From Chthoniobacterales bacterium (GTDB lineage Bacteria > Verrucomicrobiota > Verrucomicrobiia > Chthoniobacterales > UBA6821): DNA of 64,000 nucleotides. Positions within the stretch are counted from its first letter, which is position 1. Each line of letters begins with the position of its first letter. Made by a program: the position numbers and the translations under genes. Of the stretch, positions 1-64,000 are shown piece after piece. The stretch covers positions 11,295 through 75,294 of the forward strand of contig JBAPTI010000016.1 in assembly GCA_049282095.1 (NCBI GenBank), in the 5' to 3' direction. Under the pieces are notes generated by a model. That model searched no databases and was not told where the DNA came from. It saw nothing but the letters and a program-made list of their open reading frames with translations.

Positions 1-194
1 CGGTGTTCGTCAGTAATGCGTCGTGACCAGAAACCGGCGAGGGCGTGCTTCAGCGGTTCCGGTTTTCCAATCCCCTCGTAAGGAGATCGGGTCGTGTCAC
101 GAAGGAGTTCATGAATCCTGCGAACGATCTTTTTGTCAGTCTGCTGCCAGTGGAGATAGTCATCCCATCCCTGAGGGGAGAAGAGAAGATTCAT
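1..194 (-). CDS. yoeB: YoeB/Txe-family type II toxin (partial; C-terminus runs off the window start)
   Basis: Not in the ORF track because there is no stop in the window. Hand translation of the minus strand from the ATG at 194-192 gives MNLLFSPQGWDDYLHWQQTDKKIVRRIHELLRDTTRSPYEGIGKPEPLKHALAGFWSRRITDEH..., a typical YoeB sequence. Its ATG overlaps the antitoxin stop as ATGA (191-194). Confidence 0.8.
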   Translation of the reverse strand, partial: MNLLFSPQGWDDYLHWQQTDKKIVRRIHELLRDTTRSPYEGIGKPEPLKHALAGFWSRRITDEH

Positions 195-463
195 GCGGAA
201 GGAGCCTTCTCCAGATCCTTCAGTTTTTTGGAAACCGTCTTTCCCTGATCGAGACTTTCAATGGAGTCGAGAAGGCGCCTCGCATTGGCTGGAGATCGGA
301 GCAGATAAGCGGTTTCCTGAAGTGACTCGAAGTCCTCCAGGGAGAGCATCACGACGGCCTGATCGCGGTTGCGGGTGATGATGACAGGGTCATGATCATG
401 GCAGACGCGATCCATCGTAGAGGCAAGATTTTCCCTGGCCGCAGAATAAGTGAGAGCCGTCAT
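191..463 (-). CDS. yefM: Phd/YefM-family type II antitoxin
   Basis: 90-aa ORF. MTALTYSAARENLASTMDRVCHDHDPVIITRNRDQAVVMLSLEDFESLQETAYLL is canonical YefM/Phd. It precedes and overlaps the YoeB-like ORF. Confidence 0.85.
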   Translation of the reverse strand: MTALTYSAARENLASTMDRVCHDHDPVIITRNRDQAVVMLSLEDFESLQETAYLLRSPANARRLLDSIESLDQGKTVSKKLKDLEKAPSA

Positions 464-476
464 ATGGACAGCATCC

Positions 477-482
477 TGTACA
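477..482. promoter_or_regulatory. TGTACA hexamer in the yefM 5' region (possible YefM-YoeB operator core)
   Basis: TGTACA lies 14 nt upstream of the yefM ATG (463). The same palindromic hexamer is the core of the E. coli yefM-yoeB operator repeats. Only one copy was seen. Confidence 0.25.
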
Positions 483-668
483 TTCTTTTGTTGGTCAACC
501 TGAATCCCAATCCACTCCTACAGCCTGCCAAGGTGTCGGATTCAGTTTCTAAAAGTCTTAGGTCCTTAGTCTAAAAAAAGAAAATCTCTCACCGGGGCAA
601 GACAGGCTGGGAGTTTTTATTTCCTGGCGATCGGGAGTTACATGATTGGTGTGAAAAAGGGTGGGTTG

Positions 669-700
669 CTCAATCTCCAATTGGGGATTGAGGCTTTTTT
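669..700 (+). terminator. Intrinsic terminator with no upstream ORF (orphan)
   Basis: CTCAATCTCC-AATT-GGGGATTGAG forms a 10-bp stem (one G.U pair) with a 4-nt loop, followed by GCTTTTTT. The minus strand has no T-tract after the hairpin. Confidence 0.7.
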
Positions 701-742
701 CCTGAGTTGGCTGGCCTGGCCGTTGCTTCGCAGCCGTTACGG

Positions 743-790
743 TTGAGTTCCTGATTCAAAAATCTCTGCGTCTCCGCGCCTCTGCGGGAA
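743..790 (+). repeat. ~47-nt conserved motif, copy 1 (GAGTTCCTGATTCA..ATCTCTGCGTCTCCGCGCCTCTGCGGGAA)
   Basis: Aligns by eye with 48224-48269 (GAGTTCCACATTCATCATCTCTGTGTTTCCGCGCCTTTGCGGAAA). It starts with a D-family word (TTCCTGATTC). Confidence 0.6.
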
Positions 791-884
791 CCTTCTGACG
801 TTTGTCCAAATTTTCCCCATTGCGTCTCGACATCGGGGCGCTGGGTGGATACCAAATCAAGGCTTCGATTTCTTTTCCCGACTC

Positions 885-2078
885 ATGGACCTCGACCTGA
901 TCCTTCACTTTCTGAACATCCCCTGGGTGTTCCTCCTCTGGACCACGTTCCTGAAGTCCTTCATCTTCCTGAACCTCACGATCATCGTGGTCTCGGTGAC
1001 GGTGTTCGCGGAGCGCAAGGTCAGCGCCTTCATTCAGGATCGTGTGGGGCCGAACCGCGTCGGCATCCCGCTGACCCTGATCGGCGGCAAGAAGGATTCC
1101 TTCTTCTTTGGCCTTGGTCAGATGGTCGCCGACCCGATCAAGTTGCTGACCAAGGAGAACTTCGTGCCCGGCGGTGTCAACAAGTTCTACTTCTGGCTCG
1201 CCCCGAAGTTGGTGATGATCCCGCCGATCCTGGTATTGGCGGTCCTGCCCTTCGGGAGCACGCTCTTTGGGCTCGAGATGACGATCGCCAACCTGAACAT
1301 CGGAGTCCTCTATATCTTCGCGATCGCCTCGCTGAGCGTCTACGGGATCACCCTTGCCGGCTGGGCCTCGAACTCGAAGTTCCCCTTCCTCGGCGGCATC
1401 CGCTCCTCCTCCCAGATGATCTCCTACGAGCTCTCGATGGGCCTCTCGATCATTCCGGTCTTCATGGTCTGCGGTTCGCTGAATCTCAATGAGATCATCG
1501 ACTGGCAGGTGGTGAACGGCTGGCTGGTCTCCCCCTTCTGGCCGAAGGGCTTCTCGGTCGGCTCCCTGCTTCATCCCGCCGACGCGCTCCATGCCTTTGT
1601 GGCCGGGGTGAGCCTCCAGCGTCTCCTGCTCTGGATCCCGCTCCTGATATCCTTCGTGATCTTCCTGGTCTCGATTTTCGCCGAGACCAACCGCCTTCCC
1701 TTCGATCTTCCCGAGGCCGAGCAGGAACTCGTCGGCGGCTACCACACCGAGTACGCCTCGATGAACTTCGCCCTCTTCTTCCTGGGCGAGTATGCGGCGA
1801 TGTTCGCCGGTTCCGGCGCGATCGTCTCCCTCTTCCTCGGCGGCTGGAGCTGCCCACTGATTCCTGACGGTTCCCACGGCTGGTTCTGGGGACTGGTCAA
1901 CATCGGGGTCTTCTTCGTGAAGGTCTCCCTCCTGCTTCTTTTCATGATCTGGGTCCGCTGGACGCTCCCCCGCTTCCGTTACGACCAGCTGATGAAGCTG
2001 GGCTGGCTGGGCTTCTTCCCGATCGCCCTCTTCAATATCTTCCTCACCGCCGTCATCCTCGCCCTCGTGCGCAACTGA
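885..2078 (+). CDS. nuoH: NADH-quinone oxidoreductase subunit H
   Basis: 397-aa polytopic membrane ORF with AERKVSAFIQDRVGPNRVG and ETNRLPFDLPEAEQELVGGYHTEYASM (ND1/NuoH signatures). First gene of an H-N cluster. Confidence 0.93.
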   Translation: MDLDLILHFLNIPWVFLLWTTFLKSFIFLNLTIIVVSVTVFAERKVSAFIQDRVGPNRVGIPLTLIGGKKDSFFFGLGQMVADPIKLLTKENFVPGGVNKFYFWLAPKLVMIPPILVLAVLPFGSTLFGLEMTIANLNIGVLYIFAIASLSVYGITLAGWASNSKFPFLGGIRSSSQMISYELSMGLSIIPVFMVCGSLNLNEIIDWQVVNGWLVSPFWPKGFSVGSLLHPADALHAFVAGVSLQRLLLWIPLLISFVIFLVSIFAETNRLPFDLPEAEQELVGGYHTEYASMNFALFFLGEYAAMFAGSGAIVSLFLGGWSCPLIPDGSHGWFWGLVNIGVFFVKVSLLLLFMIWVRWTLPRFRYDQLMKLGWLGFFPIALFNIFLTAVILALVRN

Positions 2079-2097
2079 CCCCAACCCACACCACGCC

Positions 2098-2628
2098 ATG
2101 GCCATCGTCGTCGAACGTCCCAAGCTGACCCTCGCGGAGAAGTTCTATCTCCCCGCCGTGCTGGCCGGTCTCGCCATCACCTGGAAGCATCTCAAGCGCG
2201 CTATCTTCAACAAGGGGATCGTGACCATGCAGTATCCCGAGGAGAAGTGGGACGCGAACATGCCCGACTGGTACCGCGGCGCCCCGACGCTGGTCGCCGA
2301 CGAGCATGGCAAGGACCGTTGCGTCGCCTGCCAACTCTGCGAGTTCATCTGCCCGCCCCGCGCGATCACCATCAAGCCGATGGAGATCCCCGAGGGGGAC
2401 AAGTGGCGCAAGGTCGAGAAACGTCCCGAGGAGTTCGACATCGACATGACCCGCTGCATCTACTGCGGTCTCTGCGAGGAGGTCTGCCCCGAGCAGGCCA
2501 TCTACCTCCGCAAGGATTACTCCATCACCGGTCTCAACCGCGCCGAGATGGTCCACGACAAGGAGACGCTCTACAAGCTGGGCGGCGTCCGCGAGGGCCT
2601 CGTCTTCAAGTGGAACGAACTGAAGTAA
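2098..2628 (+). CDS. nuoI: NADH-quinone oxidoreductase subunit I (2x[4Fe-4S])
   Basis: CVACQLCEFICP and CIYCGLCEEVCP ferredoxin motifs. Position after nuoH. Confidence 0.93.
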   Translation: MAIVVERPKLTLAEKFYLPAVLAGLAITWKHLKRAIFNKGIVTMQYPEEKWDANMPDWYRGAPTLVADEHGKDRCVACQLCEFICPPRAITIKPMEIPEGDKWRKVEKRPEEFDIDMTRCIYCGLCEEVCPEQAIYLRKDYSITGLNRAEMVHDKETLYKLGGVREGLVFKWNELK

Positions 2629-2641
2629 CCCCCATCCCCTG

Positions 2642-2746
2642 GTTAAAAAGTTAAAAAGTTGAAACGTTAAAAAGAGCCGGCCAAGTCAGCATCCAACTCC
2701 TTCCGACACTCTTTTCATCCTTCATAATTCATCCTTCATCCTTTCC
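2642..2746. repeat. Chimeric AT-rich word spacer inside the nuo operon (family-A arm + family-C arm)
   Basis: 2642-2674 is GTTAAAAAGTTAAAAAGTTGAAACGTTAAAAAG (8-nt period). 2714-2746 is TTCATCCTTCATAATTCATCCTTCATCCTTTCC (7-nt period). The two halves are not complementary to each other. Confidence 0.8.
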
Positions 2747-2753
2747 GCCCGCC

Positions 2754-3257
2754 ATGCTCCTCACCGCCTTCTGGTTCTTCGCCTCGCTGATGATCCTCTT
2801 CGGATTGAGCGTCGTGCTGCTCCGTAATCCCGTCTCCTGCGCGATGTCCCTGGTGATGTGCTTCATCAGCCTTGCGGCACTCTTCGTGACCCTCGACGCC
2901 ACGTTCATCGGCATCATCCAGGTGCTGGTCTACGCGGGCGCGGTGATGGTCCTCTTCCTCTTTATCATCATGCTTCTCGATCTCCGCACGGAGAAGTCGC
3001 GCCGCCTAAACTTCGGCGCAACCCTGGGCGGGACGCTGGTGGTGGCGGCATTCCTCTCGATCCTCGTTCAGGTCATCAACGCTGACCCCGCCCTCTCCAA
3101 GGCGCTTCCGGCCCTTCCCCCCGGGATGCCCACGGATGTGAAGATGATCGGTTTCACCCTCTTCCATTCGTTCGCCCTTCCCTTCGAGGTGGTTGGCGTC
3201 CTTCTTCTCTCGGCGACCGTCGGGGTGATCGTCCTCAGCCGCAAGTCTCTCCGATAA
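2754..3257 (+). CDS. nuoJ: NADH-quinone oxidoreductase subunit J
   Basis: 167-aa hydrophobic ORF in the J position with ...IQVLVYAGAVMVLFLFIIML... (ND6/NuoJ-like). Confidence 0.88.
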   Translation: MLLTAFWFFASLMILFGLSVVLLRNPVSCAMSLVMCFISLAALFVTLDATFIGIIQVLVYAGAVMVLFLFIIMLLDLRTEKSRRLNFGATLGGTLVVAAFLSILVQVINADPALSKALPALPPGMPTDVKMIGFTLFHSFALPFEVVGVLLLSATVGVIVLSRKSLR

Positions 3258-3275
3258 ACGAACAGCTTCCACGCC

Positions 3276-3593
3276 ATGCCGACACTCGCCAACTACCTGA
3301 TCGCCAGCGGCCTCCTCTTCGCCATCGGACTTGGCGGCGTGATGCTCCGCCGCAGCATCATCATCATCTTCATGAGCCTTGAGTTGATGCTCAGCGCCGC
3401 GAATCTCTCACTGGTCGCCTTCTCGCGCTACGGGCTTGTCTCGGGCCACCAAAACTTTGACGCGCAGGTGCTCGTCTTCTTCATCATCACCGTCGCCGCC
3501 GCCGAGGTGGCCGTCGGCCTTGCGATCATCGTCTCCCTCTACCGTGCCCGCCAGACGACCCATGTCGAGGATCTCGATACACTGAAATTCTGA
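3276..3593 (+). CDS. nuoK: NADH-quinone oxidoreductase subunit K
   Basis: 105-aa, 3-TM protein with [17 protein letters not shown] and [13 protein letters not shown] (ND4L/NuoK). Confidence 0.92.
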
Positions 3594-3625
3594 CGCCCGC
3601 CACGATCGACCCAACGTTTCCGCCG

Positions 3626-5446
3626 ATGCACCTCTCCACCATTGCCTGGATCACCCTCACGGTTCCGCTTGTAGCCGCCGCCCTGATCCTTCTGGTCACC
3701 CGCACCAGCAAGCCCCTTGCCGCCGGCCTCGCCATCCTCTCCGCGCTGATCACCGCCGTCGGCGGATGGACTCTCTTCCTCGGCGGGGCCGAAGGGACCT
3801 TCCAGGGATTCAACTGGATCGACTTCGACCACGCCTTCTCTATCCCCTTTGCCCTGGCGCTTGATCCCTTGAGCCGCACCATGCTTGTCGTGGTGACGAC
3901 CATCGCCCCGATCGTCTTCATCTACTCGCTCGGCTACATGAAGGAGGAAGAGGGATACTGGCGCTACTTCGCCGGCCTCGCTCTCTTCCTCTTCTCGATG
4001 CTCGGCATCGTCCTCGCCGACAACCTGGTGATGATGTTCATCTTCTGGGAGCTCGTCGGCGTGAGTTCCTACATCCTGATCGGCCACTTCTTCCGGAAGG
4101 ATTCCGCCGCCGACGCCGCCAAGCAGGCCTTCCTGGTCAACAGGATCGGCGACTTCGGCTTCATGCTCGGCATCCTGCTCTTCTGGATCGCGACCGGTAC
4201 GTTCACCTTCGGCGGGATCAACGAATCCTCCGCGGTCTTCATCCAGAACCCGACCCTCCTCGGTATCGCCTGCGTCCTGATCTTCTGCGGAACGGTCGGC
4301 AAGTCCGCCCAGTTCCCGCTCCATGTCTGGCTTCCGAACTCGATGGAGGGCCCGACCCCGGTCTCCTCGCTCCTCCACGCCGCGACGATGGTGGCGGCCG
4401 GCGTCTACCTGCTGGCCCGCATCTTCCCGATTCTCTCCTCCTCGCCCGGTGCCTGCGAGGTCGTTGCCGTGACCGGCGCGATCACCGCGCTCGGGGCCGG
4501 CATCCTTGCGACCCAGCAGGATGACATCAAGGGGATCCTTGCCTACTCCACCATCTCACAGCTCGGCTACATGGTCGCCGGAGCGGGACTCGCCGTCTCG
4601 GCGGCCCTCCCGATGTTCCATCTCTTCACGCACGCCTTCTTCAAGTGCCTCCTCTTCCTCACGGCCGGTTCCGTGATCCTCGGGATGCACCATGAGCAGA
4701 ACATCTGGCAGATGGGCGGCCTCAAGAACAAGATGCCGGTCACCTTCCTGACCTACTGCTGCGGCATGCTGGCCCTCTCGGGTTGCTTCTTCTTCAGCGG
4801 CCACTACAGCAAGGATCTTATCATGGCCTGCTCTTGGGAGCATCACCGCACGGTCTTCTGGCTGCTGGTGGTCGCCGCGGCGCTCACCCCCTTCTACATG
4901 ACCCGTCAGGCGCTGGTCGTCTTCTTCGGCAAGCCCCGTAGCGAGCATGCGAAGAAGGCCCACGAGTCCCCGGCCGTGATGACCATCCCGCTCGTCTTGC
5001 TCGCCATCCCGGCGGTCTGCGCCGGATATCCCTTCGTGGAGCATTTCTTCTTCCACTCGATCGGAACCCTCGCCGAGCCGGAGGTGCCGCACTGGGTCGA
5101 GATCGTCTTCGGAGCCGCCTTCTTCGTAGGCATCGGCGCCGCGGCGCTCATCTACCGCAACGTCGGCGAGAAGGATCCGATCCGCATCCCCTTCCTCGAG
5201 CATCGCTTCTACATCGACGACCTCTACTTCTGGATCGTCCGCGTCATTCAGGGTGGCATCGCCCGGATCTTCTCCTTCATCGACCGATGGTTCATCGACG
5301 GCATCCTGGTCCGCGGCAGCGCGACGGTCGTCTGGACGCTCGGCTTCGCCCTACGCTTCCTGCAGGTCGGAAACCTCCAGGCCTACGCCTTCTTCTTCGG
5401 AGCGGGCGTTGTCGGACTCATCTACCTCCTCCTCACTGTCAAATAG
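3626..5446 (+). CDS. nuoL: NADH-quinone oxidoreductase subunit L
   Basis: 606-aa antiporter-like subunit with FWELVGVSSYILIGHF and SLLHAATMVAAGVYLL. Confidence 0.93.
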   Translation: MHLSTIAWITLTVPLVAAALILLVTRTSKPLAAGLAILSALITAVGGWTLFLGGAEGTFQGFNWIDFDHAFSIPFALALDPLSRTMLVVVTTIAPIVFIYSLGYMKEEEGYWRYFAGLALFLFSMLGIVLADNLVMMFIFWELVGVSSYILIGHFFRKDSAADAAKQAFLVNRIGDFGFMLGILLFWIATGTFTFGGINESSAVFIQNPTLLGIACVLIFCGTVGKSAQFPLHVWLPNSMEGPTPVSSLLHAATMVAAGVYLLARIFPILSSSPGACEVVAVTGAITALGAGILATQQDDIKGILAYSTISQLGYMVAGAGLAVSAALPMFHLFTHAFFKCLLFLTAGSVILGMHHEQNIWQMGGLKNKMPVTFLTYCCGMLALSGCFFFSGHYSKDLIMACSWEHHRTVFWLLVVAAALTPFYMTRQALVVFFGKPRSEHAKKAHESPAVMTIPLVLLAIPAVCAGYPFVEHFFFHSIGTLAEPEVPHWVEIVFGAAFFVGIGAAALIYRNVGEKDPIRIPFLEHRFYIDDLYFWIVRVIQGGIARIFSFIDRWFIDGILVRGSATVVWTLGFALRFLQVGNLQAYAFFFGAGVVGLIYLLLTVK

Positions 5447-5464
5447 CACCATCCCTTTCCTGAC

Positions 5465-6910
5465 ATGAGCCTTCTCCTGATCCTCACGATCCTTCTGCCG
5501 CTTGCGGCATCCCTCCTCATCATGGTGGGGGCGGACCCACGTCGCACCGCGCTCGGTGCCGCCGTTGCCAACCTCGCCGCATCCCTCGTCCTCTTCTTCG
5601 CATACGACAGGATTGATGGCGGATGGCAGTTCCTCTCCGAGTGGAAGATCCTTCCCAAGCTCGGCATCAACATGACCCTCGGAGCCGACGGTCTCACCCT
5701 GACGATGCTCCTGCTTGCCACGCTCGTGACGGTCTCCGCCCTCTGGGTCGCCCCCAAGGTCGGCAAGCACGAGGGCCTCTACTACATCTCCCTCCTCTTC
5801 ATCTCGGCGGGAGTGATCGGGGCATTTGCCTCGCTCGATGTCCTCTTCCTTTACTCCTTCCACGAACTTGCCCTCATCCCGACCTTCCTCATGATCGGCA
5901 TCTGGGGATCGGGTGACCGCCAGGCCGCCGCTTGGAAGGCGACCATCTACCTCGGTCTCGGAAGCTTCGTCCTGCTGATCGGATTGATCGCCCTCTACCT
6001 CAGTATCCCGGCGGGACACCGGACCCTCGACCTGCGCGAACTCGACCAGATGGCCGCAACGGGTGCCTTCCATCCCTCCGCTTGGATCTACCTGATTCTG
6101 CTCGTCGGTTTCGGGTCACTGGTCTCGCTCTTCCCGTTCCATTCCTGGGCGCCCCCGGCCTACGCCTGTGCACCGGCCCCCGCGGCCATGCTTCACGCCG
6201 GCGTTCTCAAGAAGTTCGGTCTCTACGGCCTGATCCGCATCGCCCTTCCGATCTTCCCCGAGGCGATGCACGAACTCAACGGCCTGCTTCTTCTCCTCGT
6301 GGTCGGAAACATCCTCTACATAGGGTATGTGACGGTCTCTCAGAAACGGCTCGACTGGACCGTCGGCTACTCGAGCGTCATGCACATGGGGTACATCTTC
6401 CTTGGTCTGGCAGCGCTGAACCTGATCGGCATCAACGGCGCGGCGCTCCTGATGTTCGCCCACGGCCTCTCGGTGGCCGCGGCATTCGCCCTCTGCGGCG
6501 AAATCCGCAGCCGCACCGGAACCCTCGACTATGCGGAACTCGGCGGTCTCGCCAAGGCCACGCCCGTCCTCGGTCTCCTCTTCGGCTTCGCCGCGATGGC
6601 CTCGGTCGGTCTGCCAGGATTTGCTAACTTCGCGGGGGAAATCCTCGTCTTTTTCGGAGCCACGGCTTACGGCCCAGCGATGATCATCCCGGTCATCGTC
6701 GGAGTCTGGGGTGTCGTGATCTCGGCGATCTACATGCTCCGCGCCTACCGCAACATCTTCTGGGGTCCCATCGCGCAGCGTTGGGAGGGCCTCTCCGACA
6801 TCGGCACGGGGGCCAAGTGGAGCGTCATCCTCCTGCTCGTGCCACTCATGATCGCCGGATTCTATCCCCAGCTCATCCTGAAGATGGTTGGCACCGCCCT
6901 TCCCCGATAA
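5465..6910 (+). CDS. nuoM: NADH-quinone oxidoreductase subunit M
   Basis: 481-aa antiporter-like subunit (FHSWAPPAY..., GYSSVMHMGYI), in operon order. Confidence 0.92.
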   Translation: MSLLLILTILLPLAASLLIMVGADPRRTALGAAVANLAASLVLFFAYDRIDGGWQFLSEWKILPKLGINMTLGADGLTLTMLLLATLVTVSALWVAPKVGKHEGLYYISLLFISAGVIGAFASLDVLFLYSFHELALIPTFLMIGIWGSGDRQAAAWKATIYLGLGSFVLLIGLIALYLSIPAGHRTLDLRELDQMAATGAFHPSAWIYLILLVGFGSLVSLFPFHSWAPPAYACAPAPAAMLHAGVLKKFGLYGLIRIALPIFPEAMHELNGLLLLLVVGNILYIGYVTVSQKRLDWTVGYSSVMHMGYIFLGLAALNLIGINGAALLMFAHGLSVAAAFALCGEIRSRTGTLDYAELGGLAKATPVLGLLFGFAAMASVGLPGFANFAGEILVFFGATAYGPAMIIPVIVGVWGVVISAIYMLRAYRNIFWGPIAQRWEGLSDIGTGAKWSVILLLVPLMIAGFYPQLILKMVGTALPR

Positions 6911-6934
6911 CAGCCACCCGTTGACCTGCTTCCC

Positions 6935-8377
6935 GTGAATACGCTTCTCCTCGAAATCGCAGTCGTCGTCCTCGGCATCGTGCTCCTCCTTGTGGAGGCC
7001 TACTCGAACCGCGCCAACAAGAACTACCTTGCCTACACCGGTGCGGCCGGCCTCTTCGGCGTGCTCGTCCTGAGCTTCTTCCCGATGCACCCCCCGGCAG
7101 CGGGATCCCCCTCGGCCGCCTTCATCACCCACGATGTCCTCTCGGTATTCTTCGTCCGCTTCACCCTGATCGCCACGATCGTGACCCTGCTCATGATCCC
7201 GGGTTACCGGCCCGTGCTGGAGCGTTACCTTCCCGCCGAGCGCGCGGGCGGAGGTATCGGCGAGTTCGCCATCCTTCCCCTCTTTGTCTGCGCCGGACTG
7301 ATGTGGATGGTCTCCTCTATCGACTTCATCATGATCTTCGTCTCGCTGGAGCTCGCGACGATCACCCTCTATATCCTGGCGACCTACCTCCGGCAGAACA
7401 CCGCCTCGCTGGAGGCCGGCACCAAGTTCCTGATTCTTGGGGCCCTCTCCACGGGATTCATCGTCTACGGCATCTCCTGGATCTTCGGGACGACCGGCAC
7501 CACCAATCTGCTCGCTCTTCCCGCCGCCATCCAGGCGCTTCCCGAGAGCGCGCTCACGCCCCTTCTCTTCGGGATCGCGATGATCCTCGTGGCCCTGAGC
7601 TTCAAGATCTCCGCATTCCCCTTCCAGTTCTGGGTTCCCGATGTCTATCAGGGTGCCCCGACGCCGGTGACATCCTATCTCTCCGTTGCCTCGAAGGCGG
7701 CGGGGTTTGTCGTCCTCATCCGCCTGCTGGTTGTGCTCGGTACGGTTCCCGCGATCTCACACAAGATCCATGCGGTGATCACCCTGCTGGCGGCCCTGAC
7801 GCTGATTTTCGGCAACTTCGCCGCGATCCCTCAGACCAACATGAAGCGCCTGCTCGGATATTCGAGCGTCGCCCACGCCGGTTACCTGCTCATGGCGGTG
7901 GCCAGTCTCGGCTCGAAGATGGCGATCCCCGCCATCGGATTCTATCTCGCCGGTTATCTGGCGATGACCATGCTGGCCTTCGTGGTCCTGACCGTCGTCT
8001 CCGAGGTGACGGGTGGCGACGAGATCTCCCGCTTCAACGGCCTGGGCCGCCGTTCCCCGCTCCTCGCGGGTGCCATGTTGCTTGCCAGCGCCTCCCTGGC
8101 CGGTATTCCTTTCACGGCCGGATTCATCGGTAAGTTGCTCATCTTCGAGGTCGCCATCAATCAGGGCCACTACGGGCTCGTGGCACTCGGTTGCGTCACT
8201 GTTGCCGCCGGCTTCTACTACTACTTCAAGGTGATCCGCGCCATGTACTGGCAGCAACCCGCCGAGGAGACGCCCATCCGTGTCACCTTCACGGTGAAGC
8301 TCCTCATTGCGGTGCTCGGAGCCGGCATCCTCGCCTTCGGCATCTACCCGGCGCCGCTCCTTTCCGCGCTGCGCTGA
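6935..8377 (+). CDS. nuoN: NADH-quinone oxidoreductase subunit N (GTG start)
   Basis: 480-aa antiporter-like subunit (FPFQFWVPDVYQGAPTPVTSYLSVASKAAGF, LLGYSSVAHAGY). Last gene of the cluster. Confidence 0.92.
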   Translation: MNTLLLEIAVVVLGIVLLLVEAYSNRANKNYLAYTGAAGLFGVLVLSFFPMHPPAAGSPSAAFITHDVLSVFFVRFTLIATIVTLLMIPGYRPVLERYLPAERAGGGIGEFAILPLFVCAGLMWMVSSIDFIMIFVSLELATITLYILATYLRQNTASLEAGTKFLILGALSTGFIVYGISWIFGTTGTTNLLALPAAIQALPESALTPLLFGIAMILVALSFKISAFPFQFWVPDVYQGAPTPVTSYLSVASKAAGFVVLIRLLVVLGTVPAISHKIHAVITLLAALTLIFGNFAAIPQTNMKRLLGYSSVAHAGYLLMAVASLGSKMAIPAIGFYLAGYLAMTMLAFVVLTVVSEVTGGDEISRFNGLGRRSPLLAGAMLLASASLAGIPFTAGFIGKLLIFEVAINQGHYGLVALGCVTVAAGFYYYFKVIRAMYWQQPAEETPIRVTFTVKLLIAVLGAGILAFGIYPAPLLSALR

Positions 8378-8391
8378 TCTGCTGATTTCCC

Positions 8392-9354
8392 ATGCCGGCT
8401 CTCGACAAGCCTCTGGCCGAACTGGAGAAGTACCGCGGGATCAATCCTCGGCCCGGGGACTTCGACGACTACTGGGATGCCGCCCTTCGTGAACTCGACG
8501 CGACGGATCCCGAGCCCGAACTTGTTCCAAGTGCCGAGATCGATCCACCCCATGCCGAGGTGTTTGATCTTTGGTTCCGCGGTGTCGGAGGGGCCCGGAT
8601 TCATGCCAAGTATGCCCGTCCTAAAAAGAGCGCGGGAGCCATCCCTGCTCTACTTCAGTTCCACGGCTATGCGGGAAACAGCGGCGACTGGCATGACAAG
8701 CTGGCATGGACGGGGCAGGGGATTGCGATGGCAGCGATGGACTGCCGCGGGCAGGGCGGGCGGAGCGAGGACAACACTCCCGTGCGGGGGAACACCCTCA
8801 ACGGCCATTTCATCCGGGGACTCGACGATGCTCCAGAGAAACTGCTCTTCCGCAGCATCTTCCTCGATACCGTGCAGCTCGCACGGGTCGTGATGTCATT
8901 CCCGGAAATCGATCCGTCGCGCATCGGCACGACCGGAGGCTCGCAGGGTGGCGCCCTCTCGATCGCCTGCGCCGCCCTGGAACCCCGCATCAGCCGCTGC
9001 GTTTCGATCTACCCCTTCCTCTCCGACTACCAAAGGGTCTGGGAAATGGACCTGGCCAAGGACGCCTATGCCGAACTCAGGGCCTTCTTCCGTCACTTTG
9101 ATCCGCGACACGAGCGGAAGGAGGAGATCTTCACGCGCCTCGGCTACATCGACGTGCAGCACCTCGCCCCCCGCATTGGGGCGAAGGTCCTCATGGCCCT
9201 CTCGCTGATGGATAACATCTGCCCCCCTTCGACCCAGTTCGCCGTCTACAACGCGATCCGCAGTCCCAAGGAGGCGGTGATCTATCCCGACTTCGGACAC
9301 GAGGGATTGCCCGGATTCGGCGATCGAGCCTTCAATTTTCTGCTCGGACTCTGA
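8392..9354 (+). CDS. CE7 acetyl-xylan esterase / cephalosporin-C deacetylase family hydrolase
   Basis: 320 aa. The N-terminus PGDFDDYWDAAL...FHGYAGNSGDW and the nucleophile elbow GGSQGG are typical of the Axe1/CAH family. Confidence 0.8.
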   Translation: MPALDKPLAELEKYRGINPRPGDFDDYWDAALRELDATDPEPELVPSAEIDPPHAEVFDLWFRGVGGARIHAKYARPKKSAGAIPALLQFHGYAGNSGDWHDKLAWTGQGIAMAAMDCRGQGGRSEDNTPVRGNTLNGHFIRGLDDAPEKLLFRSIFLDTVQLARVVMSFPEIDPSRIGTTGGSQGGALSIACAALEPRISRCVSIYPFLSDYQRVWEMDLAKDAYAELRAFFRHFDPRHERKEEIFTRLGYIDVQHLAPRIGAKVLMALSLMDNICPPSTQFAVYNAIRSPKEAVIYPDFGHEGLPGFGDRAFNFLLGL

Positions 9355-9356
9355 GT

Positions 9357-10484
9357 ATGCCGCACGTTGCGGCTAAGGAAGCGGGTGTCGCGGGAACGGC
9401 TCCACAGGCTGTGCTGCGGAGCATCAGGCTTGCGGGATTCCGCTGCTTCGAGTCACTGGAGTATGAACCGGGGACCCGTCTCAGTTTCCTCACCGGGCCG
9501 AATGCCCGGGGGAAGACCTCCATCCTCGAGGCCGTCTGCATGCTGCTGCGGCTCCGTTCGCCCAGAACCTCCGAAAACCGGGAGATGGTCCGCTTCGGCG
9601 GGAGTGCCTTCGCACTGGAGGGGGTGGTCGAAGCCCGGGCCCGTGAGGCAACCACCCGTCTCTCCCTCACCTGCACTCCTCCTTCCCGCATCCTCAAACT
9701 GGATGGAGTGCCCCAGTCCTCCACGGCTGATTATCTGTCGCAGGGAAGGATTGTCTGGTTCGGCAGCGAGGATCTCTCAATGGTCAACGGCCCGGCGGAA
9801 CGCCGCAGGAAGCTCCTCGACAGCGCCGGTCTTCAACTCGGGGGCTCGGGACTCTTGGCGACCTACGGGCGCGATCTGAAGAGCTACGAACGGGCGCTCC
9901 GATCACGGAATCTCCTGCTGCGTGAAGGAAAACCGCGTGCCCAGATCGAGGCCTACGACATTCCCCTGTCTGAGACCGGAGAGAGGCTCATCATGGCTCG
10001 CCGAGGTTTGGTCGAAGCGCTGGCGCCCCTTGCTGCTGCGGCTTGTGCCTCGATCTCGGGGGAAAAACTGGAGCTCTCCTACTCCCCCGGTGCCGACCTT
10101 CCGATGAGGGAGGCTCTCGAGGTCAGTCGCTCCGAGGAGATCCGTCTTCGACAGACAAGGGTGGGACCGCAGAGGGATGATGTCGCCGTCCAACTCAACG
10201 CCATTCCGGCCGGATCCTTCGCCTCGGAGGGGCAGCGGCGCACGGTGGCCCTCGCCCTCAAGTTGGCGGTTGCCGCCCTCCTCACAAGGGAAAACGGAGC
10301 CGCCCCACTTTTGCTTCTCGACGATATCTTCGGCGAACTCGACCCATCCAGACGAGATGCCTTGCTCGCGGGGATGCCCGCCGATTCCCAGGCCCTCCTG
10401 ACCACGGCAGATCTTACAGGCATCACCCTGCCTTCAGGTTCGGTGGTGCACCGTCTGGAAGAGGGAGGACTCCGTCCCGGTTAA
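9357..10484 (+). CDS. recF: DNA replication and repair protein RecF
   Basis: Walker A GPNARGKTS, signature SEGQRRTVALALKLA, Walker B LLLLDDIFGELD. The true start may be slightly downstream. Confidence 0.88.
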   Translation: MPHVAAKEAGVAGTAPQAVLRSIRLAGFRCFESLEYEPGTRLSFLTGPNARGKTSILEAVCMLLRLRSPRTSENREMVRFGGSAFALEGVVEARAREATTRLSLTCTPPSRILKLDGVPQSSTADYLSQGRIVWFGSEDLSMVNGPAERRRKLLDSAGLQLGGSGLLATYGRDLKSYERALRSRNLLLREGKPRAQIEAYDIPLSETGERLIMARRGLVEALAPLAAAACASISGEKLELSYSPGADLPMREALEVSRSEEIRLRQTRVGPQRDDVAVQLNAIPAGSFASEGQRRTVALALKLAVAALLTRENGAAPLLLLDDIFGELDPSRRDALLAGMPADSQALLTTADLTGITLPSGSVVHRLEEGGLRPG

Positions 10485-10578
10485 AGAGTGGAAAGGTTTT
10501 CCGGTCCCGCCGTGCCGGATAACCGCCCGTCATAGATCCTTTCCTCGGGGGCTTTTTTGACGTACCCAAGGTGTAGGC

Positions 10579-12375
10579 ATGTCGATCTATCTCCGCACGC
10601 TCCGCTACTTCCGGGCTTTCACAGGCCAGACACTGCTTGCGGTGGTTCTGATGACCATAGGCATCGGCTTCAATCTCCTGAAGCCGTGGCCATTCAAGTA
10701 CATCGTCGACGGGGTCCTTGACACTTCGCATGGGACGGCCGAGGCGCGTGCTTTCGTGAAGCAATGGTTCGGGTGGACCGACGGATACGGGGCTGTGATC
10801 GCTCTTTGCGTCGCCATGGCCGCGATCGCCCTGCTCTCCGGCCTGGTGAATCTCCTCTCCAACGTCCTGCTGATCCGCATCGGACTGAAGGCGCTTCTTC
10901 ATCTGCGCACCCAGCTCTACAGCTGCCTGCAGGCTCTTCCGCTGCAGTTCCACGATGCCCGGCGCAGCAGCGACTCCTCCTTCCGCGTCGCCTACGATTC
11001 GCAGTCGATCCAGACGATCTACAACAAGGGCTTCGCCACGATCTTCGGCGCTGTGGTCACGCTCGTGAGCGCGCTGGTGATCATGCTGCGGATGAACTGG
11101 CAACTGACCGTGGTCTCCCTCGCGGTGCTTCCCCCGGTGGTCTGGTCGATCCGCTACTACGGTGACCGGATCCGCCGGGAATCGACGACGATCCAGGAGC
11201 GTGAGAGCGACCTGCTTGCCACCGTACAGGAGGGGCTCGGATCGATCCGCATGGTGCAGGCCTTCGGCCGCGAATCCCACGAGGTGCAGCAGTTCCTTGC
11301 CCACGCGACGCGCAGCCTCGAGGCGAATTTCCGCCTAAACATGACCTCCAGCCGCAGCGCGCTCGTGGTCGGAACGCTCATGGCGCTGGGATCCGCGGTC
11401 ATGTACGGGGCCGGATCGTTGCAGGTGCTGAAAGCCAACCTCAGCCTCGGCGACATGCTGGTCTTCGTCGCCTACCTGGCAACCCTGTACCAACCGATCG
11501 AACAACTGACCTACACCGCATGGGCCCTGGAGGGGGCGGCCGCAGGAGCGCAGCGCTGCTTCGAGGTACTCGACCGCGAGGAGGAGACGAAGGATTCCCC
11601 CGGTGCCGTTCCCCTCGGTGTCGCCAAGGGGGGGATCACCTTCGCAGGGGTCGCCTTCAATTACGACCCCAAGGCACCCGTGCTTGCCGGTGTCGACCTC
11701 GTGATTGCTCCCGGGGAAACGGTTGCCTTTGTCGGGGGTACCGGCGCGGGCAAGAGCACGCTGCTCTCATTGGTTCCGCGTTTCTACGATCCCACGGCGG
11801 GCATGGTCCGCATCGACGGGCATGATCTCAAGTCACTGACCAAGGCCTCGCTCCGTTCCCAGATCGGCATGGTCCTTCAGGACACCCTGCTCTTCTCCAC
11901 CAGCATCCGGGAGAACATCGCCTACGGTCGCGAGGGGGCGACGGAGGCTGAGATCATCGAGGCGGCGAAGCGTGCGCAGGCGTACGATTTCATCATGGCC
12001 CAACCTCAGGGTTTCGACACGCTGGTCGGGGAGAGGGGAGGGCATCTCAGCGTCGGCCAGCGCCAGCGCATCGGGATCGCCCGGGCCTTCCTCAAGAACG
12101 CCCCGATCCTCCTTCTGGATGAGCCGACTTCCGCGCTCGATCCCTCGACGGAGAAGGCGATCATGGAGACGATCGCTGAACTGATGCGTGGTCGCACCAC
12201 GCTGATCATCACCCATCGGCTCTCGACGGTGCATCATCTCGGTCGCGTGGTTCTGCTGGAGCATGGACGCATAGCCGAGCAGGGGACCGGGCCCGAGCTT
12301 CTCGCCGCGGGCGGATCGTACGCGAAGCTTTACCACGCCGCCGGACACCACGCCGGAGAGAAGAAAGAATCATGA
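10579..12375 (+). CDS. ABC exporter, fused permease/ATPase (MsbA/multidrug type)
   Basis: 598 aa with an N-terminal 6-TM domain, Walker A GGTGAGKST, signature LSVGQRQR, Walker B ILLLDEPTS. Confidence 0.9.
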   Translation: MSIYLRTLRYFRAFTGQTLLAVVLMTIGIGFNLLKPWPFKYIVDGVLDTSHGTAEARAFVKQWFGWTDGYGAVIALCVAMAAIALLSGLVNLLSNVLLIRIGLKALLHLRTQLYSCLQALPLQFHDARRSSDSSFRVAYDSQSIQTIYNKGFATIFGAVVTLVSALVIMLRMNWQLTVVSLAVLPPVVWSIRYYGDRIRRESTTIQERESDLLATVQEGLGSIRMVQAFGRESHEVQQFLAHATRSLEANFRLNMTSSRSALVVGTLMALGSAVMYGAGSLQVLKANLSLGDMLVFVAYLATLYQPIEQLTYTAWALEGAAAGAQRCFEVLDREEETKDSPGAVPLGVAKGGITFAGVAFNYDPKAPVLAGVDLVIAPGETVAFVGGTGAGKSTLLSLVPRFYDPTAGMVRIDGHDLKSLTKASLRSQIGMVLQDTLLFSTSIRENIAYGREGATEAEIIEAAKRAQAYDFIMAQPQGFDTLVGERGGHLSVGQRQRIGIARAFLKNAPILLLDEPTSALDPSTEKAIMETIAELMRGRTTLIITHRLSTVHHLGRVVLLEHGRIAEQGTGPELLAAGGSYAKLYHAAGHHAGEKKES

Positions 12376-13553
12376 AACGCAAAAAGATCATCGTCCTGGG
12401 ATTCATGGGTGGCATGCCCATCGCCGGAGTCATCTGGCAGCACATCCATTACATCGTCGGCCTGCAGCGGCTGGGCCACGAGGTTTACTACGTCGAGGAC
12501 ACGCTGAACTACCCGTACGATCCGGTCGCTTTCAATGTCTCCGACGATTACTCCTACGCCGCTCAGACGCTGGGACGACTGGCCGAGGAGCACGGCTTCC
12601 GGGGACGCTGGGCCTACTGCGCCCGCTACAAGGATCCGATGGAGAGCGCCGGAATGTCGCTTGCCCAACTCAAGACCCTCTACAGGGAGGCCGACTGCGC
12701 CCTGAATATCTGCGGGTCACACGACATGAACGACGATCTTCGTTCGATCCGGCATCTGATCTACGTCGAGAGCGATCCGGGGGTGGAGCAGATCAAGATC
12801 GACAAGGATGAGTCCGCCACCATTGATTATCTCAAGGAGCACCGGCATCTCTTCACCTTTGGCGAGAATATCGGCACACCCGCCTTCGCCGTTCCCACGC
12901 ACGGATTCAACTGGCTTCCGACCCGTCAACCCGTGGTCACCGATCTCTGGTGCCCCACTGCCGAGGCACCCGCGCCCGATACCGCCGCCCTGTTCACGAC
13001 GATCTGCAACTGGTCGACCAGCGGCAAGAAGGACATCGAATGGCGCGGTTCGAATTACCTCTGGAGCAAGTCGCTGGAGTTTCTTCGATTCGTGGAGGCA
13101 CCGAAGCGTTCCGGTGAGTCGTTCGAGATGGCGACCGACATCAAGAAGGAAGAAGAAAAGGCTCTTTTCGAGAAGAACGACTGGAAGCTCGTCCTTCCGC
13201 ACGACCTGAGTGTCGATTGGAACGGCTACCGCGACTACATCCGCAACTCCAGGGGAGAGTTTACCTGCGCGAAGGACCAATATATCCGTCTGAACACAGG
13301 TTGGTTCAGCGACCGCACCGCATGCTACCTAGCGGCCGGTCGTCCCGTGATCACGCAGGAGACCGGATTCACCTCCCATTACGGAGGGAAGGAGGGGCTC
13401 CTCTCCTTCTCCAGCATGGAGGAGATCGTCGATGCCGTCGCCTCGATACGCGCCGACTACAAAAAGCACAGCCGCGCCGCGCTCGCCATCGCGCGCGAGG
13501 TCTTCGAGGCGGAGAAGGTACTGGCCTCGCTCCTCGAGCGCGCCAGCGTATAG
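12372..13553 (+). CDS. GT-B/CgeB-like (DUF3880-like) putative glycosyltransferase, paralog 1
   Basis: 393 aa. Its start overlaps the ABC exporter stop (ATGA at 12372-12375). The C-terminal block GWFSDRTACYLAAGRPVITQETGF...LLSFSSMEEIVDAV resembles GT-B C-terminal domains. The family call is tentative. Confidence 0.5.
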   Translation: MKRKKIIVLGFMGGMPIAGVIWQHIHYIVGLQRLGHEVYYVEDTLNYPYDPVAFNVSDDYSYAAQTLGRLAEEHGFRGRWAYCARYKDPMESAGMSLAQLKTLYREADCALNICGSHDMNDDLRSIRHLIYVESDPGVEQIKIDKDESATIDYLKEHRHLFTFGENIGTPAFAVPTHGFNWLPTRQPVVTDLWCPTAEAPAPDTAALFTTICNWSTSGKKDIEWRGSNYLWSKSLEFLRFVEAPKRSGESFEMATDIKKEEEKALFEKNDWKLVLPHDLSVDWNGYRDYIRNSRGEFTCAKDQYIRLNTGWFSDRTACYLAAGRPVITQETGFTSHYGGKEGLLSFSSMEEIVDAVASIRADYKKHSRAALAIAREVFEAEKVLASLLERASV

Positions 13554-13560
13554 TTTAACT

Positions 13561-13709
13561 CACAGGGATGAAGGGGATGAAGGAGATAGAGAAGAAAATC
13601 TCAAATGGAATAGAACAGGAACAGAACAGAGCATAGTAAGTCTGCACACAAATTCTCCTCATCCATTCTTTGCCCAAAGACCATCCCTTCCATCCCCTTC
13701 ATCCCTGTG
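13561..13709. repeat. Family-C hairpin (GGGATGAAG words) between the two paralogs
   Basis: Left arm CACAGGGATGAAGGGGATGAAGG (13561-13583). Right arm CCTTCCATCCCCTTCATCCCTGTG (13686-13709). They are complementary except for one extra C, with a ~100-nt AT-rich loop. Confidence 0.9.
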
Positions 13710-14876
13710 AAATCGCATTTCCCTCCCGTCTTTGTTGGTTGCGGTTTTGCCGCGAAGTATCCCGAAGGGGGCGGCAATTTCTCCGTGCCTCTGCAGTACC
13801 TGACGGGGCTGAAGCGGATGGGGTGTCGAGGGGTCTGGTTGGAGGTACTTCAGGAGAGTGGTGACCCGGAGAAGGATGCCCGGTGTGTCCGGAGTTTTCG
13901 CCGCAGGATGGCCTTCTACGGTCTCGAATATTGCCTGCTACTCCGCCCCCCGCAGATTGGGGGAGGTGCCGAGGAGCATCACCCGGAAGGGATGCGGGCC
14001 TTCGGAATGCCGCTCAAGGAACTCCGAGAACTCGCTCCCCATTCCTTCCTGCTGAACCTCAGCTACTCAATCAAGCCGCCGCTCACCAATCTCTTCGGCC
14101 GCCGCCTGCTCTGTAGCCTCGATCCGACCGAGGTCCTCTACTGGATGGATCAGATGGAGATGGGGCAGTCCTGCCATGACGAGTTCTGGTCGATCGGACT
14201 CTGCATGGATGCGATCGATCCGCGTCTCCCGAAGCCCATCGTCTCCTGGAAGAGTTACTTTCCCCTCGTCGACACGGAACTCCTCAAGCCTCAGCCTCAG
14301 CCGCGCCCGACCGGAAAGCCGCGCTTCACGACGATTGGCCAGTGGTATTGGGACGGGAACATTATGATCGGCGGTGAGTGGCGCGATTACTCGAAGCAGG
14401 CCGCCTTCGCCCCCTACATGGATCTGCCGAAACGGGTGCCAGAGGCGGTCTTTGAGCTTGCGATGAATCTTAATCCCGATGACCCCGAGCGCCGGCGCCT
14501 CCGCTCGCTGGGATGGAAGGTGGCCACCCCGCATGCCCTGACCAGCACGCCTGAGGCCTACTACCGCTATCTGGCGGGGGCCACGGCCGAGTTCACGGCG
14601 GTGAAGCTTGAGGCGATCATGGGAAGTGGCTGGCTGAGTGATCGCGCTGCGGCCTTTCTGGCGCTCGGTCGACCCGTGGTCACCGAACCGACCGGTGCCG
14701 AGCGCTTCCTCCCGAAGGATTCGGGAATGCTCTTTGCCTCCAACCTTGAGGAGGCGGTTGAGGCCTCGCGCCGTGTGCTGAAGGATTGGCCCGCACTCGC
14801 AAAGGCCGCCCGTGTCACGGCGATGGAGTGCTTCGACTCGGTGCGTAATCTGCGCCTGATGCTAGGCAATTCCTAG
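13707..14876 (+). CDS. GT-B/CgeB-like putative glycosyltransferase, paralog 2 (start uncertain, GTG inside the hairpin arm)
   Basis: 389 aa. The C-terminal GWLSDRAAAFLALGRPVVTEPTG...MLFASNLEEAVEA aligns with paralog 1. The N-terminal ..YLTGLKRMGC.. aligns with ..YIVGLQRLGH... Confidence 0.5.
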   Translation: MKSHFPPVFVGCGFAAKYPEGGGNFSVPLQYLTGLKRMGCRGVWLEVLQESGDPEKDARCVRSFRRRMAFYGLEYCLLLRPPQIGGGAEEHHPEGMRAFGMPLKELRELAPHSFLLNLSYSIKPPLTNLFGRRLLCSLDPTEVLYWMDQMEMGQSCHDEFWSIGLCMDAIDPRLPKPIVSWKSYFPLVDTELLKPQPQPRPTGKPRFTTIGQWYWDGNIMIGGEWRDYSKQAAFAPYMDLPKRVPEAVFELAMNLNPDDPERRRLRSLGWKVATPHALTSTPEAYYRYLAGATAEFTAVKLEAIMGSGWLSDRAAAFLALGRPVVTEPTGAERFLPKDSGMLFASNLEEAVEASRRVLKDWPALAKAARVTAMECFDSVRNLRLMLGNS

Positions 14877-14878
14877 GC

Positions 14879-15931
14879 TCATGATCCTGCCGGGAGTGTG
14901 CTCCCCTCGATCCAAGTCGGTTCGATGAGCATGGCTCTCGGTGAGGTGGAGAGGGCTGTCTCGCCCGCATGGATCATCTGCACCAGCAGGTCTACCGCGG
15001 CGGCTCCCGTTCGGTCGTTGTGCTGGTCGACACCCGCCCAGTCACTGCGCTCGGGACGTGATTCAAGCTGCACGAGGGCCGTTGTCTCGGGCACCTTTAC
15101 GCGGAGTGCTTTCAGCCATTCCTCCACGACATGGTAAAGCGTCAGGATCGAGTCCGGACGATGACGTTCCCACCATGAGATGAATTCCGGGGAGGGTTTC
15201 GAGTCACCACCGCAGTGATAGAACGGAGGAACCCGGTCGCGTGCGGGGAGTTCACGCTGGGCGATCAGAAACCCCGCGGTGAAGCGTCCTTGCACGAGTT
15301 CATCGATGTCGTGTTCAAGGACCAGTGCGGGACGCCGTCGACCGGAGGCAAGGATCCGTGAGAGGGCGAGCTGGGCGACCGCATGATGATCGGCACAGGC
15401 AAACGGTAGTCGGGGATCCTCCGTTCTCACCCCCGTGACGACGCATGGCATGGCGGTCCAGAGCGGGGCCAGGGTGGAGGGGAGGCGGTTACTCTTCATG
15501 AGGCCGGTGAGGATGCACCCCCTCAGCCCCCTGGCCTGCAGGATCCGCAGAAGTCCCTTACCATCGAGGGAGGTGGCCGGTTCGTTGATCTCATCGAGGA
15601 TGTAACCGAGGGCCCCGGCGCGGGACCTGCATCCCCTCACGTAGGCAGGGATGGTCGGGTGGGAGCGGAAGGCGGAGGGATCCTCGTTGAGGTTCAGCAG
15701 GGCGATGGTCGCCCGTTCCCCCCTCTGTTCCCCGATCCTGAGCTGGGACATCAGGTGTGCGACGACGGCATTGCGCCGGTACCCGATCCGTTTGGCCGCC
15801 TTCTCCACGCGTTGCCGGGTGGCCTTGGGGATCCGCGGATCATGACTCAGTGCCAGCGAGACCGCTGATTTGGTCAGTCCCGTGAGGGCAGCGATGTCGC
15901 TTAGGGAGGGGGTCTTTCGGGGTGTTTTCAT
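14879..15931 (-). CDS. LacI-family transcriptional regulator (likely arabinose-operon repressor)
   Basis: N-terminal HTH SLSDIAALTGLTKSAVSLALSHDPRIPKATRQRVEKAAKRIGYRRN plus a periplasmic-binding-protein-like sugar domain. Divergent from araB. Confidence 0.88.
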   Translation of the reverse strand: MKTPRKTPSLSDIAALTGLTKSAVSLALSHDPRIPKATRQRVEKAAKRIGYRRNAVVAHLMSQLRIGEQRGERATIALLNLNEDPSAFRSHPTIPAYVRGCRSRAGALGYILDEINEPATSLDGKGLLRILQARGLRGCILTGLMKSNRLPSTLAPLWTAMPCVVTGVRTEDPRLPFACADHHAVAQLALSRILASGRRRPALVLEHDIDELVQGRFTAGFLIAQRELPARDRVPPFYHCGGDSKPSPEFISWWERHRPDSILTLYHVVEEWLKALRVKVPETTALVQLESRPERSDWAGVDQHNDRTGAAAVDLLVQMIHAGETALSTSPRAMLIEPTWIEGSTLPAGS

Positions 15932-15991
15932 TCAACTGTCAAGCATCCTGCCCCTTGCCAATCGCGGGTCGCAAGTTTCAACCTTCCCCTC

Positions 15992-17662
15992 ATGTCCTTC
16001 ACGATTGGAATCGACTACGGCACCAACTCAGTCCGCGCCCTTGTGGTGCGCTGCAAAGACGGCAAGGAATTCGGAAGTTCCGTCTTCCATTACCCAAGCG
16101 GAAACCAAGGAATCCTGCTCGACCCCAAGGATCATCATCTCGCCCGCCAGCATCCCGGCGACTACCTGCTGGGCCTTCGGAAGTCGGTTAAGGGAGCGCT
16201 TGCCGAGGCAGGGAAGAAGCCCGGCTTTTCCGCCAACCAGGTGATTGGTCTCGGTGTCGACACCACGGGATCGAGTCCGATTCCCGTCGATCGGAAGAAC
16301 CGCGCCCTGGCGATGGATCTCAAGTGGAAGCGGAATCTTGCCGCCCAGTGCTGGCTCTGGAAGGACCATACCTCCTGGGAGGAGGCGGCCCGGATCACCG
16401 AACTCGCGGCCAAGCATCGTCCCGCGTATATCGCTAAGTGCGGCAACACCTATTCCTCCGAGTGGTGGTGGAGCAAGATCTGGAAATGCCTCAAGGTCGC
16501 ACCGAAGGTCTTTGACGCCGCCTATTCGTGGGTTGAGCTTTCGGATTGGATCCCGTCGGTTCTTGCCGGAGTGGAGGATCCGCTGAAGGTGAAGCGGGGC
16601 ATTTGCGCCGCGGGTCACAAGGCGCTCTACAGCGACGAATGGGGTGGGTTGCCCGACAAGAAGTTTCTGGCAATGCTCCATCCCAAGCTCGCCTCGCTCC
16701 GCGACCGTCTCTACGGGAAAGCCCACGATGCCACGGAGCCGGCCGGCAGGCTTTGCTCCTCATGGGCCGCGACGCTCGGCCTTCCTTCCGGGATTCCGAT
16801 CGCCATCGGCGAATTCGACGTCCATTACGGGGCTGTCGCGTGCGGTGTCGCCGAGGGGACGCTCGTGAAGGTGATCGGCACCTCCACCTGTGACTGTGCT
16901 GTCGTCCCGATGACCAAAAAGGTGGCCGATATTCCCGGCATCTGCGGCATCGTGCCGGGAGCGATCCTACCCGGGTTCTTCGGCGTGGAGGCCGGGCAAT
17001 CGGCGGTCGGTGACATCTTCAAGTGGTGTGTCGAGGGAATCTGCGGAGGAGACGCGGCCCTGCACGGAACCCTGACCCGGGAGGCCGTCAAGCTGAAGCC
17101 CGGCCAGAGCGGCTTGCTGGCGTTGGACTGGCACAACGGCAACCGCACCATCCTGGTCGATCCTCTCCTGACCGGAGGAATGATCGGACAGACCCTGCAT
17201 ACCACACGGGCCGAGATCTACCGGGCACTGATCGAGGCGACTGCCTTCGGGGCACGAGCCATCATCGAGCGGATCCGCGAATACGGTGTTCCCGTCAAGC
17301 GGGTCGTCTGCGCCGGAGGCATCGCTGAGAAGAACACCCTCCTGATGCAGATCTACGCCGACATCACTGGTTGCACCATGCAGGTGGCCGGATCGAGTCA
17401 GGCCTGTGCCCTTGGATCGGCCATCTCGGCCTCGGTTCTGGCCGGGGCTCACAAGGACTTCCAGGCGGCGCAGAAGGCGATGGTGAAGATCAAGCCAAAG
17501 GCCTATGTCCCCAATCCCGCCTCTAAGAAGACCTACGACGAACTCTTCGCACTCTACCGTGCACTGCACGACGCCTTCGGCGGCGTGAACCGCAAGGCCG
17601 ACCTTTCCGGCGTGATGAAGGAACTCCTCGCCATCAGCAAGAGAAGCCTTGCACTGTCCTGA
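15992..17662 (+). CDS. araB: Ribulokinase (FGGY family)
   Basis: 556 aa. MSFTIGIDYGTNSVRALVV is an FGGY N-terminus. Length and araA/araD context match. Confidence 0.9.
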   Translation: MSFTIGIDYGTNSVRALVVRCKDGKEFGSSVFHYPSGNQGILLDPKDHHLARQHPGDYLLGLRKSVKGALAEAGKKPGFSANQVIGLGVDTTGSSPIPVDRKNRALAMDLKWKRNLAAQCWLWKDHTSWEEAARITELAAKHRPAYIAKCGNTYSSEWWWSKIWKCLKVAPKVFDAAYSWVELSDWIPSVLAGVEDPLKVKRGICAAGHKALYSDEWGGLPDKKFLAMLHPKLASLRDRLYGKAHDATEPAGRLCSSWAATLGLPSGIPIAIGEFDVHYGAVACGVAEGTLVKVIGTSTCDCAVVPMTKKVADIPGICGIVPGAILPGFFGVEAGQSAVGDIFKWCVEGICGGDAALHGTLTREAVKLKPGQSGLLALDWHNGNRTILVDPLLTGGMIGQTLHTTRAEIYRALIEATAFGARAIIERIREYGVPVKRVVCAGGIAEKNTLLMQIYADITGCTMQVAGSSQACALGSAISASVLAGAHKDFQAAQKAMVKIKPKAYVPNPASKKTYDELFALYRALHDAFGGVNRKADLSGVMKELLAISKRSLALS

Positions 17663-17698
17663 TCTGGTCCTTCTCTCCACCTCGCACCGATACTTTTC

Positions 17699-19213
17699 AT
17701 GAAAAACATCCCCAACCCTGAAATCTGGTTCCTCACCGGCAGTCAGCACCTCTACGGAGAGGGGCCGCTCCGTCAGGTTGCAGAGAACTCCAAGGCCATC
17801 GTCGACCAACTCAACGCCTCGGGCCGACTCCCTCTGAGGCTTGTCTTCAAGCCCGTCCTGACCCGTCCGGAGGAGATCCGCGCGACCCTGCTCGAGGCCA
17901 ACGGCGCCCCCGAGTGCGCCGGCGTCATCACCTGGTGCCACACCTTCTCCCCTTCCAAGATGTGGATCAACGGCCTGCTCCAGTTGCGTAAGCCGCTTCT
18001 CCACCTCGCCACGCAGTTCAACTGCGATCTGCCCTGGGCCGAGATCGACATGGACTTCATGAACCTCAACCAGGCCGCCCATGGCGACCGGGAGCACGGG
18101 TTCATCCATGCCCGCCTGCGCCTTCCACGCAAGGTGGTCGTGGGCCATTGGAGCGACGGCGAGGTGCAGGACCGCGTCGCCGCCTGGATGCGAGTCACCC
18201 GTGCATGGGCCGACTGGCAGAAGGGCAGGTATGTCCGCTTCGGCGACAACATGCGTCAGGTCGCCGTGACCGACGGAGACAAGGTCGCCGCGGAGGCCCG
18301 CTTCGGGTTTTCCGTGAACACGCACGGTGTCGGGGATCTTGTCGAGGCGATGGAGGCCGTCGACGACGCCTCGGTGGACAGTCTCTGCGCCGAGTATGAG
18401 GAGACCTACGACGTTGCTTCCACGCTTCGCAAGGGGGGCGACCGCCACGCGATCCTGCGCTACAACGCCCGCCAGGAAATCGGTCTGCGTTCCTTCCTTG
18501 AGCAGGGTGGATTCACGGGATTCAGCGACACCTTCGAGGATCTGCACGGACTCGCTCAGTTGCCCGGTCTCGCCGTCCAGCGCCTCATGGCACTGGGTTA
18601 CGGTTTCGCCGGCGAGGGTGATTGGAAAACCGCTGCCGTCGTCCGCGCGATGAAGGTCATTTCGGCGGATCTTCCCGGAGGAGCATCCTTCATGGAGGAC
18701 TACACCTACGAGCTCAACCCCTCGGGTCAGCTGGTGCTCGGATCCCACATGCTGGAGGTCTGTCCCTCGATCGCCGCGGAACGGCCCCGACTCGAGGTGC
18801 ATCCCCTCGGGATCGGCGGCAAGGCGGATCCCGCCCGGTTTGTGTTCGACGCCCGTGCCGGCGCGGCCGTCAACGTTGCCCTCATGGATCTCGGCAACCG
18901 CTTCCGCTTCCTGGTCAACGAGGTCGATGCGATCAAGCCGCCCCACGAACTTCCCAAGCTGCCCGTGGCACGGGCCGTCTGGAAGTGCCGACCCGATTTC
19001 AAGACCGCCGTCGGCGCCTGGATCCATGCCGGAGGTGCCCACCACACCGGCTACAGCTACGCGGTCACCTCCGAACACATCGAGGATCTTGCCGAAATCG
19101 CGGGAGTCGAGGTGGCGGTCATCGATGCGGAGACAAGGATGAGGGAGTTCCGCCAGCAACTCCGCAACAACGAGATCTACTATCATATCGCCCCGGGCCT
19201 CGGCCGTGTGTAA
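17699..19213 (+). CDS. araA: L-arabinose isomerase
   Basis: 504 aa, collinear with E. coli AraA ([14 protein letters not shown]..., [49 protein letters not shown]). Confidence 0.95.
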
Positions 19214-19225
19214 AAAGATCTGATC

Positions 19226-19918
19226 ATGAATCACCGCGACATCCGGGAGGCCTGCTGCGAGGCGAACCGCCGCCTTCCGGCCACTGGCCTCGTCGATCTC
19301 ACCTTCGGGAATGTCAGCGTGATCGACCGGGCTGCGGGAGTCCTTGCCATCAAGCCGAGCGGTGTCGACTACGCCGACCTGACGCCGGAGCGGATGGTGA
19401 TTGTCGATCTGGAGGGGAATGTGGTCGAGGGAACGCTCCGTCCCTCTTCCGATACCCCGACCCATCGGAAGCTCTTCCTGGCCTTCCCTGGAATCGGCTC
19501 CGTGGTCCACACGCATTCGCGGAATGCCGTGGCCTTCGCCCAGGCGCTACGTCCGATTCCCTGCCTCGGCACGACGCACGCCGACCATTTCCGGGGTGAG
19601 GTGCCCGTCACCCGTCACATGACTCCAGAAGAGATCTCCGGCGACTACGAGTGGGAGACAGGCAAGGTCATCGTCGAGGCTTTTGCGGAGAGCGATCCGC
19701 TTGAAGTGCCGGGCGTTGTGGTTGCCGGCCACGGACCCTTCGCCTGGGGACCCACCGCTTCCAAGGCGGTGGAGTATGCACTGGCCCTCGAGATCTGCGC
19801 CGAGATCGCCCTCAAGACCCTGGCCTTGAATCCCTCGGTTGGAGAACTCCCGGCGGCGCTTCGTGAGAAGCATTTCCTCCGCAAGCATGGCAAGGATGCC
19901 TATTACGGGCAGACCTGA
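19226..19918 (+). CDS. araD: L-ribulose-5-phosphate 4-epimerase
   Basis: 230-aa class II aldolase fold with GNVSVIDR..., IKPSGVDY, PSSDTPTHRKLF, VVHTHS. Confidence 0.93.
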   Translation: MNHRDIREACCEANRRLPATGLVDLTFGNVSVIDRAAGVLAIKPSGVDYADLTPERMVIVDLEGNVVEGTLRPSSDTPTHRKLFLAFPGIGSVVHTHSRNAVAFAQALRPIPCLGTTHADHFRGEVPVTRHMTPEEISGDYEWETGKVIVEAFAESDPLEVPGVVVAGHGPFAWGPTASKAVEYALALEICAEIALKTLALNPSVGELPAALREKHFLRKHGKDAYYGQT

Positions 19919-19944
19919 CCCGTTTTCATCTCCTATTCCCTCCC

Positions 19945-20075
19945 CCCTGAACACGACACTCGGAACCCTCGGTTGGTGGGTCAACGGGGCCTCGATCTTC
20001 GCTTCTAACATCGGATCCGAGCACATCGTCGGCCTTGCCGCGATCATCGCCTCCTATCTCTACTTCAGGGGCTGA
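19945..20075 (+). pseudogene. Remnant of a Na+/solute symporter (SSF/SGLT family) gene
   Basis: The frame after araD reads ...LGTLGWWVNGASIFASNIGSEHIVGLAAIIASYLYFRG*. GASxFASNIGSEHxVGLA is the SGLT/SSF TM2 signature. No start codon or TM1 precedes it, and it stops after ~40 codons, 4 nt before the convergent oxidoreductase gene. Confidence 0.6.
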
Positions 20076-20079
20076 GCCT

Positions 20080-21114
20080 TTAAACGCTCCGGCAATAGCT
20101 GACGCCCGCCTCGGCCAGCCAGGCATCTAGGACGGCGGCGTTGCCGAGCGAATCCTCCCAGTCCATTTCCGGGGTTTGCTGTCTCCCCTCGGCAACGGCA
20201 CGGGCCACCGCATCGATCTCGAATCCGTAGAGATCGTGGTCGGGAGTTCCGCTCGGCAGAGTCCGCGTCACACCCCCCTTGTGATTGCGGATCCGGATCT
20301 CGGCTTCGCCGGGATAAACGCCCCAGGGGCAGTTCAGGGTGATCGTTCCGAGTTCCCCTTCCAGACGGACTTCATTGGTTCCATGGAGTTGAATTCCGCT
20401 TTGGATCATGGCGATGAGTCCACCGGGGAATCGCAGGATCGCGGCGGCGGTGAGATCGGTCTTCTCTCCGGGATCCAGTCTGGCAAATCCACGGACCTCC
20501 TTCGGTTCGGCATGGCGTTTCCCCAAGACTTCGCCGGCCACCATCCGGGCCATTGAGACCCCGTAGCATCCGATATCCAGGATCGACCCGCCTCCCAGAG
20601 CTCGGGCGACCAAACGATGACGCGGATCATATTCCCCGAGATGGTAACTGAAGGTTGCATGGATCATGCGGATCGGTCCGATCTCGTCGGAGCGGATCAG
20701 CTTGCGCAGGGTTTCCGTCTGCGGATGGCAGCGGTACATGAAGGCTTCCATGAAGAAGACTCCGTGCTTTCGCGCCGCGCCGATCATCTCTTCCACCTCG
20801 GCACGGTTCATGCCTGCGGGTTTCTCACAGAGGATGTGCTTGCCAGCCTCCGCGCAACGGACGGCCCACTCCCGGTGCATCGGATGGGGAGGCGCGATGT
20901 AGACAGCGTCGACTTCAGGGTTTTCCAGAAGTGCCGCATAGTCTCCATGGGCGTGGGGGACACTGTGCTGTCCGGCAAACTTGGCGGCATCCTCCGAGGT
21001 TCGGCTTGCCACCGCCGCGAGTTGACCGGTCGAGGATTTGGAGAGTGCCTCCGCGAAGCGATGGGCGATCTTTCCGGTGCTGAGAATGCCCCAGCGGATT
21101 TTGGTGGCGGTCAT
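20080..21114 (-). CDS. Gfo/Idh/MocA-family NAD(P)-dependent oxidoreductase
   Basis: 344 aa with an N-terminal Rossmann region KIRWGILSTGKIAHRF, EKPAGMN, and a C-terminal alpha/beta domain. Confidence 0.85.
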   Translation of the reverse strand: MTATKIRWGILSTGKIAHRFAEALSKSSTGQLAAVASRTSEDAAKFAGQHSVPHAHGDYAALLENPEVDAVYIAPPHPMHREWAVRCAEAGKHILCEKPAGMNRAEVEEMIGAARKHGVFFMEAFMYRCHPQTETLRKLIRSDEIGPIRMIHATFSYHLGEYDPRHRLVARALGGGSILDIGCYGVSMARMVAGEVLGKRHAEPKEVRGFARLDPGEKTDLTAAAILRFPGGLIAMIQSGIQLHGTNEVRLEGELGTITLNCPWGVYPGEAEIRIRNHKGGVTRTLPSGTPDHDLYGFEIDAVARAVAEGRQQTPEMDWEDSLGNAAVLDAWLAEAGVSYCRSV

Positions 21115-21170
21115 CGGGAAAGGGAAAAGGGGGAATGAAAAATGAAGAGGAACTTCTTGTGGGGGGGATT
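21115..21170. repeat. Solo family-B arm (GGAATGAAAAATGAAGAGG...TGGGGGGG)
   Basis: Matches the reverse complement of the right arms at 27552-27587 and 28794-28829 (GAATGAAAAATGAAGA..GGGG). No partner arm is nearby. Confidence 0.6.
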
Positions 21171-21201
21171 AAGCAGCCTAGCAACCTTCCCCACTTAGAC
21201 T

Positions 21202-21612
21202 TCAGATCCCACCCATCCCGAGGATCTGCTCGTATTCCTTGGGGGCGATCGGCATCACGCTGAGGCGCGACTGCTTGATGAGAGAGATTTCCGCAAGGGA
21301 CTTCTCCCCCTTGATCTCCTGAAGCGTGACGGGTGAGGGGAGGGGTTTCACGGCGGCCAGATCGACGCAACTCCAGTCACCCTCCTTGGCGGTGGGATCA
21401 GGGTAGGCTTCCTTGACGACCTTGGTGATGCCGCGCACGGAGGGATCGGTGACGCTCTGGTAGAAGAGGACGAGGTCCCCCTTCTTCATCGCGCGGAGAT
21501 TGTTCCGGGCCTGGAAGTTGCGGACACCTGTCCATGCTGTCTGCTTCTCTCTGATGAGGTCGGCCCACGAGTAGGCGGAGGGTTCGGATTTGACGAGCCA
21601 GTGGTTTGCCAT
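21202..21612 (-). CDS. EVE (PUA-like) domain protein
   Basis: 136 aa. MANHWLVKSEPSAYSWADL...GVRNFQARNNLRAMKKGDLVLFYQS is the standard stand-alone EVE/DUF55 sequence. Confidence 0.85.
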   Translation of the reverse strand: MANHWLVKSEPSAYSWADLIREKQTAWTGVRNFQARNNLRAMKKGDLVLFYQSVTDPSVRGITKVVKEAYPDPTAKEGDWSCVDLAAVKPLPSPVTLQEIKGEKSLAEISLIKQSRLSVMPIAPKEYEQILGMGGI

Positions 21613-21710
21613 GGAGGCGTTTTAGCCTGTTTTCCGCCAAAGATCCACAAGGGGTGCAATCCCCTTTTAGCACTTCAACCCGTGCCTCTTCCCGCTATGA
21701 TTCCATCCTC

Positions 21711-22364
21711 ATGGCAGGCAAAGGCCTCTTCATCACATTCGAGGGTTCCGAGGGGTGCGGCAAGTCGACCCAGATCGGCCGTCTCGCCGCACGCCTGCGT
21801 GATGCGGGCCGTGAGGTGGTCCTCCTGAGGGAGCCGGGCGGAACCCCGATCGGGGAGCAGATCCGTCATCTGCTCCAGTATGATGAGTCCGCCGGCGCGA
21901 TGACACCCGAGGCTGAACTGCTCCTCTTTGCGGCCAGCCGTGCCCAGCTTGTTCGGGAGGTGATCCGTCCGGCCATGGAGCGCGGGGCCATGGTGCTGTG
22001 CGACAGGTTTTTGGATTCCACAACGGTCTATCAGGGGGTGGCCCGGGCACTGGACCGACGGGATGTTGCGGCGGTCAATGCCTTCGCCGTCGGAGGGACG
22101 CTTCCCGATCTCACCCTGCTCCTTGATCTCGACGCCGCCGAAGGACGCCGCCGTGCGGCCTCCCGCAAAGGGCCGGTCGACCGGATGGAGCAGGAGGGGG
22201 AGGAGTTCTACGAGGCGGTGAGGCGCGGCTATCTCGAACTCGCCGAGGCGAGCCCCGGTCGCTTTGCCGTGATCGATGCCTCGGGCAACGAGGCCTCGGT
22301 GGAGAGCCTCATCACGGCCGCACTTGCGGAACGCTTCAACGGGGGGGCTCATGGCATTTTCTAG
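21711..22364 (+). CDS. tmk: Thymidylate kinase
   Basis: P-loop FITFEGSEGCGKSTQ and DRFLDSTTVYQG. I moved the start to ATG 21711; the ORF-track N-extension overlaps the EVE gene. Confidence 0.9.
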   Translation: MAGKGLFITFEGSEGCGKSTQIGRLAARLRDAGREVVLLREPGGTPIGEQIRHLLQYDESAGAMTPEAELLLFAASRAQLVREVIRPAMERGAMVLCDRFLDSTTVYQGVARALDRRDVAAVNAFAVGGTLPDLTLLLDLDAAEGRRRAASRKGPVDRMEQEGEEFYEAVRRGYLELAEASPGRFAVIDASGNEASVESLITAALAERFNGGAHGIF

Positions 22365-23292
22365 GGAAGAGGCGTACCGGTTGCTCGAGAAGGCCCTTGC
22401 CGAGGGGCGCCTCGGCCATGCCTACCTGATCTCCGGCGGGCCCGGCTCGGGTGTCGGGGAATTTGCCAATGAGGTGGCCGGTCTCTTCCTCGGCACCGGG
22501 GCCATTCATGTGGAGCAGGATCCCGACTTTCATGCGATCGAGCCGGGTTCGAAGTCCCGCCGCATCCTGATCGAGCAGATCCGGGAACTGGAGGAGGCGA
22601 TCCACCGCACCCCTGAAAAGGGATCGCGCAAGGTGGCGGTGATCCGCGACGCGGACCGACTCATGGTCCAGGCTGCCAACGCCTTCCTGAAGACGCTTGA
22701 GGAACCCTCGGAGGGATCGCTTCTGCTGCTGACCACGCAACTTCCCGAGGCGCTTCTCGAGACGATCCGCTCCCGCTGCATCTCGGTGGTGCTCCGCTCG
22801 GCGCACCGCCCGCCCGCCGGATCGCGCGAGGAGAAGCTCTCAGCGGCGATGCCCCGTTTTTTCGGGCCGGAAGCCCGAACCGATGCGACCGCGGCCTTCG
22901 GCCTGACCAGACTGTTCCGGGATCTGCTGGAGGAGGTCCGCGAGGAGGCCGAGGAGCGGATGAAGGAGGAACTCTCCGCGGAGAAGGCGCATTTTGGAAA
23001 GACGACCGAGGGGGATTTCGAGGCGAGGGAGGAGGCCCTGAAAGCCTCGGCCGAAGCCGACGTGCTCGGGGAGCGTTCCCTGCTGATCGGGGTGATGGCC
23101 GACTGGTTCGGTGCCTCGCTCAGGAGCTTGCACGGAACAGGAGGCGCTCCCGATGAGGCGGAGTCGCGCCGGTTGCTCCGCTGCCTCGAGGCCATCGAAA
23201 AACTCCGGGGAACCCTGGAACGCGGTGTTCAGGAGGGGCTTGCCCTGGAAGCGGGTTTTCTGGAACTCATGATTGCTTCGCGTCAAGAATAG
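22351..23292 (+). CDS. holB: DNA polymerase III delta' subunit
   Basis: GRLGHAYLISGGPGSGVGEFA, ANAFLKTLEEP, RSRC. Start set at ATG 22351 (14-nt overlap with tmk). Confidence 0.85.
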   Translation: MAFSREEAYRLLEKALAEGRLGHAYLISGGPGSGVGEFANEVAGLFLGTGAIHVEQDPDFHAIEPGSKSRRILIEQIRELEEAIHRTPEKGSRKVAVIRDADRLMVQAANAFLKTLEEPSEGSLLLLTTQLPEALLETIRSRCISVVLRSAHRPPAGSREEKLSAAMPRFFGPEARTDATAAFGLTRLFRDLLEEVREEAEERMKEELSAEKAHFGKTTEGDFEAREEALKASAEADVLGERSLLIGVMADWFGASLRSLHGTGGAPDEAESRRLLRCLEAIEKLRGTLERGVQEGLALEAGFLELMIASRQE

Positions 23293-23298
23293 GGAGTC

Positions 23299-24105
23299 AT
23301 GAAGAAGCGTCCCGTCGTCCTCAAGTTCGGCACAGGCATCCTCGCCCGCGAGGGTGGGTGCTCGCTCGATGAATCGCAGTTCCGCAGACTCTGCGCCGAG
23401 ATCGCGGCCCTTGTGGCCGCCGGCATTCCATGCGTGGTCGTTTCCAGCGCCGCCGTCGCCGCGGGAGTCGATGCCCTGCGGCTCGCGAAGCGCCCCTCCG
23501 ACCTTGCCGGAAAACAGGCCTGCGCGGCCGTGGGCCAACCCGCCCTCATGAATGCCTACGCGCGGCATCTCGCGCGCCACGGGCTGCGTCCCGCCCAGTT
23601 GCTTCTCACCCATGACGACATCTTCAATGCGGGCCGCCGTCGCAATGCAAGCATCACCCTCTCCAAGCTGCTCTCCTCTCCCGGCGTGGTCCCGATCATC
23701 AACGAGAATGATTCGGTCGCCGTCGAGGAGCTCCGCTTCGGAGACAATGATCGTCTCTCCGCCGAGGTCGCCCAGTTGGTGAAGGCCCGCCTCCTCATCC
23801 TGCTCACCAGTGCCGACGGGTTGCTCGGCCGCAGCACACCCTCTGCTCGCGCCCACCGCATCCCGCTCGTTACCGACATCGGCGAGGCCTTCCGTCATGT
23901 GACGCCCGAGAAGGGGGAGCATTCCACAGGCGGCATGAAGGCCAAGCTCACCGCCGTCCGGACGGCTGTGGAGGCCGGGGTCGAGACCGTCATCGCCCAT
24001 GGACGCCTCAAGGGCATGATCGCGGGGGCCGTTGCGGGTGACGATGTCGGGACGCGTTTCCCCGTCGTGAAGCGCAGGGCCACCGCCACACGCCGCAGAC
24101 GATGA
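23299..24105 (+). CDS. proB: Glutamate 5-kinase (no PUA domain)
   Basis: 268 aa with VVLKFGTGIL, VVSSAAVAAG, NENDSVAVEELRFGDNDRLSA, GGMKAKL. Confidence 0.9.
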   Translation: MKKRPVVLKFGTGILAREGGCSLDESQFRRLCAEIAALVAAGIPCVVVSSAAVAAGVDALRLAKRPSDLAGKQACAAVGQPALMNAYARHLARHGLRPAQLLLTHDDIFNAGRRRNASITLSKLLSSPGVVPIINENDSVAVEELRFGDNDRLSAEVAQLVKARLLILLTSADGLLGRSTPSARAHRIPLVTDIGEAFRHVTPEKGEHSTGGMKAKLTAVRTAVEAGVETVIAHGRLKGMIAGAVAGDDVGTRFPVVKRRATATRRRR

Positions 24106-24968
24106 CCGCCGCACCCACCCGCATCATCGCCATCGGAAGGAACACCTTCACCGAGTTGGTGAGGCAGAAGGTCTTCTATTTCCTTCTTCTCTTCGCGCTC
24201 ATCGTCATCGGCAACTCCGCCTTCCTCGCCAAGTTCTCGTTCCAGGAGGAGTTCCAGATGCTCAAGGATGTCGCGCTCGGTGCGATGTCCGTCTTCCTTA
24301 GCCTGCTTGCGATCCTGGCCACGGCGATGCTCCTCCCGCGTGATCTCGAGGACCGCACCATCTTCACGATCCTCTCCAAGCCGGTTCCCCGCCACGAGTA
24401 TCTGCTGGGCAAACTTCTCGGCGTCGTCATCCTCCTGGGCCTCTCCACGATCGTCATGGGGGTGCTGTTCCTCGGTGTGCTTTTCCTGAGGGAGCAGGCC
24501 GCGCTGTTGGAGACCCAGCGATCCTTGTCGGGTTCGCCACAGGAGTTGGCCGCGGCCCTCGACGCGATCAGGAAGGGAGCTTTCAGTTGGGATCTCATCC
24601 CGGCGATGGCGATCCTGCTGGTTAAGGCGATCCTGCTCTCATCGCTCACCCTGCTGATCTCCACCTTCGCCACCTCGGGCATCTTTGCGATTCTCGTTGC
24701 CACCTCGGCCTACTTCATCGGGCACCTGCAGGTCACCGCCCGCGAATACTGGATGGGCGGGGTCGGGATCCACTGGTGGACCCGGATCTTCACGGCACTG
24801 GTGGCCCTGATTTTCCCGGATCTCCAAGCCTTCAACCTCACCGATGACATCGTGGCAGCAACAGCACTGCCGATGAGTCTCTTCTGGCAGACCATGGCGC
24901 TCGGCGGTGTCTACACGGCCGTCTACTTCGCCGTTGCCTGCTTCCTTTTTCAGAACAGGGAGCTCTGA
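24102..24968 (+). CDS. ABC-2/NosY-like polytopic membrane protein (permease-like)
   Basis: 288 aa, ~6 TM. The N-terminus IAIGRNTFTELVRQKVFYFLLLFALI resembles ABC-2 permeases. ATGA overlap with proB. Confidence 0.5.
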   Translation: MTAAPTRIIAIGRNTFTELVRQKVFYFLLLFALIVIGNSAFLAKFSFQEEFQMLKDVALGAMSVFLSLLAILATAMLLPRDLEDRTIFTILSKPVPRHEYLLGKLLGVVILLGLSTIVMGVLFLGVLFLREQAALLETQRSLSGSPQELAAALDAIRKGAFSWDLIPAMAILLVKAILLSSLTLLISTFATSGIFAILVATSAYFIGHLQVTAREYWMGGVGIHWWTRIFTALVALIFPDLQAFNLTDDIVAATALPMSLFWQTMALGGVYTAVYFAVACFLFQNREL

Positions 24969-24973
24969 TCACC

Positions 24974-25798
24974 ATGACCGGCGCGATGAACCCGTTCCGC
25001 AGTCTGGCGGCCATCCTGATGCTTGCTGTCGCGGGGGCGATCCTCCTCCCTTGGCAGATGGAACTGCAGCGCCTCTCCAAGGAGGCCCGATTCCGGACGA
25101 CGCCGATCGACCTCTCGCTTCGGGAGCAGGTCGGCCAGTCGGGATTTCTCGCGGCTCTGAGCGGGTTCCGCGCGCCCCTTGCGGCCTTCCTCTGGATCGA
25201 GGCGCACACCGCCTGGGAGAAGACCGAGTGGGGGCGCATGACCGGCCTCTTCAACACCGTCACGACACTGCAGCCGCATTCGCTCCTCTACTGGGACATC
25301 GCCGCATGGCACATGGCATGGAATGCCTCCGCCCTTCAGGACACCAGGCAGCGAAGCGAGGTGCTCCGCGAGCGGGCGCGCCGTCAATACATCGACCTCG
25401 GACGCGACTTCCTGGAGAGGGGCATCCGCAACAATCCCGACAGCTACCTGCTTCAGGAGAGGCTTGGGATCCTGCTCCGTGACAAGGTCGAGGATCATTC
25501 GGGAGCGGCCGATGCCTTCGCCAAGGCCGCCTCGTTCCCCGACGCACCCGCCTACCTCAAGCGCTTCGCCGCCTACGAGGCGGCCAAGGTTCCCGGTCGT
25601 GAAAGGGAGGCGTATGACCGCCTGCTCCTCCTCCACAACGAGGGCGGCAGGATGCGCGCGCCGAACCTGCTCACCATCCTGCGGAAACTGGAGGAACAGT
25701 TGAAGATCCCCGCCGCCCAGCGGGTCAAGGAACTGGCTCCCGCTGCATCCCCCTCATCCCCCGCGCGCCCGTCACCCTCCCCCCGTCCCCGAAGCTGA
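24974..25798 (+). CDS. Hypothetical membrane-anchored helical-repeat (TPR-like) protein
   Basis: 274 aa with an N-terminal TM (LAAILMLAVAGAILL), a helical body and a Pro/Ser-rich tail. No motif recognised. Confidence 0.4.
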   Translation: MTGAMNPFRSLAAILMLAVAGAILLPWQMELQRLSKEARFRTTPIDLSLREQVGQSGFLAALSGFRAPLAAFLWIEAHTAWEKTEWGRMTGLFNTVTTLQPHSLLYWDIAAWHMAWNASALQDTRQRSEVLRERARRQYIDLGRDFLERGIRNNPDSYLLQERLGILLRDKVEDHSGAADAFAKAASFPDAPAYLKRFAAYEAAKVPGREREAYDRLLLLHNEGGRMRAPNLLTILRKLEEQLKIPAAQRVKELAPAASPSSPARPSPSPRPRS

Positions 25799-26529
25799 TG
25801 CGCTGCGCGATCCTGGGAGATATCCATGCCAACCTGCAGGCGCTTGAGGCGGTTCTAGCCGACGCGCGCGAGTATGGCTGCGGGGAGTTTTACACGCTGG
25901 GTGACGTGGTGGGTTACAATGCGAATCCTGCGGAGTGCCTTGAGACAGTGCGGGCATTGCCGGGTGCCTGCATCCTCGGCAACCATGACCAGGCCGCCGC
26001 CGATGAGCGTCCGCTCGGCGATTTCAGTCCTGAGGCCGCCGCGTCGATCGAGTGGACCCGGCGGCAGTTGAATCCGGAGCAGAAGAGCTGGCTTGCCTCG
26101 CTCCGCGTCCAGCGCCAGATCCGCCGCATCACTCTTGTCCATGCCACGCTCGATTCGCCGCTCTCCTGGGGATACATCCGTACCGCGGAGGACGCCGCGA
26201 TGAGCCTGGCCTGTCAGAGTACGCCGGTCTGCTTCATCGGTCACACCCACGTTCCCAAGGCCTTCGCGAAGGGAAGCGGCGAGGTCCTGCTCTTCGGGAA
26301 CGAGGGCGAAGGGGTCCAGCTCCCCATGGATCGGAAGTTTCTCATCAATGCGGGCTCCGTGGGGCAACCGCGCGACGGCGATCCCAGGGCCGCCTACATG
26401 ATCTATGACGAGGAGAGCTCGGGGCTCTGGTTGCGCCGCGTGGAATACGACATCGGGGCCGCCGCCGCGGCGGTCCGTGCCGCCGGCCTCCCCGAGAAAC
26501 TCGCCGAACGACTGCACACAGGATCATGA
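25798..26529 (+). CDS. Metallophosphoesterase (YfcE/MJ0936-like)
   Basis: ILGDIHAN, LGDVVGY, GNHD, GHTH motifs in the canonical order. Confidence 0.85.
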   Translation: MRCAILGDIHANLQALEAVLADAREYGCGEFYTLGDVVGYNANPAECLETVRALPGACILGNHDQAAADERPLGDFSPEAAASIEWTRRQLNPEQKSWLASLRVQRQIRRITLVHATLDSPLSWGYIRTAEDAAMSLACQSTPVCFIGHTHVPKAFAKGSGEVLLFGNEGEGVQLPMDRKFLINAGSVGQPRDGDPRAAYMIYDEESSGLWLRRVEYDIGAAAAAVRAAGLPEKLAERLHTGS

Positions 26530-27521
26530 ACTCTCCCGTGTCCCGTCCGAAGCGCATCCTTCTGGTGAAGCCGAGTTCGCTCGGCGATGTCATCCATGCG
26601 ATCCCCGTGGTCTCCGCGATTCACGCTCACTGGCCCGACGCGGAGCTGCGCTGGCTCATCCAGCCCGCATGGCGCACACTTATCGAGGGGCACCCCGGCG
26701 TCTCGGAGACGGTTCTCTTCCCCCGTGACAAGTTCCGGGGAGTGGCCGGATGGCTCCGTTCGGTGGCCTGGCTCGGAACCCTCCGCGACTGGAAGCCCGA
26801 CCTGGCGATCGACCTCCAGGGACTGCTCCGCAGCGCCCTCTTTGCAAGGATCTCCGGAGCAGACCGCATCGTGGGACTCTCCGATGCACGCGAGGGGGCG
26901 CGCCTGCTGCATGGCGGAAGAGTGCCTGTCTCCGGCAATGACCATGCGGTGACACGCTATCTCGCGGTGCTCGATCATCTCGGGATCCCGAAGCCGAAGC
27001 GACCGGAATTCATCCTGCCCGCGGGGAGGATGCCCGCCGGATTCCGTGCGGCCGATCCCTATCTCGTTATCCATCCCTTTGCAAGGGGAGGGGGGAAGAG
27101 TCTCGATGCCGGACTGGTGAGAGCCTACGCCCGCGGAGCCTCCGGTTTTCGGGTCGTGGTGGTCGGGCGTGGGGATTTGCCTGATGACCTTCCCTCCAAT
27201 GTGGAGAACTGGAGCAACAGGACCGATCTGCTGGAGTTGACCGCCATCCTGAGGGGTGCCTCGTTCATCGTCAGTTCCGATAGCGGCCCCATGCATCTGG
27301 CCGCGGCGCTTCACCCCTCCAGGACGCTTGCCATCCATCTGTGGAGCGACCCGCTCAAGGTCGGCCCCTGCTTTCCCGAGTCGCTTGTCTGGAAGAACGG
27401 ACGGGTCTCCCGTGTTTCCGATCTCGACGAGTCATGCCGTGGCGAGGGAAGACCCCCGACCGAAGCCGAAATGGAAACCCTCGGCCGCATGGCGGTGGGG
27501 GAAATGAAGAAGGAAAAATGA
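26526..27521 (+). CDS. Glycosyltransferase family 9 (LPS heptosyltransferase-like)
   Basis: KRILLVKPSSLGDVIHAIPVVSAIHAHWPDAELRWL... and C-terminal SSDSGPMHLAAAL. ATGA overlap with the upstream gene. The last codons (..EMKKEK*) lie in the family-B repeat. Confidence 0.85.
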   Translation: MNSPVSRPKRILLVKPSSLGDVIHAIPVVSAIHAHWPDAELRWLIQPAWRTLIEGHPGVSETVLFPRDKFRGVAGWLRSVAWLGTLRDWKPDLAIDLQGLLRSALFARISGADRIVGLSDAREGARLLHGGRVPVSGNDHAVTRYLAVLDHLGIPKPKRPEFILPAGRMPAGFRAADPYLVIHPFARGGGKSLDAGLVRAYARGASGFRVVVVGRGDLPDDLPSNVENWSNRTDLLELTAILRGASFIVSSDSGPMHLAAALHPSRTLAIHLWSDPLKVGPCFPESLVWKNGRVSRVSDLDESCRGEGRPPTEAEMETLGRMAVGEMKKEK

Positions 27522-27587
27522 AAAATGCCAAAACAGGGGATTTCCGCATCTCCCCACTTCTTCATTTTTCATTCTGCCTTTTGCCTT
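27501..27587. repeat. Family-B hairpin, copy 1 (GAAAAAT words), upstream of thiH
   Basis: Left arm GAAATGAAGAAGGAAAAATGAAAAATGCCAAAACAGGGG, 12-nt loop, right arm CCCCACTTCTTCATTTTTCATTCTGCCTTTTGCC. The arms are imperfectly complementary. Confidence 0.85.
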
Positions 27588-27598
27588 AGTATTCATCC

Positions 27599-28789
27599 GT
27601 GTCCTTTTCCACACAGATCGATTCGTTTCTCTCGTCGCCGCCGCACGAGCTTGCCGCCTTCCGGCGTCTGCTCGAACCGCTCGGCGATGCCGCGCTTGAG
27701 GAACTGGCCCGCCGGTCCGTCGCGCTGACGCGCAGGCATTTTGGAAGGACGATGCGGATGTTCGCGCCGCTCTACCTCTCCAACGAGTGCGTGAACAACT
27801 GCTCCTATTGCGGATTCTCCCGCGACAACGCCATTCTTCGCGTCACTCTCGAGATCGAGCAGGTCGCGGCCGAGGCGCGCCATCTTGCGGCGGAGGGATT
27901 CCGCAACATTCTCCTGGTTGCCGGGGAGCATCCCAAGTTTGTCTCCGGCGGCTATCTCCGCCAGTGCATCGAGCGACTGCGCCGTGAGATTCCTAGCATC
28001 TCGCTGGAAGTGGCCCCGATGGAGACCGGGGAGTACATCCCGATGGTCGATGCCGGGGCCGAGGGGTTGGTGGTCTATCAGGAGACCTACGACCGGGAAG
28101 CCTACCGGGAGTTCCACACGGCGGGCCCCAAGAAGGATTACGACTGGCGTCTCGATGCGGCGGAGCGCGCCCATGCCGCGGGATTCCGCAGGCTCGGTAT
28201 CGGTGTTCTCTTCGGTCTTTCCGACTGGCGTCGCGAAGCGACTGCCTTGGCGGCACACCTGTTCCATCTTCAGCGAGCCTGCTGGACCTCCCAGATCACG
28301 GTCAGTCTCCCGAGGCTCCGTCCCGCTGCGGGTTCCTTCGAGCCGAGGTTTCCGTTCGAGGATCGCGATCTCACCCAACTTCTCTGCGCGCTGCGCGTCA
28401 CCTTCCCTCATGTGGGGATTGTCCTCAGTACGCGCGAACCTGCACCTCTCCGCGATGCGTTGGCTCCGCTGGGTGTCACGATGATGAGCGCCGGTAGCCA
28501 CACCGAGCCCGGTGGTTACACCGGTCAAGGAGCGGATCAGGTCCATCAAACCGTGAAGGGGAAGAAGGTCGAGGGATCGATCCCCGCCAGTGCCTGCGGA
28601 TCGACCCAGGCGACCGAACAGTTCTCGATCAGCGACGACCGCTCCCCCGCGGAAGTCGCGGCGGTGCTCCGTTCCAAGGGGCTCGAACCGGTCTGGAAGG
28701 ACTGGGACGCAGCGATCCTAAGAAATGATGAAGGAAAAATGAAAAATGAAAAAACAGGGACTTCAATTGCAGTGCCGATACCTGCCTGA
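27599..28789 (+). CDS. thiH: 2-iminoacetate synthase ThiH (radical SAM)
   Basis: CVNNCSYCGF radical-SAM cluster motif and ThiH-like collinearity to ...GLEPVWKDWD. The last ~20 codons (RNDEGKMKNEKTGTSIAVPIPA*) are encoded by the repeat. Confidence 0.9.
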   Translation: MSFSTQIDSFLSSPPHELAAFRRLLEPLGDAALEELARRSVALTRRHFGRTMRMFAPLYLSNECVNNCSYCGFSRDNAILRVTLEIEQVAAEARHLAAEGFRNILLVAGEHPKFVSGGYLRQCIERLRREIPSISLEVAPMETGEYIPMVDAGAEGLVVYQETYDREAYREFHTAGPKKDYDWRLDAAERAHAAGFRRLGIGVLFGLSDWRREATALAAHLFHLQRACWTSQITVSLPRLRPAAGSFEPRFPFEDRDLTQLLCALRVTFPHVGIVLSTREPAPLRDALAPLGVTMMSAGSHTEPGGYTGQGADQVHQTVKGKKVEGSIPASACGSTQATEQFSISDDRSPAEVAAVLRSKGLEPVWKDWDAAILRNDEGKMKNEKTGTSIAVPIPA

Positions 28790-28829
28790 TTTCCCCCCTC
28801 TTCATTTTTCATTCTACATTTTGCCTTTC
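28721..28829. repeat. Family-B hairpin, copy 2, between thiH and thiS
   Basis: Left arm AGAAATGATGAAGGAAAAATGAAAAATGAAAAAACAGGG, 34-nt loop, right arm CCCCCCTCTTCATTTTTCATTCTACATTTTGCCTTTC. The arms are near-identical to copy 1 and in the same orientation. Confidence 0.88.
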
Positions 28830-28835
28830 TGCCCC

Positions 28836-29036
28836 ATGCCCCTTCTCACGATCAACGGTGAATCCAAGAAGGTCGTAGCCACGTCGATCGAGGTGCTTCT
28901 TGCCGAACTCTCCCTTCCCGCTGCCCTCATGCTCGTGGAGCATAACGGGAAGGCGCTCCACCGATCTGAGTGGGCTTCGATCAACCTCGTTGCCGGGGAT
29001 CGCATCGAACTCATGAAGGTTGCCGCGGGAGGATAA
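28836..29036 (+). CDS. thiS: Sulfur-carrier protein ThiS
   Basis: 66 aa from ATG 28836: MPLLTINGESKKV...DRIELMKVAAGG*, ending in the diagnostic C-terminal GG. The ORF-track N-extension lies in the repeat. Confidence 0.88.
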   Translation: MPLLTINGESKKVVATSIEVLLAELSLPAALMLVEHNGKALHRSEWASINLVAGDRIELMKVAAGG

Positions 29037-29043
29037 GAGAAAA

Positions 29044-29119
29044 GTATGAATGATGAAGTATGAGGGATGAAAAAGCGGAACAGATCCTTTCATAATTCAT
29101 AATTCAACATTCATATTTC
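29044..29119. repeat. Family-C-like hairpin (ATGAA / TTCAT words) between thiS and the U32 gene
   Basis: GTATGAATGATGAAGTATGAGGGATGAAAAAG ... CCTTTCATAATTCATAATTCAACATTCATATTTC. The arms are imperfect complements. Confidence 0.75.
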
Positions 29120-29126
29120 GATACCC

Positions 29127-31580
29127 ATGCCTTTGAAACCCGAACTCCTCGCCCCGGCCGGTGGGTGGGATTGCCTGAAGGCGGCGGTTGCCAACGGCGC
29201 CGATGCGGTGTTCTTCGGCCTGCCCCGCTTCAATGCCCGACTGCGCGCCGATAATTTCACCGAGGAGGAGCTTCCCGAGGTCACCGAATTCTGCCACCGC
29301 CACGGGGTGAAGGCCTACGTGACGCTCAATACCCTTGTCTTCACCGGAGAACTTGATGACGCTGCCGAGTATCTGCGCCTCCTAAACCGTTCGGGCGTCG
29401 ATGCGCTGATCGTCCAGGACATCGGCCTGGTGCGTCTGGCGGCCGCGATCGTTCCGCAGCTTCCCATTCATGCATCGACCCAGATGACCCTCACCTCGCC
29501 GCAGGGTGTCGAGGTGGCCCGCGATCTCGGGATCACCCGCTCGGTCCTGGCCCGCGAACTCTCGCTGAGGGAACTCAAGCGCTTCGACAAGGAGCGGATG
29601 CCGCTCGAGGTCTTTGTCCATGGGGCGCTCTGCGTTGCCTACTCGGGCCAGTGCCTCACCAGCGAGTCTCTCGGCCAAAGGAGTGCCAACCGCGGTGAGT
29701 GCGCCCAGGCCTGCCGGATGCCGTACGAGCTTGTCGTGGACGGGGCGCTCCGTGATCTCGGTGACAAGCGCTACCTGCTCTCCCCGCAGGACCTTGCCGC
29801 GGTGAACGACATTCCGGACCTGATCGCCTCGGGCGTCGAAAGTTTCAAGATCGAGGGACGCCTGAAGTCCCCCGAGTATGTGGCCGCCGTCTGCCAGGTT
29901 TACAGGAAAGCAATCGACGCCGCCTTGGCCGGCCAACCCCGGGAAGCCAGCGACAATGATCGCTACCAGCTCGAGATGACCTTTTCACGGGGACTCTACT
30001 CCGGCTGGATGCACGGGGTGAATCATCAGGAACTGGTCCACGCCCGCTTTGGCAAGAAGCGGGGGGCCTTCCTTGGTACGATCGCGGGTGTGGGGCCGGA
30101 CTTCATCGCCTTCGACCCGCAGGCTCCTCTCAAGCCCGGCGACGGCATCGTGTTTGACACCGGCGCCGATACAGATCAGGAGCAGGGAGGCCGGATCTAC
30201 GAGATCAGGGAGAACCGCCATTACTTCCGCCACGGTCATCTCGACACCAGTCGCCTGAAGGTAGGGGACCGGATCTGGAAAACCGATGACCCCGACCTGA
30301 ACAAGCGTCTCCGCCAGTCCTATAGAGGGCGCATCGAGGCCAGAAACGCCAAGCCCTTCGATGTGACCGTCTCGGGAAAGGCGGGCGAGCCGCTGGTGAT
30401 GAAAACGGGCGAGATCACCGTCTCATCGCTGATCCCGCTGGAGACCGCGCACAAGGCCCCTCTCACCGCGGAGAAACTCCGCGCCCAGCTTGAGAAGACA
30501 GCGGATTCGGGACTGGCCCTCCGTGACATCACACTCATGATCGAGGGTGATGTGATCCTGCCGATCGGCGAGATCAACCGGATGCGCCGTGAGTTGCTGC
30601 AGAAGCTCTTGGTTGCCACCGAGCGGAAGCGTCCCGAGGAGTGGATCAACTGGAGAACCCTCTTCAAGCGAAGCAACGAAGGGCTGACCACCCTGCCCGA
30701 GACTCCCACTCCTCCCTCCCTGCGCGTTCTCTGCCGCTCGATGGAGCAGATCGGTGCCGCCCTGGATGCCGAAGTCACGGAAGTCTATGCCGACTTTGAG
30801 GATATCCGCCGCTACAAGGAGGCTGTTGGTCTGGTGAGGGAGAAGGCACGCTCCGCAGGAAGCCCGGTTGCTTCAGCCCGCATCCTGCTGGCCACACCCC
30901 GCATCCAGAAAGCGACCGAGGAGGGTTTCTTCAAGCTCATCGAGAACGCGGAACCCGACGGCGTCCTCATCCGCAACCTCGGTGCGATCTCCCACTTCGC
31001 CGGGAGCGGCCTCACGACGGTCGGTGATTTTTCGCTCAATGTTTCCAACCCGCTCTCGGCCCAGTTCTTCATGATGCAGGGATTGCAGCAGGTGACCGTC
31101 AGCTATGACCTGAACGTGTCCCAGGTGCTTGACCTGCTCGAAGCGGCTCCTCCCGAGTGGTTCGAGCTCACGCTCCATCAGCACATGCCGATGTTTCACA
31201 TGGAGCACTGCGTCTTTGCGGCTTTCCTCTCCGAGGGGAAGGATCACACCGACTGCGGCCGTCCCTGCGAGGCCCATCGTGTTTACCTGCGCGACCGCGT
31301 CGGGATAAAGCATCCTCTTCGTGCCGATGTCGGCTGCCGGAACACCCTTTTCAATGCCGTTGCTCAGACAGGTGCCGGCTACTTCAAGGAACTCTGCGCC
31401 GCCGGTCTCCGCAACTTCCGAGTCGAACTCTTGGAAGAGGATGCCGAACAGACCGGTAACATCCTCCGCGCCTACCAAGCACTTCTGAGTGGCAAGACTG
31501 AAGGTGCCGATCTGTGGCGCTCGCTCCGCGCGAATGCTCAACTTGGCGTCACCAAGGGGACCCTTGAAGCGAGGGACTAG
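29127..31580 (+). CDS. Peptidase U32 family protein (long form with C-terminal extension)
   Basis: 817 aa with the U32 signature EVFVHGALCVAYSGQCLTS and a second U32-like half. Confidence 0.85.
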   Translation: MPLKPELLAPAGGWDCLKAAVANGADAVFFGLPRFNARLRADNFTEEELPEVTEFCHRHGVKAYVTLNTLVFTGELDDAAEYLRLLNRSGVDALIVQDIGLVRLAAAIVPQLPIHASTQMTLTSPQGVEVARDLGITRSVLARELSLRELKRFDKERMPLEVFVHGALCVAYSGQCLTSESLGQRSANRGECAQACRMPYELVVDGALRDLGDKRYLLSPQDLAAVNDIPDLIASGVESFKIEGRLKSPEYVAAVCQVYRKAIDAALAGQPREASDNDRYQLEMTFSRGLYSGWMHGVNHQELVHARFGKKRGAFLGTIAGVGPDFIAFDPQAPLKPGDGIVFDTGADTDQEQGGRIYEIRENRHYFRHGHLDTSRLKVGDRIWKTDDPDLNKRLRQSYRGRIEARNAKPFDVTVSGKAGEPLVMKTGEITVSSLIPLETAHKAPLTAEKLRAQLEKTADSGLALRDITLMIEGDVILPIGEINRMRRELLQKLLVATERKRPEEWINWRTLFKRSNEGLTTLPETPTPPSLRVLCRSMEQIGAALDAEVTEVYADFEDIRRYKEAVGLVREKARSAGSPVASARILLATPRIQKATEEGFFKLIENAEPDGVLIRNLGAISHFAGSGLTTVGDFSLNVSNPLSAQFFMMQGLQQVTVSYDLNVSQVLDLLEAAPPEWFELTLHQHMPMFHMEHCVFAAFLSEGKDHTDCGRPCEAHRVYLRDRVGIKHPLRADVGCRNTLFNAVAQTGAGYFKELCAAGLRNFRVELLEEDAEQTGNILRAYQALLSGKTEGADLWRSLRANAQLGVTKGTLEARD

Positions 31581-31720
31581 GTCCTTTGCGCCATAGTGGC
31601 GTTGGTCTGCGCTTGCAGTAGTTCACTACAGCGGCGCTTGACCGCCTAACTCTGGCATCAAATTACCGTAGCCCTGACTGAACAGAAGAATATGGGGTAG
31701 GACTCTACGACTGGGTGTTT

Positions 31721-31741
31721 TGGTGCTGTTGGAATCGAACC
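31721..31741 (-). other. tRNA 3'-end-like 21-mer (T-loop + acceptor-like), not an intact tRNA
   Basis: The minus strand reads GGTTCGATTCCAACAGCACCA. Only 3 bp of a T-stem can be formed with upstream sequence, and no D or anticodon arm is present. Confidence 0.3.
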
Positions 31742-31800
31742 ATGAATTCTACTCCATCCTTTCGTGACTGTCAGACAACAACCTGTTACCTCTTCTCTCT

Positions 31801-33426
31801 GTGAAATGGATCGCCCCCACTGAACGAGATCAGGCTTCGAGCACTCTGGAAAAGCGTCTCTGGGATGCCGCTGACCAGTTTCGGGCAAATTCCGGCCTGA
31901 AGGCCGCCGAATACTCTACCCCAGTCCTCGGTCTCATCTTCCTCCGCTTTGCCGATGCCCGCTTCGCCGCCCAGCGGGCTAAGCTCGAGGCAGCCTCCGC
32001 CGGAGCCTCCTCCCGCTCTTCCCGTCGTGGCAGCCGCGTCGAGGAGCCCGATGCCTACCATGCCGAGGGGATCCTCTACCTCCCAGCTGAAGCCCGGTTC
32101 GACTACCTCCTATCTCTCCCCGAGGCGGAGAACATCGGAGCGAAGGTGAATGCCGCCATGCTGGCCGTCGAGAAGCAGAATCCCCAGCTCTCCGGCATCC
32201 TCCCGAAGACCTACAACCTCTTCTCGAGCACCCTGCTCAAGGGCCTCCTCAAGAAGATCTCCGAGATCCCCGTCACCACCGACTACGACACCTTCGGCCG
32301 CGTCTACGAATACTTCCTCTCCGAGTTCGCCATGACCGAGGGGCAGGGTGGGGGAGAGTTCTACACCCCCTCCAGCATCGTCCGCCTGCTCACCGAGATC
32401 CTTGAGCCCTACCACGGCTATATCCTCGACCCCGCCTGCGGCTCCGGCGGTATGTTCGTCCAGAGTGCCCGCTTCGTCTCCGAGCATCGGAAGAACCCCG
32501 CCAAGGAGCTCGCCATCTTCGGCCAGGAGAAGGAACGCGCCACCACCGACCTCTGCCGCATGAACCTCGCCGTCCACGGCCTCGAGGGGAATATCAAGCA
32601 GGCCATCAGCTACTACGACGACCCCCACGCCGCCACGGGACGGTTCGACTTCGTCCTCGCCAACCCTCCCTTCAACGTCAACGCCGTCGACAAGGAACGC
32701 CTCGCCGACTCCGTCGGCCCCGGACGCCGATTTCCCTACGGTCTCCCCCGCACCGACAATGCGAACTACCTCTGGATCCAGCTTTTCCACTCCGCGCTGA
32801 ATGCCAAAGGCCGCGCCGGATTCGTCATGGCGAACTCCGCCTCCGACGCCCGCTCCTCCGAGCAGGAACTCCGCCGACAGCTCATCGAGAGCCGCAGCGT
32901 CGATGTCATGGTCTCCGTCGGGCCGAACATGTTCTATACGGTCACGCTTCCCTGTACCCTCTGGTTTCTGGATAAGGGAAAAGCCACCACGCCCCGCGCT
33001 GACACCGTCCTCTTCATCGACGCACGCCACATCTACCGCCAGATCGACCGGGCGCACCGCAACTGGACCCCGGGACAGGTCGGCTTCCTTGCGAATCTGG
33101 TCCGCCTCTACCGTGGCGAGCAGCCCGACTTCACACTGGGCGGCGAGGAGGCCGAAGCGAAGCTGAAGGAAATTTTCGGAGCCAAGGCTGCCTATGCCGA
33201 CATCCCCGGCCTCTGCAAGGCGGCGAGCCTTGCCGAGATCGAGGCGCAGGGCTGGAGCCTGAATCCCGGACGCTACGTCGGTGTTGCCCCCGGAGAGGAA
33301 GTCAGCGACGAGGACTTTAAGGAGCAACTCGAGACACTGAACGAAGAACTGACCGCGCTGAACGCTCAGGCCCGCGAACTCGAATCAACCATTGCTCAGA
33401 ACGTGGCTGAGATTTTGGAGGGATAA
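31801..33426 (+). CDS. hsdM: Type I restriction-modification system, DNA methyltransferase subunit (GTG start)
   Basis: HsdM N-domain [35 protein letters not shown], AdoMet motif [12 protein letters not shown], catalytic NPPFN. Confidence 0.95.
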
Positions 33427-33428
33427 CC

Positions 33429-34676
33429 ATGGCTGCTTCCCAAATGCGGAAGGTAAAACTCAAAGAGGTTTGCGAGCGCATCACCGTCGGACATGTAGGT
33501 CCGATGGCAGACAAATATGCATCCGCAGGGATTCCATTTCTTCGATCACAAAACATCACGCCATTTCGGTTAAATATCGAAGACATCAAGTATGTGCCTC
33601 GCGATTTTCATGAGAAGCTTCGTAAATCAGCACTAAAGCCCGGAGACGTTGCTGTTGTCCGCACAGGCTATCCAGGAACGGCTTGCGTTATACCGGAGAC
33701 ATTTCATGAGCTGAATTGTGCAGACCTCGTCATAATAACGCCTTCAGTCGCCCTCAATCCGCACTATCTTGCAGCAATTTTTAACTCGGCGTGGGGGATT
33801 GCGTCAGTTGCAGGAAATCTGGTTGGTGTAGCTCAGCAGCATTTCAATATAGGTGCGGCTAAGGATCTTGAAGTACAGCTGCCGCCCCGTCCTATACAGG
33901 ACCGCATCGCTGGAATCCTCTCCGCCTACGATGAGTTGATCGAGAACAGCCAGCGGCGGATCAAGGTGCTCGAGACCATGGCCCGGAACCTCTACCGCGA
34001 ATGGTTCGTCCATTACCGCTATCCCGGCAACGAAAGCACCCCGCTCATCCCATCCCCCCTCGGCAATATCCCCAAAGGCTGGGAGGTGATTAAGCTCCCA
34101 GAGTGCGTGGACATCAACCCTCGCGTTACCGTTCCCCGTGATGGTGAAAAGCCTTTCGTGCCAATGGGCTGCCTCTCCAACGACTCGATGATCATCTCCA
34201 ATATCGAGTCGCGCTCTGGCAACAGCGGCGCAAAATTCCAGAACGGCGATACCCTCTTTGCCCGAATCACCCCCTGTCTGGAAAATGGAAAGACAGGATT
34301 CGTGCAATTTCTTCCAGATGGGTCATCGGTCGCCTTCGGCTCGACAGAGTTCATTGTCCTTCGTTCCCGCTCCCTCACTCCTGAGTTCGTCTATTGCATG
34401 GCTCGGAGCGAGGAGTTTCGTGGAGTGGCCATCAAAAGCATGTCTGGTGCAACGGGGCGTCAGCGTGTTCAGGAGCAATGCTTCGACGATTACAACCTGG
34501 CCCATCCCTCGAGAGCCCTGCTCGATCAATTCTCCGATATTGTATCGCCCAGTTTCCGCCTCATCCAAAAACTACATCTTCAAACCCTAAACCTCCGCAG
34601 AACCCGCGACCTGCTCCTCCCCCGCCTCCTCTCCGGCCAGATTCCTCTTCAAACCCCCACCACCGAAGCCGCATGA
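33429..34676 (+). CDS. hsdS: Type I restriction-modification system, specificity subunit
   Basis: 415 aa with two target-recognition domains. They are separated by the conserved helices RIAGILSAYDELIENSQRRIKVLETMARNLYREWF and end in ...LNLRRTRDLLLPRLLSGQI. Confidence 0.92.
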   Translation: MAASQMRKVKLKEVCERITVGHVGPMADKYASAGIPFLRSQNITPFRLNIEDIKYVPRDFHEKLRKSALKPGDVAVVRTGYPGTACVIPETFHELNCADLVIITPSVALNPHYLAAIFNSAWGIASVAGNLVGVAQQHFNIGAAKDLEVQLPPRPIQDRIAGILSAYDELIENSQRRIKVLETMARNLYREWFVHYRYPGNESTPLIPSPLGNIPKGWEVIKLPECVDINPRVTVPRDGEKPFVPMGCLSNDSMIISNIESRSGNSGAKFQNGDTLFARITPCLENGKTGFVQFLPDGSSVAFGSTEFIVLRSRSLTPEFVYCMARSEEFRGVAIKSMSGATGRQRVQEQCFDDYNLAHPSRALLDQFSDIVSPSFRLIQKLHLQTLNLRRTRDLLLPRLLSGQIPLQTPTTEAA

Positions 34677-35383
34677 GCGAGTTGCTGAACATCTACTGTG
34701 ATGAAAGTTGCCATCTTGAGAACGATGGTCAGAAGAGCATGGTGCTCGGAGCCATCACCTGCCCTAAAGATAAGGCCCGTGAAATTGCCGTGAGATTGCG
34801 GGAACTAAAGCAGGAGTCGGGCCTGTCTCGTCACATGGAGGTGAAATGGACCGGGGTCTCTCCGGCGAAGCTCGATTTCTATCGGCACTGGCTGGACTAC
34901 TTTTTCGACGATGATGATCTTACTTTTAGGGCCCTCATTATTCCCGATAAATCAGCCTTGGATCATTTGAAGTACGCGCAGAGCCATGATGATTGGTACT
35001 GGAAGATCTACTTCGACATGATCAAGGCGGTTCTCAATGAGGAGCATCGATACAGGATCTTCCTGGATCTGAAGGACACTCTCGGCGGAAAACGAGTTGA
35101 GAAACTTCACGAGGTGCTGAGTAACAGTCTCTATGATTTCAACCGGGAGATCGTGACTTCCGTGCAGTTGGTTCACTCCCACGAGATCGAACAGATGCAG
35201 CTTGCCGATCTCCTGATTGGGATTCTTTCCTACAAGGCTAGGGGGCTCTCATCTAGTCTGGCAAAGCTGTCTCTAGTGGAGCGTTTTAACGAGCGTAGCA
35301 AATTGACGCTTGAGAGATCGACGCTCCTAAGCGCCCGGAAAGTGAATTTGCTCTTCTGGAAGCCCAATTTCTCGAAGGAATAA
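34673..35383 (+). CDS. DUF3800-like protein (function unknown) embedded in the hsd operon
   Basis: 236 aa from ATG 34673 (ATGA overlap with the hsdS stop). N-terminal LNIYCDESCH and C-terminal IEQMQLADLLIG match the DE / Q..D hallmarks I associate with DUF3800. GC is lower than in the flanks. Confidence 0.6.
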   Translation: MSELLNIYCDESCHLENDGQKSMVLGAITCPKDKAREIAVRLRELKQESGLSRHMEVKWTGVSPAKLDFYRHWLDYFFDDDDLTFRALIIPDKSALDHLKYAQSHDDWYWKIYFDMIKAVLNEEHRYRIFLDLKDTLGGKRVEKLHEVLSNSLYDFNREIVTSVQLVHSHEIEQMQLADLLIGILSYKARGLSSSLAKLSLVERFNERSKLTLERSTLLSARKVNLLFWKPNFSKE

Positions 35384-35862
35384 TGGCTGCAAAAGATTGG
35401 CTCCCTAGTTTGATCGAGTTCAGTTCCTGTGGGGGAAGCTGGGATCGTTATCTGGAAGTGATTTATGCTGCTTTCCGGGAAGACTTTGTTAACTCGAAAC
35501 CCTTATTCCGGGGTAGGAGACTAGGTCTGAAACGCCATCCTGAATATGCAGGGAAAGAGGCCACTTTCTGGCACCTGATTACAGAAGGTGCAGTGGAGGC
35601 GGATCGAACTCCGGATTTCCGCCGGTGTGAGCGGATCCGGTGGCCCCGCCCAGTTATCGAAAATGAAGCGGATGTCGAGGTGCTGGTGTGGAGTGAATCA
35701 CGAGGTTCCCGTGATAACCGAATCCATCTTTATCTACCCAATGAGCGCTATCTAGTGGTTCTGTCAGACCGTGGAAATTACATTCTCCCCTGGACGGCTT
35801 ACTATGTTCAACATGAGAACGGACACCGTAGATATCTCCAACGCCATGCCCGTCATTCCTAA
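35383..35862 (+). CDS. Hypothetical 159-aa protein, no recognisable family
   Basis: The start overlaps the upstream stop (TAATG). Sequence blocks: ATFWHLITEG, RCERIRWPRPVIEN, RYLVVLSDRGNYILPWTAYYV. No TM segment or signal peptide. Confidence 0.55.
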   Translation: MAAKDWLPSLIEFSSCGGSWDRYLEVIYAAFREDFVNSKPLFRGRRLGLKRHPEYAGKEATFWHLITEGAVEADRTPDFRRCERIRWPRPVIENEADVEVLVWSESRGSRDNRIHLYLPNERYLVVLSDRGNYILPWTAYYVQHENGHRRYLQRHARHS

Positions 35863-35872
35863 AAATGCTGAA

Positions 35873-35890
35873 GCCGCTCCGAAGAGCGGC
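35873..35890 (+). terminator. Stem-loop after the cassette (GCCGCTC-CGAA-GAGCGGC); weak terminator or processing site
   Basis: 7-bp GC stem with a 4-nt CGAA loop, 11 nt after the stop. No U-tract follows. Confidence 0.3.
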
Positions 35891-35973
35891 CTCGTAACTC
35901 CTTCCACAACATGGTGGATGAGATGGGTAAAACCTACTTCAGGACTCTTTTGAGTCAAGAATCAATCTAGCCC

Positions 35974-38900
35974 ATGAGCCCCCACGCCTACTCCGAGGAT
36001 CAGCTGGTCGAGCAACCGGCAATCGCCCTCTTTGGCGAAATGGGGTGGAAGACGGTGAGGGCCGATGAGGAGTCCTTCGGGCCGATCGGTACTCTCCAGC
36101 GTGAAACAAAGAGCGAGGTAGTATTAGCCACACCTCTGAGGGGCGCCCTCACAAAGCTGAACCCATCCCTCCCGGCCGAGGCGATCGACTCCGCCGTGGT
36201 CGCCCTGACCCGTGACCGCTCGGCGATGAGTCTGGAGGCGGCCAATCAGGAGATCTATGAGCTACTGAAGCAGGGTATCACGGTCTCCGTCCCGGATCGG
36301 GAGCGGGGAGGGCAGAAGATGGAGCGTCTGCGGGTGATCGACTGGGAGCATCCGGAGAATAATGATTTCCTGCTGGTGAGCCAGCTGAGTATCACGGGCC
36401 AGCTCTACACCTGCCGTCCCGATCTGGTCGGCTTCGTGAATGGTCTGCCACTGATGGTGATCGAGTTTAAGAAGCCGGGAGTCCCGGCTCGGGTGGCCTT
36501 TGACGAGAATCTGACCCACTACAAGAGGGAGATCCCATCGCTCTTCTGGTATAATGCATTCCTGATCGCCTCCAATGGCACGGAGAGCAGGGTTGGATCG
36601 CTGACCGCTGACTGGGGACGTTTCTTCGAGTGGAAGCGGATCGAGCGCGAGGATGAACCGCGTCGGGTCTCGCTGGAGGTCATGCTCCGTGGAACATGCG
36701 ATCCGAGGCGTCTGCTCGATCTGGTGGAGAACTTCACGCTCTTCTCGAAGCATAAGTCGGGGTTGGTGAAGATCATCGGGCAGAATCACCAGTTCCTCGG
36801 GGTGAACAATGCCATCACCTCGATGCTCGCGGCCCGGGCAATGGGGCATGGTCGAGGTGGGGTCTTCTGGCAGACGCAGGGGAGCGGGAAGAGCTTCTCG
36901 ATGGTCTTCTTTGCCCAGAAGGTGCTGCGCAAGGTCGCGGGGAACTGGTCCTTTGTCGTGGTGACGGATCGCGTGGAGCTGGATGAGCAGATCGCCACCA
37001 CGTTCAAGGCGACGGGTGCCGTCACCGAGGCGGAGGGGGATATGTGCCATGCCGGGAGTGGGTCCGAGCTGAGGGAGCTGCTCCGGGGGAATCACCGCTA
37101 TGTCTTCACGCTGATCCAGAAGTTCCAAACTCCCGAGGTGCTCTGCGACCGCTCTGACGTGATCGTGCTGACCGATGAGGCACATCGGAGCCAATACGAC
37201 ACGCTGGCCCTCAACATGCGTGCTGCCTTGCCGAAGGCGCTCTTCCTGGCCTTCACCGGTACGCCTCTGATCGCGGGGGAGGAGCGGACGAAGGAGGTCT
37301 TCGGCGACTATGTCTCGATCTATGACTTCCAGCAGTCGGTGGAGGACGGGGCGACGGTGCCCCTCTTCTACGAGAACCGGACGCCTGAACTCCAACTGGT
37401 GAATCCCGATCTGAACGATCAGATCTATGACCTGATCGAGGAGGCGCAACTCAACCCCGAGCAGGAGTCGAAACTCGAACGAGAACTCAGCCGCCAATAC
37501 CACATCATCACCCGCGATGACCGTCTGGAGACGGTGGCCAAGGATATCGTGAATCATTTCCTTGGCCGTGGATTCCAAGGGAAGGCGATGGTGGTCTCCA
37601 TCGACAAGGCGACCGCACTCCGGATGCATGCGAAGGTTTGCCGTCTATGGGATGAGGAGATAGTCAGGGTAAGCAAGGATTTAGCAGGATATCAGCTAGA
37701 TCCCGAGATAACGGCCGAACTCGAAGCGCGTCTGAAGATTCTACAGGAAACCGACATGGCGGTGATCGTGTCGCCGGGGCAGAACGAGATCGATCAGATG
37801 CAGAAGCTCGGTCTCGATATCCGTCCCCATCGCGAGCGGATGAACGCCGAAGAGCTGGATGAGAAGTTCAAGGAGACGGAGGATCCTCTCCGGCTGGTCT
37901 TTGTCTGCGCGATGTGGCTGACCGGCTTCGACGCCCCGAGCTGCTCGACTATCTACCTCGACAAGCCGATGCGGAATCACACGCTCATGCAGACAATCGC
38001 ACGAGCGAACCGGGTCTTCCCCGGCAAGCACAGTGGTCTGATCGTGGATTACGCCAACGTCTTTGCCTCACTGGAGAAATCGCTCGCGGTCTATGGCGCA
38101 GGGCAGGGGGGAGTCACCCCAGTCCGCAATAAGGAGCAACTGATCGCCGACCTGAGGAAAGCGATCGATGAAGCGACTCAATTCTGCGCCAGCAAGCGAG
38201 TGAATCTATCTGTTATCGAGGAGGCACCACCGAAGACGATGGAGCGTCTGAATCTGTTGAGCGAAGCGGTGAATGCTCTGATCTCGCCCGATCCTCTGCG
38301 GAAGGAGTTTCTGGCGCATGATCGGATTGTCCGAACTCTGTATGATGCCGTGAAGCCGAGTCCGGAGGTGCTTGTCCATACACCCCGAGTGAGCTGTCTT
38401 GTGGCGATTGCCGATGCCATCAAGTCCCAGCTCAATCCCAACCCGCCCGATGTTTCCGTTGTCATGGGGCGGATCAATGAGCTGCTCGACCAGTCAATCG
38501 AGGGTGTGGAGATGGCGGCGAAGCCACTCCCTCTGCTGGATCTTAGCAAGATTGATTTCGCGGCACTGGCCAAGCGCTTTAAGAATTCCAAGAAGAAGAA
38601 TATCGAACTGGAAGCCCTGAAGGCTTCGGTGAAGGCATTGCTCGACCGCCTGATCGCGATGAATCGTACCCGGACCAACTACACGGAGAAGTTCGAGGAG
38701 CTGATCGAGGCCTACAACAATGGGAGCAAGACCATCGAGCAACTGTATCAGGAACTTCTGGAGTTAAGCCGAAACCTGTCTGAGGAGGAGGCCCGGCATG
38801 TTCGGGAAAATCTTACCGAGGAGGAGCTGACCGTCTTTGATCTCCTGACCCGTCCCGGACCCGAGCTGTCCACTGATGAAAAGGAAGAGGTCAAGAAGGT

Positions 38901-39111
38901 GGCCCGCCTTCTCCATCAGAGACTCCAACGCCTGATTACTTTCAACTGGCGGCAGACGATACAGGCCCGAGCTCTCGTCAAGAACGCCATCGAGGAGACC
39001 CTTGATGAGGGGCTTCCCCGCGCCTACGCCCCCGAACTCTACAAAAACAAATGCGGTGTTGTCTTCGAGCACGTCTATGAGACCTACTCGGAAGAGAAGG
39101 CTAGGGCTTAA
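35974..39111 (+). CDS. hsdR: Type I restriction enzyme, endonuclease/translocase subunit
   Basis: 1045 aa with the N-terminal nuclease region, SF2 motor motifs WQTQGSGKS (motif I) and VLTDEAHRSQ (DEAH), and a C-terminal helical domain. Confidence 0.95.
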   Translation: MSPHAYSEDQLVEQPAIALFGEMGWKTVRADEESFGPIGTLQRETKSEVVLATPLRGALTKLNPSLPAEAIDSAVVALTRDRSAMSLEAANQEIYELLKQGITVSVPDRERGGQKMERLRVIDWEHPENNDFLLVSQLSITGQLYTCRPDLVGFVNGLPLMVIEFKKPGVPARVAFDENLTHYKREIPSLFWYNAFLIASNGTESRVGSLTADWGRFFEWKRIEREDEPRRVSLEVMLRGTCDPRRLLDLVENFTLFSKHKSGLVKIIGQNHQFLGVNNAITSMLAARAMGHGRGGVFWQTQGSGKSFSMVFFAQKVLRKVAGNWSFVVVTDRVELDEQIATTFKATGAVTEAEGDMCHAGSGSELRELLRGNHRYVFTLIQKFQTPEVLCDRSDVIVLTDEAHRSQYDTLALNMRAALPKALFLAFTGTPLIAGEERTKEVFGDYVSIYDFQQSVEDGATVPLFYENRTPELQLVNPDLNDQIYDLIEEAQLNPEQESKLERELSRQYHIITRDDRLETVAKDIVNHFLGRGFQGKAMVVSIDKATALRMHAKVCRLWDEEIVRVSKDLAGYQLDPEITAELEARLKILQETDMAVIVSPGQNEIDQMQKLGLDIRPHRERMNAEELDEKFKETEDPLRLVFVCAMWLTGFDAPSCSTIYLDKPMRNHTLMQTIARANRVFPGKHSGLIVDYANVFASLEKSLAVYGAGQGGVTPVRNKEQLIADLRKAIDEATQFCASKRVNLSVIEEAPPKTMERLNLLSEAVNALISPDPLRKEFLAHDRIVRTLYDAVKPSPEVLVHTPRVSCLVAIADAIKSQLNPNPPDVSVVMGRINELLDQSIEGVEMAAKPLPLLDLSKIDFAALAKRFKNSKKKNIELEALKASVKALLDRLIAMNRTRTNYTEKFEELIEAYNNGSKTIEQLYQELLELSRNLSEEEARHVRENLTEEELTVFDLLTRPGPELSTDEKEEVKKVARLLHQRLQRLITFNWRQTIQARALVKNAIEETLDEGLPRAYAPELYKNKCGVVFEHVYETYSEEKARA

Positions 39112-39126
39112 AGCTGATTCTACAGA

Positions 39127-39225
39127 GGATTGGAATTTTGGATGCAGCGCCAGGCGTGCGAGGGAGGGCGTAGTAATCCTACGCCGACCGATCAACAACA
39201 CCGCGCGGCGCCAAAATCCCAATCC
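39127..39225. terminator. Nested hairpin between convergent hsdR and PIN-PhoH genes (probable bidirectional terminator)
   Basis: Outer arms GGATTGGAATTTTGG (39127-39141) and CCAAAATCCCAATCC (39211-39225) match at 14/15 positions. The inner hairpin is GGCGTAG-TAATC-CTACGCC (39167-39185). Confidence 0.45.
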
Positions 39226-39226
39226 G

Positions 39227-40765
39227 CTACATCAACTGCGCTCCCATTTCAGCAAGTGGGGAACGCTCTCCCTTGGTGAGCGAGATATGGGCGGTGAGTT
39301 TATTGCCACGCATCTTGTTGCGGGTATGGACGAGGCCGTTTGAGCGGCGGTCGACATACGGGTTGTCGATTTGGGCGGGGTCGCCGACCATCACGAGCTT
39401 CGATCCGCGTGACATGCGGGTGACCACGGTCTTGGCCTCAAGCGGGGTGAGTTGCTGGGCCTCGTCGAGGACGAAGAAGCGGTTCGGGATGGAGCGGCCT
39501 CGGATGTAGCAGAGGGCCTCGATCTCGAGTAGGCCTCGCTGCATGAGCTGTTCGTAGGGCTTGAGCGGTTTCTGCTGGCCGGGTGCCGCCGCATCCTGCT
39601 GCTGGGTCACCTGTTTCTTCTGCTTCTTGCGCTCGGAGGCGTGCCGTCCGTTCTCTCCGGAGTGCGGATTGGCGGGCAGGAGGACCTCGAAGGCGTCGTA
39701 GATGGACTGGAGCCAGGGGTGGAGCTTCTCCTCGAGGCTGCCGGGCAGGAATCCAAGGGTGTCCCCCATGGCCACGACGGGGCGGCTGACGGTCATGCCG
39801 TTATAGGCTTTCTGTCCGGTGAGGTAGAGCCCTGCGCCGACGGCGGTGAGGGTCTTGCCGGTGCCGGCCTGGCCGTAGCAGGTGATGAGCGCGATCTCGG
39901 GATCGAGGAGGGCGTCGAGGAAGCAGAGTTGGCCGAGGTTTGCCGGACGTAGCTCGATGCCTCTTGGCATCTGGAGCGTCGTGGGAACTTTGAGCCGCTG
40001 GAAGTGTCCCCCTCCCATGTGCCGCGCAGGCATGAGCTTCTGCTCGGAGGCGGCGAGGAGGACGTATTCGTTGATCTCAAGGTCCCCGGTGCGGTTCGCC
40101 TCAAGGTCGATGCTGAGGGAGCTTCCGAAGCGCTGGAGTTCGTGGGCCTCGACGATGATGCGGCGGATCTCCCCTTCCTCGGCATCCTCGGCGGAGACCT
40201 TGTCATTGAGGTAGTCCTGGCAGGTGATGCCTATGGCCATCGCCTTCAACTGCATGTTCAGATCCTTGGTGACGAGGATGCAGGGGGTGCCTTCCTTCTC
40301 CATCTCCTGAACGGCGAGGCAGGCGGCCATGATCCGGTGATCGACGGGCTCGCGATCGGGGAAGATCTTGGCGAACCGGCGCATGGCGGGGGAGGGCTTC
40401 TCCCGGCGCATGGCGTCGTTCATGAAGATGCGAACGGTGCCACCCCCGGCTGTCTTCACGCCACGAGTCACTTTTTTCGTCTCGTGGTCGAAGATCTGGG
40501 TGAGGAAGCGGTGGACGGTGCGGGCGTTGGCGCCGCGCTCGGTCTGCTCGTTCTTGAACCGGTCGAGTTCGGAGAGGACCTCGACGGGGATGAAGAGATG
40601 GTTGTTGTCGAAGCGGTTGAGGCAGTGCGGGTCGTGCAGGAGGACGTTGGTATCGAGCACGAAGTTCTTCACCTGGCCGGCAACCGCTCCTCGACTCGAC
40701 CTCGTCGGGGTGGGAAAGAAAAGGTTCTGTTCCTCGGAGGTTTCCAGCGGGGTGGTTCGGTGCAT
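39227..40765 (-). CDS. PIN-domain + PhoH ATPase fusion (PhoH2/YlaK-like RNA helicase-nuclease)
   Basis: 512 aa. N-terminal PIN region FVLDTNVLLHDPHCL...FIPVEVLSELD. C-terminal PhoH P-loop GQAGTGKT and VLDEAQQLTP. Confidence 0.88.
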   Translation of the reverse strand: MHRTTPLETSEEQNLFFPTPTRSSRGAVAGQVKNFVLDTNVLLHDPHCLNRFDNNHLFIPVEVLSELDRFKNEQTERGANARTVHRFLTQIFDHETKKVTRGVKTAGGGTVRIFMNDAMRREKPSPAMRRFAKIFPDREPVDHRIMAACLAVQEMEKEGTPCILVTKDLNMQLKAMAIGITCQDYLNDKVSAEDAEEGEIRRIIVEAHELQRFGSSLSIDLEANRTGDLEINEYVLLAASEQKLMPARHMGGGHFQRLKVPTTLQMPRGIELRPANLGQLCFLDALLDPEIALITCYGQAGTGKTLTAVGAGLYLTGQKAYNGMTVSRPVVAMGDTLGFLPGSLEEKLHPWLQSIYDAFEVLLPANPHSGENGRHASERKKQKKQVTQQQDAAAPGQQKPLKPYEQLMQRGLLEIEALCYIRGRSIPNRFFVLDEAQQLTPLEAKTVVTRMSRGSKLVMVGDPAQIDNPYVDRRSNGLVHTRNKMRGNKLTAHISLTKGERSPLAEMGAQLM

Positions 40766-40798
40766 GGTTCGGGTCAGGTGTTAAGGTTGGGGTGACTT

Positions 40799-41076
40799 AG
40801 AGACTGTCTGAAAACTCGGGAGAGCCGCGTTGGCGGGGATTTTTCCGTTGGCCAAGAAGGGAGGACGGCGGCAATACCCGTGCGGTCTTGTTCCGTCCGA
40901 TCCGACACTGGCCAAAGGGAAAAGCCACCCAACCCTTCGGGCAAGAGCAAGAGAAGCTGTCTGGCTGCGTTCCCTGCTCGGTCAAAGACCACTGCGGGGA
41001 TTCTCCCTCGCAGGTGCCTGACCATCCAGACACCCCTTGCTCTCGCGCGGCATTCCCCATTTTTCAGACAGTCTCT
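40799..41076. repeat. 278-bp unit closed by a perfect 16-bp inverted repeat (MITE-like element or structured RNA)
   Basis: AGAGACTGTCTGAAAA (40799-40814) is the exact reverse complement of TTTTCAGACAGTCTCT (41061-41076). The interior is GC-rich with no credible ORF. Confidence 0.5.
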
Positions 41077-41371
41077 TAAAGGAAGCGCTAGGGCTTCCCC
41101 AAACGAACCCCTCCAAGGGAGAGGCCGAAAGGGGAACACGGCAGTTGAATCAGTAAGCCGTGAAGACAAGGGGCCGGCACCGGTGAGCCCTACCGGAGTT
41201 TCAAACCGCACCGAATCGCAGTGGCGACGGGTTCGAGTCAAGATGAGCGGATATTCACAGGTTATTCACAGACTCCACAACAGAAAAAACGCGCCTTTTT
41301 CGACATGGATCGCAAGTGGCTGGAGGAAAGGGGACAAGGAACCAAGTGAAAGTGAAAGGAGGGCAAGCCGT

Positions 41372-41393
41372 CCAAAAGCCTTCAGTCTGAAGG
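41372..41393 (-). terminator. Probable terminator of the 143-aa membrane-protein gene
   Basis: The minus strand reads CCTTCAGACTGAAGG followed by CTTTTGG, 22 nt after the stop. The stem is short with a minimal loop. Confidence 0.4.
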
Positions 41394-41414
41394 ACTCTGC
41401 CCTGCCCCGTTTCC

Positions 41415-41846
41415 TCAGCCCATGACGCTGACGACCCAGCCGACGGTGGCTCCGTAGATCATGTGGGCAGCCAGTTGAGCCAACCCTGTTTCCAACCCTT
41501 TCTCGTGATAGCCCGCAACGGGGTGGTGTTCCATGATCATGATGCTCACGAGCAGCATGATGATCACCCCGTGCAGGCTGCCGAGGAGAAGACCCGTCAT
41601 GGTATTGAAGGGAAGGTGCGAGAGATTGAGGAAGCCGGCATACAGGAAGGCGAAGAGGATGCCCATGCCGAGATGAAGGACTAAACCGCTCCCGAAAATC
41701 CGCTCCTTCCTTCCGGTCATGAGTGCTCCGACGGCGCGGATGACATCGATCTTACCCCACTCCATCCAGCGCGGAATGAGCAGGAAGCTGGTCATCACGG
41801 CGGTTCCGGAAAGACCGCCCATCAGCAGGGGAAACCATGGCTTCAT
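41415..41846 (-). CDS. Hypothetical 4-TM membrane protein
   Basis: 143 aa with four hydrophobic segments and His-rich loops (MEHHPVAGYHEKG). Family not recognised. Confidence 0.5.
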   Translation of the reverse strand: MKPWFPLLMGGLSGTAVMTSFLLIPRWMEWGKIDVIRAVGALMTGRKERIFGSGLVLHLGMGILFAFLYAGFLNLSHLPFNTMTGLLLGSLHGVIIMLLVSIMIMEHHPVAGYHEKGLETGLAQLAAHMIYGATVGWVVSVMG

Positions 41847-41971
41847 GAATCACGCTACGGCCGGAGATGCGCCGCGCAAGGAAGAGAGGTCTACGCATTA
41901 CCCGTATCTCTTCACGCTGCCTGCTTACCTTTAGCCTTCAGTCTTCGGACTTCAGCCTTTAGTCTCCCCCG

Positions 41972-43273
41972 ATGCATTCTTTCCGCTATGTCGATGGCTC
42001 GCTCAAGTGCGAGGGTGTGGATCTCGATTCCGTGGCTTCCGAGGTGGGGACTCCCGCCTATGTCTATTCGGCCGAGACGATCAGGAACAATTTCCGCCGA
42101 CTCGATGCGGCGCTGGCGCCGCTCGGCGACCGGATGATCTGCTACGCCATGAAGGCGAACAGCAACCTCTCCGTGCTGAACCTGCTCGCAAAGGAAGGTT
42201 CGGGATTCGACATCGTCTCGGGCGGCGAACTCTTCCGGGTCCTCAAGGCGGGGGGCCGCGCCGACCGGTGCACCTTTGCCGGCGTCGGCAAGACGGCGGG
42301 GGATATCGACTTCGCCCTGCGCCAGGGGATCTACAGCTTCAATGTCGAGTCGGAGGAGGAACTCGAATGCATCAACGAGGTGGCCGGCAAGGCGGGCCTC
42401 GTGGCTCCGATCGCCGTCCGCGTGAATCCCGACGTCGACGCCCCGACCCACAAGTACATCTCCACGGGCAAGAGCAAGAACAAGTTCGGCATCGGCCTCG
42501 ACCGCGCCGCCGCAGTCTACGAACGCGCCGCATCGCTCCCGCACATCAGGATCCAGGGTCTCCAGACCCACATCGGCTCCCAGATCCTGAAGGCACCTCC
42601 CTTCGCGGAGGCCATCCGCAAGCTTACTCCGCTTGTCCTCGAGTTGAAGGCGAAGCACGGGCTGGAGTTCTTCAGCGTCGGAGGCGGTGTGGGCATCGTC
42701 TACCGCGGCGCCCTTGCCAGCGGTGACGCTGCCTGGTGGAAGGGAAGCGGCGAGGAGGGCTTGGAACGCCTTGCCCCCGAGGTCTATGCCGCCGAGGTGA
42801 TCGATCCGCTGAAGGCTCTCGGGCTTCGCATACTCTTCGAGCCCGGCCGCTTCATCGTCGGCAACGCCGGGGTCCTCCTCACGTCCGTGCTCTACCGCAA
42901 GTCCACCCCGACCAAGAATTTCGTGATCGTCGACGCCGGCATGAACGACCTGATCCGTCCGGCCCTCTACGAGGGGCATCATGAGATCGAGCCGCTGCGC
43001 CAGCCCAAGGATGCCACGCTCGAGAAGGTCGATGTCGTCGGTCCGGTCTGCGAGAGCGGTGATTTCTTCGCACAGGACCGCGAGATTCCCGTGCTCGCTC
43101 CCGGCGACCGCATCGCGCTGATGAGCTCCGGTGCCTACGGCTTCGTCATGGCCTCGACCTACAACGCCCGTCCGCTTCTTCCCGAAGTGCTGGTGGAGGG
43201 AGACAAGGCCACGGTCGTCCGCGATCGCCAGACCTGGGATGATCTCATCCGTGGGGAAAAGGTGCCTGGGTAA
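41972..43273 (+). CDS. lysA: Diaminopimelate decarboxylase
   Basis: 433 aa with the PLP-lysine motif CYAMKANSN, GFDIVSGGEL, and VVGPVCESGD. Confidence 0.93.
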   Translation: MHSFRYVDGSLKCEGVDLDSVASEVGTPAYVYSAETIRNNFRRLDAALAPLGDRMICYAMKANSNLSVLNLLAKEGSGFDIVSGGELFRVLKAGGRADRCTFAGVGKTAGDIDFALRQGIYSFNVESEEELECINEVAGKAGLVAPIAVRVNPDVDAPTHKYISTGKSKNKFGIGLDRAAAVYERAASLPHIRIQGLQTHIGSQILKAPPFAEAIRKLTPLVLELKAKHGLEFFSVGGGVGIVYRGALASGDAAWWKGSGEEGLERLAPEVYAAEVIDPLKALGLRILFEPGRFIVGNAGVLLTSVLYRKSTPTKNFVIVDAGMNDLIRPALYEGHHEIEPLRQPKDATLEKVDVVGPVCESGDFFAQDREIPVLAPGDRIALMSSGAYGFVMASTYNARPLLPEVLVEGDKATVVRDRQTWDDLIRGEKVPG

Positions 43274-43303
43274 GGGTAGAAAAAAGAGAGCGGAAATATT
43301 TTA

Positions 43304-43323
43304 ACCCGCCTGAAACAGCGGGT
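43304..43323. terminator. Hairpin between convergent lysA and the metallophosphoesterase gene
   Basis: ACCCGC-CTGAAACA-GCGGGT, with AT-rich flanks on both sides. Confidence 0.4.
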
Positions 43324-43327
43324 AGTT

Positions 43328-44281
43328 CTATTTACCGGTCCGGAGAATATGCACCGTGATCTCGGGCGGGCAATGGAAGCGGGCCGCCACGCCGGCCGAT
43401 CCGCTGCCGCGTGAGGTGTATCCGATCATTCCGCCTTCACGCCAGGATCCGGCGAGGTGCTCCCTGCGGCATCCTGGGGCATTGCGGTAGATGGGGAAGC
43501 CTCCCGGGGCGCAGATCTGGCCACCATGCGTGTGGCCGCTGAGGTGGAGGTTGTAACCGAGCCTGGCCGCCTCCCGATAGGTCTCGGGCGAATGGGAAAG
43601 CAGGATGGCGGGCTCCTGCTCGGGGATGGTCGCACTCGCCAGTTTCAGATCGTGTGTGCGGAAGAAATGGGGATCGTCGACTCCGGAGATCCAGAGACGC
43701 TTTCCCCCGCGCTCGATGGAGACAGATTCGTTCAGCAGGAAGGGAAGTCCCGCCTCCTCGAGGGGGGCGACCTTTTCCAGGAAGTCGTGGTTGCCAAGGA
43801 TGGCGAAGCGTACCGGATGAAGTGACGGGAGAAATCGGAGCATCTCGGCCAGAGACCGGTCGAACGGTGCGCGCACATCGTTGTGGTAGTCGCCGGTCAG
43901 GACAACTGCGTCGTGCGGGGTGGAGGCCATCCTTTCCCCGATCCGTTCCATCACGCGTGTGTCGAGATCGCAATGGAGGTCGGCGAGTTGGAGCAGGCGG
44001 AATCCCTCAAAGGGAGAGGGTAGCCCCGGTATCACCACTTCGTGTTCCACTACCTGCAGGTCGAGGATGTTCCGGAGACCGCGTTCACGCAGCCCGCAGG
44101 CCGCGACAACTGCGGCAACGCAGGCGTTCACGGAGAAAAAACGCTCCAGCGCAAAGAGCCCAAGGCCCTGAGCCACCTTCCTCCGGACAAGGCGGTCCTG
44201 AAGATGGAGGCGGCGGAGAGTCCGCTCCTCACCCAGTCGCTCCCGGATCCGATCGGGGATGGTGTTGGTCAAAGAAGGCAT
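43328..44281 (-). CDS. Membrane-associated metallophosphoesterase (YaeI/YkuE-like)
   Basis: LLQLADLHCD, VLTGDY, GNHD, GHTHGG. Start set to ATG 44281. The 35 extra N-terminal codons of the track ORF (to 44386) are encoded by repeat words. Confidence 0.8.
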   Translation of the reverse strand: MPSLTNTIPDRIRERLGEERTLRRLHLQDRLVRRKVAQGLGLFALERFFSVNACVAAVVAACGLRERGLRNILDLQVVEHEVVIPGLPSPFEGFRLLQLADLHCDLDTRVMERIGERMASTPHDAVVLTGDYHNDVRAPFDRSLAEMLRFLPSLHPVRFAILGNHDFLEKVAPLEEAGLPFLLNESVSIERGGKRLWISGVDDPHFFRTHDLKLASATIPEQEPAILLSHSPETYREAARLGYNLHLSGHTHGGQICAPGGFPIYRNAPGCRREHLAGSWREGGMIGYTSRGSGSAGVAARFHCPPEITVHILRTGK

Positions 44282-44313
44282 CGAAAGAAGATAAGGCAGA
44301 GCCGCGAAATTGC

Positions 44314-44410
44314 TAATCAGGAACCGGAGGGGGATGAACAACGACGAAGGCAAAAGGCAAAAGGAAGAATGAAAAAGGCTATCCAATCATCTTTCTGAGT
44401 TCCTGATTCA
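44314..44410. repeat. Composite element: D-type 10-bp inverted repeat enclosing a solo family-B arm
   Basis: AATCAGGAAC (44315-44324) pairs with GTTCCTGATT (44399-44408). The interior GGCAAAAGGCAAAAGGAAGAATGAAAAAGG (44349-44378) matches the reverse complement of family-B right arms. Confidence 0.65.
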
Positions 44411-44426
44411 ACTGTTGGCTCTCTAC

Positions 44427-44496
44427 AAAAAAGGCAGCCCGGTCGGGTTTCCGAGTCCTTCCCCCGAGATCTCGAAATTTTTGACGACCGGGCTGC
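44427..44496 (-). terminator. Strong minus-strand intrinsic terminator upstream of the metallophosphoesterase gene (attenuator or sRNA end)
   Basis: Perfect 12-bp arms GCAGCCCGGTCG (44434-44445) and CGACCGGGCTGC (44485-44496). The inner stem is TTTCGAG/CTCGGAAA. On the minus strand the hairpin is followed by CTTTTTTG (A-run at 44427-44432 on the plus strand). Confidence 0.55.
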
Positions 44497-44586
44497 AACC
44501 ACAAACCGGGTTGTATCAAGCACAGCCCGTGCCAACTCCCAATATACCCTCCGAAGCTGATGGAACGGGCGGTGTGTGATTTTTAA

Positions 44587-46830
<2,244 letters not shown>

Positions 46831-46843
46831 TTCTGAAACTCTC

Positions 46844-48103
46844 ATGTCATCGCTTTCGACCGCCGATCTTTACCGTGACTACGTGATGCCGACCTACGGC
46901 CGGTTCGATCTGGCCCTAGCCCGGGGGGAGGGATCGAGCGTGTGGGATGAGGAGGGGAAGGAATACCTCGATTTCGGCGCGGGGATCGCTGTCTGCTCGC
47001 TCGGCCACAGCCACCCGAAGCTCTCCAAGGCGATCGCCGAGCAGGCCGCCCGCTTGGTTCACACCTCCAATCTCTACCTCACGCGGCCTCAGGGTGAACT
47101 CGCGAAGCTTGTTGTCGATCTGGTCGGTCTGGGCGGGAAGGTCTTTTTCTGCAACAGCGGCGCCGAGGCGAACGAAGGGCTCTACAAGCTGGCGCGGAAA
47201 TTCGGCGCTCCCACCGGTCGCCACGAGATCATCACGTTCACCAATTCCTTCCATGGCAGGACGCTCGGCGGCATCAGCGCCACCGGCCAGGAGAAGGTGA
47301 AGGCCGGATTTGCCCCCTTGGTGGAGGGATTCGTCCATGTTCCGTTCAATGACCTTGCCGCCGTGGAGGCCGCCATCACCCCCAAGACCGCCGCGATCCT
47401 GCTCGAGCCCGTCCAGGGCGAGGGAGGGATTAATCCCGCGACTCCCGAATTTCTCAAAGGTGTCCGCGCCCTCTGCGACAGGCACAATCTGCTGCTTCTC
47501 TTCGACGAGGTGCAGTGCGGCTTCGGGCGGACGGGTGACTGGTGCGCCTGGAGGACAATCGTCCCCTCCGGAGTGGAGCCCGATGCCGTGAGTTGGGCCA
47601 AGGGGATCGCAAACGGATTTCCGCTCGGGGCTTTCTGGGCCGGAACACGGAGCACTGGACCTGATGCCGATGGCAACGAAAGGGGGCCTCTCTGTGACCT
47701 GCTCGGTCCCGGCACTCATGGCACGACCTACGGGGGCAATCCCCTCGCCGCGACCGCAGGACTCACGGTTCTCGAGGCGATCGGTGAGGAGGGATTGCTC
47801 AAGAATGCCAGGGAACTTGGCAATCACCTCATGCGGTCGCTGGAGGCGATGAAGCTGCCGGCTATCCGGCTTGTACGCGGCGTTGGCCTGATGATCGGAA
47901 TCGAACTGAACGATCTCCCCGCCTCATTCGGCGGGGAGGGGTTCCCATCCATCCGCGCCACCAAGGAGCTGATGAAGGCGGGGCTTTTCGTGATTCCCTC
48001 CGGAGAGAGGACGATCCGGTTGCTCCCTCCGCTTAATATCACTAAGGCCGAGGCCGACAAGGCACTGGGGATCCTGAAGAAGGTTCTCTCTGGTGGTTCC
48101 TGA
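46844..48103 (+). CDS. argD: Acetylornithine aminotransferase (class III PLP aminotransferase)
   Basis: 419 aa with GAGIAVCSLGHSHP, DEVQCGFGRTG, and WAKGIANGFPLG (PLP lysine region). Confidence 0.88.
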   Translation: MSSLSTADLYRDYVMPTYGRFDLALARGEGSSVWDEEGKEYLDFGAGIAVCSLGHSHPKLSKAIAEQAARLVHTSNLYLTRPQGELAKLVVDLVGLGGKVFFCNSGAEANEGLYKLARKFGAPTGRHEIITFTNSFHGRTLGGISATGQEKVKAGFAPLVEGFVHVPFNDLAAVEAAITPKTAAILLEPVQGEGGINPATPEFLKGVRALCDRHNLLLLFDEVQCGFGRTGDWCAWRTIVPSGVEPDAVSWAKGIANGFPLGAFWAGTRSTGPDADGNERGPLCDLLGPGTHGTTYGGNPLAATAGLTVLEAIGEEGLLKNARELGNHLMRSLEAMKLPAIRLVRGVGLMIGIELNDLPASFGGEGFPSIRATKELMKAGLFVIPSGERTIRLLPPLNITKAEADKALGILKKVLSGGS

Positions 48104-48111
48104 AGATTTTC

Positions 48112-48271
48112 TTAATCAGGAAATCAAGAAATCAGGAAAAAAAAGGAGACTGATTGGTGAGACTGTTGCTCGTGGATCTGCCGCGAGATACCCCGTCTCC
48201 CTTTTTGCTCTCTTCCGATTCCTGAGTTCCACATTCATCATCTCTGTGTTTCCGCGCCTTTGCGGAAAAAT
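48112..48271. repeat. Family-D hairpin, copy 2, plus conserved 47-nt tail, downstream of argD
   Basis: Left arm TTAATCAGGAAATCAAGAAATCAGGAAAAAAAAGGAGAC (48112-48150). Right arm GTCTCCCTTTTTGCTCTCTTCCGATTCCTGAGTTCC (48195-48230). The tail ATCTCTGTGTTTCCGCGCCTTTGCGGAAA matches 761-790. Confidence 0.85.
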
Positions 48272-48303
48272 CAACAATCTTCCTACGCGCTCAGACGGCT
48301 TTC

Positions 48304-49158
48304 TTAAGCAGCTTTCTTCTTCGACTTGGAGGATTTCTGAGCGGCGGGTGCCGCTGCTGGTGACGCTGAAGGCGTGGGTGCGGGATTCTTGCTCTCCATG
48401 GCAAGCAGTTCGGAAACGGTCACGAACTTGAAGCCCTTTGCGAGGAGGGCGTCGAAGGTTGCGGGCATCGCCTCGATGGTGCCGGGGTGGATGTCATGGG
48501 CGAGGATGATGGATCCCGGTTGTGTTCCGGCGAGGATGCGTTGCGTGATGACTTGGGGGCCGGGTCGCTTCCAGTCAAAGGGATCGACAGACCAGAGGAT
48601 GACCTTCATGCCGTATTCCTTCTCGATCGCCTTGTTGAGACGCGGGTTGGTGGCGCCGTAAGGAGGGCGCATGAGGGTGACCGGCTTGCCGGTGGTCTTG
48701 GTGATCGTCGCGGAGGTGTCGGCCAGTTCGTGCTGGAGGCCGCCTTCACCCAGCTTGTTCAGCGCCTTGTGATCCCAGCTGTGGTTGGCGATCTCGTGTC
48801 CCTCGGCGAGGGCGCGCGCGATGATCTCGGGATGTTCCTGAGCAAGCTGGCCGAGGACGAAGAAGGTGGCCTTGATGTTGCGCTGCTTGAGCATGTCGAG
48901 CAGGCGCGGGGTCAGCACGGCGCTCGGCCCGTCGTCGAAGGTCATGGCTATATAGGGAGCATCGACGCGGATCGCGGTGTAGCAGGTGCGCTCTCCGGCT
49001 TGGGCTGGAAGCTCCTGCGGTGTCTGCATCGCCATGGCCTGAGGAGAGGCTGTAGGTGCGACTTCCTCGGCGGTGGCGACGGACTGCATCGCAGTGAGCA
49101 TGACGGCGGCGCAGGCAAGTGCGCCTGCTGAAAATCTGGAAAGGGGTTTCATTGGCAT
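48304..49158 (-). CDS. Secreted polysaccharide deacetylase (CE4/NodB domain)
   Basis: NodB motifs MTFDDGP, HSWDH, and LAHD. Signal peptide MPMKPLSRFSAGALACAAVMLTAMQSVATA from ATG 49158. Ala/Pro/Lys-rich tail. Confidence 0.85.
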   Translation of the reverse strand: MPMKPLSRFSAGALACAAVMLTAMQSVATAEEVAPTASPQAMAMQTPQELPAQAGERTCYTAIRVDAPYIAMTFDDGPSAVLTPRLLDMLKQRNIKATFFVLGQLAQEHPEIIARALAEGHEIANHSWDHKALNKLGEGGLQHELADTSATITKTTGKPVTLMRPPYGATNPRLNKAIEKEYGMKVILWSVDPFDWKRPGPQVITQRILAGTQPGSIILAHDIHPGTIEAMPATFDALLAKGFKFVTVSELLAMESKNPAPTPSASPAAAPAAQKSSKSKKKAA

Positions 49159-49237
49159 GATCCTGAACAACCTGACACAAACCGCGAAAGTTGCACGCCC
49201 GGATCTTCCGCTGAGTGGCATCCAAGCGATCGGGCGA

Positions 49238-50140
49238 TCAGACAACCGGGATCAAGGCCTTGGCCCTGGGGGTCAGTAGGCTCAGGAACTCCAGGAGGGA
49301 TGGCTTGTCGGGAATCGGTCTGCGGGTGACCGCACCCATGGGCCGCCAGATCCTCTCTGCATCGATCGGCCTCGAGACAAGGCGTCCCTGTTTGATTTCC
49401 TGACGCACGGAGGTCTCGGGAATGATGGAGATGGCCTGTTCGGCCTCCACAGCAGCCTTCACGGTTTCGATATTCTCGAGTTCGGCGACCAGCGTGACCT
49501 TCACGCCCGCCTGACGCAGCACTTTGTCGAGATGCTGGCGGGTCGGAATATCGGGTGTGAGGCCGACGAAGCGCTCTCCGTCGAGTTGCTGAAGCGAGAT
49601 GGGGCGTTTGCCTCCAAGGGGATGCTTCGGGGGCATCACGAGCACGAGTTTCTCCTGCCAGCAGGTGATGGCACGCAGGCCGGGTCGCGCCTTCGGATAG
49701 GCGACCAGTCCGAGATCCGCCCTGCCATCGCCGACGGCATCGTAGATCTCCTCGGCCTTGCGGTAGTCGACGGTGACCTCGACGCCGGGATGGTTCTTGC
49801 GGAACTGCCGCAGCAGCGGCGGGAGGTCGTGGAGCGCGATGCTGATGACGCTGGCCACGCGGAGCTTGCCTCCGAGTTTGCCACGCGCGACACGGAAGCG
49901 CGAGCCGAGGCTGTCGTAGCGGGCCAGGATGTCGCGGCAGACCTCCAGGTAGATGCGACCCTCGGGCGTGAGGGTGAAGTGGTTGTTGCTCCGGTCGACG
50001 AGCGGGACGCCGAAGCGCTTCTCCACCGCGCGGATCTGCTGGCTCACCGCGCTCTGGGTGATGCCGCTCGCCTCGGCGGCGCGGGAAAAGTTCCCCGTGT
50101 CGCAGAGATCGCAGAAGACCTTGAAGCCCTCGATATGCAT
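49238..50140 (-). CDS. LysR-family transcriptional regulator
   Basis: From ATG 50140: MHIEGFKVFCDLCDTGNFSRAAEASGITQSAVSQQIRAVEKRFG (LysR wHTH) plus a substrate-binding domain. The track N-extension was rejected. Confidence 0.88.
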   Translation of the reverse strand: MHIEGFKVFCDLCDTGNFSRAAEASGITQSAVSQQIRAVEKRFGVPLVDRSNNHFTLTPEGRIYLEVCRDILARYDSLGSRFRVARGKLGGKLRVASVISIALHDLPPLLRQFRKNHPGVEVTVDYRKAEEIYDAVGDGRADLGLVAYPKARPGLRAITCWQEKLVLVMPPKHPLGGKRPISLQQLDGERFVGLTPDIPTRQHLDKVLRQAGVKVTLVAELENIETVKAAVEAEQAISIIPETSVRQEIKQGRLVSRPIDAERIWRPMGAVTRRPIPDKPSLLEFLSLLTPRAKALIPVV

Positions 50141-50153
50141 GGGGCAGAGTCTG

Positions 50154-50178
50154 CCTTGGTTTCTACGAAAACCCCAAG
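50154..50178. promoter_or_regulatory. Imperfect dyad in the LysR/yggS divergent region (candidate LysR box)
   Basis: CTTGGTTT-CTACG-AAAACCCCAAG lies 14 nt upstream of the LysR start. Confidence 0.3.
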
Positions 50179-50226
50179 ACCAAATCACATCCCCTCGCGT
50201 CAACACTCCTTTATCAACCCTTTCCC

Positions 50227-50907
50227 ATGCCCACTCCCGCTGAAAATCTCGAGATCGTCCGCTCCCGCATCGCCTCGGCGGCCACAAGGGCCGGCCGCGA
50301 CACCGCCGACGTGGAGCTTGTGGCGATTTCCAAGACTCATCCCGCCGGGTTGATCCGCGAGGTGGCGGAGGCCGGTCAGGAACTTTTCGGGGAGAGCCGC
50401 GTGCAGGAGGCGCTCGTGAAGATTCCGGAACTGCCGGGCCGGCTGCGCTGGCATTTCATCGGGCACCTTCAGGCGAACAAGGTGCGCAAGGCGCTCCCGC
50501 TCTTCGAACTGATCCACGGCGTCGACACGATGGAGATCGCCCGGGACATCGACCGGATCGCCGCCGAGTTGGGGCTCCATCCGCGCGTCTTGATCGAGGT
50601 GAATGTCTCGGGCGAGGGGAGCAAGCACGGCTTCACGCCGGAGGCGCTGGAGCGCGGACTGGAGGAACTGCTCGCTCTGCCGCGGCTGCAGGTGGAGGGA
50701 TTCATGACCATGGCACCGCTTGCCCCGGAGGCGGAGGCCTCGAGACTTTTTTTTGCCGCGCTCAGAACGCTGCGCGACCGCCTTGCGGTGCAAGCGGGCA
50801 TTCCGTTCCCCACGCTCTCGATGGGTATGAGCGGTGACTACGAGGTGGCGGTGGAGGAGGGGGCCACCCTGGTTAGGGTCGGTTCCGCCATCTTTGGAGG
50901 GCGATAG
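50227..50907 (+). CDS. yggS: YggS-family PLP homeostasis protein
   Basis: 226 aa with VELVAISKTHP (PLP lysine), HFIGHLQANKV, and LSMGMSGDYEVAVEEGATLVRVGSAIFG. Confidence 0.9.
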   Translation: MPTPAENLEIVRSRIASAATRAGRDTADVELVAISKTHPAGLIREVAEAGQELFGESRVQEALVKIPELPGRLRWHFIGHLQANKVRKALPLFELIHGVDTMEIARDIDRIAAELGLHPRVLIEVNVSGEGSKHGFTPEALERGLEELLALPRLQVEGFMTMAPLAPEAEASRLFFAALRTLRDRLAVQAGIPFPTLSMGMSGDYEVAVEEGATLVRVGSAIFGGR

Positions 50908-50992
50908 GGAACCGCAGCGGTTCCTTAAAAAAATCCGCCTAATGGAAGATTTTTGAAGTCAAAATTGCTGAACTACGCTACGGGTAGTGGTC

Positions 50993-51610
50993 ATGTCAGA
51001 CTTTCACGAGGAAAACGACGAACTGCTTGATCTCGAGCAGACACCATCAGCGGAAGAACTTCAAAGTCAGGTCAAGCGGGCTCAGTCCGAGCTCCTGCAA
51101 CTGCGCCAGCGCCAGGACCAGATCGAGAAGGAGAAGCAGCGCCTCGAGGAGCTGACTCGCCGCCAGGAGGATCTGGAGCGCGGCCGCAACGAGATCGCCG
51201 ACAAGCTCTCCCGCGCCATCATCCTCGTCCAGCGCGAGACCGAGGAGGCCCAGCGCCGCCTCGAGCAGCTGAACACGATCCAGGATTCCTTCGCCGAGCA
51301 TCTCCGCAATCTCGAGGAGATCGACCCCAAGGGGTGGAACGGCCGCGACCTTCCCCGCGAACTCACCCGCGCGCTCGGCACCGTGGACGAGGCCCGCTCC
51401 GCCTACGCCCGCTCCCACGCCAAGATCGCCCCCGTGGCGGATCCGGAGTCGGGACTACCGATCGACAGCAGCGCGATGTTCTCCGATCTCGGTGATCAGG
51501 GATTCGCCTACTGGCTCCGCAGCGGTCTCGCCTTCACGCTTCCGCTTGTTGTCTTGGGTGCGATCGCCCTCCTTGTCTGGATCTGGCACCTGATGACCGC
51601 TCCGCGGTAA
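50993..51610 (+). CDS. Hypothetical coiled-coil protein with a C-terminal TM anchor
   Basis: ~205 aa with heptad-rich, Q/E/R-rich sequence (QLRQRQDQIEKEKQRLEELTRRQEDLERGRNE). One TM segment near the C-terminus (LPLVVLGAIALLVWIW). Confidence 0.5.
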   Translation: MSDFHEENDELLDLEQTPSAEELQSQVKRAQSELLQLRQRQDQIEKEKQRLEELTRRQEDLERGRNEIADKLSRAIILVQRETEEAQRRLEQLNTIQDSFAEHLRNLEEIDPKGWNGRDLPRELTRALGTVDEARSAYARSHAKIAPVADPESGLPIDSSAMFSDLGDQGFAYWLRSGLAFTLPLVVLGAIALLVWIWHLMTAPR

Positions 51611-51625
51611 TCCATCATCCCGGTC

Positions 51626-52060
51626 ATGGCGTTTTTTTCCTCCCCGGGCAGGCGCGCTCAGAAAACAGGCTCCAAGCCCGCATCAAGGCCCCCTGCCAAA
51701 CCGGGAGGAAAGCCGCTCGACGAGGATCGCGTGCGATTGGAGCGCGAGATGGCGGAGCTCACCCGTCAGGCCGAGGAGGCCGAGCGGATGGCTGCGAAAA
51801 AAATGCGTGATCTCGAGGAGCTTCCCAAAAAGATCGCCGAGCGTCGGCGCAAGCAGCAGGAAATGATCCACATGCGTGCCGTCCTGACCGCCACCGATGA
51901 TGTGTTCGGACGGCCCCGTGACAAGCGCCATGCACCGCTCCGACGCTCCGGACCCAAGCGGATGACCCGACCGGAGCAGCGCGCCGCAAGGATGCAGTTC
52001 CTCATGCTCTGCATCGTCCTCGGTGTGATCCTGATCCTGCTCTGGAAATCGATCCGGTAG
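51626..52060 (+). CDS. Hypothetical basic coiled-coil protein with a C-terminal TM anchor
   Basis: 144 aa with a Lys/Pro/Arg-rich N-terminus, a coiled coil, and a terminal TM FLMLCIVLGVILILLW. Confidence 0.45.
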   Translation: MAFFSSPGRRAQKTGSKPASRPPAKPGGKPLDEDRVRLEREMAELTRQAEEAERMAAKKMRDLEELPKKIAERRRKQQEMIHMRAVLTATDDVFGRPRDKRHAPLRRSGPKRMTRPEQRAARMQFLMLCIVLGVILILLWKSIR

Positions 52061-52111
52061 AAATCCTCCGGCAACCGCTTTCTTGCGATTTTTCCCGCCT
52101 CTCCCTAGCTT

Positions 52112-53218
52112 TTGGAGATGACCAAGAGCTCCACCGCGGCCCCCGAAGCAAAAGGGGCGAAGGGAGGGAAGAAAAAAACTGCTCCCGCCGCGCCCAAGGG
52201 AAAGAGCGCTGCCGGGATTCCGGGTGCCCCCGTTTCCAAGGAGTTGGCCCGCCGCGCCTACTGTTCGATGCTCGAGGCACGACTGCTCGAGGAAAAACTC
52301 GCCGCGCTCTACCGCTCAGGCAAGATCGTCGGCGGCGTTTTCCTAGGACGCGGCCAGGAGGCTCTTAGTGTGGCTCTCGGTGTCCATCTGCGCCGCGGTG
52401 ATGTCTACGCCCCACTGATCCGCGACCAGGCAGGACGCCTTGCCTTCGGCGACACGATCCTCGACACCCTCCGCACCTATCTCGGATCCTCGCTCGGTTC
52501 GATGCGCGGGCGCGACGGCAACATCCACCGGGGGCGGCCCTCCGAGGGATACCACGCGATGATCAGCCATCTCGGGGCGATGGTCTCCACCGTCTGCGGC
52601 GGACTCATGGCGAAACGTTTCCGAGGTGAGACGGGGGCCGTCGGTGCCACCTGCATCGGCGAGGGAGGGACCTCCACGGGCAGCTTTCACGAGGGGATGA
52701 ACATGGCGGCCGTCGAGAAGTTGCCGCTTGTCGTGGTCGTCGCCAACAACCAGTTCTCCTACTCGACGCCGAACGACCGCCAGTTTGCCTGCGGCGACCT
52801 GATGGCCCGGGCCGAGGGCTATGGGGTGACCGGGCGCCGCGCTGTCGGAAACGATCTGGTCGACTGCCTTGCCGTACTCGGTGAGGCCGTGGTAGCCGCA
52901 CGTGCGGGCAAGGGTCCCCAGTTGGTGGTGGCGGATCTCCTGCGACTCGTCGGTCACGGGGAGCATGACGACGCCTCCTACATTCCTGCGGAGCTAAAAG
53001 ATTCCCCGCTCGGACGCGATTGTCTGGAGATCGCCCGCGAGACCCTGCTGGAACGCGAGTGGCTCACCGCCAAGGAAGCCGCCGACTGGCATGCCGCCGT
53101 GGAGAAGGAGGTCGAGGAGACCGCCTCCAAGGTGCTTCGCGAGCCTGCGCCAGATCCCTCCGAGGAGGATTGGAATGCTTTCTCGGCTCTTGGAAGGAAC
53201 GGGGAGGAGGCGCGATGA
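52112..53218 (+). CDS. 2-oxoacid (pyruvate/branched-chain) dehydrogenase E1 alpha subunit
   Basis: ThDP-binding fold GEGGTSTGSFHEGMNMAAVEKLPLVVVVANNQFSYSTP. A Lys/Ala-rich N-terminal extension is present. Confidence 0.88.
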   Translation: MEMTKSSTAAPEAKGAKGGKKKTAPAAPKGKSAAGIPGAPVSKELARRAYCSMLEARLLEEKLAALYRSGKIVGGVFLGRGQEALSVALGVHLRRGDVYAPLIRDQAGRLAFGDTILDTLRTYLGSSLGSMRGRDGNIHRGRPSEGYHAMISHLGAMVSTVCGGLMAKRFRGETGAVGATCIGEGGTSTGSFHEGMNMAAVEKLPLVVVVANNQFSYSTPNDRQFACGDLMARAEGYGVTGRRAVGNDLVDCLAVLGEAVVAARAGKGPQLVVADLLRLVGHGEHDDASYIPAELKDSPLGRDCLEIARETLLEREWLTAKEAADWHAAVEKEVEETASKVLREPAPDPSEEDWNAFSALGRNGEEAR

Positions 53219-54189
53219 GCAACTCCTCCATCACCTACCTTGAGGCGATCCGCCTGGCCCAGCAGAAGGCACTTGCCGAGGATCCGCGGGTCTTCATCTA
53301 CGGCCAGGACATCGGCGGCTTCGGCGGCGCCTTCAAGGCGACCAAGAATCTGGCCAAGGAATTTCCGGGACGCGTTCTCGACGCGCCGATCAGCGAGGAT
53401 GCCATGGTCGGGCTTGCCATCGGCGCGGCAGTCGAGGGAATGCGCCCGATCGTCGAGATGCAGTTCGCCGATTTCTCGACCTGCGGCTTCAACCAGATTG
53501 TCAATCAGGCCGCGACACTCCACTACCGCACCGGCACACCCTGTCCGATCGTTGTCCGTCTTCCCAGCGGCGGCACTCCCGGAAGTGGTCCCTTCCACAG
53601 CCAGAGCATGGAGGCGATCTACGCCCACTATCCGGGCATCGTCGTGATGACGCCGGCGACCGTGGAGGATGCCTATACCATGCTGCTCGAGGCTGTCGCC
53701 CTCGACGACCCTGTCATCTTCTGCGAGCACAAGTTCCTCTACTATCACCTCAAGGCGGAGAAACTCCCCGATGAGGCCCTCCCCTTCGGAAAGGCTCGGA
53801 TCACGCGTCCCGGCAGGGATGCCACCGTGGTCGCCTACGGGGCCATGGTCCACGAGGCGGTCGCCGCCGCGGAGGAACTCTCCCACGACGGCTACGACAT
53901 CGAGGTGGTCGATCTCCGCACGGTCAGGCCGATCGACACCGACACGATCCTGGCCTCCGTCGCCAGGACAGGAAGGCTTCTCGTGGTCGGGGAGTCATGG
54001 CCCTGGGGAGGTGTCGCCGCCGAGGTCATCTCGCGTGTCGCCACCGAGGGATTCGGGTTGCTCGACGCCCCCCCGCAGCGGCTCAATGCCAAGGAAACCC
54101 CGGTGCCCTATCATCCCGCTCTCTGGGGAACGCACAGGCCCACCGCCTCCTCCGTCGCCAACTCCCTCCGTCAACTCCTGGAACTTTAA
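53215..54189 (+). CDS. 2-oxoacid dehydrogenase E1 beta subunit
   Basis: From ATG 53215 (ATGA overlap with E1 alpha): MSNSSITYLEAIRLAQQKALAEDPRVFIYGQDIG...RVLDAPISEDAMVG. Confidence 0.9.
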   Translation: MSNSSITYLEAIRLAQQKALAEDPRVFIYGQDIGGFGGAFKATKNLAKEFPGRVLDAPISEDAMVGLAIGAAVEGMRPIVEMQFADFSTCGFNQIVNQAATLHYRTGTPCPIVVRLPSGGTPGSGPFHSQSMEAIYAHYPGIVVMTPATVEDAYTMLLEAVALDDPVIFCEHKFLYYHLKAEKLPDEALPFGKARITRPGRDATVVAYGAMVHEAVAAAEELSHDGYDIEVVDLRTVRPIDTDTILASVARTGRLLVVGESWPWGGVAAEVISRVATEGFGLLDAPPQRLNAKETPVPYHPALWGTHRPTASSVANSLRQLLEL

Positions 54190-54219
54190 TCCCGCGATTT
54201 TCCAACACGCTCCCTCGCC

Positions 54220-55452
54220 ATGTTCCCTTCACCCGAGTCCAAGAATCTCCTCCCGATCATCATGCCTCAACTCGGCGAGTCCATCGCCGAGGCGACCATC
54301 GTGCGCCCGGCTTTCGCCGTCGGAGACCGCGTGGAGGCCGACACCGACCTCCTCGAGGTGGAGACCAACAAGGCCGTGATGGGCGTCACCGCTCCCTGCA
54401 GCGGTATTCTCCACGAACTCACGGCCGTGACCGGCGAAAGCTACGCGGTGGGAGCCACACTCGGTTACCTGGAAATCAGCGACGAGGATGCCGAGCGACT
54501 CGGTCTCCACGATGCACCCCCGCCACCGGTGGAGAAGCCGAAGCGGGGCAAGGCTTCCGGCGCATCCCCGGTTGACTCTTCCAAGCCCGCGAAGAAGGCT
54601 GTCGAGCCCACGGTCAGCGGCCTTCCCGTTCCCGCCCATGCGGGTGGGGCCAGCTTCCTCTCCCCTCGCATGAAGGCGCGGATGGCGGAACTCGGGCTCC
54701 ATGCCGCGGATCTCGCCGGAGTCGCCGGAAGCGGAGCCGGAGGGCGCGTCACGATCGACGATCTGGAACGCTTCCTGCAGGACTTGGAGCGCAACACGAT
54801 TTCCCCCGCCTCCTCGATGCGCGTGGCCGTCGCCGACGCGATGCGCCGCAGTTGGACCCGTCCGCTCGCCACCGTCGTGCTGCCCGTCCAACTCGACACG
54901 CTCCTTGCCCATCGCAAGCGGCAGACCATCAAGGCGGGCCCAGCGCTCTACGCCCTTCGCGCCCTTGCCATGGGGCTTTCAGAGATGCCGGCCACCGCGG
55001 GACGGCTCATCGGCGACCGCTTGATCCATCCCCGATCGATCGATATCGGCTTTGCCGTGGAGGCCGAGGACGGGGTTCTTGTCCCGGTGATCCGTCATGC
55101 CGAACAATTTCCGCTGGCCGATCTCGTCGAGCGTTACAACCGGCTCGTCGAGTTGGCCCGTGCGCGCCGCCTCCCCGGTTCGGACACGGGCGGCTCGATC
55201 GCCACGATCACGAATTACGGCGTCTTCGGCCTGACCATGGCCACACCGATTCCGCTTCCCGAGCAGACACTCCTGCTTGGCATGGGAGCCGGCCGCATCA
55301 CCCCCTCATGGGATCCCGAGAAGAAGACCTTTGTCCCGGTGACCGAGGCGCAGTTCACGCTCAGCTTCGACCACCGGGTTCTCGACGGCGGTGCCGCAGG
55401 ACGACTGCTCCAGCGGGTGGCGGGACTGCTTGGCACACCCGAGGAATTGTAA
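54220..55452 (+). CDS. Dihydrolipoamide acyltransferase E2 component
   Basis: Lipoyl domain (IIMPQLGESIAEATI...EVETNKAV), peripheral subunit-binding domain (SPRMKARMAELGL), catalytic DHRVLDG. Confidence 0.9.
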   Translation: MFPSPESKNLLPIIMPQLGESIAEATIVRPAFAVGDRVEADTDLLEVETNKAVMGVTAPCSGILHELTAVTGESYAVGATLGYLEISDEDAERLGLHDAPPPPVEKPKRGKASGASPVDSSKPAKKAVEPTVSGLPVPAHAGGASFLSPRMKARMAELGLHAADLAGVAGSGAGGRVTIDDLERFLQDLERNTISPASSMRVAVADAMRRSWTRPLATVVLPVQLDTLLAHRKRQTIKAGPALYALRALAMGLSEMPATAGRLIGDRLIHPRSIDIGFAVEAEDGVLVPVIRHAEQFPLADLVERYNRLVELARARRLPGSDTGGSIATITNYGVFGLTMATPIPLPEQTLLLGMGAGRITPSWDPEKKTFVPVTEAQFTLSFDHRVLDGGAAGRLLQRVAGLLGTPEEL

Positions 55453-55464
55453 GAAGAGGAGTTG

Positions 55465-55516
55465 GAAGGGTATCTCCCTTCTAACGTTGTAACTTTTCCA
55501 CTTTTTAACGCTTACG
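55465..55516 (+). terminator. Hairpin GAAGGG-TATCT-CCCTTC followed by a T-rich solo family-A arm
   Basis: Lies 13 nt after the E2 stop. The downstream CTAACGTTGTAACTTTTCCACTTTTTAACGC resembles the right arms of the family-A hairpins. Confidence 0.4.
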
Positions 55517-55579
55517 GCTTCACGCCCGAGCGGTGAAATATTTCGCAACTTTTGAATCGGGGCGGTGTTTCCCCGAGTG

Positions 55580-55951
55580 ATGAAAACACCGCAGATCACC
55601 ACCCTCCTGATGATTCCCCTCTTTGGCGTGATGCCGCTCGTGGCCCAGAGCGGTGCGCCCAACCCAACCCCGGCCTGCAGTCCTGCCGACGGTCACGGAC
55701 GCCATGCCAAAAAGGATTTGGCAAATCTCACCGATGCTGAACGCCAGCAACTCAAGGCGGCCATGAAACAGATCAAGAATGATCCCCAGTTGGTTGCTTC
55801 CCGCGAAGCCGTGAAGGAGGCTCAAACCAAGGAGGCCCGTATCGCGGCAATGCAGGAAAATCGGAAAATCCGCCACGATCTTCTCCTGAAGGCCGATCCC
55901 TCGCTTGCCTCCATCCTGGCCAAGATTCGCCCAGGGAAACCCGTCGAATAA
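55580..55951 (+). CDS. Secreted helical repeat protein, 1 module (LTxxE[RK]xxL ... DPS..ILAKI)
   Basis: Signal peptide MKTPQITTLLMIPLFGVMPLVAQ. One module: LTDAERQQLKAAMKQIKNDPQLV...LLKADPSLASILAKI. Confidence 0.6.
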   Translation: MKTPQITTLLMIPLFGVMPLVAQSGAPNPTPACSPADGHGRHAKKDLANLTDAERQQLKAAMKQIKNDPQLVASREAVKEAQTKEARIAAMQENRKIRHDLLLKADPSLASILAKIRPGKPVE

Positions 55952-55981
55952 TCATCACGAACAAACCTGCAACCATTCCCT

Positions 55982-56755
55982 ATGAATACTTCACTGAAAC
56001 ACCGCTTTCACCTGACGCTCGTTGCGGCATTGATGTCGCTGCACCTGGGCGCACAGGCCCAAACCGATTCAGCCATGATGATGGAGGCAGGAACTCCTGC
56101 TCCCACTCCTTCCCCCTCTTCTTCTTCCCAACCGTCAGCGGAAGGACAATCCGGCAAGGGACCGGGACAGTATGGCCCGATGGCCCAACTCAGTGAATCC
56201 GAGCGTGCCCAACTTAAAGCGGCCCATGATGCTGCAATCCAGAAGGATCCCTCCTTGGAACAAGCGATGGAGGCTGCCCGTCAAGCCATGGAGAAGGCCC
56301 GCAAGGCGATGAACGATGCCATGATCGCCGTCGATCCCTCAGTCGAGCCGATCTTGGCCAAGATCGCCCCGCCGAAGAGGGGTGGAGGCCCCGGCCCCGG
56401 TCATCCCCCGGGTAATCAGGCGGGGCAGGGCTCTGCAACCAATGCCGTTCGCCCTTGGAAACATGACGGTCCCGGACCAAAAGGAATGGCAAAACTAACC
56501 GAGAGTGAACGCCAGCAACTAAAGGCACTTCACGAGCAGGTGAAGAATGACACCTCGGTCATCGCCGCCCGTGAGGCGAGGAAAGCGGCCACCACGCCCG
56601 AGGCCCGCAAGGAGGCAGAACAGGCAATGCATCAGGCCGTTCGCAACGCCGTGATCGCGGTCGATCCCTCAATTGCACCTGTTCTGGAAAAACTGAAACC
56701 ATCCGGTGCCGGGGCTCCGCCCGCCGGAGAGCAAATGACCCAGCCGAACCCTTGA
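55982..56755 (+). CDS. Secreted helical repeat protein, 2 modules
   Basis: Signal peptide ...LVAALMSLHLGAQAQ. Modules LSESERAQLKAAHDAAIQKDPSLE...IAVDPSVEPILAKI and LTESERQQLKALHEQVKNDTSVI...IAVDPSIAPVLEKL, joined by Gly/Pro-rich linkers. Confidence 0.6.
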   Translation: MNTSLKHRFHLTLVAALMSLHLGAQAQTDSAMMMEAGTPAPTPSPSSSSQPSAEGQSGKGPGQYGPMAQLSESERAQLKAAHDAAIQKDPSLEQAMEAARQAMEKARKAMNDAMIAVDPSVEPILAKIAPPKRGGGPGPGHPPGNQAGQGSATNAVRPWKHDGPGPKGMAKLTESERQQLKALHEQVKNDTSVIAAREARKAATTPEARKEAEQAMHQAVRNAVIAVDPSIAPVLEKLKPSGAGAPPAGEQMTQPNP

Positions 56756-56818
56756 CAAAAAAATATTCGGTGCAATCCTATAACTGTAGTACGTTGGTTC
56801 AATCACCCTAACCCACCT

Positions 56819-57442
56819 ATGAAAAAACAAACACTACTTCCGTTGCTGGCAGCCCTCATCGCCCTCCCCCTCCACGCGCAAGCCGTTAAGGAATCGGATC
56901 TCACTCCCGAAGAGAAGACCTTGTTGAATGCTGTCAGGACAAAGGCCGGCGCAGATGCCTCCGTCAAGCAGGCCACCGAGGTCGTGAGAACAACCAAGAT
57001 CGAGGTGATCTCCAAGGCCGACCCCACGCTTCAGCCTTTCGCAAACAAGATATATAATCCCGTCGCTTTGAATCCTAACGACCTTCCTGCCGACGAGAAG
57101 GCAAAGTGGAATGCAGCTGCTGGCAAACTCGGCAGTGACCTTGCGATCTGGAAGGCCTTGGAGGCCCTGACCGCGATGAGGATCGAGGCCATCGTCAAGA
57201 TTGACCCCAGCTTGGAGCCACTGGCCAAAAAGATTTACATCACCCCATCCATGCCGCTTACTGCCCTTACTCCCGAAGAGAAGACCAAGTGGGATGCAGC
57301 CGTGAAAGCTTCCGGTAGTGATCCTGCGATGAAACAAGCCAATGAGACCCTTAAAACGACCAGAAAAGAGGTGATGCTCAAGATCGATCCGAACGTCAAA
57401 CCGATCTTGGACAAGATCGATCCTCCTGCTCCTGCACAGTAA
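56819..57442 (+). CDS. Secreted helical repeat protein, 3 modules
   Basis: Signal peptide MKKQTLLPLLAALIALPLHAQA. Modules start at LTPEEKTLLNAV, LPADEKAKWNAA and LTPEEKTKWDAA. Each ends in K[AI]DP..[QEK]P[FLI][AL][ND]KI. Confidence 0.6.
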   Translation: MKKQTLLPLLAALIALPLHAQAVKESDLTPEEKTLLNAVRTKAGADASVKQATEVVRTTKIEVISKADPTLQPFANKIYNPVALNPNDLPADEKAKWNAAAGKLGSDLAIWKALEALTAMRIEAIVKIDPSLEPLAKKIYITPSMPLTALTPEEKTKWDAAVKASGSDPAMKQANETLKTTRKEVMLKIDPNVKPILDKIDPPAPAQ

Positions 57443-57466
57443 TATCGGCTCATTTGATTCATTCAA

Positions 57467-57505
57467 AGCGCCATGCTGGAAACGGCATGGCGCTTTTTGT
57501 TTTTT
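57467..57505 (+). terminator. Canonical intrinsic terminator of the secreted-protein cluster
   Basis: AGCGCCATGC-TGGAAACG-GCATGGCGCT forms a perfect 10-bp stem, followed by TTTTGTTTTTT. Confidence 0.88.
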
Positions 57506-57790
57506 AACCCGGAATTTGCATTGGGAATTTCTGAGAACATAGGAGGCCGAGTTAAAAGAGTTAAAAAGGTGAAATGTTACAACGTGGATCCGGGAGAGCC
57601 CTGACTCGGCATTCGAAAGGGGGAAGTCAGGGAAAGTGCCCTCAAATATGCCTTCATGAGTTCCATTCGGCCTCTGACTTCAGCCCTTTGTAACCTTTTA
57701 ACGGTGTAACGCTTTTAACCTTTTAGGGACTCACCATCCGGGTGAACCGCACAAACTGTCAACGCCGCTCTATTGCGCAATCTGGTTTAA
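57504..57790 (+). repeat. ~290-bp dispersed repeat, copy 1 (contains a family-A hairpin)
   Basis: Shares ordered blocks with 59102-59392: TTAACCC[G/A]GAATTTGCATT[G/A]GGAA, GTTAAAAGAGTTA, ACTCACCATCCGGGTGAA, GCTCTATTGC..AATC.GG.TTAA. Internal arms at 57551-57590 and 57687-57725. Confidence 0.85.
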
Positions 57791-57831
57791 GAGGCTTCCT
57801 CCAGAAAGGGCGCGAAGGATGGTAGCCACGA

Positions 57832-58059
57832 TCAACCCTGAGGCTTGATCACGTTCTTGCCGCCGCCGGTCTCCTTGGGAAGCGTGATGGTTTGGACTTT
57901 CTGCTTCGGGATCCCTTTGTGGAGCATCTTGGTGTAGGGTCCCCAGACGCACTGCGGGAAGTAGAGGTCGCGCCTGTTCTCGATCGTGGTGCATCCAGCC
58001 GTGAAGAGCGGGATCAGCAGGATGGCGAGAAGATGGCGTGGGGAGAGCACCTGATTCAT
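57832..58059 (-). CDS. Small lipoprotein (lipobox LFTAGC)
   Basis: 75 aa from ATG 58059: MNQVLSPRHLLAILLIPLFTAGCTTIENRR.... Divergent from lgt. Confidence 0.6.
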   Translation of the reverse strand: MNQVLSPRHLLAILLIPLFTAGCTTIENRRDLYFPQCVWGPYTKMLHKGIPKQKVQTITLPKETGGGKNVIKPQG

Positions 58060-58140
58060 GGGAGCGGAGCATAATCCGAAGGCCTTCCGTGATGTCAAAG
58101 AAATTGCCCCGGCTTCGCTTCTTCGCGAGGATTACCGGCG

Positions 58141-59073
58141 ATGCTTCTGGCCTACTACGTTCATGACCTGAGCCCCTTTCTCGTGCAGTTCGGGGGATTC
58201 GGCCTGCGTTGGTACGGGCTTTCTTATCTGGCGGGGTTCCTTGTCGGGATCCTGCTTTACCGGCAACTGGCCCGGCGCGGTTACTCCGACCTGCGCCCCG
58301 ATCAGGTCGCCGATTTTATCACCATGGGGGCTCTCTTCGGCATCCTGCTCGGAGGGAGGTTGGGATACATGCTCTTTTACGATCCGGAGCGTTTTTTCCA
58401 TGACCCGCTTGTTTTTTTTCGAGTCTGGGAAGGGGGGATGGCCAGTCACGGAGGAATCATCGGCCTCACGATCTTCACGTTCTGGTATGCAAGGAAGCAT
58501 CGGCTCTCCTTCCGCAACCTGGGTGATAACCTCGTCGTGGTTGCTCCGGTCGGACTCTTCTTCGGGCGCTGTGCGAACTTCGTGAACGGAGAACTCTACG
58601 GACGGATCACCGATGTGTTCTGGGCCGTGCAGTTTCCCAAGGAGATCTTTCTCTATACCCCGGATCACCTGGATCGCCTGCTCGCCAAGACCTCCGCCAT
58701 CGATCCCGCGTTCGCCTCTCCGGATGCCGTGATCGCAGGAGTCGCCGCCTCTCCGGCCCTGCGCGACCTGCTCGCCGTGGAAATCTCACCACGTTATCCC
58801 TCGCAGTTGGTGGAGGCGGGGCTGGAGGGGGCTGTTCTCTTCCTTCTGCTCTGGACACTCAGGACGAGGGTGCGGCTTGCCGACGGGGTGCTCTGCGGCA
58901 TCTTCTTCATCGTTTACGCACTCCTGCGCATTTTGGGCGAGTGCTTCCGGGAGCCGGACGCTCCGCTGACAGGGGGGCTCACCCGCGGCCAGTTCCTCTC
59001 CCTCTTCATGATCGTGATCGGTCTGCTCTTCCTTCTCTCCGCCCGCCTCAATCCCCGCGTTCGTCCCGACTAG
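58141..59073 (+). CDS. lgt: Prolipoprotein diacylglyceryl transferase
   Basis: 310 aa, polytopic. FGGFGLRWYGLSYLAGF, WEGGMASHGGIIG, GRCANFVNGELYGR, YPSQLVE are Lgt signatures. Confidence 0.93.
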   Translation: MLLAYYVHDLSPFLVQFGGFGLRWYGLSYLAGFLVGILLYRQLARRGYSDLRPDQVADFITMGALFGILLGGRLGYMLFYDPERFFHDPLVFFRVWEGGMASHGGIIGLTIFTFWYARKHRLSFRNLGDNLVVVAPVGLFFGRCANFVNGELYGRITDVFWAVQFPKEIFLYTPDHLDRLLAKTSAIDPAFASPDAVIAGVAASPALRDLLAVEISPRYPSQLVEAGLEGAVLFLLLWTLRTRVRLADGVLCGIFFIVYALLRILGECFREPDAPLTGGLTRGQFLSLFMIVIGLLFLLSARLNPRVRPD

Positions 59074-59101
59074 AGCGGTACCTTTCAACCCTTCAACGGG
59101 T

Positions 59102-59470
59102 TTAACCCAGAATTTGCATTAGGAACTGGAATCCGAGGAAAAGGAATGGGTTAAAAGAGTTAGAATCGTTAAAAGGTTACAAGGTAGATCCAAGGGTGTT
59201 GCCCAAAAACTCGAATAGATTTCAGAGAGAGTACCGGAAACGGATGCGGGGGGGCGGAGGAATCAAACTACTTGCTTCGATCCTTTGTAACTTTCTAACG
59301 CTTTCACTTTTTTAACTCGGGGCAAGAACTCACCATCCGGGTGAAGCATCCGATTCTGTTAACCCTGCTCTATTGCAAAATCCGGGTTTAACCATCCGAC
59401 GGCTCAAAATCCGGGTAAACCATCCAGACCTTTCGTCGCCTCCCTATCGCATAATCTGGGTTAAAGCCGA
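59102..59470 (+). repeat. ~290-bp dispersed repeat, copy 2, with its terminal ~30-nt motif triplicated
   Basis: Collinear with copy 1 (arms at 59149-59190 and 59279-59317). The terminal motif occurs three times: CTATTGCAAAATCCGGGTTTAACCATCC, CTCAAAATCCGGGTAAACCATCC, CTATCGCATAATCTGGGTTAAAGCC. Confidence 0.8.
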
Positions 59471-59557
59471 AAAGCAAACTGACAGCCCATCAGTTGGCGA
59501 GGCAGGAAGGTTAGGGAAGTGTGGAACCCTTCACTTTTCCGAATCTTCCCTCCGCGC

Positions 59558-60733
59558 TCACCCTTCCGGTTCCTCTTCCGTAACGACCCTGATCTGCAAG
59601 GGCTTTCCGGCGCGCAGGATTTCCATGGTCGCCGGGGAGCCTATCTCTGCTTCGGCGACGCGGTTCCTGAGATCCTTCACATCACGGATGAGGTGTCCGT
59701 TGAAGGAGGTGATGACATCCCCTCCCGAGAGTCCTCCCCGCTCCGCGGGAGAGCCCGCCATCGTGGCGGCCACGAGGGCGCCGCGCGCATCGGCCAGCCC
59801 GAGTTGGCGGGCTAGGCTGGGATTGAGCGGTCTCATCACGACCCCGAGCCAGGGGTGGATGACCCTGCCGCGCTGAACAATGTCGTCGTAGACCCGACGG
59901 GCCACGTTGGAGGGGATGGCGAACCCGATCCCCTCGGATCCGCCGCTGCGGCTGATGATGAAATTATTGATCCCGATCACCTTGCCCCGGATATCGATGA
60001 GGGGGCCGCCGGAGTTGCCGGGATTGATCGTGGTGCTGGTCTGGAAGAATTCATTGGCCGCTTCGCTGGTGGTGCGGCGTCCCTTGGCGCTGATGATTCC
60101 CTGGGTGACGGTTTCCTGGAGGCCGAAGGGATTTCCCACCGCAAAGACCATCTGTCCGACCCTGACCGATTCGGAGTCTCCGAAGGCGATCGGGGCGAGC
60201 CCCGTGGCGTCGACCTTCAGCACCGCGATGTCGGAGCGCTGGTCCGCTCCGGCAATGCGCGCGGGAAGGGCTCGTCCGTCGCTCAGTTGGACGGTGACCT
60301 GGGAGGCGCCGTTGATCACGTGCCAGTTGGTGACGATGTGCCCCTCCGGGGAGACGATCATGCCGGAGCCCATCTTGTTGTTCTGGGCGACACCTCCGCG
60401 CGCCAGGCCGAAGAACTGGCGCACGAGCGCCTCCCGGTCCGGCGCGGTGGTGGTGGTGGTGATGCTGACCACCGAGGGGATGACGTGGTCGACGAGTTCG
60501 GTGAATTCGTTGTCCATGGCCTCGAGTGAGCGCCCGGAAGGGAGAGGAAGGCGTTCGGTGGAGGAGGAGCCGGTGCCCCGCGCGATGGAGGGGGAATATT
60601 GCGGCGAGGAGGGGTGCATCAGCCTCCAGAAGGCGATGCCGCCCACGACCAGCGCAAGGGCCAGTAGAAAAAGAAGGAAGGAGGGGAGGTTTCCCCGCGG
60701 TTTTTTTGGAAGACGATACCGGGTTCTGCTCAT
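59558..60733 (-). CDS. HtrA/DegP-family serine protease with one PDZ domain
   Basis: N-terminal TM. Catalytic triad contexts TNWHVI, SDIAVLKV, GNSGGPL. C-terminal PDZ (GALVAATMAGSPAERGGLSGGDVITSFNG). Confidence 0.9.
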   Translation of the reverse strand: MSRTRYRLPKKPRGNLPSFLLFLLALALVVGGIAFWRLMHPSSPQYSPSIARGTGSSSTERLPLPSGRSLEAMDNEFTELVDHVIPSVVSITTTTTAPDREALVRQFFGLARGGVAQNNKMGSGMIVSPEGHIVTNWHVINGASQVTVQLSDGRALPARIAGADQRSDIAVLKVDATGLAPIAFGDSESVRVGQMVFAVGNPFGLQETVTQGIISAKGRRTTSEAANEFFQTSTTINPGNSGGPLIDIRGKVIGINNFIISRSGGSEGIGFAIPSNVARRVYDDIVQRGRVIHPWLGVVMRPLNPSLARQLGLADARGALVAATMAGSPAERGGLSGGDVITSFNGHLIRDVKDLRNRVAEAEIGSPATMEILRAGKPLQIRVVTEEEPEG

Positions 60734-61431
60734 TGGGCGGGATCGAGGATCAATCCCGACAGGACGGCTTCACGAAGTCCCAGGAGATCGGCGGTTTCAT
60801 TTTTGGGCATCTGCCAGAGGATGACCGCAAGGGTTCCCGTCTTGTCATTCGCCCGGAGCACCTCGGTGACGACCAGCGGTTGATCGGCGGCAACGGGAAA
60901 CTCAAAGCGGAATTCCCGGAAGGGACCCGATTGGGATTCCTTGATCGGGGTCGCCTCCTCACCCGCCTTCTCCTTCGCCTCCTGAGCCATTGCGCGGGCA
61001 TACTCGCTCACCTTCTGACCGGAGTCCTTGGAGCCGTTGCGGTCGATCGTCATGCTCAGTCCGGTGCTCCAGGGATCGTTCTCGCCGGTGATCTTTTCCC
61101 GGGTGGCGAGGAGGACATCACCCTCGAGCAGTTTCCCGGGAAGGAGGGTCCACTCCTTGGGGAGGGAGATCTTTCCATGGATCTCGGGCAGATCGCGCAC
61201 GGTCAGGTTCGGCGCATTTGTCTGCGCGGCGGGAGATGGGTTGGTCTTTGCGACCGTGTTGGTCCCGGCATCGGCACTCGCGGGGGCGCTCACCGTGACG
61301 GAAGGGGGCGGCGCCGGGGGCGGGGTCGTGGAGGGGGAATTGGTTGCGGCCGATCCGGTCATAGGAACGATAGCCGGGAGCAGGGCGGTGATCAGGAAGG
61401 CGGTCAGAGCGGGAGGGGGGAATCCGTTCAT
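60730..61431 (-). CDS. Secreted hypothetical protein (Pro/Ser/Thr-rich linker + globular domain)
   Basis: 233 aa from ATG 61431: MNGFPPPALTAFLITALLPAIVPMTGSA.... ATGA overlaps with the TPR gene stop (61428-61431) and with the htrA start (60730-60733). The longer track ORF upstream is out-of-frame shadow. Confidence 0.6.
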   Translation of the reverse strand: MNGFPPPALTAFLITALLPAIVPMTGSAATNSPSTTPPPAPPPSVTVSAPASADAGTNTVAKTNPSPAAQTNAPNLTVRDLPEIHGKISLPKEWTLLPGKLLEGDVLLATREKITGENDPWSTGLSMTIDRNGSKDSGQKVSEYARAMAQEAKEKAGEEATPIKESQSGPFREFRFEFPVAADQPLVVTEVLRANDKTGTLAVILWQMPKNETADLLGLREAVLSGLILDPAQ

Positions 61432-64000
61432 GGTTTTGGAGTCGCTGAAACTGGAACATGAGCGCCCCGATTGCGCAACTCTTCCAGTGTTTTTTGGGCC
61501 TCGGCCGCATTGCCCGCCTTGCGGTAGGCCTCGGCCGCCCGTGTGAGGGCCTTCCTGGCGAGAACATCGTCGTCGTTGAGAAGTGCCACGGTCATGTAGG
61601 CCTTGGCGGCCGCGGTGTGATCCTGCTTGGCCGCAAGGATGTCGCCGCAGAGTAGGCGCGCCTCGGCGTTGATGGGGCCCTCGGGTTGGAGTAGCATCGC
61701 CTCCTCGGCCATGGTGGTTGCCTCCTGCAGGTTTTTCATGGAGCGCTGGATGTCGGCGGTGACAAGCAGGGCCCGGGCTCGTGAGGCTGGGTCGCGGGCC
61801 ATCTTCAGGCAGGCGGCGGCGGGGCCCTGCGCCTCGCGGAATTTCCCCTGGGCGGTGAGGGAGGTGGCCAGCATTCCCTGAAGCTCGGGATCGGAGGCTC
61901 CCGGCAATCCCTCCTTCACAAGGGGTGCCAGGAAACTCTCCGCTTTGGCGTTCTCTCCGGTCTCGAGCGATTTCTGGCCGAGCCAGCGCCCGATTTCCGG
62001 GGGAATCAGGCCGGGCTTGAGCGCCGCCGCTTCGCGGGCGGCTTCCGCGGCGTTCCCGAGGTAGAAGTTGCAGAGCAGGATGCGCAGTCCCGCCCGTTCG
62101 CCGAATTGCTTGGGATCTCCCGAGCGGGCGAGCGTCAGTTCGGGCAGGGCCTTGGCATGGTCCTTCTCCTCGAGTGCGGTGACGCCGATCCAGTAGTGGG
62201 CCTGGGGGGCCGCCGTACTCTTGGGATAATCGGCGAGGAGTTGGGTGAAGGTGGCGACCATCTCGCTGTTGCGCTGGAGTTGGCCGAGAAGGAGGGCTTT
62301 CTGCTGGAGGGCCAGTTCCCGTTCGGATGACTTCGGGTAACGCTCCGAGAGGAGGGTGAAGTCGGAGAGGGCTCCCTCGAAGTCTTTCTGTTGCTGTTTG
62401 AGGAGAGCCCGCTGGGCCAGGGCCGCAGGGGCCCGCTCCTCGTTGGGATAGGTCTCCAGAAAGCGGGTCAGAGCAGGGATGCCGTTGGCCTGATCGCCAG
62501 CCTGGAGAAGGGCCCACGCCACTTTGTAGAGAATGTCGGGCTTGGCTGATGGAGGGAGTGATTCCGCATTGATGCCATGGTAGAGGATCGCGGCATCCGC
62601 ATACTTGCCTTGGCGGAGCGTCTCCTCGGCCTTGAGAAGCTGTGTGCGGGCACGGTCGCCGGGATCGGATGCCGTCAGCAGGTATTGATCGATCTCGGTG
62701 AGGAGTCCCGGGTTTCTCGCGGCGTGCAAGGCGAGGAGTCGCTGGAAGGGTGCCTGCGCCGCGGCGGCGCTACGGGGATACTCACGAAGGATCACGTCGT
62801 AGGCCTCGAGGGCCTTGGCGTTCTGGCCTTTTTTCCGGAGGGCGTTCGCGCGGAGCAGAAGAATCTCGGGTTTGTTCTCGGAATCGGCGGCAAGGGCGGC
62901 CTCCGAAATCTTCAGCACCGCATCATCTTCGCCGGACTGGGCCGCGAGTCGGAGCGCTCCAAGGGAGGCGACGGCCTTCCATCGCCCGGCATCCTTGGAG
63001 GCGATGACTTTCTCGAAGAGTTTGCGAGCCTCCTGCGGTCGGCCAAGTTCGGCCTGGAGTTGGGCGGCCTTCAAGGCGGTCTCCCCGAAGGTCTCGCCGT
63101 CGCCCGTCGCCGCAAGGATCAGGTTGTCATACCCGAGGGCCTTCTCTTTGTCGCCTGCCTCGAGCGCCTTGGAGGCAAGATGGAGAAGCGTCGGGATCCG
63201 GTAGGGGTTCTCCGCTTGGGTTGGAGTTTTACCGTTGCCGGTTGAGGGAGGCTCCTCCAGCAGTGATTGGAACAGGGGATCCGCTTCGGTTGCGCGGCCG
63301 CTTTTTTCGAGGCAGAGCGCCTGATGGTAGGTGGCGGCAAGACGGATCGCGGGATCAGTCGCATTATTCGCCGTGAGAGCGAAGTTGTCGGCTGCATTGG
63401 GGTAGTTGCCACGGGCTTCGCGGAGTTCCCCCAGGCGGAAGGATGAGGAGGGGGCGAACTGGCCCGAAGGGTATTCCGAGAGCAGGCGAAGGAAGGTGGC
63501 CTCGGCCGCCGGGGCGCTCCCCATCTGACGCTGTGCCTCCCCGAGGCGGTAGAGGGCCTTCTCTCGACCCTCCGCGTTCTTCGGGGCCATGATCAGGAAC
63601 TTCTCATACTCCGGCACCGCCGCCGCCGGCTGTTTGCGGCCGTAGAATCCGTCGGCCACGGCCAGTTGGGAGGCGGCGAGGGTGGCCGGATCCGCGGCCT
63701 GCACCGGCGCGATTCTGATGCTTCCCGCTGCATCGGGGGCGGGTGTGGTGGACGGAAGCGATTTTGCAGGAAGTTGTGCCGAGGGTGACGCCGGAGGTTT
63801 GACGGCTGTCCCTGCAGGGGGGGTGGGGGTGGCGGGAGTGGGGATGGTAGCCGGAGCGAGCTGAGGTGCCGGCTGTGCCTGCGAGGCCACGGGTCGCGGC
63901 GTGGCGACCGAGGAGGCGGCCGGGTAGGGAGTTCCGAAACGCTCCACGGGCAGGGCCTTCATGACCGGCATTGGAGAGGGAGTGGCGGCCGGTGTCACCG
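61428..64000 (-). CDS. Large TPR-repeat protein (N-terminus probably beyond the window end)
   Basis: More than 856 aa. A Pro/Ala/Thr-rich N-terminal region is followed by many ~34-aa Ala/Leu/Tyr/Gly/Pro TPR-like units (e.g. ALYRLGEAQRQMGSAPAAEATFLRLLSEYPSGQFA). The frame is open to the window edge. Confidence 0.75.
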   Translation of the reverse strand, partial: VTPAATPSPMPVMKALPVERFGTPYPAASSVATPRPVASQAQPAPQLAPATIPTPATPTPPAGTAVKPPASPSAQLPAKSLPSTTPAPDAAGSIRIAPVQAADPATLAASQLAVADGFYGRKQPAAAVPEYEKFLIMAPKNAEGREKALYRLGEAQRQMGSAPAAEATFLRLLSEYPSGQFAPSSSFRLGELREARGNYPNAADNFALTANNATDPAIRLAATYHQALCLEKSGRATEADPLFQSLLEEPPSTGNGKTPTQAENPYRIPTLLHLASKALEAGDKEKALGYDNLILAATGDGETFGETALKAAQLQAELGRPQEARKLFEKVIASKDAGRWKAVASLGALRLAAQSGEDDAVLKISEAALAADSENKPEILLLRANALRKKGQNAKALEAYDVILREYPRSAAAAQAPFQRLLALHAARNPGLLTEIDQYLLTASDPGDRARTQLLKAEETLRQGKYADAAILYHGINAESLPPSAKPDILYKVAWALLQAGDQANGIPALTRFLETYPNEERAPAALAQRALLKQQQKDFEGALSDFTLLSERYPKSSERELALQQKALLLGQLQRNSEMVATFTQLLADYPKSTAAPQAHYWIGVTALEEKDHAKALPELTLARSGDPKQFGERAGLRILLCNFYLGNAAEAAREAAALKPGLIPPEIGRWLGQKSLETGENAKAESFLAPLVKEGLPGASDPELQGMLATSLTAQGKFREAQGPAAACLKMARDPASRARALLVTADIQRSMKNLQEATTMAEEAMLLQPEGPINAEARLLCGDILAAKQDHTAAAKAYMTVALLNDDDVLARKALTRAAEAYRKAGNAAEAQKTLEELRNRGAHVPVSATPKP

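Follow-up and report, generated by a model that had tools for sequence, protein, structure and literature searches.

The tandem-word repeats found in the spacers of the window, by which we mean the whole analysed stretch of 64,000 nucleotides, were on balance judged to be lineage-specific foldback repeats maintained at the DNA level. They would be in part simple-sequence repeats and in part MITE-like elements, which are reshaped by slippage and replacement and filtered by the context of gene ends.

The window originates from a freshwater Verrucomicrobiota genome of the Chthoniobacterales ("Spartobacteria") lineage. An independent Logan contig matched positions 42374-49921 at 100 % identity and the same elements were seen in independent metagenome-assembled genomes, thus the elements are not an artefact of assembly. 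The comparisons drew on ~0.5 Mb of contigs from relatives. As many of the counted elements are orthologues of one another, the counts given below are not independent.

In 7.8 kb of non-coding DNA 13 arrays with a period of 6-10 and at least 2.4 copies were detected, when 100 dinucleotide-preserving shuffles gave 0.33 +/- 0.57 arrays (maximum 2) and the 55.8 kb of coding DNA held six. It was shown that the arrays are real and nearly restricted to non-coding DNA. With copy numbers of 2.4-4.9, arrays of period 7-9 were located by TRF at 2642, 2714, 13565, 13681, 27502, 28723, 28801, 29042, 29089, 41936, 44347, 46688, 46804, 48114, 57549/57685 and 59149. Like long simple sequence repeats (units of 5-11 nt), these head-to-tail arrays run longer than composition predicts. 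The inverted-repeat search returned the pairs 13560/13683, 27502/27563, 28721/28801, 29042/29088, 46683/46804 and 57551/57688, and complementary inverted pairs were present in at least eight spacers of the window. The word-array hairpins described by the first-pass annotation were thereby confirmed. The basic unit was an array of 2-9 tandem words of 7-9 nt. Some arrays stood singly at a gene end; more frequently, two complementary inverted arrays formed a foldback spanning the whole spacer. Ten spacers combined a purine-rich with a pyrimidine-rich array, and by a curated count the arms belonged to the same family in 8 of them, when ~21 % was expected by chance (binomial P ~1e-4).

At least six unrelated families were distinguished, with words of 7-9 nt. 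The words had been described as AT-rich, which holds for most of them, but a GC-rich family, GCGCAGAGG / CCTCTGCGC (E-type), exists at 763-800 and 48238-48266. The CTTCAGT array at 41936 had been missed earlier. Of the earlier coordinates, 743 and 44315/44399 are single-word stems rather than arrays. The family B elements stand with right arms that begin at 27558 and 28801, not 27552 and 28794, and the right arm of the element at 48112 lies at ~48214-48233, not 48195. The array at 21115, formerly assigned to family B, is a G-rich variant of that family. The four or more G3 tracts of a potential G-quadruplex were not seen: words such as GTTAAAAG, GAAAAAT, AATCAGGA and TTCATCC have no G3 tract, and one is present only in GGGATGAAG and in the GCGCAGGG array of the relative L002. 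Rfam 15 gave no match at the gathering threshold in the whole window. The elements were as follows.

700-800, no strand: D-type array split by a GC-rich module of ~34 nt (reverse complement of CCGTAACGGCTGCGAAGCAACGGCCAGGCCAGCC), then an E-type arm (CTCTGCGTCTCCGCGCCTCTGCGGG)
2642-2674, + strand: family A purine-rich solo array, GTTAAAAA x4, 14 nt past the nuoI stop (TRF, sequence); makes up the left side of the A+C spacer between nuoI and nuoJ, whose arrays are not complementary
2714-2743, + strand: family C pyrimidine-rich array, TTCATCC x4, 11 nt 5' of the nuoJ start
13560-13710, + strand: family C foldback, arms TCACAGGGATGAAGGGGATGAAGGAGAT / ATCCCTTCCATCCCCTTCATCCCTGTGA, 89 % complementary, loop of 95 nt, z = -10
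21118-21152, - strand: family B-like array, G-rich variant; on the coding strand a pyrimidine-rich leader abutting the start codon of the gene at 20080-21114 (-)
27502-27590, + strand: family B foldback 5' of a radical-SAM/BATS (ThiH-like) gene (inverted-repeat search, TRF, folding)
28721-28830, + strand: family B foldback separating the ThiH-like gene from thiS (inverted-repeat search, folding); arms of ~40 nt, by eye ~90 % identical to those at 27502, with a different loop
29042-29119, + strand: family C-like foldback located between thiS and a peptidase U32 gene, with AAGTATG/ATGAAG words on one arm and TTCATAA on the other
41936-41965, + strand: solo pyrimidine-rich 7-nt array, CTTCAGT x4.3 (TRF), 7 nt 5' of an Orn/DAP/Arg decarboxylase start
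44315-44409, - strand: family B array (44347-44379) inside a single-word D stem, AATCAGGAAC / GTTCCTGATT; array pyrimidine-rich on the coding strand of a metallophosphoesterase gene whose start was called at 44281
46683-46833, + strand: family D foldback filling the ligA-argD spacer, arms (AATCAGGA)x3 / (TTCCTGAT)x3, 90 % complementary; left arm within the last 12 ligA codons
48112-48266, + strand: family D foldback in the spacer where argD and a polysaccharide-deacetylase gene converge; left arm 48112-48139, degenerate right arm 48214-48233 and a solo GC-rich E-type arm at 48238-48266
55481-55518, + strand: family A pyrimidine-rich solo arm 5' of the ORF at 55565
57503-57793, no strand: family A composite of ~291 bp directly after a canonical terminator; terminal inverted repeat TTTAACCCGGAATTTGCA, purine arm 57549-57589, loop, pyrimidine arm 57685-57725, block ACTCACCATCCGGGTGAAC and the reverse-complement terminal repeat
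59101-59391, no strand: second family A composite of ~291 bp, immediately 3' of lgt, with an additional solo terminal-repeat copy beside it at 59444-59465; gene order here differs from that of relatives

In more than 20 relatives the orthologous spacers retained arrays, but words, copy number and even entire families changed or vanished. The spacer 3' of argD, which carries D words in the window, held GCGCAGGG x8.5 in L002 (~94 % identical) and nothing in L022 and L024. The A+C' spacer between nuoI and nuoJ recurred in L055 and L057, where its copy numbers differed; the arrays were absent from L056, L052 and L058, of which L056 encodes an identical NuoI protein. The place orthologous to 29042 was occupied in L022 by a non-complementary E+D pair, and variant arms of the element at 13560 were found in L024. 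Array density varied from 0 per 20 kb (L056 and L058) to ~20 per 64 kb in the window, and the arrays are dispensable in relatives. The bracketing of thiH, argD and lgt by same-family copies, as pointed out earlier, is correct for the window and is not conserved in relatives.

The copy number was polymorphic among close relatives, as with slippage: L055 differed from L057 at nuoI-nuoJ, L005 (x3) from L046 (x2), and L002 (x8.5) from L026 (x2-3). Such differences between near-identical genomes are consistent with a purely local mutational by-product, in which slippage in spacers constrained solely by their composition, and template switching (quasipalindrome correction or fold-back copying), would generate the elements in place, without mobility or function. 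Concerted single-base changes through all words of an arm, loops unrelated between copies and a strand-symmetric mismatch spectrum point the same way, as does the propensity of heptamers, given as the most slippage-prone unit of bacteria in the summary of Mrazek 2007 offered by PMC4679880. This reading was nevertheless considered unlikely, since whole spacers are replaced between genomes with identical flanking proteins and arms recur, together with their non-repeat termini, at non-orthologous loci. Thus, identical or nearly identical arms, TCACAGGGATGAAGG...CCCTGTGA, were found at 13560 in the window and at 12063 in L003, a different locus, and a D arm with the non-repeat terminus GTTCCATATTAA was found at positions 559, 4301 and 12138 of L022. 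A GC-rich module was moreover nested within arms.

The structure of family A also speaks against a local origin. Its arrays form the core of an element of ~290 bp between terminal inverted repeats; five composites of 282-329 bp with a terminal repeat of the TTAAACCCGGATTTTGCA type were recognized. The 22-nt terminal inverted repeats are conserved, the internal blocks are asymmetric and both orientations were found. In this family alone, terminal inverted repeats bound a short element (below 500 bp) that has no ORF and several copies, as in a MITE. The composite was present or absent at four sites (window 57503, window 59101, L002 14599, and L002 7837 / L017 8487) between genomes ~90-95 % identical, an insertion polymorphism of the MITE type. 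The proposal of mobile and/or recombining repeat families made by the first-pass annotation is supported by these sites and by the D arm that recurs with GTTCCATATTAA. The copy at 57503 was missing from the same spacer in L060, L061, L063 and L066, and L060 retained the adjacent terminator sequence. Overall the copies are 59-75 % identical (91 % for the orthologous L002/L017 pair), with near-random loops. Their termini are invariably T(T)TAA, which would suit a TA or TTAA target; because one flank is not the same in filled and empty sites, a clean target-site duplication cannot be read from them. Nor did a transposase, autonomous partner or parent IS come to light in the contigs compared, which counts against mobility. 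Families B, C, D and E showed no terminal inverted repeat beyond the arrays themselves, and the loops of different copies were unrelated, hence an in-situ origin by slippage and inverted duplication is possible for these families.

We proposed that transposition and/or ectopic recombination would spread or replace the elements as DNA, and that replication slippage would let the arrays grow, shrink and homogenise. The likeness of the two arms may be kept by replacement of elements as units or through template switching inside the inverted repeat, and the purine-to-pyrimidine polarity would be the sole feature to survive.

This polarity was observed in all pairs, which run from a purine-rich arm through the loop to a pyrimidine-rich arm. 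The complement lay downstream of ~19 purine-rich or mixed arrays and upstream of ~17 pyrimidine-rich arrays, with no reversed case; controls with the reversed, uncomplemented array scored 20 at most. By our own count, all 23 arrays within 35 nt of a start were pyrimidine-rich on the coding strand, a count that leaves out three calls from an ORF mis-called to begin within an array and includes two leader calls that depend on imprecise starts. Within 35 nt of a stop, 15 arrays were purine-rich, three mixed and none pyrimidine-rich. The position of the arrays at gene ends agrees with database gene calls. The host makes no use of Shine-Dalgarno sites, an SD-like motif being found in 7 of 79 genes; for Verrucomicrobiales, low SD use is on record (PMC10798248). 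The 40 nt upstream of start codons were C/U-rich and G-poor, with C reaching 61 % at position -2 of the leaders. Since such leaders are C/U-rich and G-poor, a foldback would have to turn its pyrimidine-rich arm to the downstream start, and by the symmetry of an inverted repeat one polarity would suit all four gene arrangements. The polarity in convergent spacers goes beyond leader composition alone and would need the indirect argument that only families tolerated in the remaining spacer types proliferate.

The solo pyrimidine-rich arrays, 7-20 nt ahead of start codons in a genome without SD sites, could also be platforms for proteins or ribosomes, that is, translational enhancers or standby sites in the leader (for S1 or a Csp-like protein) or operators for DNA-binding proteins, with the purine-rich partners being incidental. 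The decarboxylase leader carried a 7-nt pyrimidine-rich array in 11 of 11 relatives (3.3-5.7 copies), the period being conserved and the words differing, and the same idea has been put forward for the TAACTGA repeats (PMC4679880). We regarded these platforms as very improbable: since the words vary among orthologous sites and six or more unrelated families exist, a sequence-specific binder is unlikely, most genes carry no array, the arrays can be dispensed with, and the purine-rich arrays past stops in convergent spacers are left unexplained. For the same reason, the exchange of unrelated words between orthologous spacers, the earlier suggestion of binding arrays for one protein is unlikely to hold.

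A related possibility, thought quite unlikely, is the capping of gene ends in an SD-less host, where the pyrimidine array would serve as a ribosome-loading leader and the complementary purine array would lie past the preceding stop. If so, the arms would pair on read-through transcripts and hide the leader, which would be free on transcripts begun in the loop, so that each cistron would be translated solely from its own promoter. Words could then drift freely while the arms match, and turnover with retained architecture would be explained.

The paired elements were predicted to fold on both strands with z of ~-2 to -10, except for 57551 (z ~-1.3 on either strand), and the A+C chimera at 2640 showed no fold. 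These strong stems, with arms at most 15 nt past stops and 8-33 nt ahead of starts, could point to functional RNA stem-loops whose pairing is selected: intercistronic insulators that might mask the SD-less leader of the next gene on read-through transcripts, protect the 3' end of the preceding one, or act as RNase III sites or weak bidirectional terminators. The polarity is that expected for terminator-like hairpins, and the loop at 48112 contains a small inner hairpin, GGAGAC...GTCTCC, between an A-run and a T-run. Word turnover in the ligA-argD element was followed through orthologues in 13 relatives with the whole spacer covered, and the foldback was kept in 11 of them despite arms of AATCAGGA/TCCTGATT, ACTCAGGA/TCCTGAGT, CTCATGAA or GGGATGAAG. 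The change from the first to the second pair is complementary on both arms; however, it can be explained by replacement of subfamilies, because both coexist in L027 and L028. The foldback retained at this site and the array retained at the decarboxylase leader hint at retention by selection, i.e. at function.

Nevertheless, selected RNA pairing was held to be unlikely. Arm mismatches in co-directional spacers comprised 7 G.U against 12 A.C, with no excess of sense-strand G.U wobbles, and a left-arm change of CAGGAA to CATGAA was uncompensated in L005, L046 and L026. In a divergent spacer of L063, complementary arms each lie upstream of a different start, ~5 nt and ~45 nt away, and are probably on different transcripts. 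The mismatches and this spacer were taken as a signature of the DNA rather than the RNA level, and they also count against the earlier idea that the hairpins may insulate or stabilise cistrons. The non-pairing chimeric spacers persist in the nuo operon, and in relatives some orthologous spacers, and even entire stretches of 20 kb, have no element.

Nor did any terminator-scan match coincide with an element in 12000-31900 and 44000-60000; the canonical terminator at 57465-57506 adjoins the neighbouring element and lies outside it. Ordinary intrinsic (Rho-independent) terminators are therefore extremely improbable, although the elements are hairpins in intergenic DNA, the right arms of families A and B are T-rich and the inner hairpin at 48112 has T-rich tail flanks in a convergent spacer. 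Instead of the short GC-rich stem, 3-8-nt loop and T-run of such a terminator, the elements have long AT-rich stems and loops of 15-105 nt, several right arms are C-rich (family C, GC-rich E words), and one array pair, the non-pairing chimera, sits within the nuo operon. The earlier statement that the elements are not simply intrinsic terminators is supported. Under the preferred reading of DNA-level foldback repeats, co-transcribed pairs would form long A.U-rich stem-loops between cistrons, and effects on mRNA stability, read-through or translation would be a side effect or secondary use, not the cause of maintenance.

Several known systems share part of this organization. The eukaryotic Foldback (FB) transposons have long inverted arms of short tandem subrepeats, a variable centre and a varying number of subrepeats, but are of kilobase scale and have their own transposase, hence the likeness is one of architecture only. 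The Correia elements, MITEs of Neisseria, are 100-300 bp long, lack an ORF and end in inverted repeats of ~25 nt; they lie in intergenic DNA near gene ends, vary in presence between strains, are co-transcribed and can fold via pairing of the terminal repeats. The family A composite would fit this description. However, Correia copies are homologous throughout, whereas the interior of family A is almost random and only its arms and terminal repeats are conserved, and families B-E differ further in that the arrays are the sole conserved part.

REP/BIME sequences are abundant intergenic palindromes, often inverted dimers, with a proposed role in mRNA stabilisation or termination (Di Nocera et al. 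2013, PMC3733652), and were also reported in Verrucomicrobia (Opitutus terrae) (PMC3733652). They are GC-rich stem-loops of 20-40 bp with stems of 5-10 bp and a GTAG/CGTC tag (PMC3733652), whereas by inspection the window elements have tandem-word arms of 25-40 nt, long loops and no such tag.

The first-pass annotation knew of no prior description of such hairpins, but two precedents contradict this. The TAACTGA heptamer direct repeats of Beggiatoaceae, Cyanobacteria and Bacteroidetes (MacGregor 2015, PMC4679880) comprise 2-6 heptamers immediately 5' of starts, in spacers that lack Shine-Dalgarno sites; no functional theme unites the genes downstream, and slippage is the proposed generator (PMC4679880). 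These repeats and the long simple sequence repeats of 5-11 nt (Mrazek 2007, as far as cited in PMC4679880) come close to the window arrays. The TAACTGA system, however, uses a single word, with one indirect repeat among 170 sets, while in the window inverted pairs dominate and the words vary by locus and relative.

The closest precedent is found in the inverted GGGAATC heptamer pairs of Xanthomonas. The arrays of X. campestris and X. citri are intergenic, typically of ~4 copies and 89-93 % non-coding (Rehm et al. 2015, PMC4692102), with 70-75 convergent two-array cases per genome in which a stem-loop is possible; their length and sequence vary between close species, and pairs and singletons are usually preserved (PMC4692102). 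The window pairs likewise consist of same-word arrays on opposite strands, convergent in one spacer, and have the same polarity. The Xanthomonas system relies on a single G-tract word read via a G-quadruplex, whereas the window holds at least six mostly AT-rich families of 7-9-nt words, one of them embedded in a larger element with terminal inverted repeats, in a host without SD sites. By this comparison, the repeats of the window resemble the little-studied Xanthomonas repeat type.

The window had a G+C content of 61.5 % and, in LigA-based searches against collections of genomes and metagenomes, grouped with freshwater Verrucomicrobiota carrying the labels Chthoniobacterales or "Spartobacteria". 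The LigA identity to the window was 96 % for L002, 93 % for L003, 88 % for L017 and 79-84 % for about ten more contigs (L-numbers denote the related contigs compared). Among the nearest assemblies were JBEIJN01 for L002, CANKJN01 for L003, JAPJNA01 for L005 and JBIIGI01 for L017, the last from a lake time-series. The region 42374-49921 was matched at 100 % identity by an independent Logan contig, therefore the features were not artefacts of a single assembly. The identities of the genes named in the first-pass annotation were checked with Pfam:

27599-28789, radical-SAM/BATS (ThiH-like) protein
28836-29036, ThiS
gene after thiS, U32 peptidase
46844-48103, class-III aminotransferase (ArgD-like)
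58141-59073, Lgt

A type I restriction-modification system was located on a lower-GC island (31700-39200) containing HsdM, HsdS, a DUF3800 protein, a 159-aa ORF and HsdR. The island was missing from L002 and L017, which were otherwise collinear with the window.

The first-pass annotation had described arrays of tandem 7-9-nt words of four AT-rich families (A-D), often arranged as foldbacks, in which two complementary inverted arrays (arms) enclosed a loop within one spacer. Both the arrays and the inverted pairs were borne out. Tandem Repeats Finder detected arrays of period 7-9 at essentially every coordinate cited there, and a repeat search of the window returned inverted pairs at 13560/13683, 27502/27563, 28721/28801, 29042/29088, 46683/46804 and 57551/57688. 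Two entries were corrected:

743 and 44315/44399, single words without an array
48214-48233, right arm of the 48112 element

The word families were mostly AT-rich; however, a GC-rich family (GCGCAGAGG / CCTCTGCGC) was present too, therefore AT-richness was not universal. When arrays of period 6-10 with at least 2.4 copies were counted, using a simple GC3-based gene map to split coding from non-coding DNA, 13 were found in 7.8 kb of non-coding DNA versus 0.33 ± 0.57 in 100 dinucleotide-preserving shuffles. The 55.8 kb of coding DNA held six, of which several lay at gene ends that had been wrongly called. Paired elements were predicted to fold on either strand (z of about -2 to -10) with the exception of 57551 (z of about -1.3), and no fold was predicted for the A+C chimera, the nuoI-nuoJ spacer at 2640 that combined a family A purine arm with a family C pyrimidine arm. 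Pairing within spacers likewise held in the window: by our own curated count, same-family arms were present in 8 of the 10 spacers having both a purine-rich and a pyrimidine-rich array, when about 21 % was expected (P ~1e-4). The pattern is genuine and clearly exceeds chance.

It was proposed, with moderate confidence, that the elements were a foldback repeat population, in part simple-sequence repeat and in part MITE-like. Such repeats would spread or be replaced at the DNA level and be reshaped by slippage, the gene-end context would act as a filter, and foldbacks that are transcribed would yield passive or mildly functional stem-loops. A rival explanation, in which the foldbacks arise by purely local slippage and template switching, was weighed against the occurrence of shared elements and termini at separate sites. 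The family A composite of about 290 bp consisted, in this order, of a terminal inverted repeat (TTAAACCCGGATTTTGCA...), a purine arm, a loop of about 100 nt, a pyrimidine arm, an asymmetric block (ACTCACCATCCGGGTGAAC) and the reverse-complement terminal repeat. Five copies were found among the sequences compared, in both orientations, and non-orthologous copies were 59-75 % identical overall. Conserved loops or cassettes within the composite were rejected, as the loop identity (0.49-0.62) was at the level of shuffles (0.56) and the loops were essentially unrelated. The presence of the composite differed between genomes at four sites, so that the insertion polymorphism sought in orthologous spacers of relatives was found:

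57503-57793 of the window, composite absent from L060, L061, L063 and L066
59101-59391 of the window, relatives having mgtC 40 nt after lgt instead
14599-14927 of L002, window counterpart of 18 nt
7837 of L002 and 8487 of L017, window counterpart a 58-nt spacer

The composite termini were always T(T)TAA, the TAA being the stop codon of the neighbouring gene in three cases, and none of the four polymorphic sites had a clean target-site duplication that could be read. Family D and C arms also recurred: a D arm carried a conserved non-repeat terminus (GTTCCATATTAA) at non-orthologous sites of one genome (L022 559, 4301 and 12138), and C arms including TCACAGGG...CCCTGTGA were shared by window 13560 and the 3' end of ligA in L003. 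The earlier description of the elements as mobile or recombining hairpins was partly right; the idea that they bracket genes was not.

In addition, a GC-rich module of about 34-40 nt (CCGTAACGGCTGCGAAGCAACGGCCRGGCYAGCC), nested in purine-rich arms at no fewer than five places, was found within purine-rich arrays or immediately 5' of them, in each case on the purine strand:

700-745 of the window
6577-6620 and 4041 of L024
6293-6335 and 7850-7900 of L027
14660-14700 of L002

This module looks like a nested insertion of a second, REP-like repeat targeting the arrays.

Several further features were observed. Directly before the composite, a textbook intrinsic terminator with a 14-bp stem, a GAAA loop and a T-run was located at 57465-57506; the same terminator sequence was present in L060 without the composite, so canonical terminators are used in the lineage. 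The lgt gene was 3-6 codons shorter than in relatives where it was joined to the composite (59060-59075). The longest inverted repeat of the window (40799-41076) had 31-nt arms (AGAGACTGTCTGAAAACTCGGGAGAGCCGCG and its reverse complement) 216 nt apart and was without tandem words. The 650-nt spacer that contains it separates a PhoH/PIN gene from the gene at 41415 and for the most part (about 40798-41101) had no match in L017.

The arrays were also compared in orthologous spacers. In the ligA-argD spacer, compared over 13 relatives, the arm words varied by lineage:

window and L002, (AATCAGGA)3 / (TTCCTGAT)3
L004, L022, L023 and L025, ACTCAGGA / TCCTGAGT
L005, L046 and L026, left CTCATGAA, right TCCTGAG
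L003, L024 and L051, GGGATGAAG-type
L027 and L028, left arm broken up by another module

The argD 3' spacer had D words in the window, 8.5 copies of GCGCAGGG in L002, 2-3 copies in L026 and L046, and none in L022 and L024. On the side of slippage, the same A+C' pair was present in the nuoI-nuoJ spacers of L055 and L057 with unequal copy numbers. An unrelated 41-nt spacer was found in L056, the NuoI protein of which was identical, and the spacers of L052 and L058 were short and without arrays. L056 and L058 had no array in 20 kb, and the window had about 20; together with the spacer differences, this range of densities indicated that the arrays were dispensable, lineage-specific and fast-evolving. 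The bracketing of argD by same-family copies was not kept: of about six lineages, only the window and L027/L028 had it. As a result, a 5'/3' panhandle, in which one family flanking a gene would give complementary mRNA ends, was rejected.

The ligA stop, which in relatives is the TAA of the element terminus TTAATATGG, was lost in the window and L002 (46683-46725), where the ORF continued for 12 codons through the purine-rich array (NQEIKKREV*). Upstream of ligA, a non-coding block (44425-44640; AAAAAAGGCAGCCCGGTCGG...CGACCGGGCTGCAACCACAAACC...GCTCAAGGATCGCCAC) containing a long GC stem was conserved in L002, L003, L017, L005, L004 and L022-L028 within an otherwise variable spacer. It had no Rfam match, an E-value search giving a chance microRNA match only, and probably represents a structured RNA or a regulatory leader not described before.

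The functional RNA reading, in which the foldbacks serve as insulators or terminators, could draw on the predicted folding and was examined through the arms themselves. On the sense strand of co-directional spacers, arm mismatches showed no wobble excess (7 G.U vs 12 A.C), hence no signal of RNA-specific selection. The left-arm change CAGGAA to CATGAA in three lineages had no compensating right-arm change. When left arms were set against right arms of all lineages in a matrix, the window subtype alone was distinct, the other lineages being interchangeable; the evidence for stepwise co-evolution was weak, and replacement as a unit fitted better. A subfamily swap can account for the only apparently compensated change, as L027 and L028 each contain both subfamilies. 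L063 has a divergent spacer (11077-11281) in which the complementary arms were each upstream of a different start, about 5 and 45 nt away, and would lie on different transcripts if promoters are located between them. In consensus scans covering 12-31.9 kb and 44-60 kb, no intrinsic terminator match fell inside an element and the matches did not exceed the shuffle expectation, in agreement with the first-pass view that these were not simple terminators. Sigma-70 promoter counts in the loops, from consensus scans of the same regions, were as expected from shuffles; a single 9/12 match, at 29067-29096, overlapped an element without being significant. Over the whole window, no Rfam family was matched at the gathering threshold and no tRNA was found. 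Taken together, the mismatch, compensation, L063, terminator and Rfam results favour the origin and maintenance of the inverted symmetry at the DNA level, and secondary effects on RNA may occur.

The position of the arrays followed a strict polarity. The reverse complement of each array was sought up to 250 nt away and was found downstream for about 19 purine-rich or mixed arrays and upstream for about 17 pyrimidine-rich ones; no reversed-polarity pair occurred among them, and the control with the array reversed but uncomplemented always scored 20 or less. Within 35 nt of a start codon, arrays were pyrimidine-rich on the coding strand in 23 of 23 cases, and within 35 nt of a stop codon 15 were purine-rich, three mixed and none pyrimidine-rich; these were our own counts, with three calls set aside because the ORF behind them had been given a false start within an array, two leader calls having imprecise starts and many arrays being orthologous and hence non-independent. 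The same polarity was seen on contigs with database gene calls. Since an inverted repeat is identical on both strands, a purine-to-pyrimidine foldback fits co-directional, divergent and convergent spacers alike, when the opposite polarity would break the rule of pyrimidine before start and purine after stop in every spacer type.

The start regions themselves were unusual. An SD-like (Shine-Dalgarno) motif was present at -20 to -4 in only 7 of 79 confidently called genes, and the 40 nt before starts were rich in C and U and poor in G, C occupying position -2 in 61 % of cases; Verrucomicrobiales have been described as lacking SD sites (PMC10798248). In composition, then, the pyrimidine-rich arrays exaggerate what is normal for a leader. 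Across the window (e.g. 885, 2098, 2754, 3276, 15992, 41972, 50227) starts strongly favoured C at -2 and had either C or G at -1, a context that was Kozak-like and unlike the A-rich one described for Bacteroidia.

A third rival, in which the arrays are platforms for proteins or ribosomes, was considered at the leaders. In the decarboxylase leader (gene at 41972) a 7-nt pyrimidine-rich array of 3.3-5.7 copies ended 7-20 nt before the ATG in 11 of 11 relatives; its words included CTTCAGT, TTCATTT, TTTCAGG, CTTTGCA, CCTTTCG, CTTCAGC, AGCCTTC and CACCTTT. Word identity is free to change, and position and polarity are fixed. This array was preceded by a conserved hairpin (41880-41925) with orthologues in L002, L003 and L017 and an apparently compensatory change in L003 (GAAGAGAGGT...ACCCGTATCTCTTC vs GAAGAGGGGT...ACCCCTATCTC), which may be a regulatory leader structure.

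Tandem repeats of 5-11 nt occur widely in certain bacterial genomes. In this lineage the array polarity coincides with pyrimidine-rich, SD-less start regions, and the findings give concrete, testable hypotheses on the tolerance or use of such repeats by the host. They could also serve as hypervariable markers for strain typing in abundant freshwater Verrucomicrobiota. Even if they are merely selfish or neutral, annotation is affected, as ORF ends (ligA, lgt) are lengthened or cut short by arrays, which also coincide with rearrangement points.

Nothing specific was found in the literature on Chthoniobacter repeats. It had been stated that no description of such hairpins was known; a precedent does exist in the inverted GGGAATC heptamer pairs of Xanthomonas (PMC4692102), the closest description and the only detailed study on inverted pairs, in which a single word and only G-quadruplex formation were considered. 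The architecture and strand polarity are the same, but the present lineage has many unrelated, mostly AT-rich word families without quadruplex potential, therefore quadruplex formation is not the common denominator. Related to the arrays are the TAACTGA repeats that precede start codons where spacers are poor in SD sites (PMC4679880), along with Mrazek's long simple sequence repeats; REPs as defined in PMC3733652 do not fit the elements. The present elements further differ from these systems in the polarity rule tied to SD-less leaders, in the word turnover at fixed positions and in the occurrence of one family within an element bounded by terminal inverted repeats.

Follow-up and report, generated by a model that had tools for sequence, protein, structure and literature searches.

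The window, by which we mean the whole 64-kb stretch of Chthoniobacterales DNA that was analysed, contains two related sequences of ~290 bp that lie ~1.6 kb apart in direct orientation. As the earlier note had described, they enclose only two genes, one for a small lipobox protein on the minus strand and lgt on the plus strand. The gene upstream of the first copy ends in an intrinsic terminator. The features of the locus, including the terminal inverted repeats (TIRs) of the two copies, are as follows:

57465-57502, plus strand: intrinsic terminator of the upstream gene, with a 14-pair stem and a T tail; copy 1 begins directly after the T-run.
57503-57793, plus strand: copy 1, a complete element of subfamily 1 (~290 nt); its match in another species, L006 7526-7822, is 88% identical over 297 nt.
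57503-57527, plus strand: copy 1 left TIR, TTTAACCCGGAATTTGCATTGGGAA, 92% identical to the left end of copy 2, with a minus-strand match to the end motif.
57547-57591, plus strand: copy 1 left hairpin arm, made of GTTAAAAG-type 8-9-mers and ending in GTGGATCC, with a period-9 array at 57549-57566; 78% complementary to 57688-57719.
57592-57684, plus strand: core of copy 1, particular to subfamily 1; identity is 82-91% with the L002, L003, L005, L006 and L008 cores and 45% with the copy 2 core.
57685-57725, plus strand: copy 1 right hairpin arm, made of CCTTTTAA-type 8-mers (period 8, 4.9 copies).
57729-57746, plus strand: internal motif ACTCACCATCCGGGTGAA; small hairpin, containing the ATCCGGGT of the end motif.
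57767-57793, plus strand: copy 1 right TIR, GCTCTATTGCGCAATCTGGTTTAA, with an end-motif match at 57773-57791 (3 mismatches).
57832-58098, minus strand: small lipobox protein gene, outside the element, with the lipobox-like signal LFTAGC.
58141-59073, plus strand: lgt, outside the element (PF01790; homologues up to 97% identical).
59080-59100, plus strand: arm-like CCTTTCAACCCTTCAACGGGT, just outside the left end of copy 2.
59101-59392, plus strand: copy 2, a complete element of another subfamily (~291 nt; 59-64% identical to every other copy).
59101-59125, plus strand: copy 2 left TIR; 59097-59123 pairs with 59443-59469 over 27 nt at 81%.
59148-59194, plus strand: copy 2 left hairpin arm, of period 8, 77.8% complementary over 45 nt to 59275-59316.
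59275-59320, plus strand: copy 2 right hairpin arm, with direct and inverted repeat matches.
59328-59392, plus strand: copy 2 first right module, consisting of ACTCACCATCCGGGTGAA, a spacer and the end motif GCTCTATTGCAAAATCCGGGTTTAAC (59373-59391, 0 mismatches).
59402-59466, plus strand: copy 2 duplicated right module, at a 74-nt offset (right-module HMM match 59387-59466, E 6.6e-12).

Alignment of the two copies recovered all of the ordered identical blocks that had been reported, with order and orientation kept and a start-to-start spacing of 1597-1600 nt. The similarity was well above chance in both the left part (blastn, 74.5% over 94 nt, E 5e-9) and the right part (72.6% over 113 nt, E 4e-10). 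Over the full length identity is 60%, with 66% on the left, 45% in the core and 70% on the right, and the longest exact stretch that they have in common is the 18-nt ACTCACCATCCGGGTGAA, which was also found in L002, L003, L006 and L008.

The ends of each copy are mutually inverted, a feature absent from the earlier note. The TIRs are ~25 nt long and have the form TTAACCCRGAATTTGCATTGGGAA ... CTATYGCAnAATCYGGGTTAA, and the end motif can be written as the pair TTAACCCRGAATTTGCA ... TGCAnAATYYGGGTTAA. A search of the window with TTGCAnAATYYGGGTTWAA gave five matches, every one at the element ends of copies 1 and 2, against a chance expectation of 0.06. In an alignment of nine copies, in which columns 3-22 pair with columns 276-295, the end pairs are retained in seven to nine; the weakest terminal repeat is the right end of copy 1, with its three mismatches to the end motif. 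Each element contains a long hairpin with arms of tandem AT-rich octamers, and a subfamily-specific core. The hairpins with differing loops that had been noticed in the two copies have real arms and unrelated loops, and the arms pair imperfectly (~78% complementary per copy).

The right module repeats the ATCCGGGT end motif, and ATCCGGGT is present three to five times per element. What had been read as three tandem versions of a terminal motif at the end of copy 2 is indeed a repeated array, but the repeating unit is more aptly taken as the 74-nt right module, which is duplicated in tandem and extends copy 2 to 59466; the middle version is a degenerate internal ACTCACCATCCGGGTGAA. The duplicated module matches the first in blocks of 73% and 78% identity, has an end motif at 59447-59465 with one mismatch, and closes with the sequence that pairs best, as an inverted repeat, with the copy 2 left end. 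Similar duplications were detected with the right-module HMM in L002 (6209-6309) and L003 (484-586). The suggestion that this array binds protein is plausible insofar as the motifs are putative transposase-binding sites, and the array itself goes back to the module duplication, of which other copies have their own instances.

Genome and metagenome collections, neither of which includes the source genome, were scanned for the left-end pattern. Six loci were found in three other Verrucomicrobia MAGs, on up to three contigs per MAG, and one contig was found among the metagenomes. Several copies per genome are common to the window (two in 64 kb), MAG JBIIGI01 (three contigs) and JBEIJN01 (two contigs). 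The positions are not orthologous: L006 is syntenic with window positions 4663-10432 (86%), yet the element adjoins an unrelated gene there, and despite the different locus it is the L006 element that is 88% identical to copy 1. Viral contigs gave no match to the element, nor did an annotated plasmid collection to copy 1 or an annotated phage collection to copy 2.

Within subfamily 1 the core is kept across species (82-95%), and copies in other species are 83-88% identical to copy 1. Coding sequences are 86% identical, and the between-species identity of the elements is therefore by itself no proof of recent movement. Cores from different subfamilies are 42-54% identical and unalignable. Once nested insertions are taken out, all copies measure 289-294 nt; such constancy despite the divergent cores could hint at functional constraint. 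L008 shows module mosaicism, and in L002, L003 and L005 nested GC-rich insertions add extra hairpin modules at one precise point; this GC-rich module is absent from the window. Octamer-arm hairpins are abundant in the intergenic DNA of these genomes, the source genome included, and forms of the hairpin unit that have no TIRs, that are arrayed in tandem or that carry (GGTTACAA)n expansions were seen as well. The same TIR-less unit adjoins the left end of the element in L003 and L008 and its right end in L006, and the CCTTTCAACCCTTCAACGGGT outside copy 2 corresponds to the right arm of the unit at the left ends in L003 and L008. Copies 1 and 2 and L004 lie between convergent genes, and the L008 element, by our reading, between what appear to be divergent gene starts.

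Comparison with the lgt loci of relatives indicated that the two copies arrived separately. L009 has the upstream gene, its terminator and a distal spacer of the same length (45 nt) without the 290 nt, and thus represents an empty site for copy 1. In L018, a ~92% identical relative, the right end of copy 1 is found at the same junction, lgt and mgtC are intact neighbours and copy 2 is missing, so the two copies were acquired at different times. Apart from L018, no element was found in the relatives' lgt neighbourhoods (~176 kb), and no relative examined has copy 2 downstream of lgt. Absence around lgt in all relatives, combined with uniqueness in this genome, had been named in the earlier note as evidence against its reading; the absence is nearly borne out, but the element is not unique in the genome.

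The lipobox protein, called as 75 aa in relatives, adjoins lgt in all of them, and the synteny upstream of the pair is unchanged in every relative examined; therefore the elements came to lgt, and lgt stayed put. Downstream, mgtC directly follows lgt in every relative examined, and the synteny of the window with relatives stops 23 nt before copy 2, which coincides with the lost ancestral lgt-mgtC linkage. Independent short-read Logan contigs of the same strain end at 57531, 57830, 59232 and 59329, inside or adjoining the two copies, where repeats would be expected to interrupt assembly. The join across 59233-59328 has its support in the window assembly only, and the apparent rearrangement at copy 2 could be a chimeric join through the repeat. 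The element junctions are mostly TA, TTA or TTAA, which are invariant and might be TIR sequence; the right junction is TG in L004, L007 and L008. The single empty site, L009, is diverged in sequence and has no TA at the junction.

The elements have no coding capacity. The sole ORF inside them, which overlaps the left end and has 43 codons, is attributed to chance. Small reverse-strand ORFs of the cores and TIR-less units (e.g., MxSKLLDG...SGSTL*) were considered and rejected, as subfamily 1 does not preserve the frame (by reading), and L003 and L008 differ by five non-synonymous against two synonymous changes. No transposase, and no longer element with matching ends, was found among the external left-end matches, all seven of which are short elements, and the retrieved loci contained no autonomous partner; a low-GC region of the window at 33.4-36 kb that was considered as a transposase is a type I restriction-modification locus instead. 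A sigma-54-like reading of GGAATTTGCAT was rejected by eye because the GG-GC spacing is 5, not 10. Integron attC and Xer/dif-like sites were likewise set aside by eye: CGCATAA and GTTAAA are in common with dif at the wrong spacing, and the octamers do not fit GTTRRRY.

The earlier note had proposed that the direct repeats and the lipoprotein-lgt pair form a composite, possibly mobile or amplifiable, unit. The direct orientation, the 1.6-kb distance and the enclosure of just two genes would suit a block that is moved, amplified or deleted as a whole, but we consider this very improbable. The repeats belong to different subfamilies with unrelated cores, and repeats of 60% identity with an 18-nt longest exact match are a poor substrate for RecA-dependent recombination. 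L018 has copy 1 without copy 2, the upstream synteny of lipoprotein-lgt is kept in all relatives and no transposase was found; neither near-identical flanking repeats nor a block moved or amplified as a whole was observed. What survives of the proposal is mobility at the level of the single repeat, since each is dispersed, TIR-bearing and insertion-polymorphic on its own. If a single intergenic region had been duplicated locally and its copies had then diverged, with no mobility involved, they would lie close together with the same module order. That history is scarcely credible given that copy 1 has 88% identity with elements of other genomes vs 60% with copy 2, that the element occurs on unrelated contigs and that relatives have clean empty sites.

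Functional readings fared somewhat better. The elements might be genes for a multi-copy structured small RNA, or RNA regulatory elements, in which the hairpin and core fold functionally and the modular insertions are variable domains. The cross-species conservation of the subfamily 1 core, the conserved length, the addition of hairpin modules at one exact point in L002, L003 and L005, and a copy 2 fold better than shuffled controls (z -4.2) are in keeping with this. However, the copy 1 fold is no better than shuffles (z +0.28), the consensus fold of the nine copies is weak (-24 kcal/mol over 300 columns), and covariation in these nine sequences, a number of limited power, gave no support (RNAalifold term, an unfavourable +1.01). 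Rfam had no matches at the gathering threshold in the whole window, and a search of 57400-59600 at an E-value threshold gave only matches with E above 1. A consensus scan detected no credible promoter or terminator inside the elements. Its matches were a promoter-like site assigned to the lipoprotein gene, a weak hairpin at 59338-59352 and the terminator that ends the upstream gene. With subfamily cores that cannot be aligned and elements missing from the same sites in close relatives, an RNA gene is quite unlikely. Domestication of the element as a module for protein binding, insulation or termination that separates convergent units, with the ATCCGGGT motifs bound by a host protein, is unlikely as well. 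The convergent contexts of copies 1 and 2 and L004, the repeated ATCCGGGT and the wealth of intergenic octamer-arm hairpins in the genome speak for it, but copy 1 follows an already complete intrinsic terminator, the L008 element appears to lie between divergent gene starts, relatives have the same genes without the element, and the motifs are laid out as TIRs, as expected of transposase sites. The regulatory or insulator module offered as an alternative in the earlier note is not supported at this locus, where the copies sit between convergent 3' ends and close relatives do without them.

Taken together, the two repeats probably inserted independently of each other, as two diverged members of a MITE-like family of Chthoniobacterales whose elements are non-coding and ~290 bp long. 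This family was previously undescribed, and its hosts are uncultured freshwater Chthoniobacterales (Verrucomicrobiota). Small size (below ~500 bp) and lack of coding capacity, TIRs, dispersed copies and presence/absence polymorphism at orthologous sites are all features of MITEs that we observed; no autonomous IS sharing these TIRs turned up in the collections and loci searched. As a guess from the TA ends, the parent IS family would be IS630/Tc1-like. A transposase acting in trans would bind the terminal and subterminal motifs and mobilise the element, presumably with a preference for AT-rich spacers containing TA or TTAA. Copy 1 would have entered directly behind the terminator T-run and copy 2 the short lgt-mgtC spacer, and we propose that both survive because they lie between convergent 3' ends, where no promoter is disturbed. 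The loss of the lgt-mgtC linkage likely came about through an element-mediated rearrangement or recombination between dispersed copies. There is also a slim chance that the elements are not merely selfish but modular, length-constrained (289-294 nt) cassettes coupling transposon-like ends to octamer-arm hairpins; the hairpin unit would then be a lineage-specific device (a bidirectional terminator/insulator or a small-RNA precursor) that a TIR element has spread between convergent genes.

Reading the repeats as MITE-like insertions turns a suspicious pair of repeats on either side of an essential envelope gene into ordinary mobile-DNA litter, and removes the idea of lgt amplification or excision. 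Copy 2 marks a lineage-specific break of an lgt-mgtC linkage that is conserved elsewhere. The family is a likely source of contig breaks, and possibly of chimeric joins, in MAGs of Chthoniobacterales, and together with the octamer-arm hairpins it could serve as a strain marker.

Among known systems, composite transposons and IS-flanked units similarly have two related direct repeats that bracket cargo genes, whereas the lgt repeats are non-coding, 60% identical and separately acquired, with a cargo that is fixed relative to its upstream neighbours. REPs are single palindromes of 20-40 bp without TIRs that are mobilised by RAYT (IS200/IS605-like) transposases. The lgt element resembles REP/BIME and GTAG/CGTC-tagged repeats in being intergenic and palindromic, often between convergent genes and sometimes clustered. 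It differs from these and from other IS200/IS605-derived repeats in its 290-nt length, TIRs and modular interior and, by our reading, in having no GTAG/CGTC head.

Correia elements (CREE/NEMIS) of Neisseria are 100-155 nt long, with TIRs of ~26 nt and subtypes that differ internally. The lgt element is likened to them by features, not by sequence: it is similar in TIR length, in the possible TA at both junctions, in the potential for long RNA/DNA hairpins, in its intergenic position often near gene 3' ends and in internal sequence that varies by subtype, whereas it is twice as long (290 nt), comes from another phylum and has no evidence of the promoter, IHF-site or RNase III processing functions of Correia elements. 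Bacterial MITEs are TIR-type non-autonomous transposons such as Nezha of cyanobacteria, RUP of Streptococcus and IS630/IS5-derived MITEs. Unlike these, the lgt element has an octamer-arm internal hairpin and a duplicated right module, the TA/TTAA at its junctions may be a target-site duplication or part of the TIR, and no cognate IS or transposase was found for it. It is like them in being small (~290 bp), non-coding and intergenic, with ~25-nt TIRs, in having several diverged copies or subfamilies per genome and presence/absence polymorphism between close relatives, and in its nested insertions and the contig breaks that it leaves in short-read assemblies.

All sequence blocks listed in the earlier note were found in both copies (copy 1, 57503-57793; copy 2, 59101-59392 plus a duplicated right module ending at 59466), with order and orientation conserved and a start-to-start offset of 1597-1600 nt in the region examined (57200-59800). 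When each copy was searched against the whole window using blastn, the left blocks matched each other at 74.5% over 94 nt (E = 5e-9) and the right blocks at 72.6% over 113 nt (E = 4e-10). A degenerate terminal motif was detected five times in the 64 kb, always at the ends of copy 1 or copy 2, against 0.06 expected from shuffles. Given the block order, the blastn matches and the excess of the terminal motif, we conclude that the repeat is genuine and does not simply reflect A/T-rich words. The pair is a diverged repeat: the copies are 60% identical overall in the family alignment (left 66%, core 45%, right 70%), and the longest exact string common to both is 18 nt.

Both copies lie between convergent genes, and neither has displaced a promoter.

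Neighboring features of the two copies
56819-57442, plus strand, 207-aa gene, left neighbor of copy 1
57465-57496, the 207-aa gene's own strong intrinsic terminator
57832-58098, minus strand, small lipobox protein, right neighbor of copy 1
58141-59073, plus strand, lgt (PF01790), left neighbor of copy 2
59558-60733, minus strand, trypsin/PDZ HtrA-like protease, right neighbor of copy 2

The 207-aa gene belongs to a tandem set of three (55565-57442) whose products are small and probably secreted (128, 257 and 207 aa) and have repeated L(T/S)E(S/A)ER..QLKA motifs in common. It is absent from the lgt-locus contigs of two relatives (L010 and L019) and just 73% identical in a third (L009).

Inverted-repeat termini are present in both copies, and the end pairs are retained in seven to nine of the nine family members; in copy 2, 59097-59123 pairs with 59443-59469 (27 nt, 81%). 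The TA/TTAA at the element junctions, a candidate target-site duplication, does not vary and could belong to the terminal inverted repeat (TIR) itself.

Order of parts inside the termini
1, spacer
2, left arm of GTTAAAAG-type 8-9-mers, with GTGGATCC at its end
3, core of ~95 nt
4, right arm, ~78% complementary to the left arm and detected as period-8 arrays
5, invariant ACTCACCATCCGGGTGAA mini-hairpin
6, spacer of ~20 nt, then the right end

The three terminal motifs reported earlier for copy 2 are a 74-nt tandem duplication of the right module, with 59328-59392 present again at 59402-59466. Two copies in another genome have a comparable duplication (L002, 6209-6309; L003, 484-586).

The element has no conserved ORF and is non-coding, and a search of Rfam gave no match. 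The fold of copy 1 is not superior to that of shuffled sequence (z = +0.28); that of copy 2 is (z = -4.2), mostly because of the inverted repeats in its termini and arms. Across the nine copies the consensus structure is weak, with an unfavorable covariation term. Within the limited power of nine sequences, these data fit inverted repeats at the DNA level better than a selected RNA structure.

A left-end pattern was scanned against a collection with one genome per species and against metagenomes, the source genome being outside both. The former gave six loci in three Verrucomicrobia MAGs (labeled Chthoniobacterales, three contigs; Spartobacteria, one; Verrucomicrobiia, two), and the latter one further contig. 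All are complete elements of 289-294 nt once nested insertions are removed. Copy 1 and the element on L006 share 88% identity over 297 nt, and the genome behind L006 also matches window positions 4663-10432 (86% over 5.8 kb). Because that genome is syntenic yet its element adjoins an unrelated gene, the two positions are non-orthologous. Copy 2 shares 59-64% identity with every other family member and is, judged by sequence, a member of another subfamily. The L008 element is a mosaic, with the left part and core of the copy 1 subfamily and a right module of L004 type.

Three elements (L002, 5830-6002; L003, 794-887, minus strand; L005, ~204-293, minus strand) are interrupted at one shared point, after GTTACAAC, by nested multi-hairpin insertions that are GC-rich, 90-173 nt long and bounded by CAAC. 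These insertions are probably a second small repeat family, and none was found in the window. A TIR-less arm-core-arm unit abuts the left end of the element in L003 and L008 and the right end in L006. At 7020-7520, L006 has a (GGTTACAA)x10 microsatellite followed by ~2.5 tandem copies of a 146-nt arm-core-arm unit, also TIR-less, which is 79% homologous to the interior of the L004 and L007 elements.

The element contains one AT-rich tandem-arm hairpin of a type seen in many intergenic regions of the window. The arms of these hairpins are tandem 7-9-mers (GTTAAAAA, GGGATGAAG, AAATGAA, AATCAGGA and others), purine-rich then pyrimidine-rich, and often end just 5' of a start codon.

AT-rich hairpin sites and other features of the window
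2642-2743, hairpin site, arms of different types and non-complementary
13560-13710, hairpin site
27502-27587, hairpin site
28721-28830, hairpin site
29042-29119, hairpin site
31801-39111, type I restriction-modification locus (hsdM, hsdS, hsdR, judged from translations), with two additional genes (~240 and 159 aa) in a lower-GC dip between hsdS and hsdR
40799-41076, unrelated 31-nt inverted-repeat pair, 87% complementary and 216 nt apart, which may be another small element
41936-41965, hairpin site
44347-44379, hairpin site
46683-46833, hairpin site
48107-48300, 194-nt intergenic stretch with a AATCAGGA array
48114-48139, hairpin site
55484-55513, hairpin site

The 194-nt stretch can be aligned to 985-1173 of one relative's contig (L014), and 27 nt stand in its place in another (L016, 889-915); it is a further indel-polymorphic intergenic element.

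Lgt homologues at 82-97% identity are abundant, and 15 contigs of relatives (~176 kb in total) were sampled. All 15 have the order E2 dehydrogenase, small genes, ~100-nt spacer, 75-aa lipoprotein gene (minus), lgt (plus) and mgtC (plus), with mgtC starting 40 nt past lgt or overlapping it by 4 nt. Left- and right-module HMMs found no element in these loci except in L018 (~92% nucleotide identity), whose contig begins within the right end of copy 1 at the same junction and keeps the lgt-mgtC linkage intact. L009 has an empty site: it shares the upstream gene and its terminator, its distal spacer is 45 nt as in the window, and the 290 nt are missing. Synteny between the window and relatives extends from ~47.1 kb to 59078, ending 23 nt short of copy 2. 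The two copies were therefore acquired at different times, and the genes between them never left their ancestral upstream context, which together argue against the composite or amplifiable lgt unit that the earlier note had proposed.

In the window, copy 2 and an ExbB-ExbD-TPR-HtrA block of convergent orientation take the place of the lgt-mgtC linkage (59074-59558), owing either to a rearrangement confined to this lineage or to a chimeric assembly. An independent assembly of this strain, the Logan contigs from SRR28003389, agrees with the window at 100%; one of the contigs, L023, was placed by an exact protein match. The contig ends (57531, 57830, 59232 and 59329) fall within or beside the two copies, as expected of multi-copy repeats. 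Since contigs end at 59232 and 59329, the join over 59233-59328 is supported by the window assembly only, and a chimeric join may lie at copy 2.

We consider it likely that the elements form an undescribed MITE-like family, two diverged members of which inserted independently in AT-rich spacers beside lgt. Like MITEs, they are small and non-coding, have TIRs, occur in several dispersed copies and are polymorphic for insertion. No cognate autonomous IS was found at the element loci retrieved, copy 1 had no match in an annotated plasmid collection and copy 2 none in a phage collection, and a search of the literature on MITEs in Verrucomicrobia yielded nothing specific. A regulatory or insulator role, also raised earlier, is a minor possibility. 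Length is conserved at 289-294 nt across subfamilies with nearly unrelated cores, which simple selfish spread leaves unexplained. A MITE-like family would matter in practice for assembling MAGs and typing strains of freshwater Chthoniobacterales. The element probably works like bacterial TIR-type MITEs, and in architecture its nearest textbook analogue is the Correia elements.
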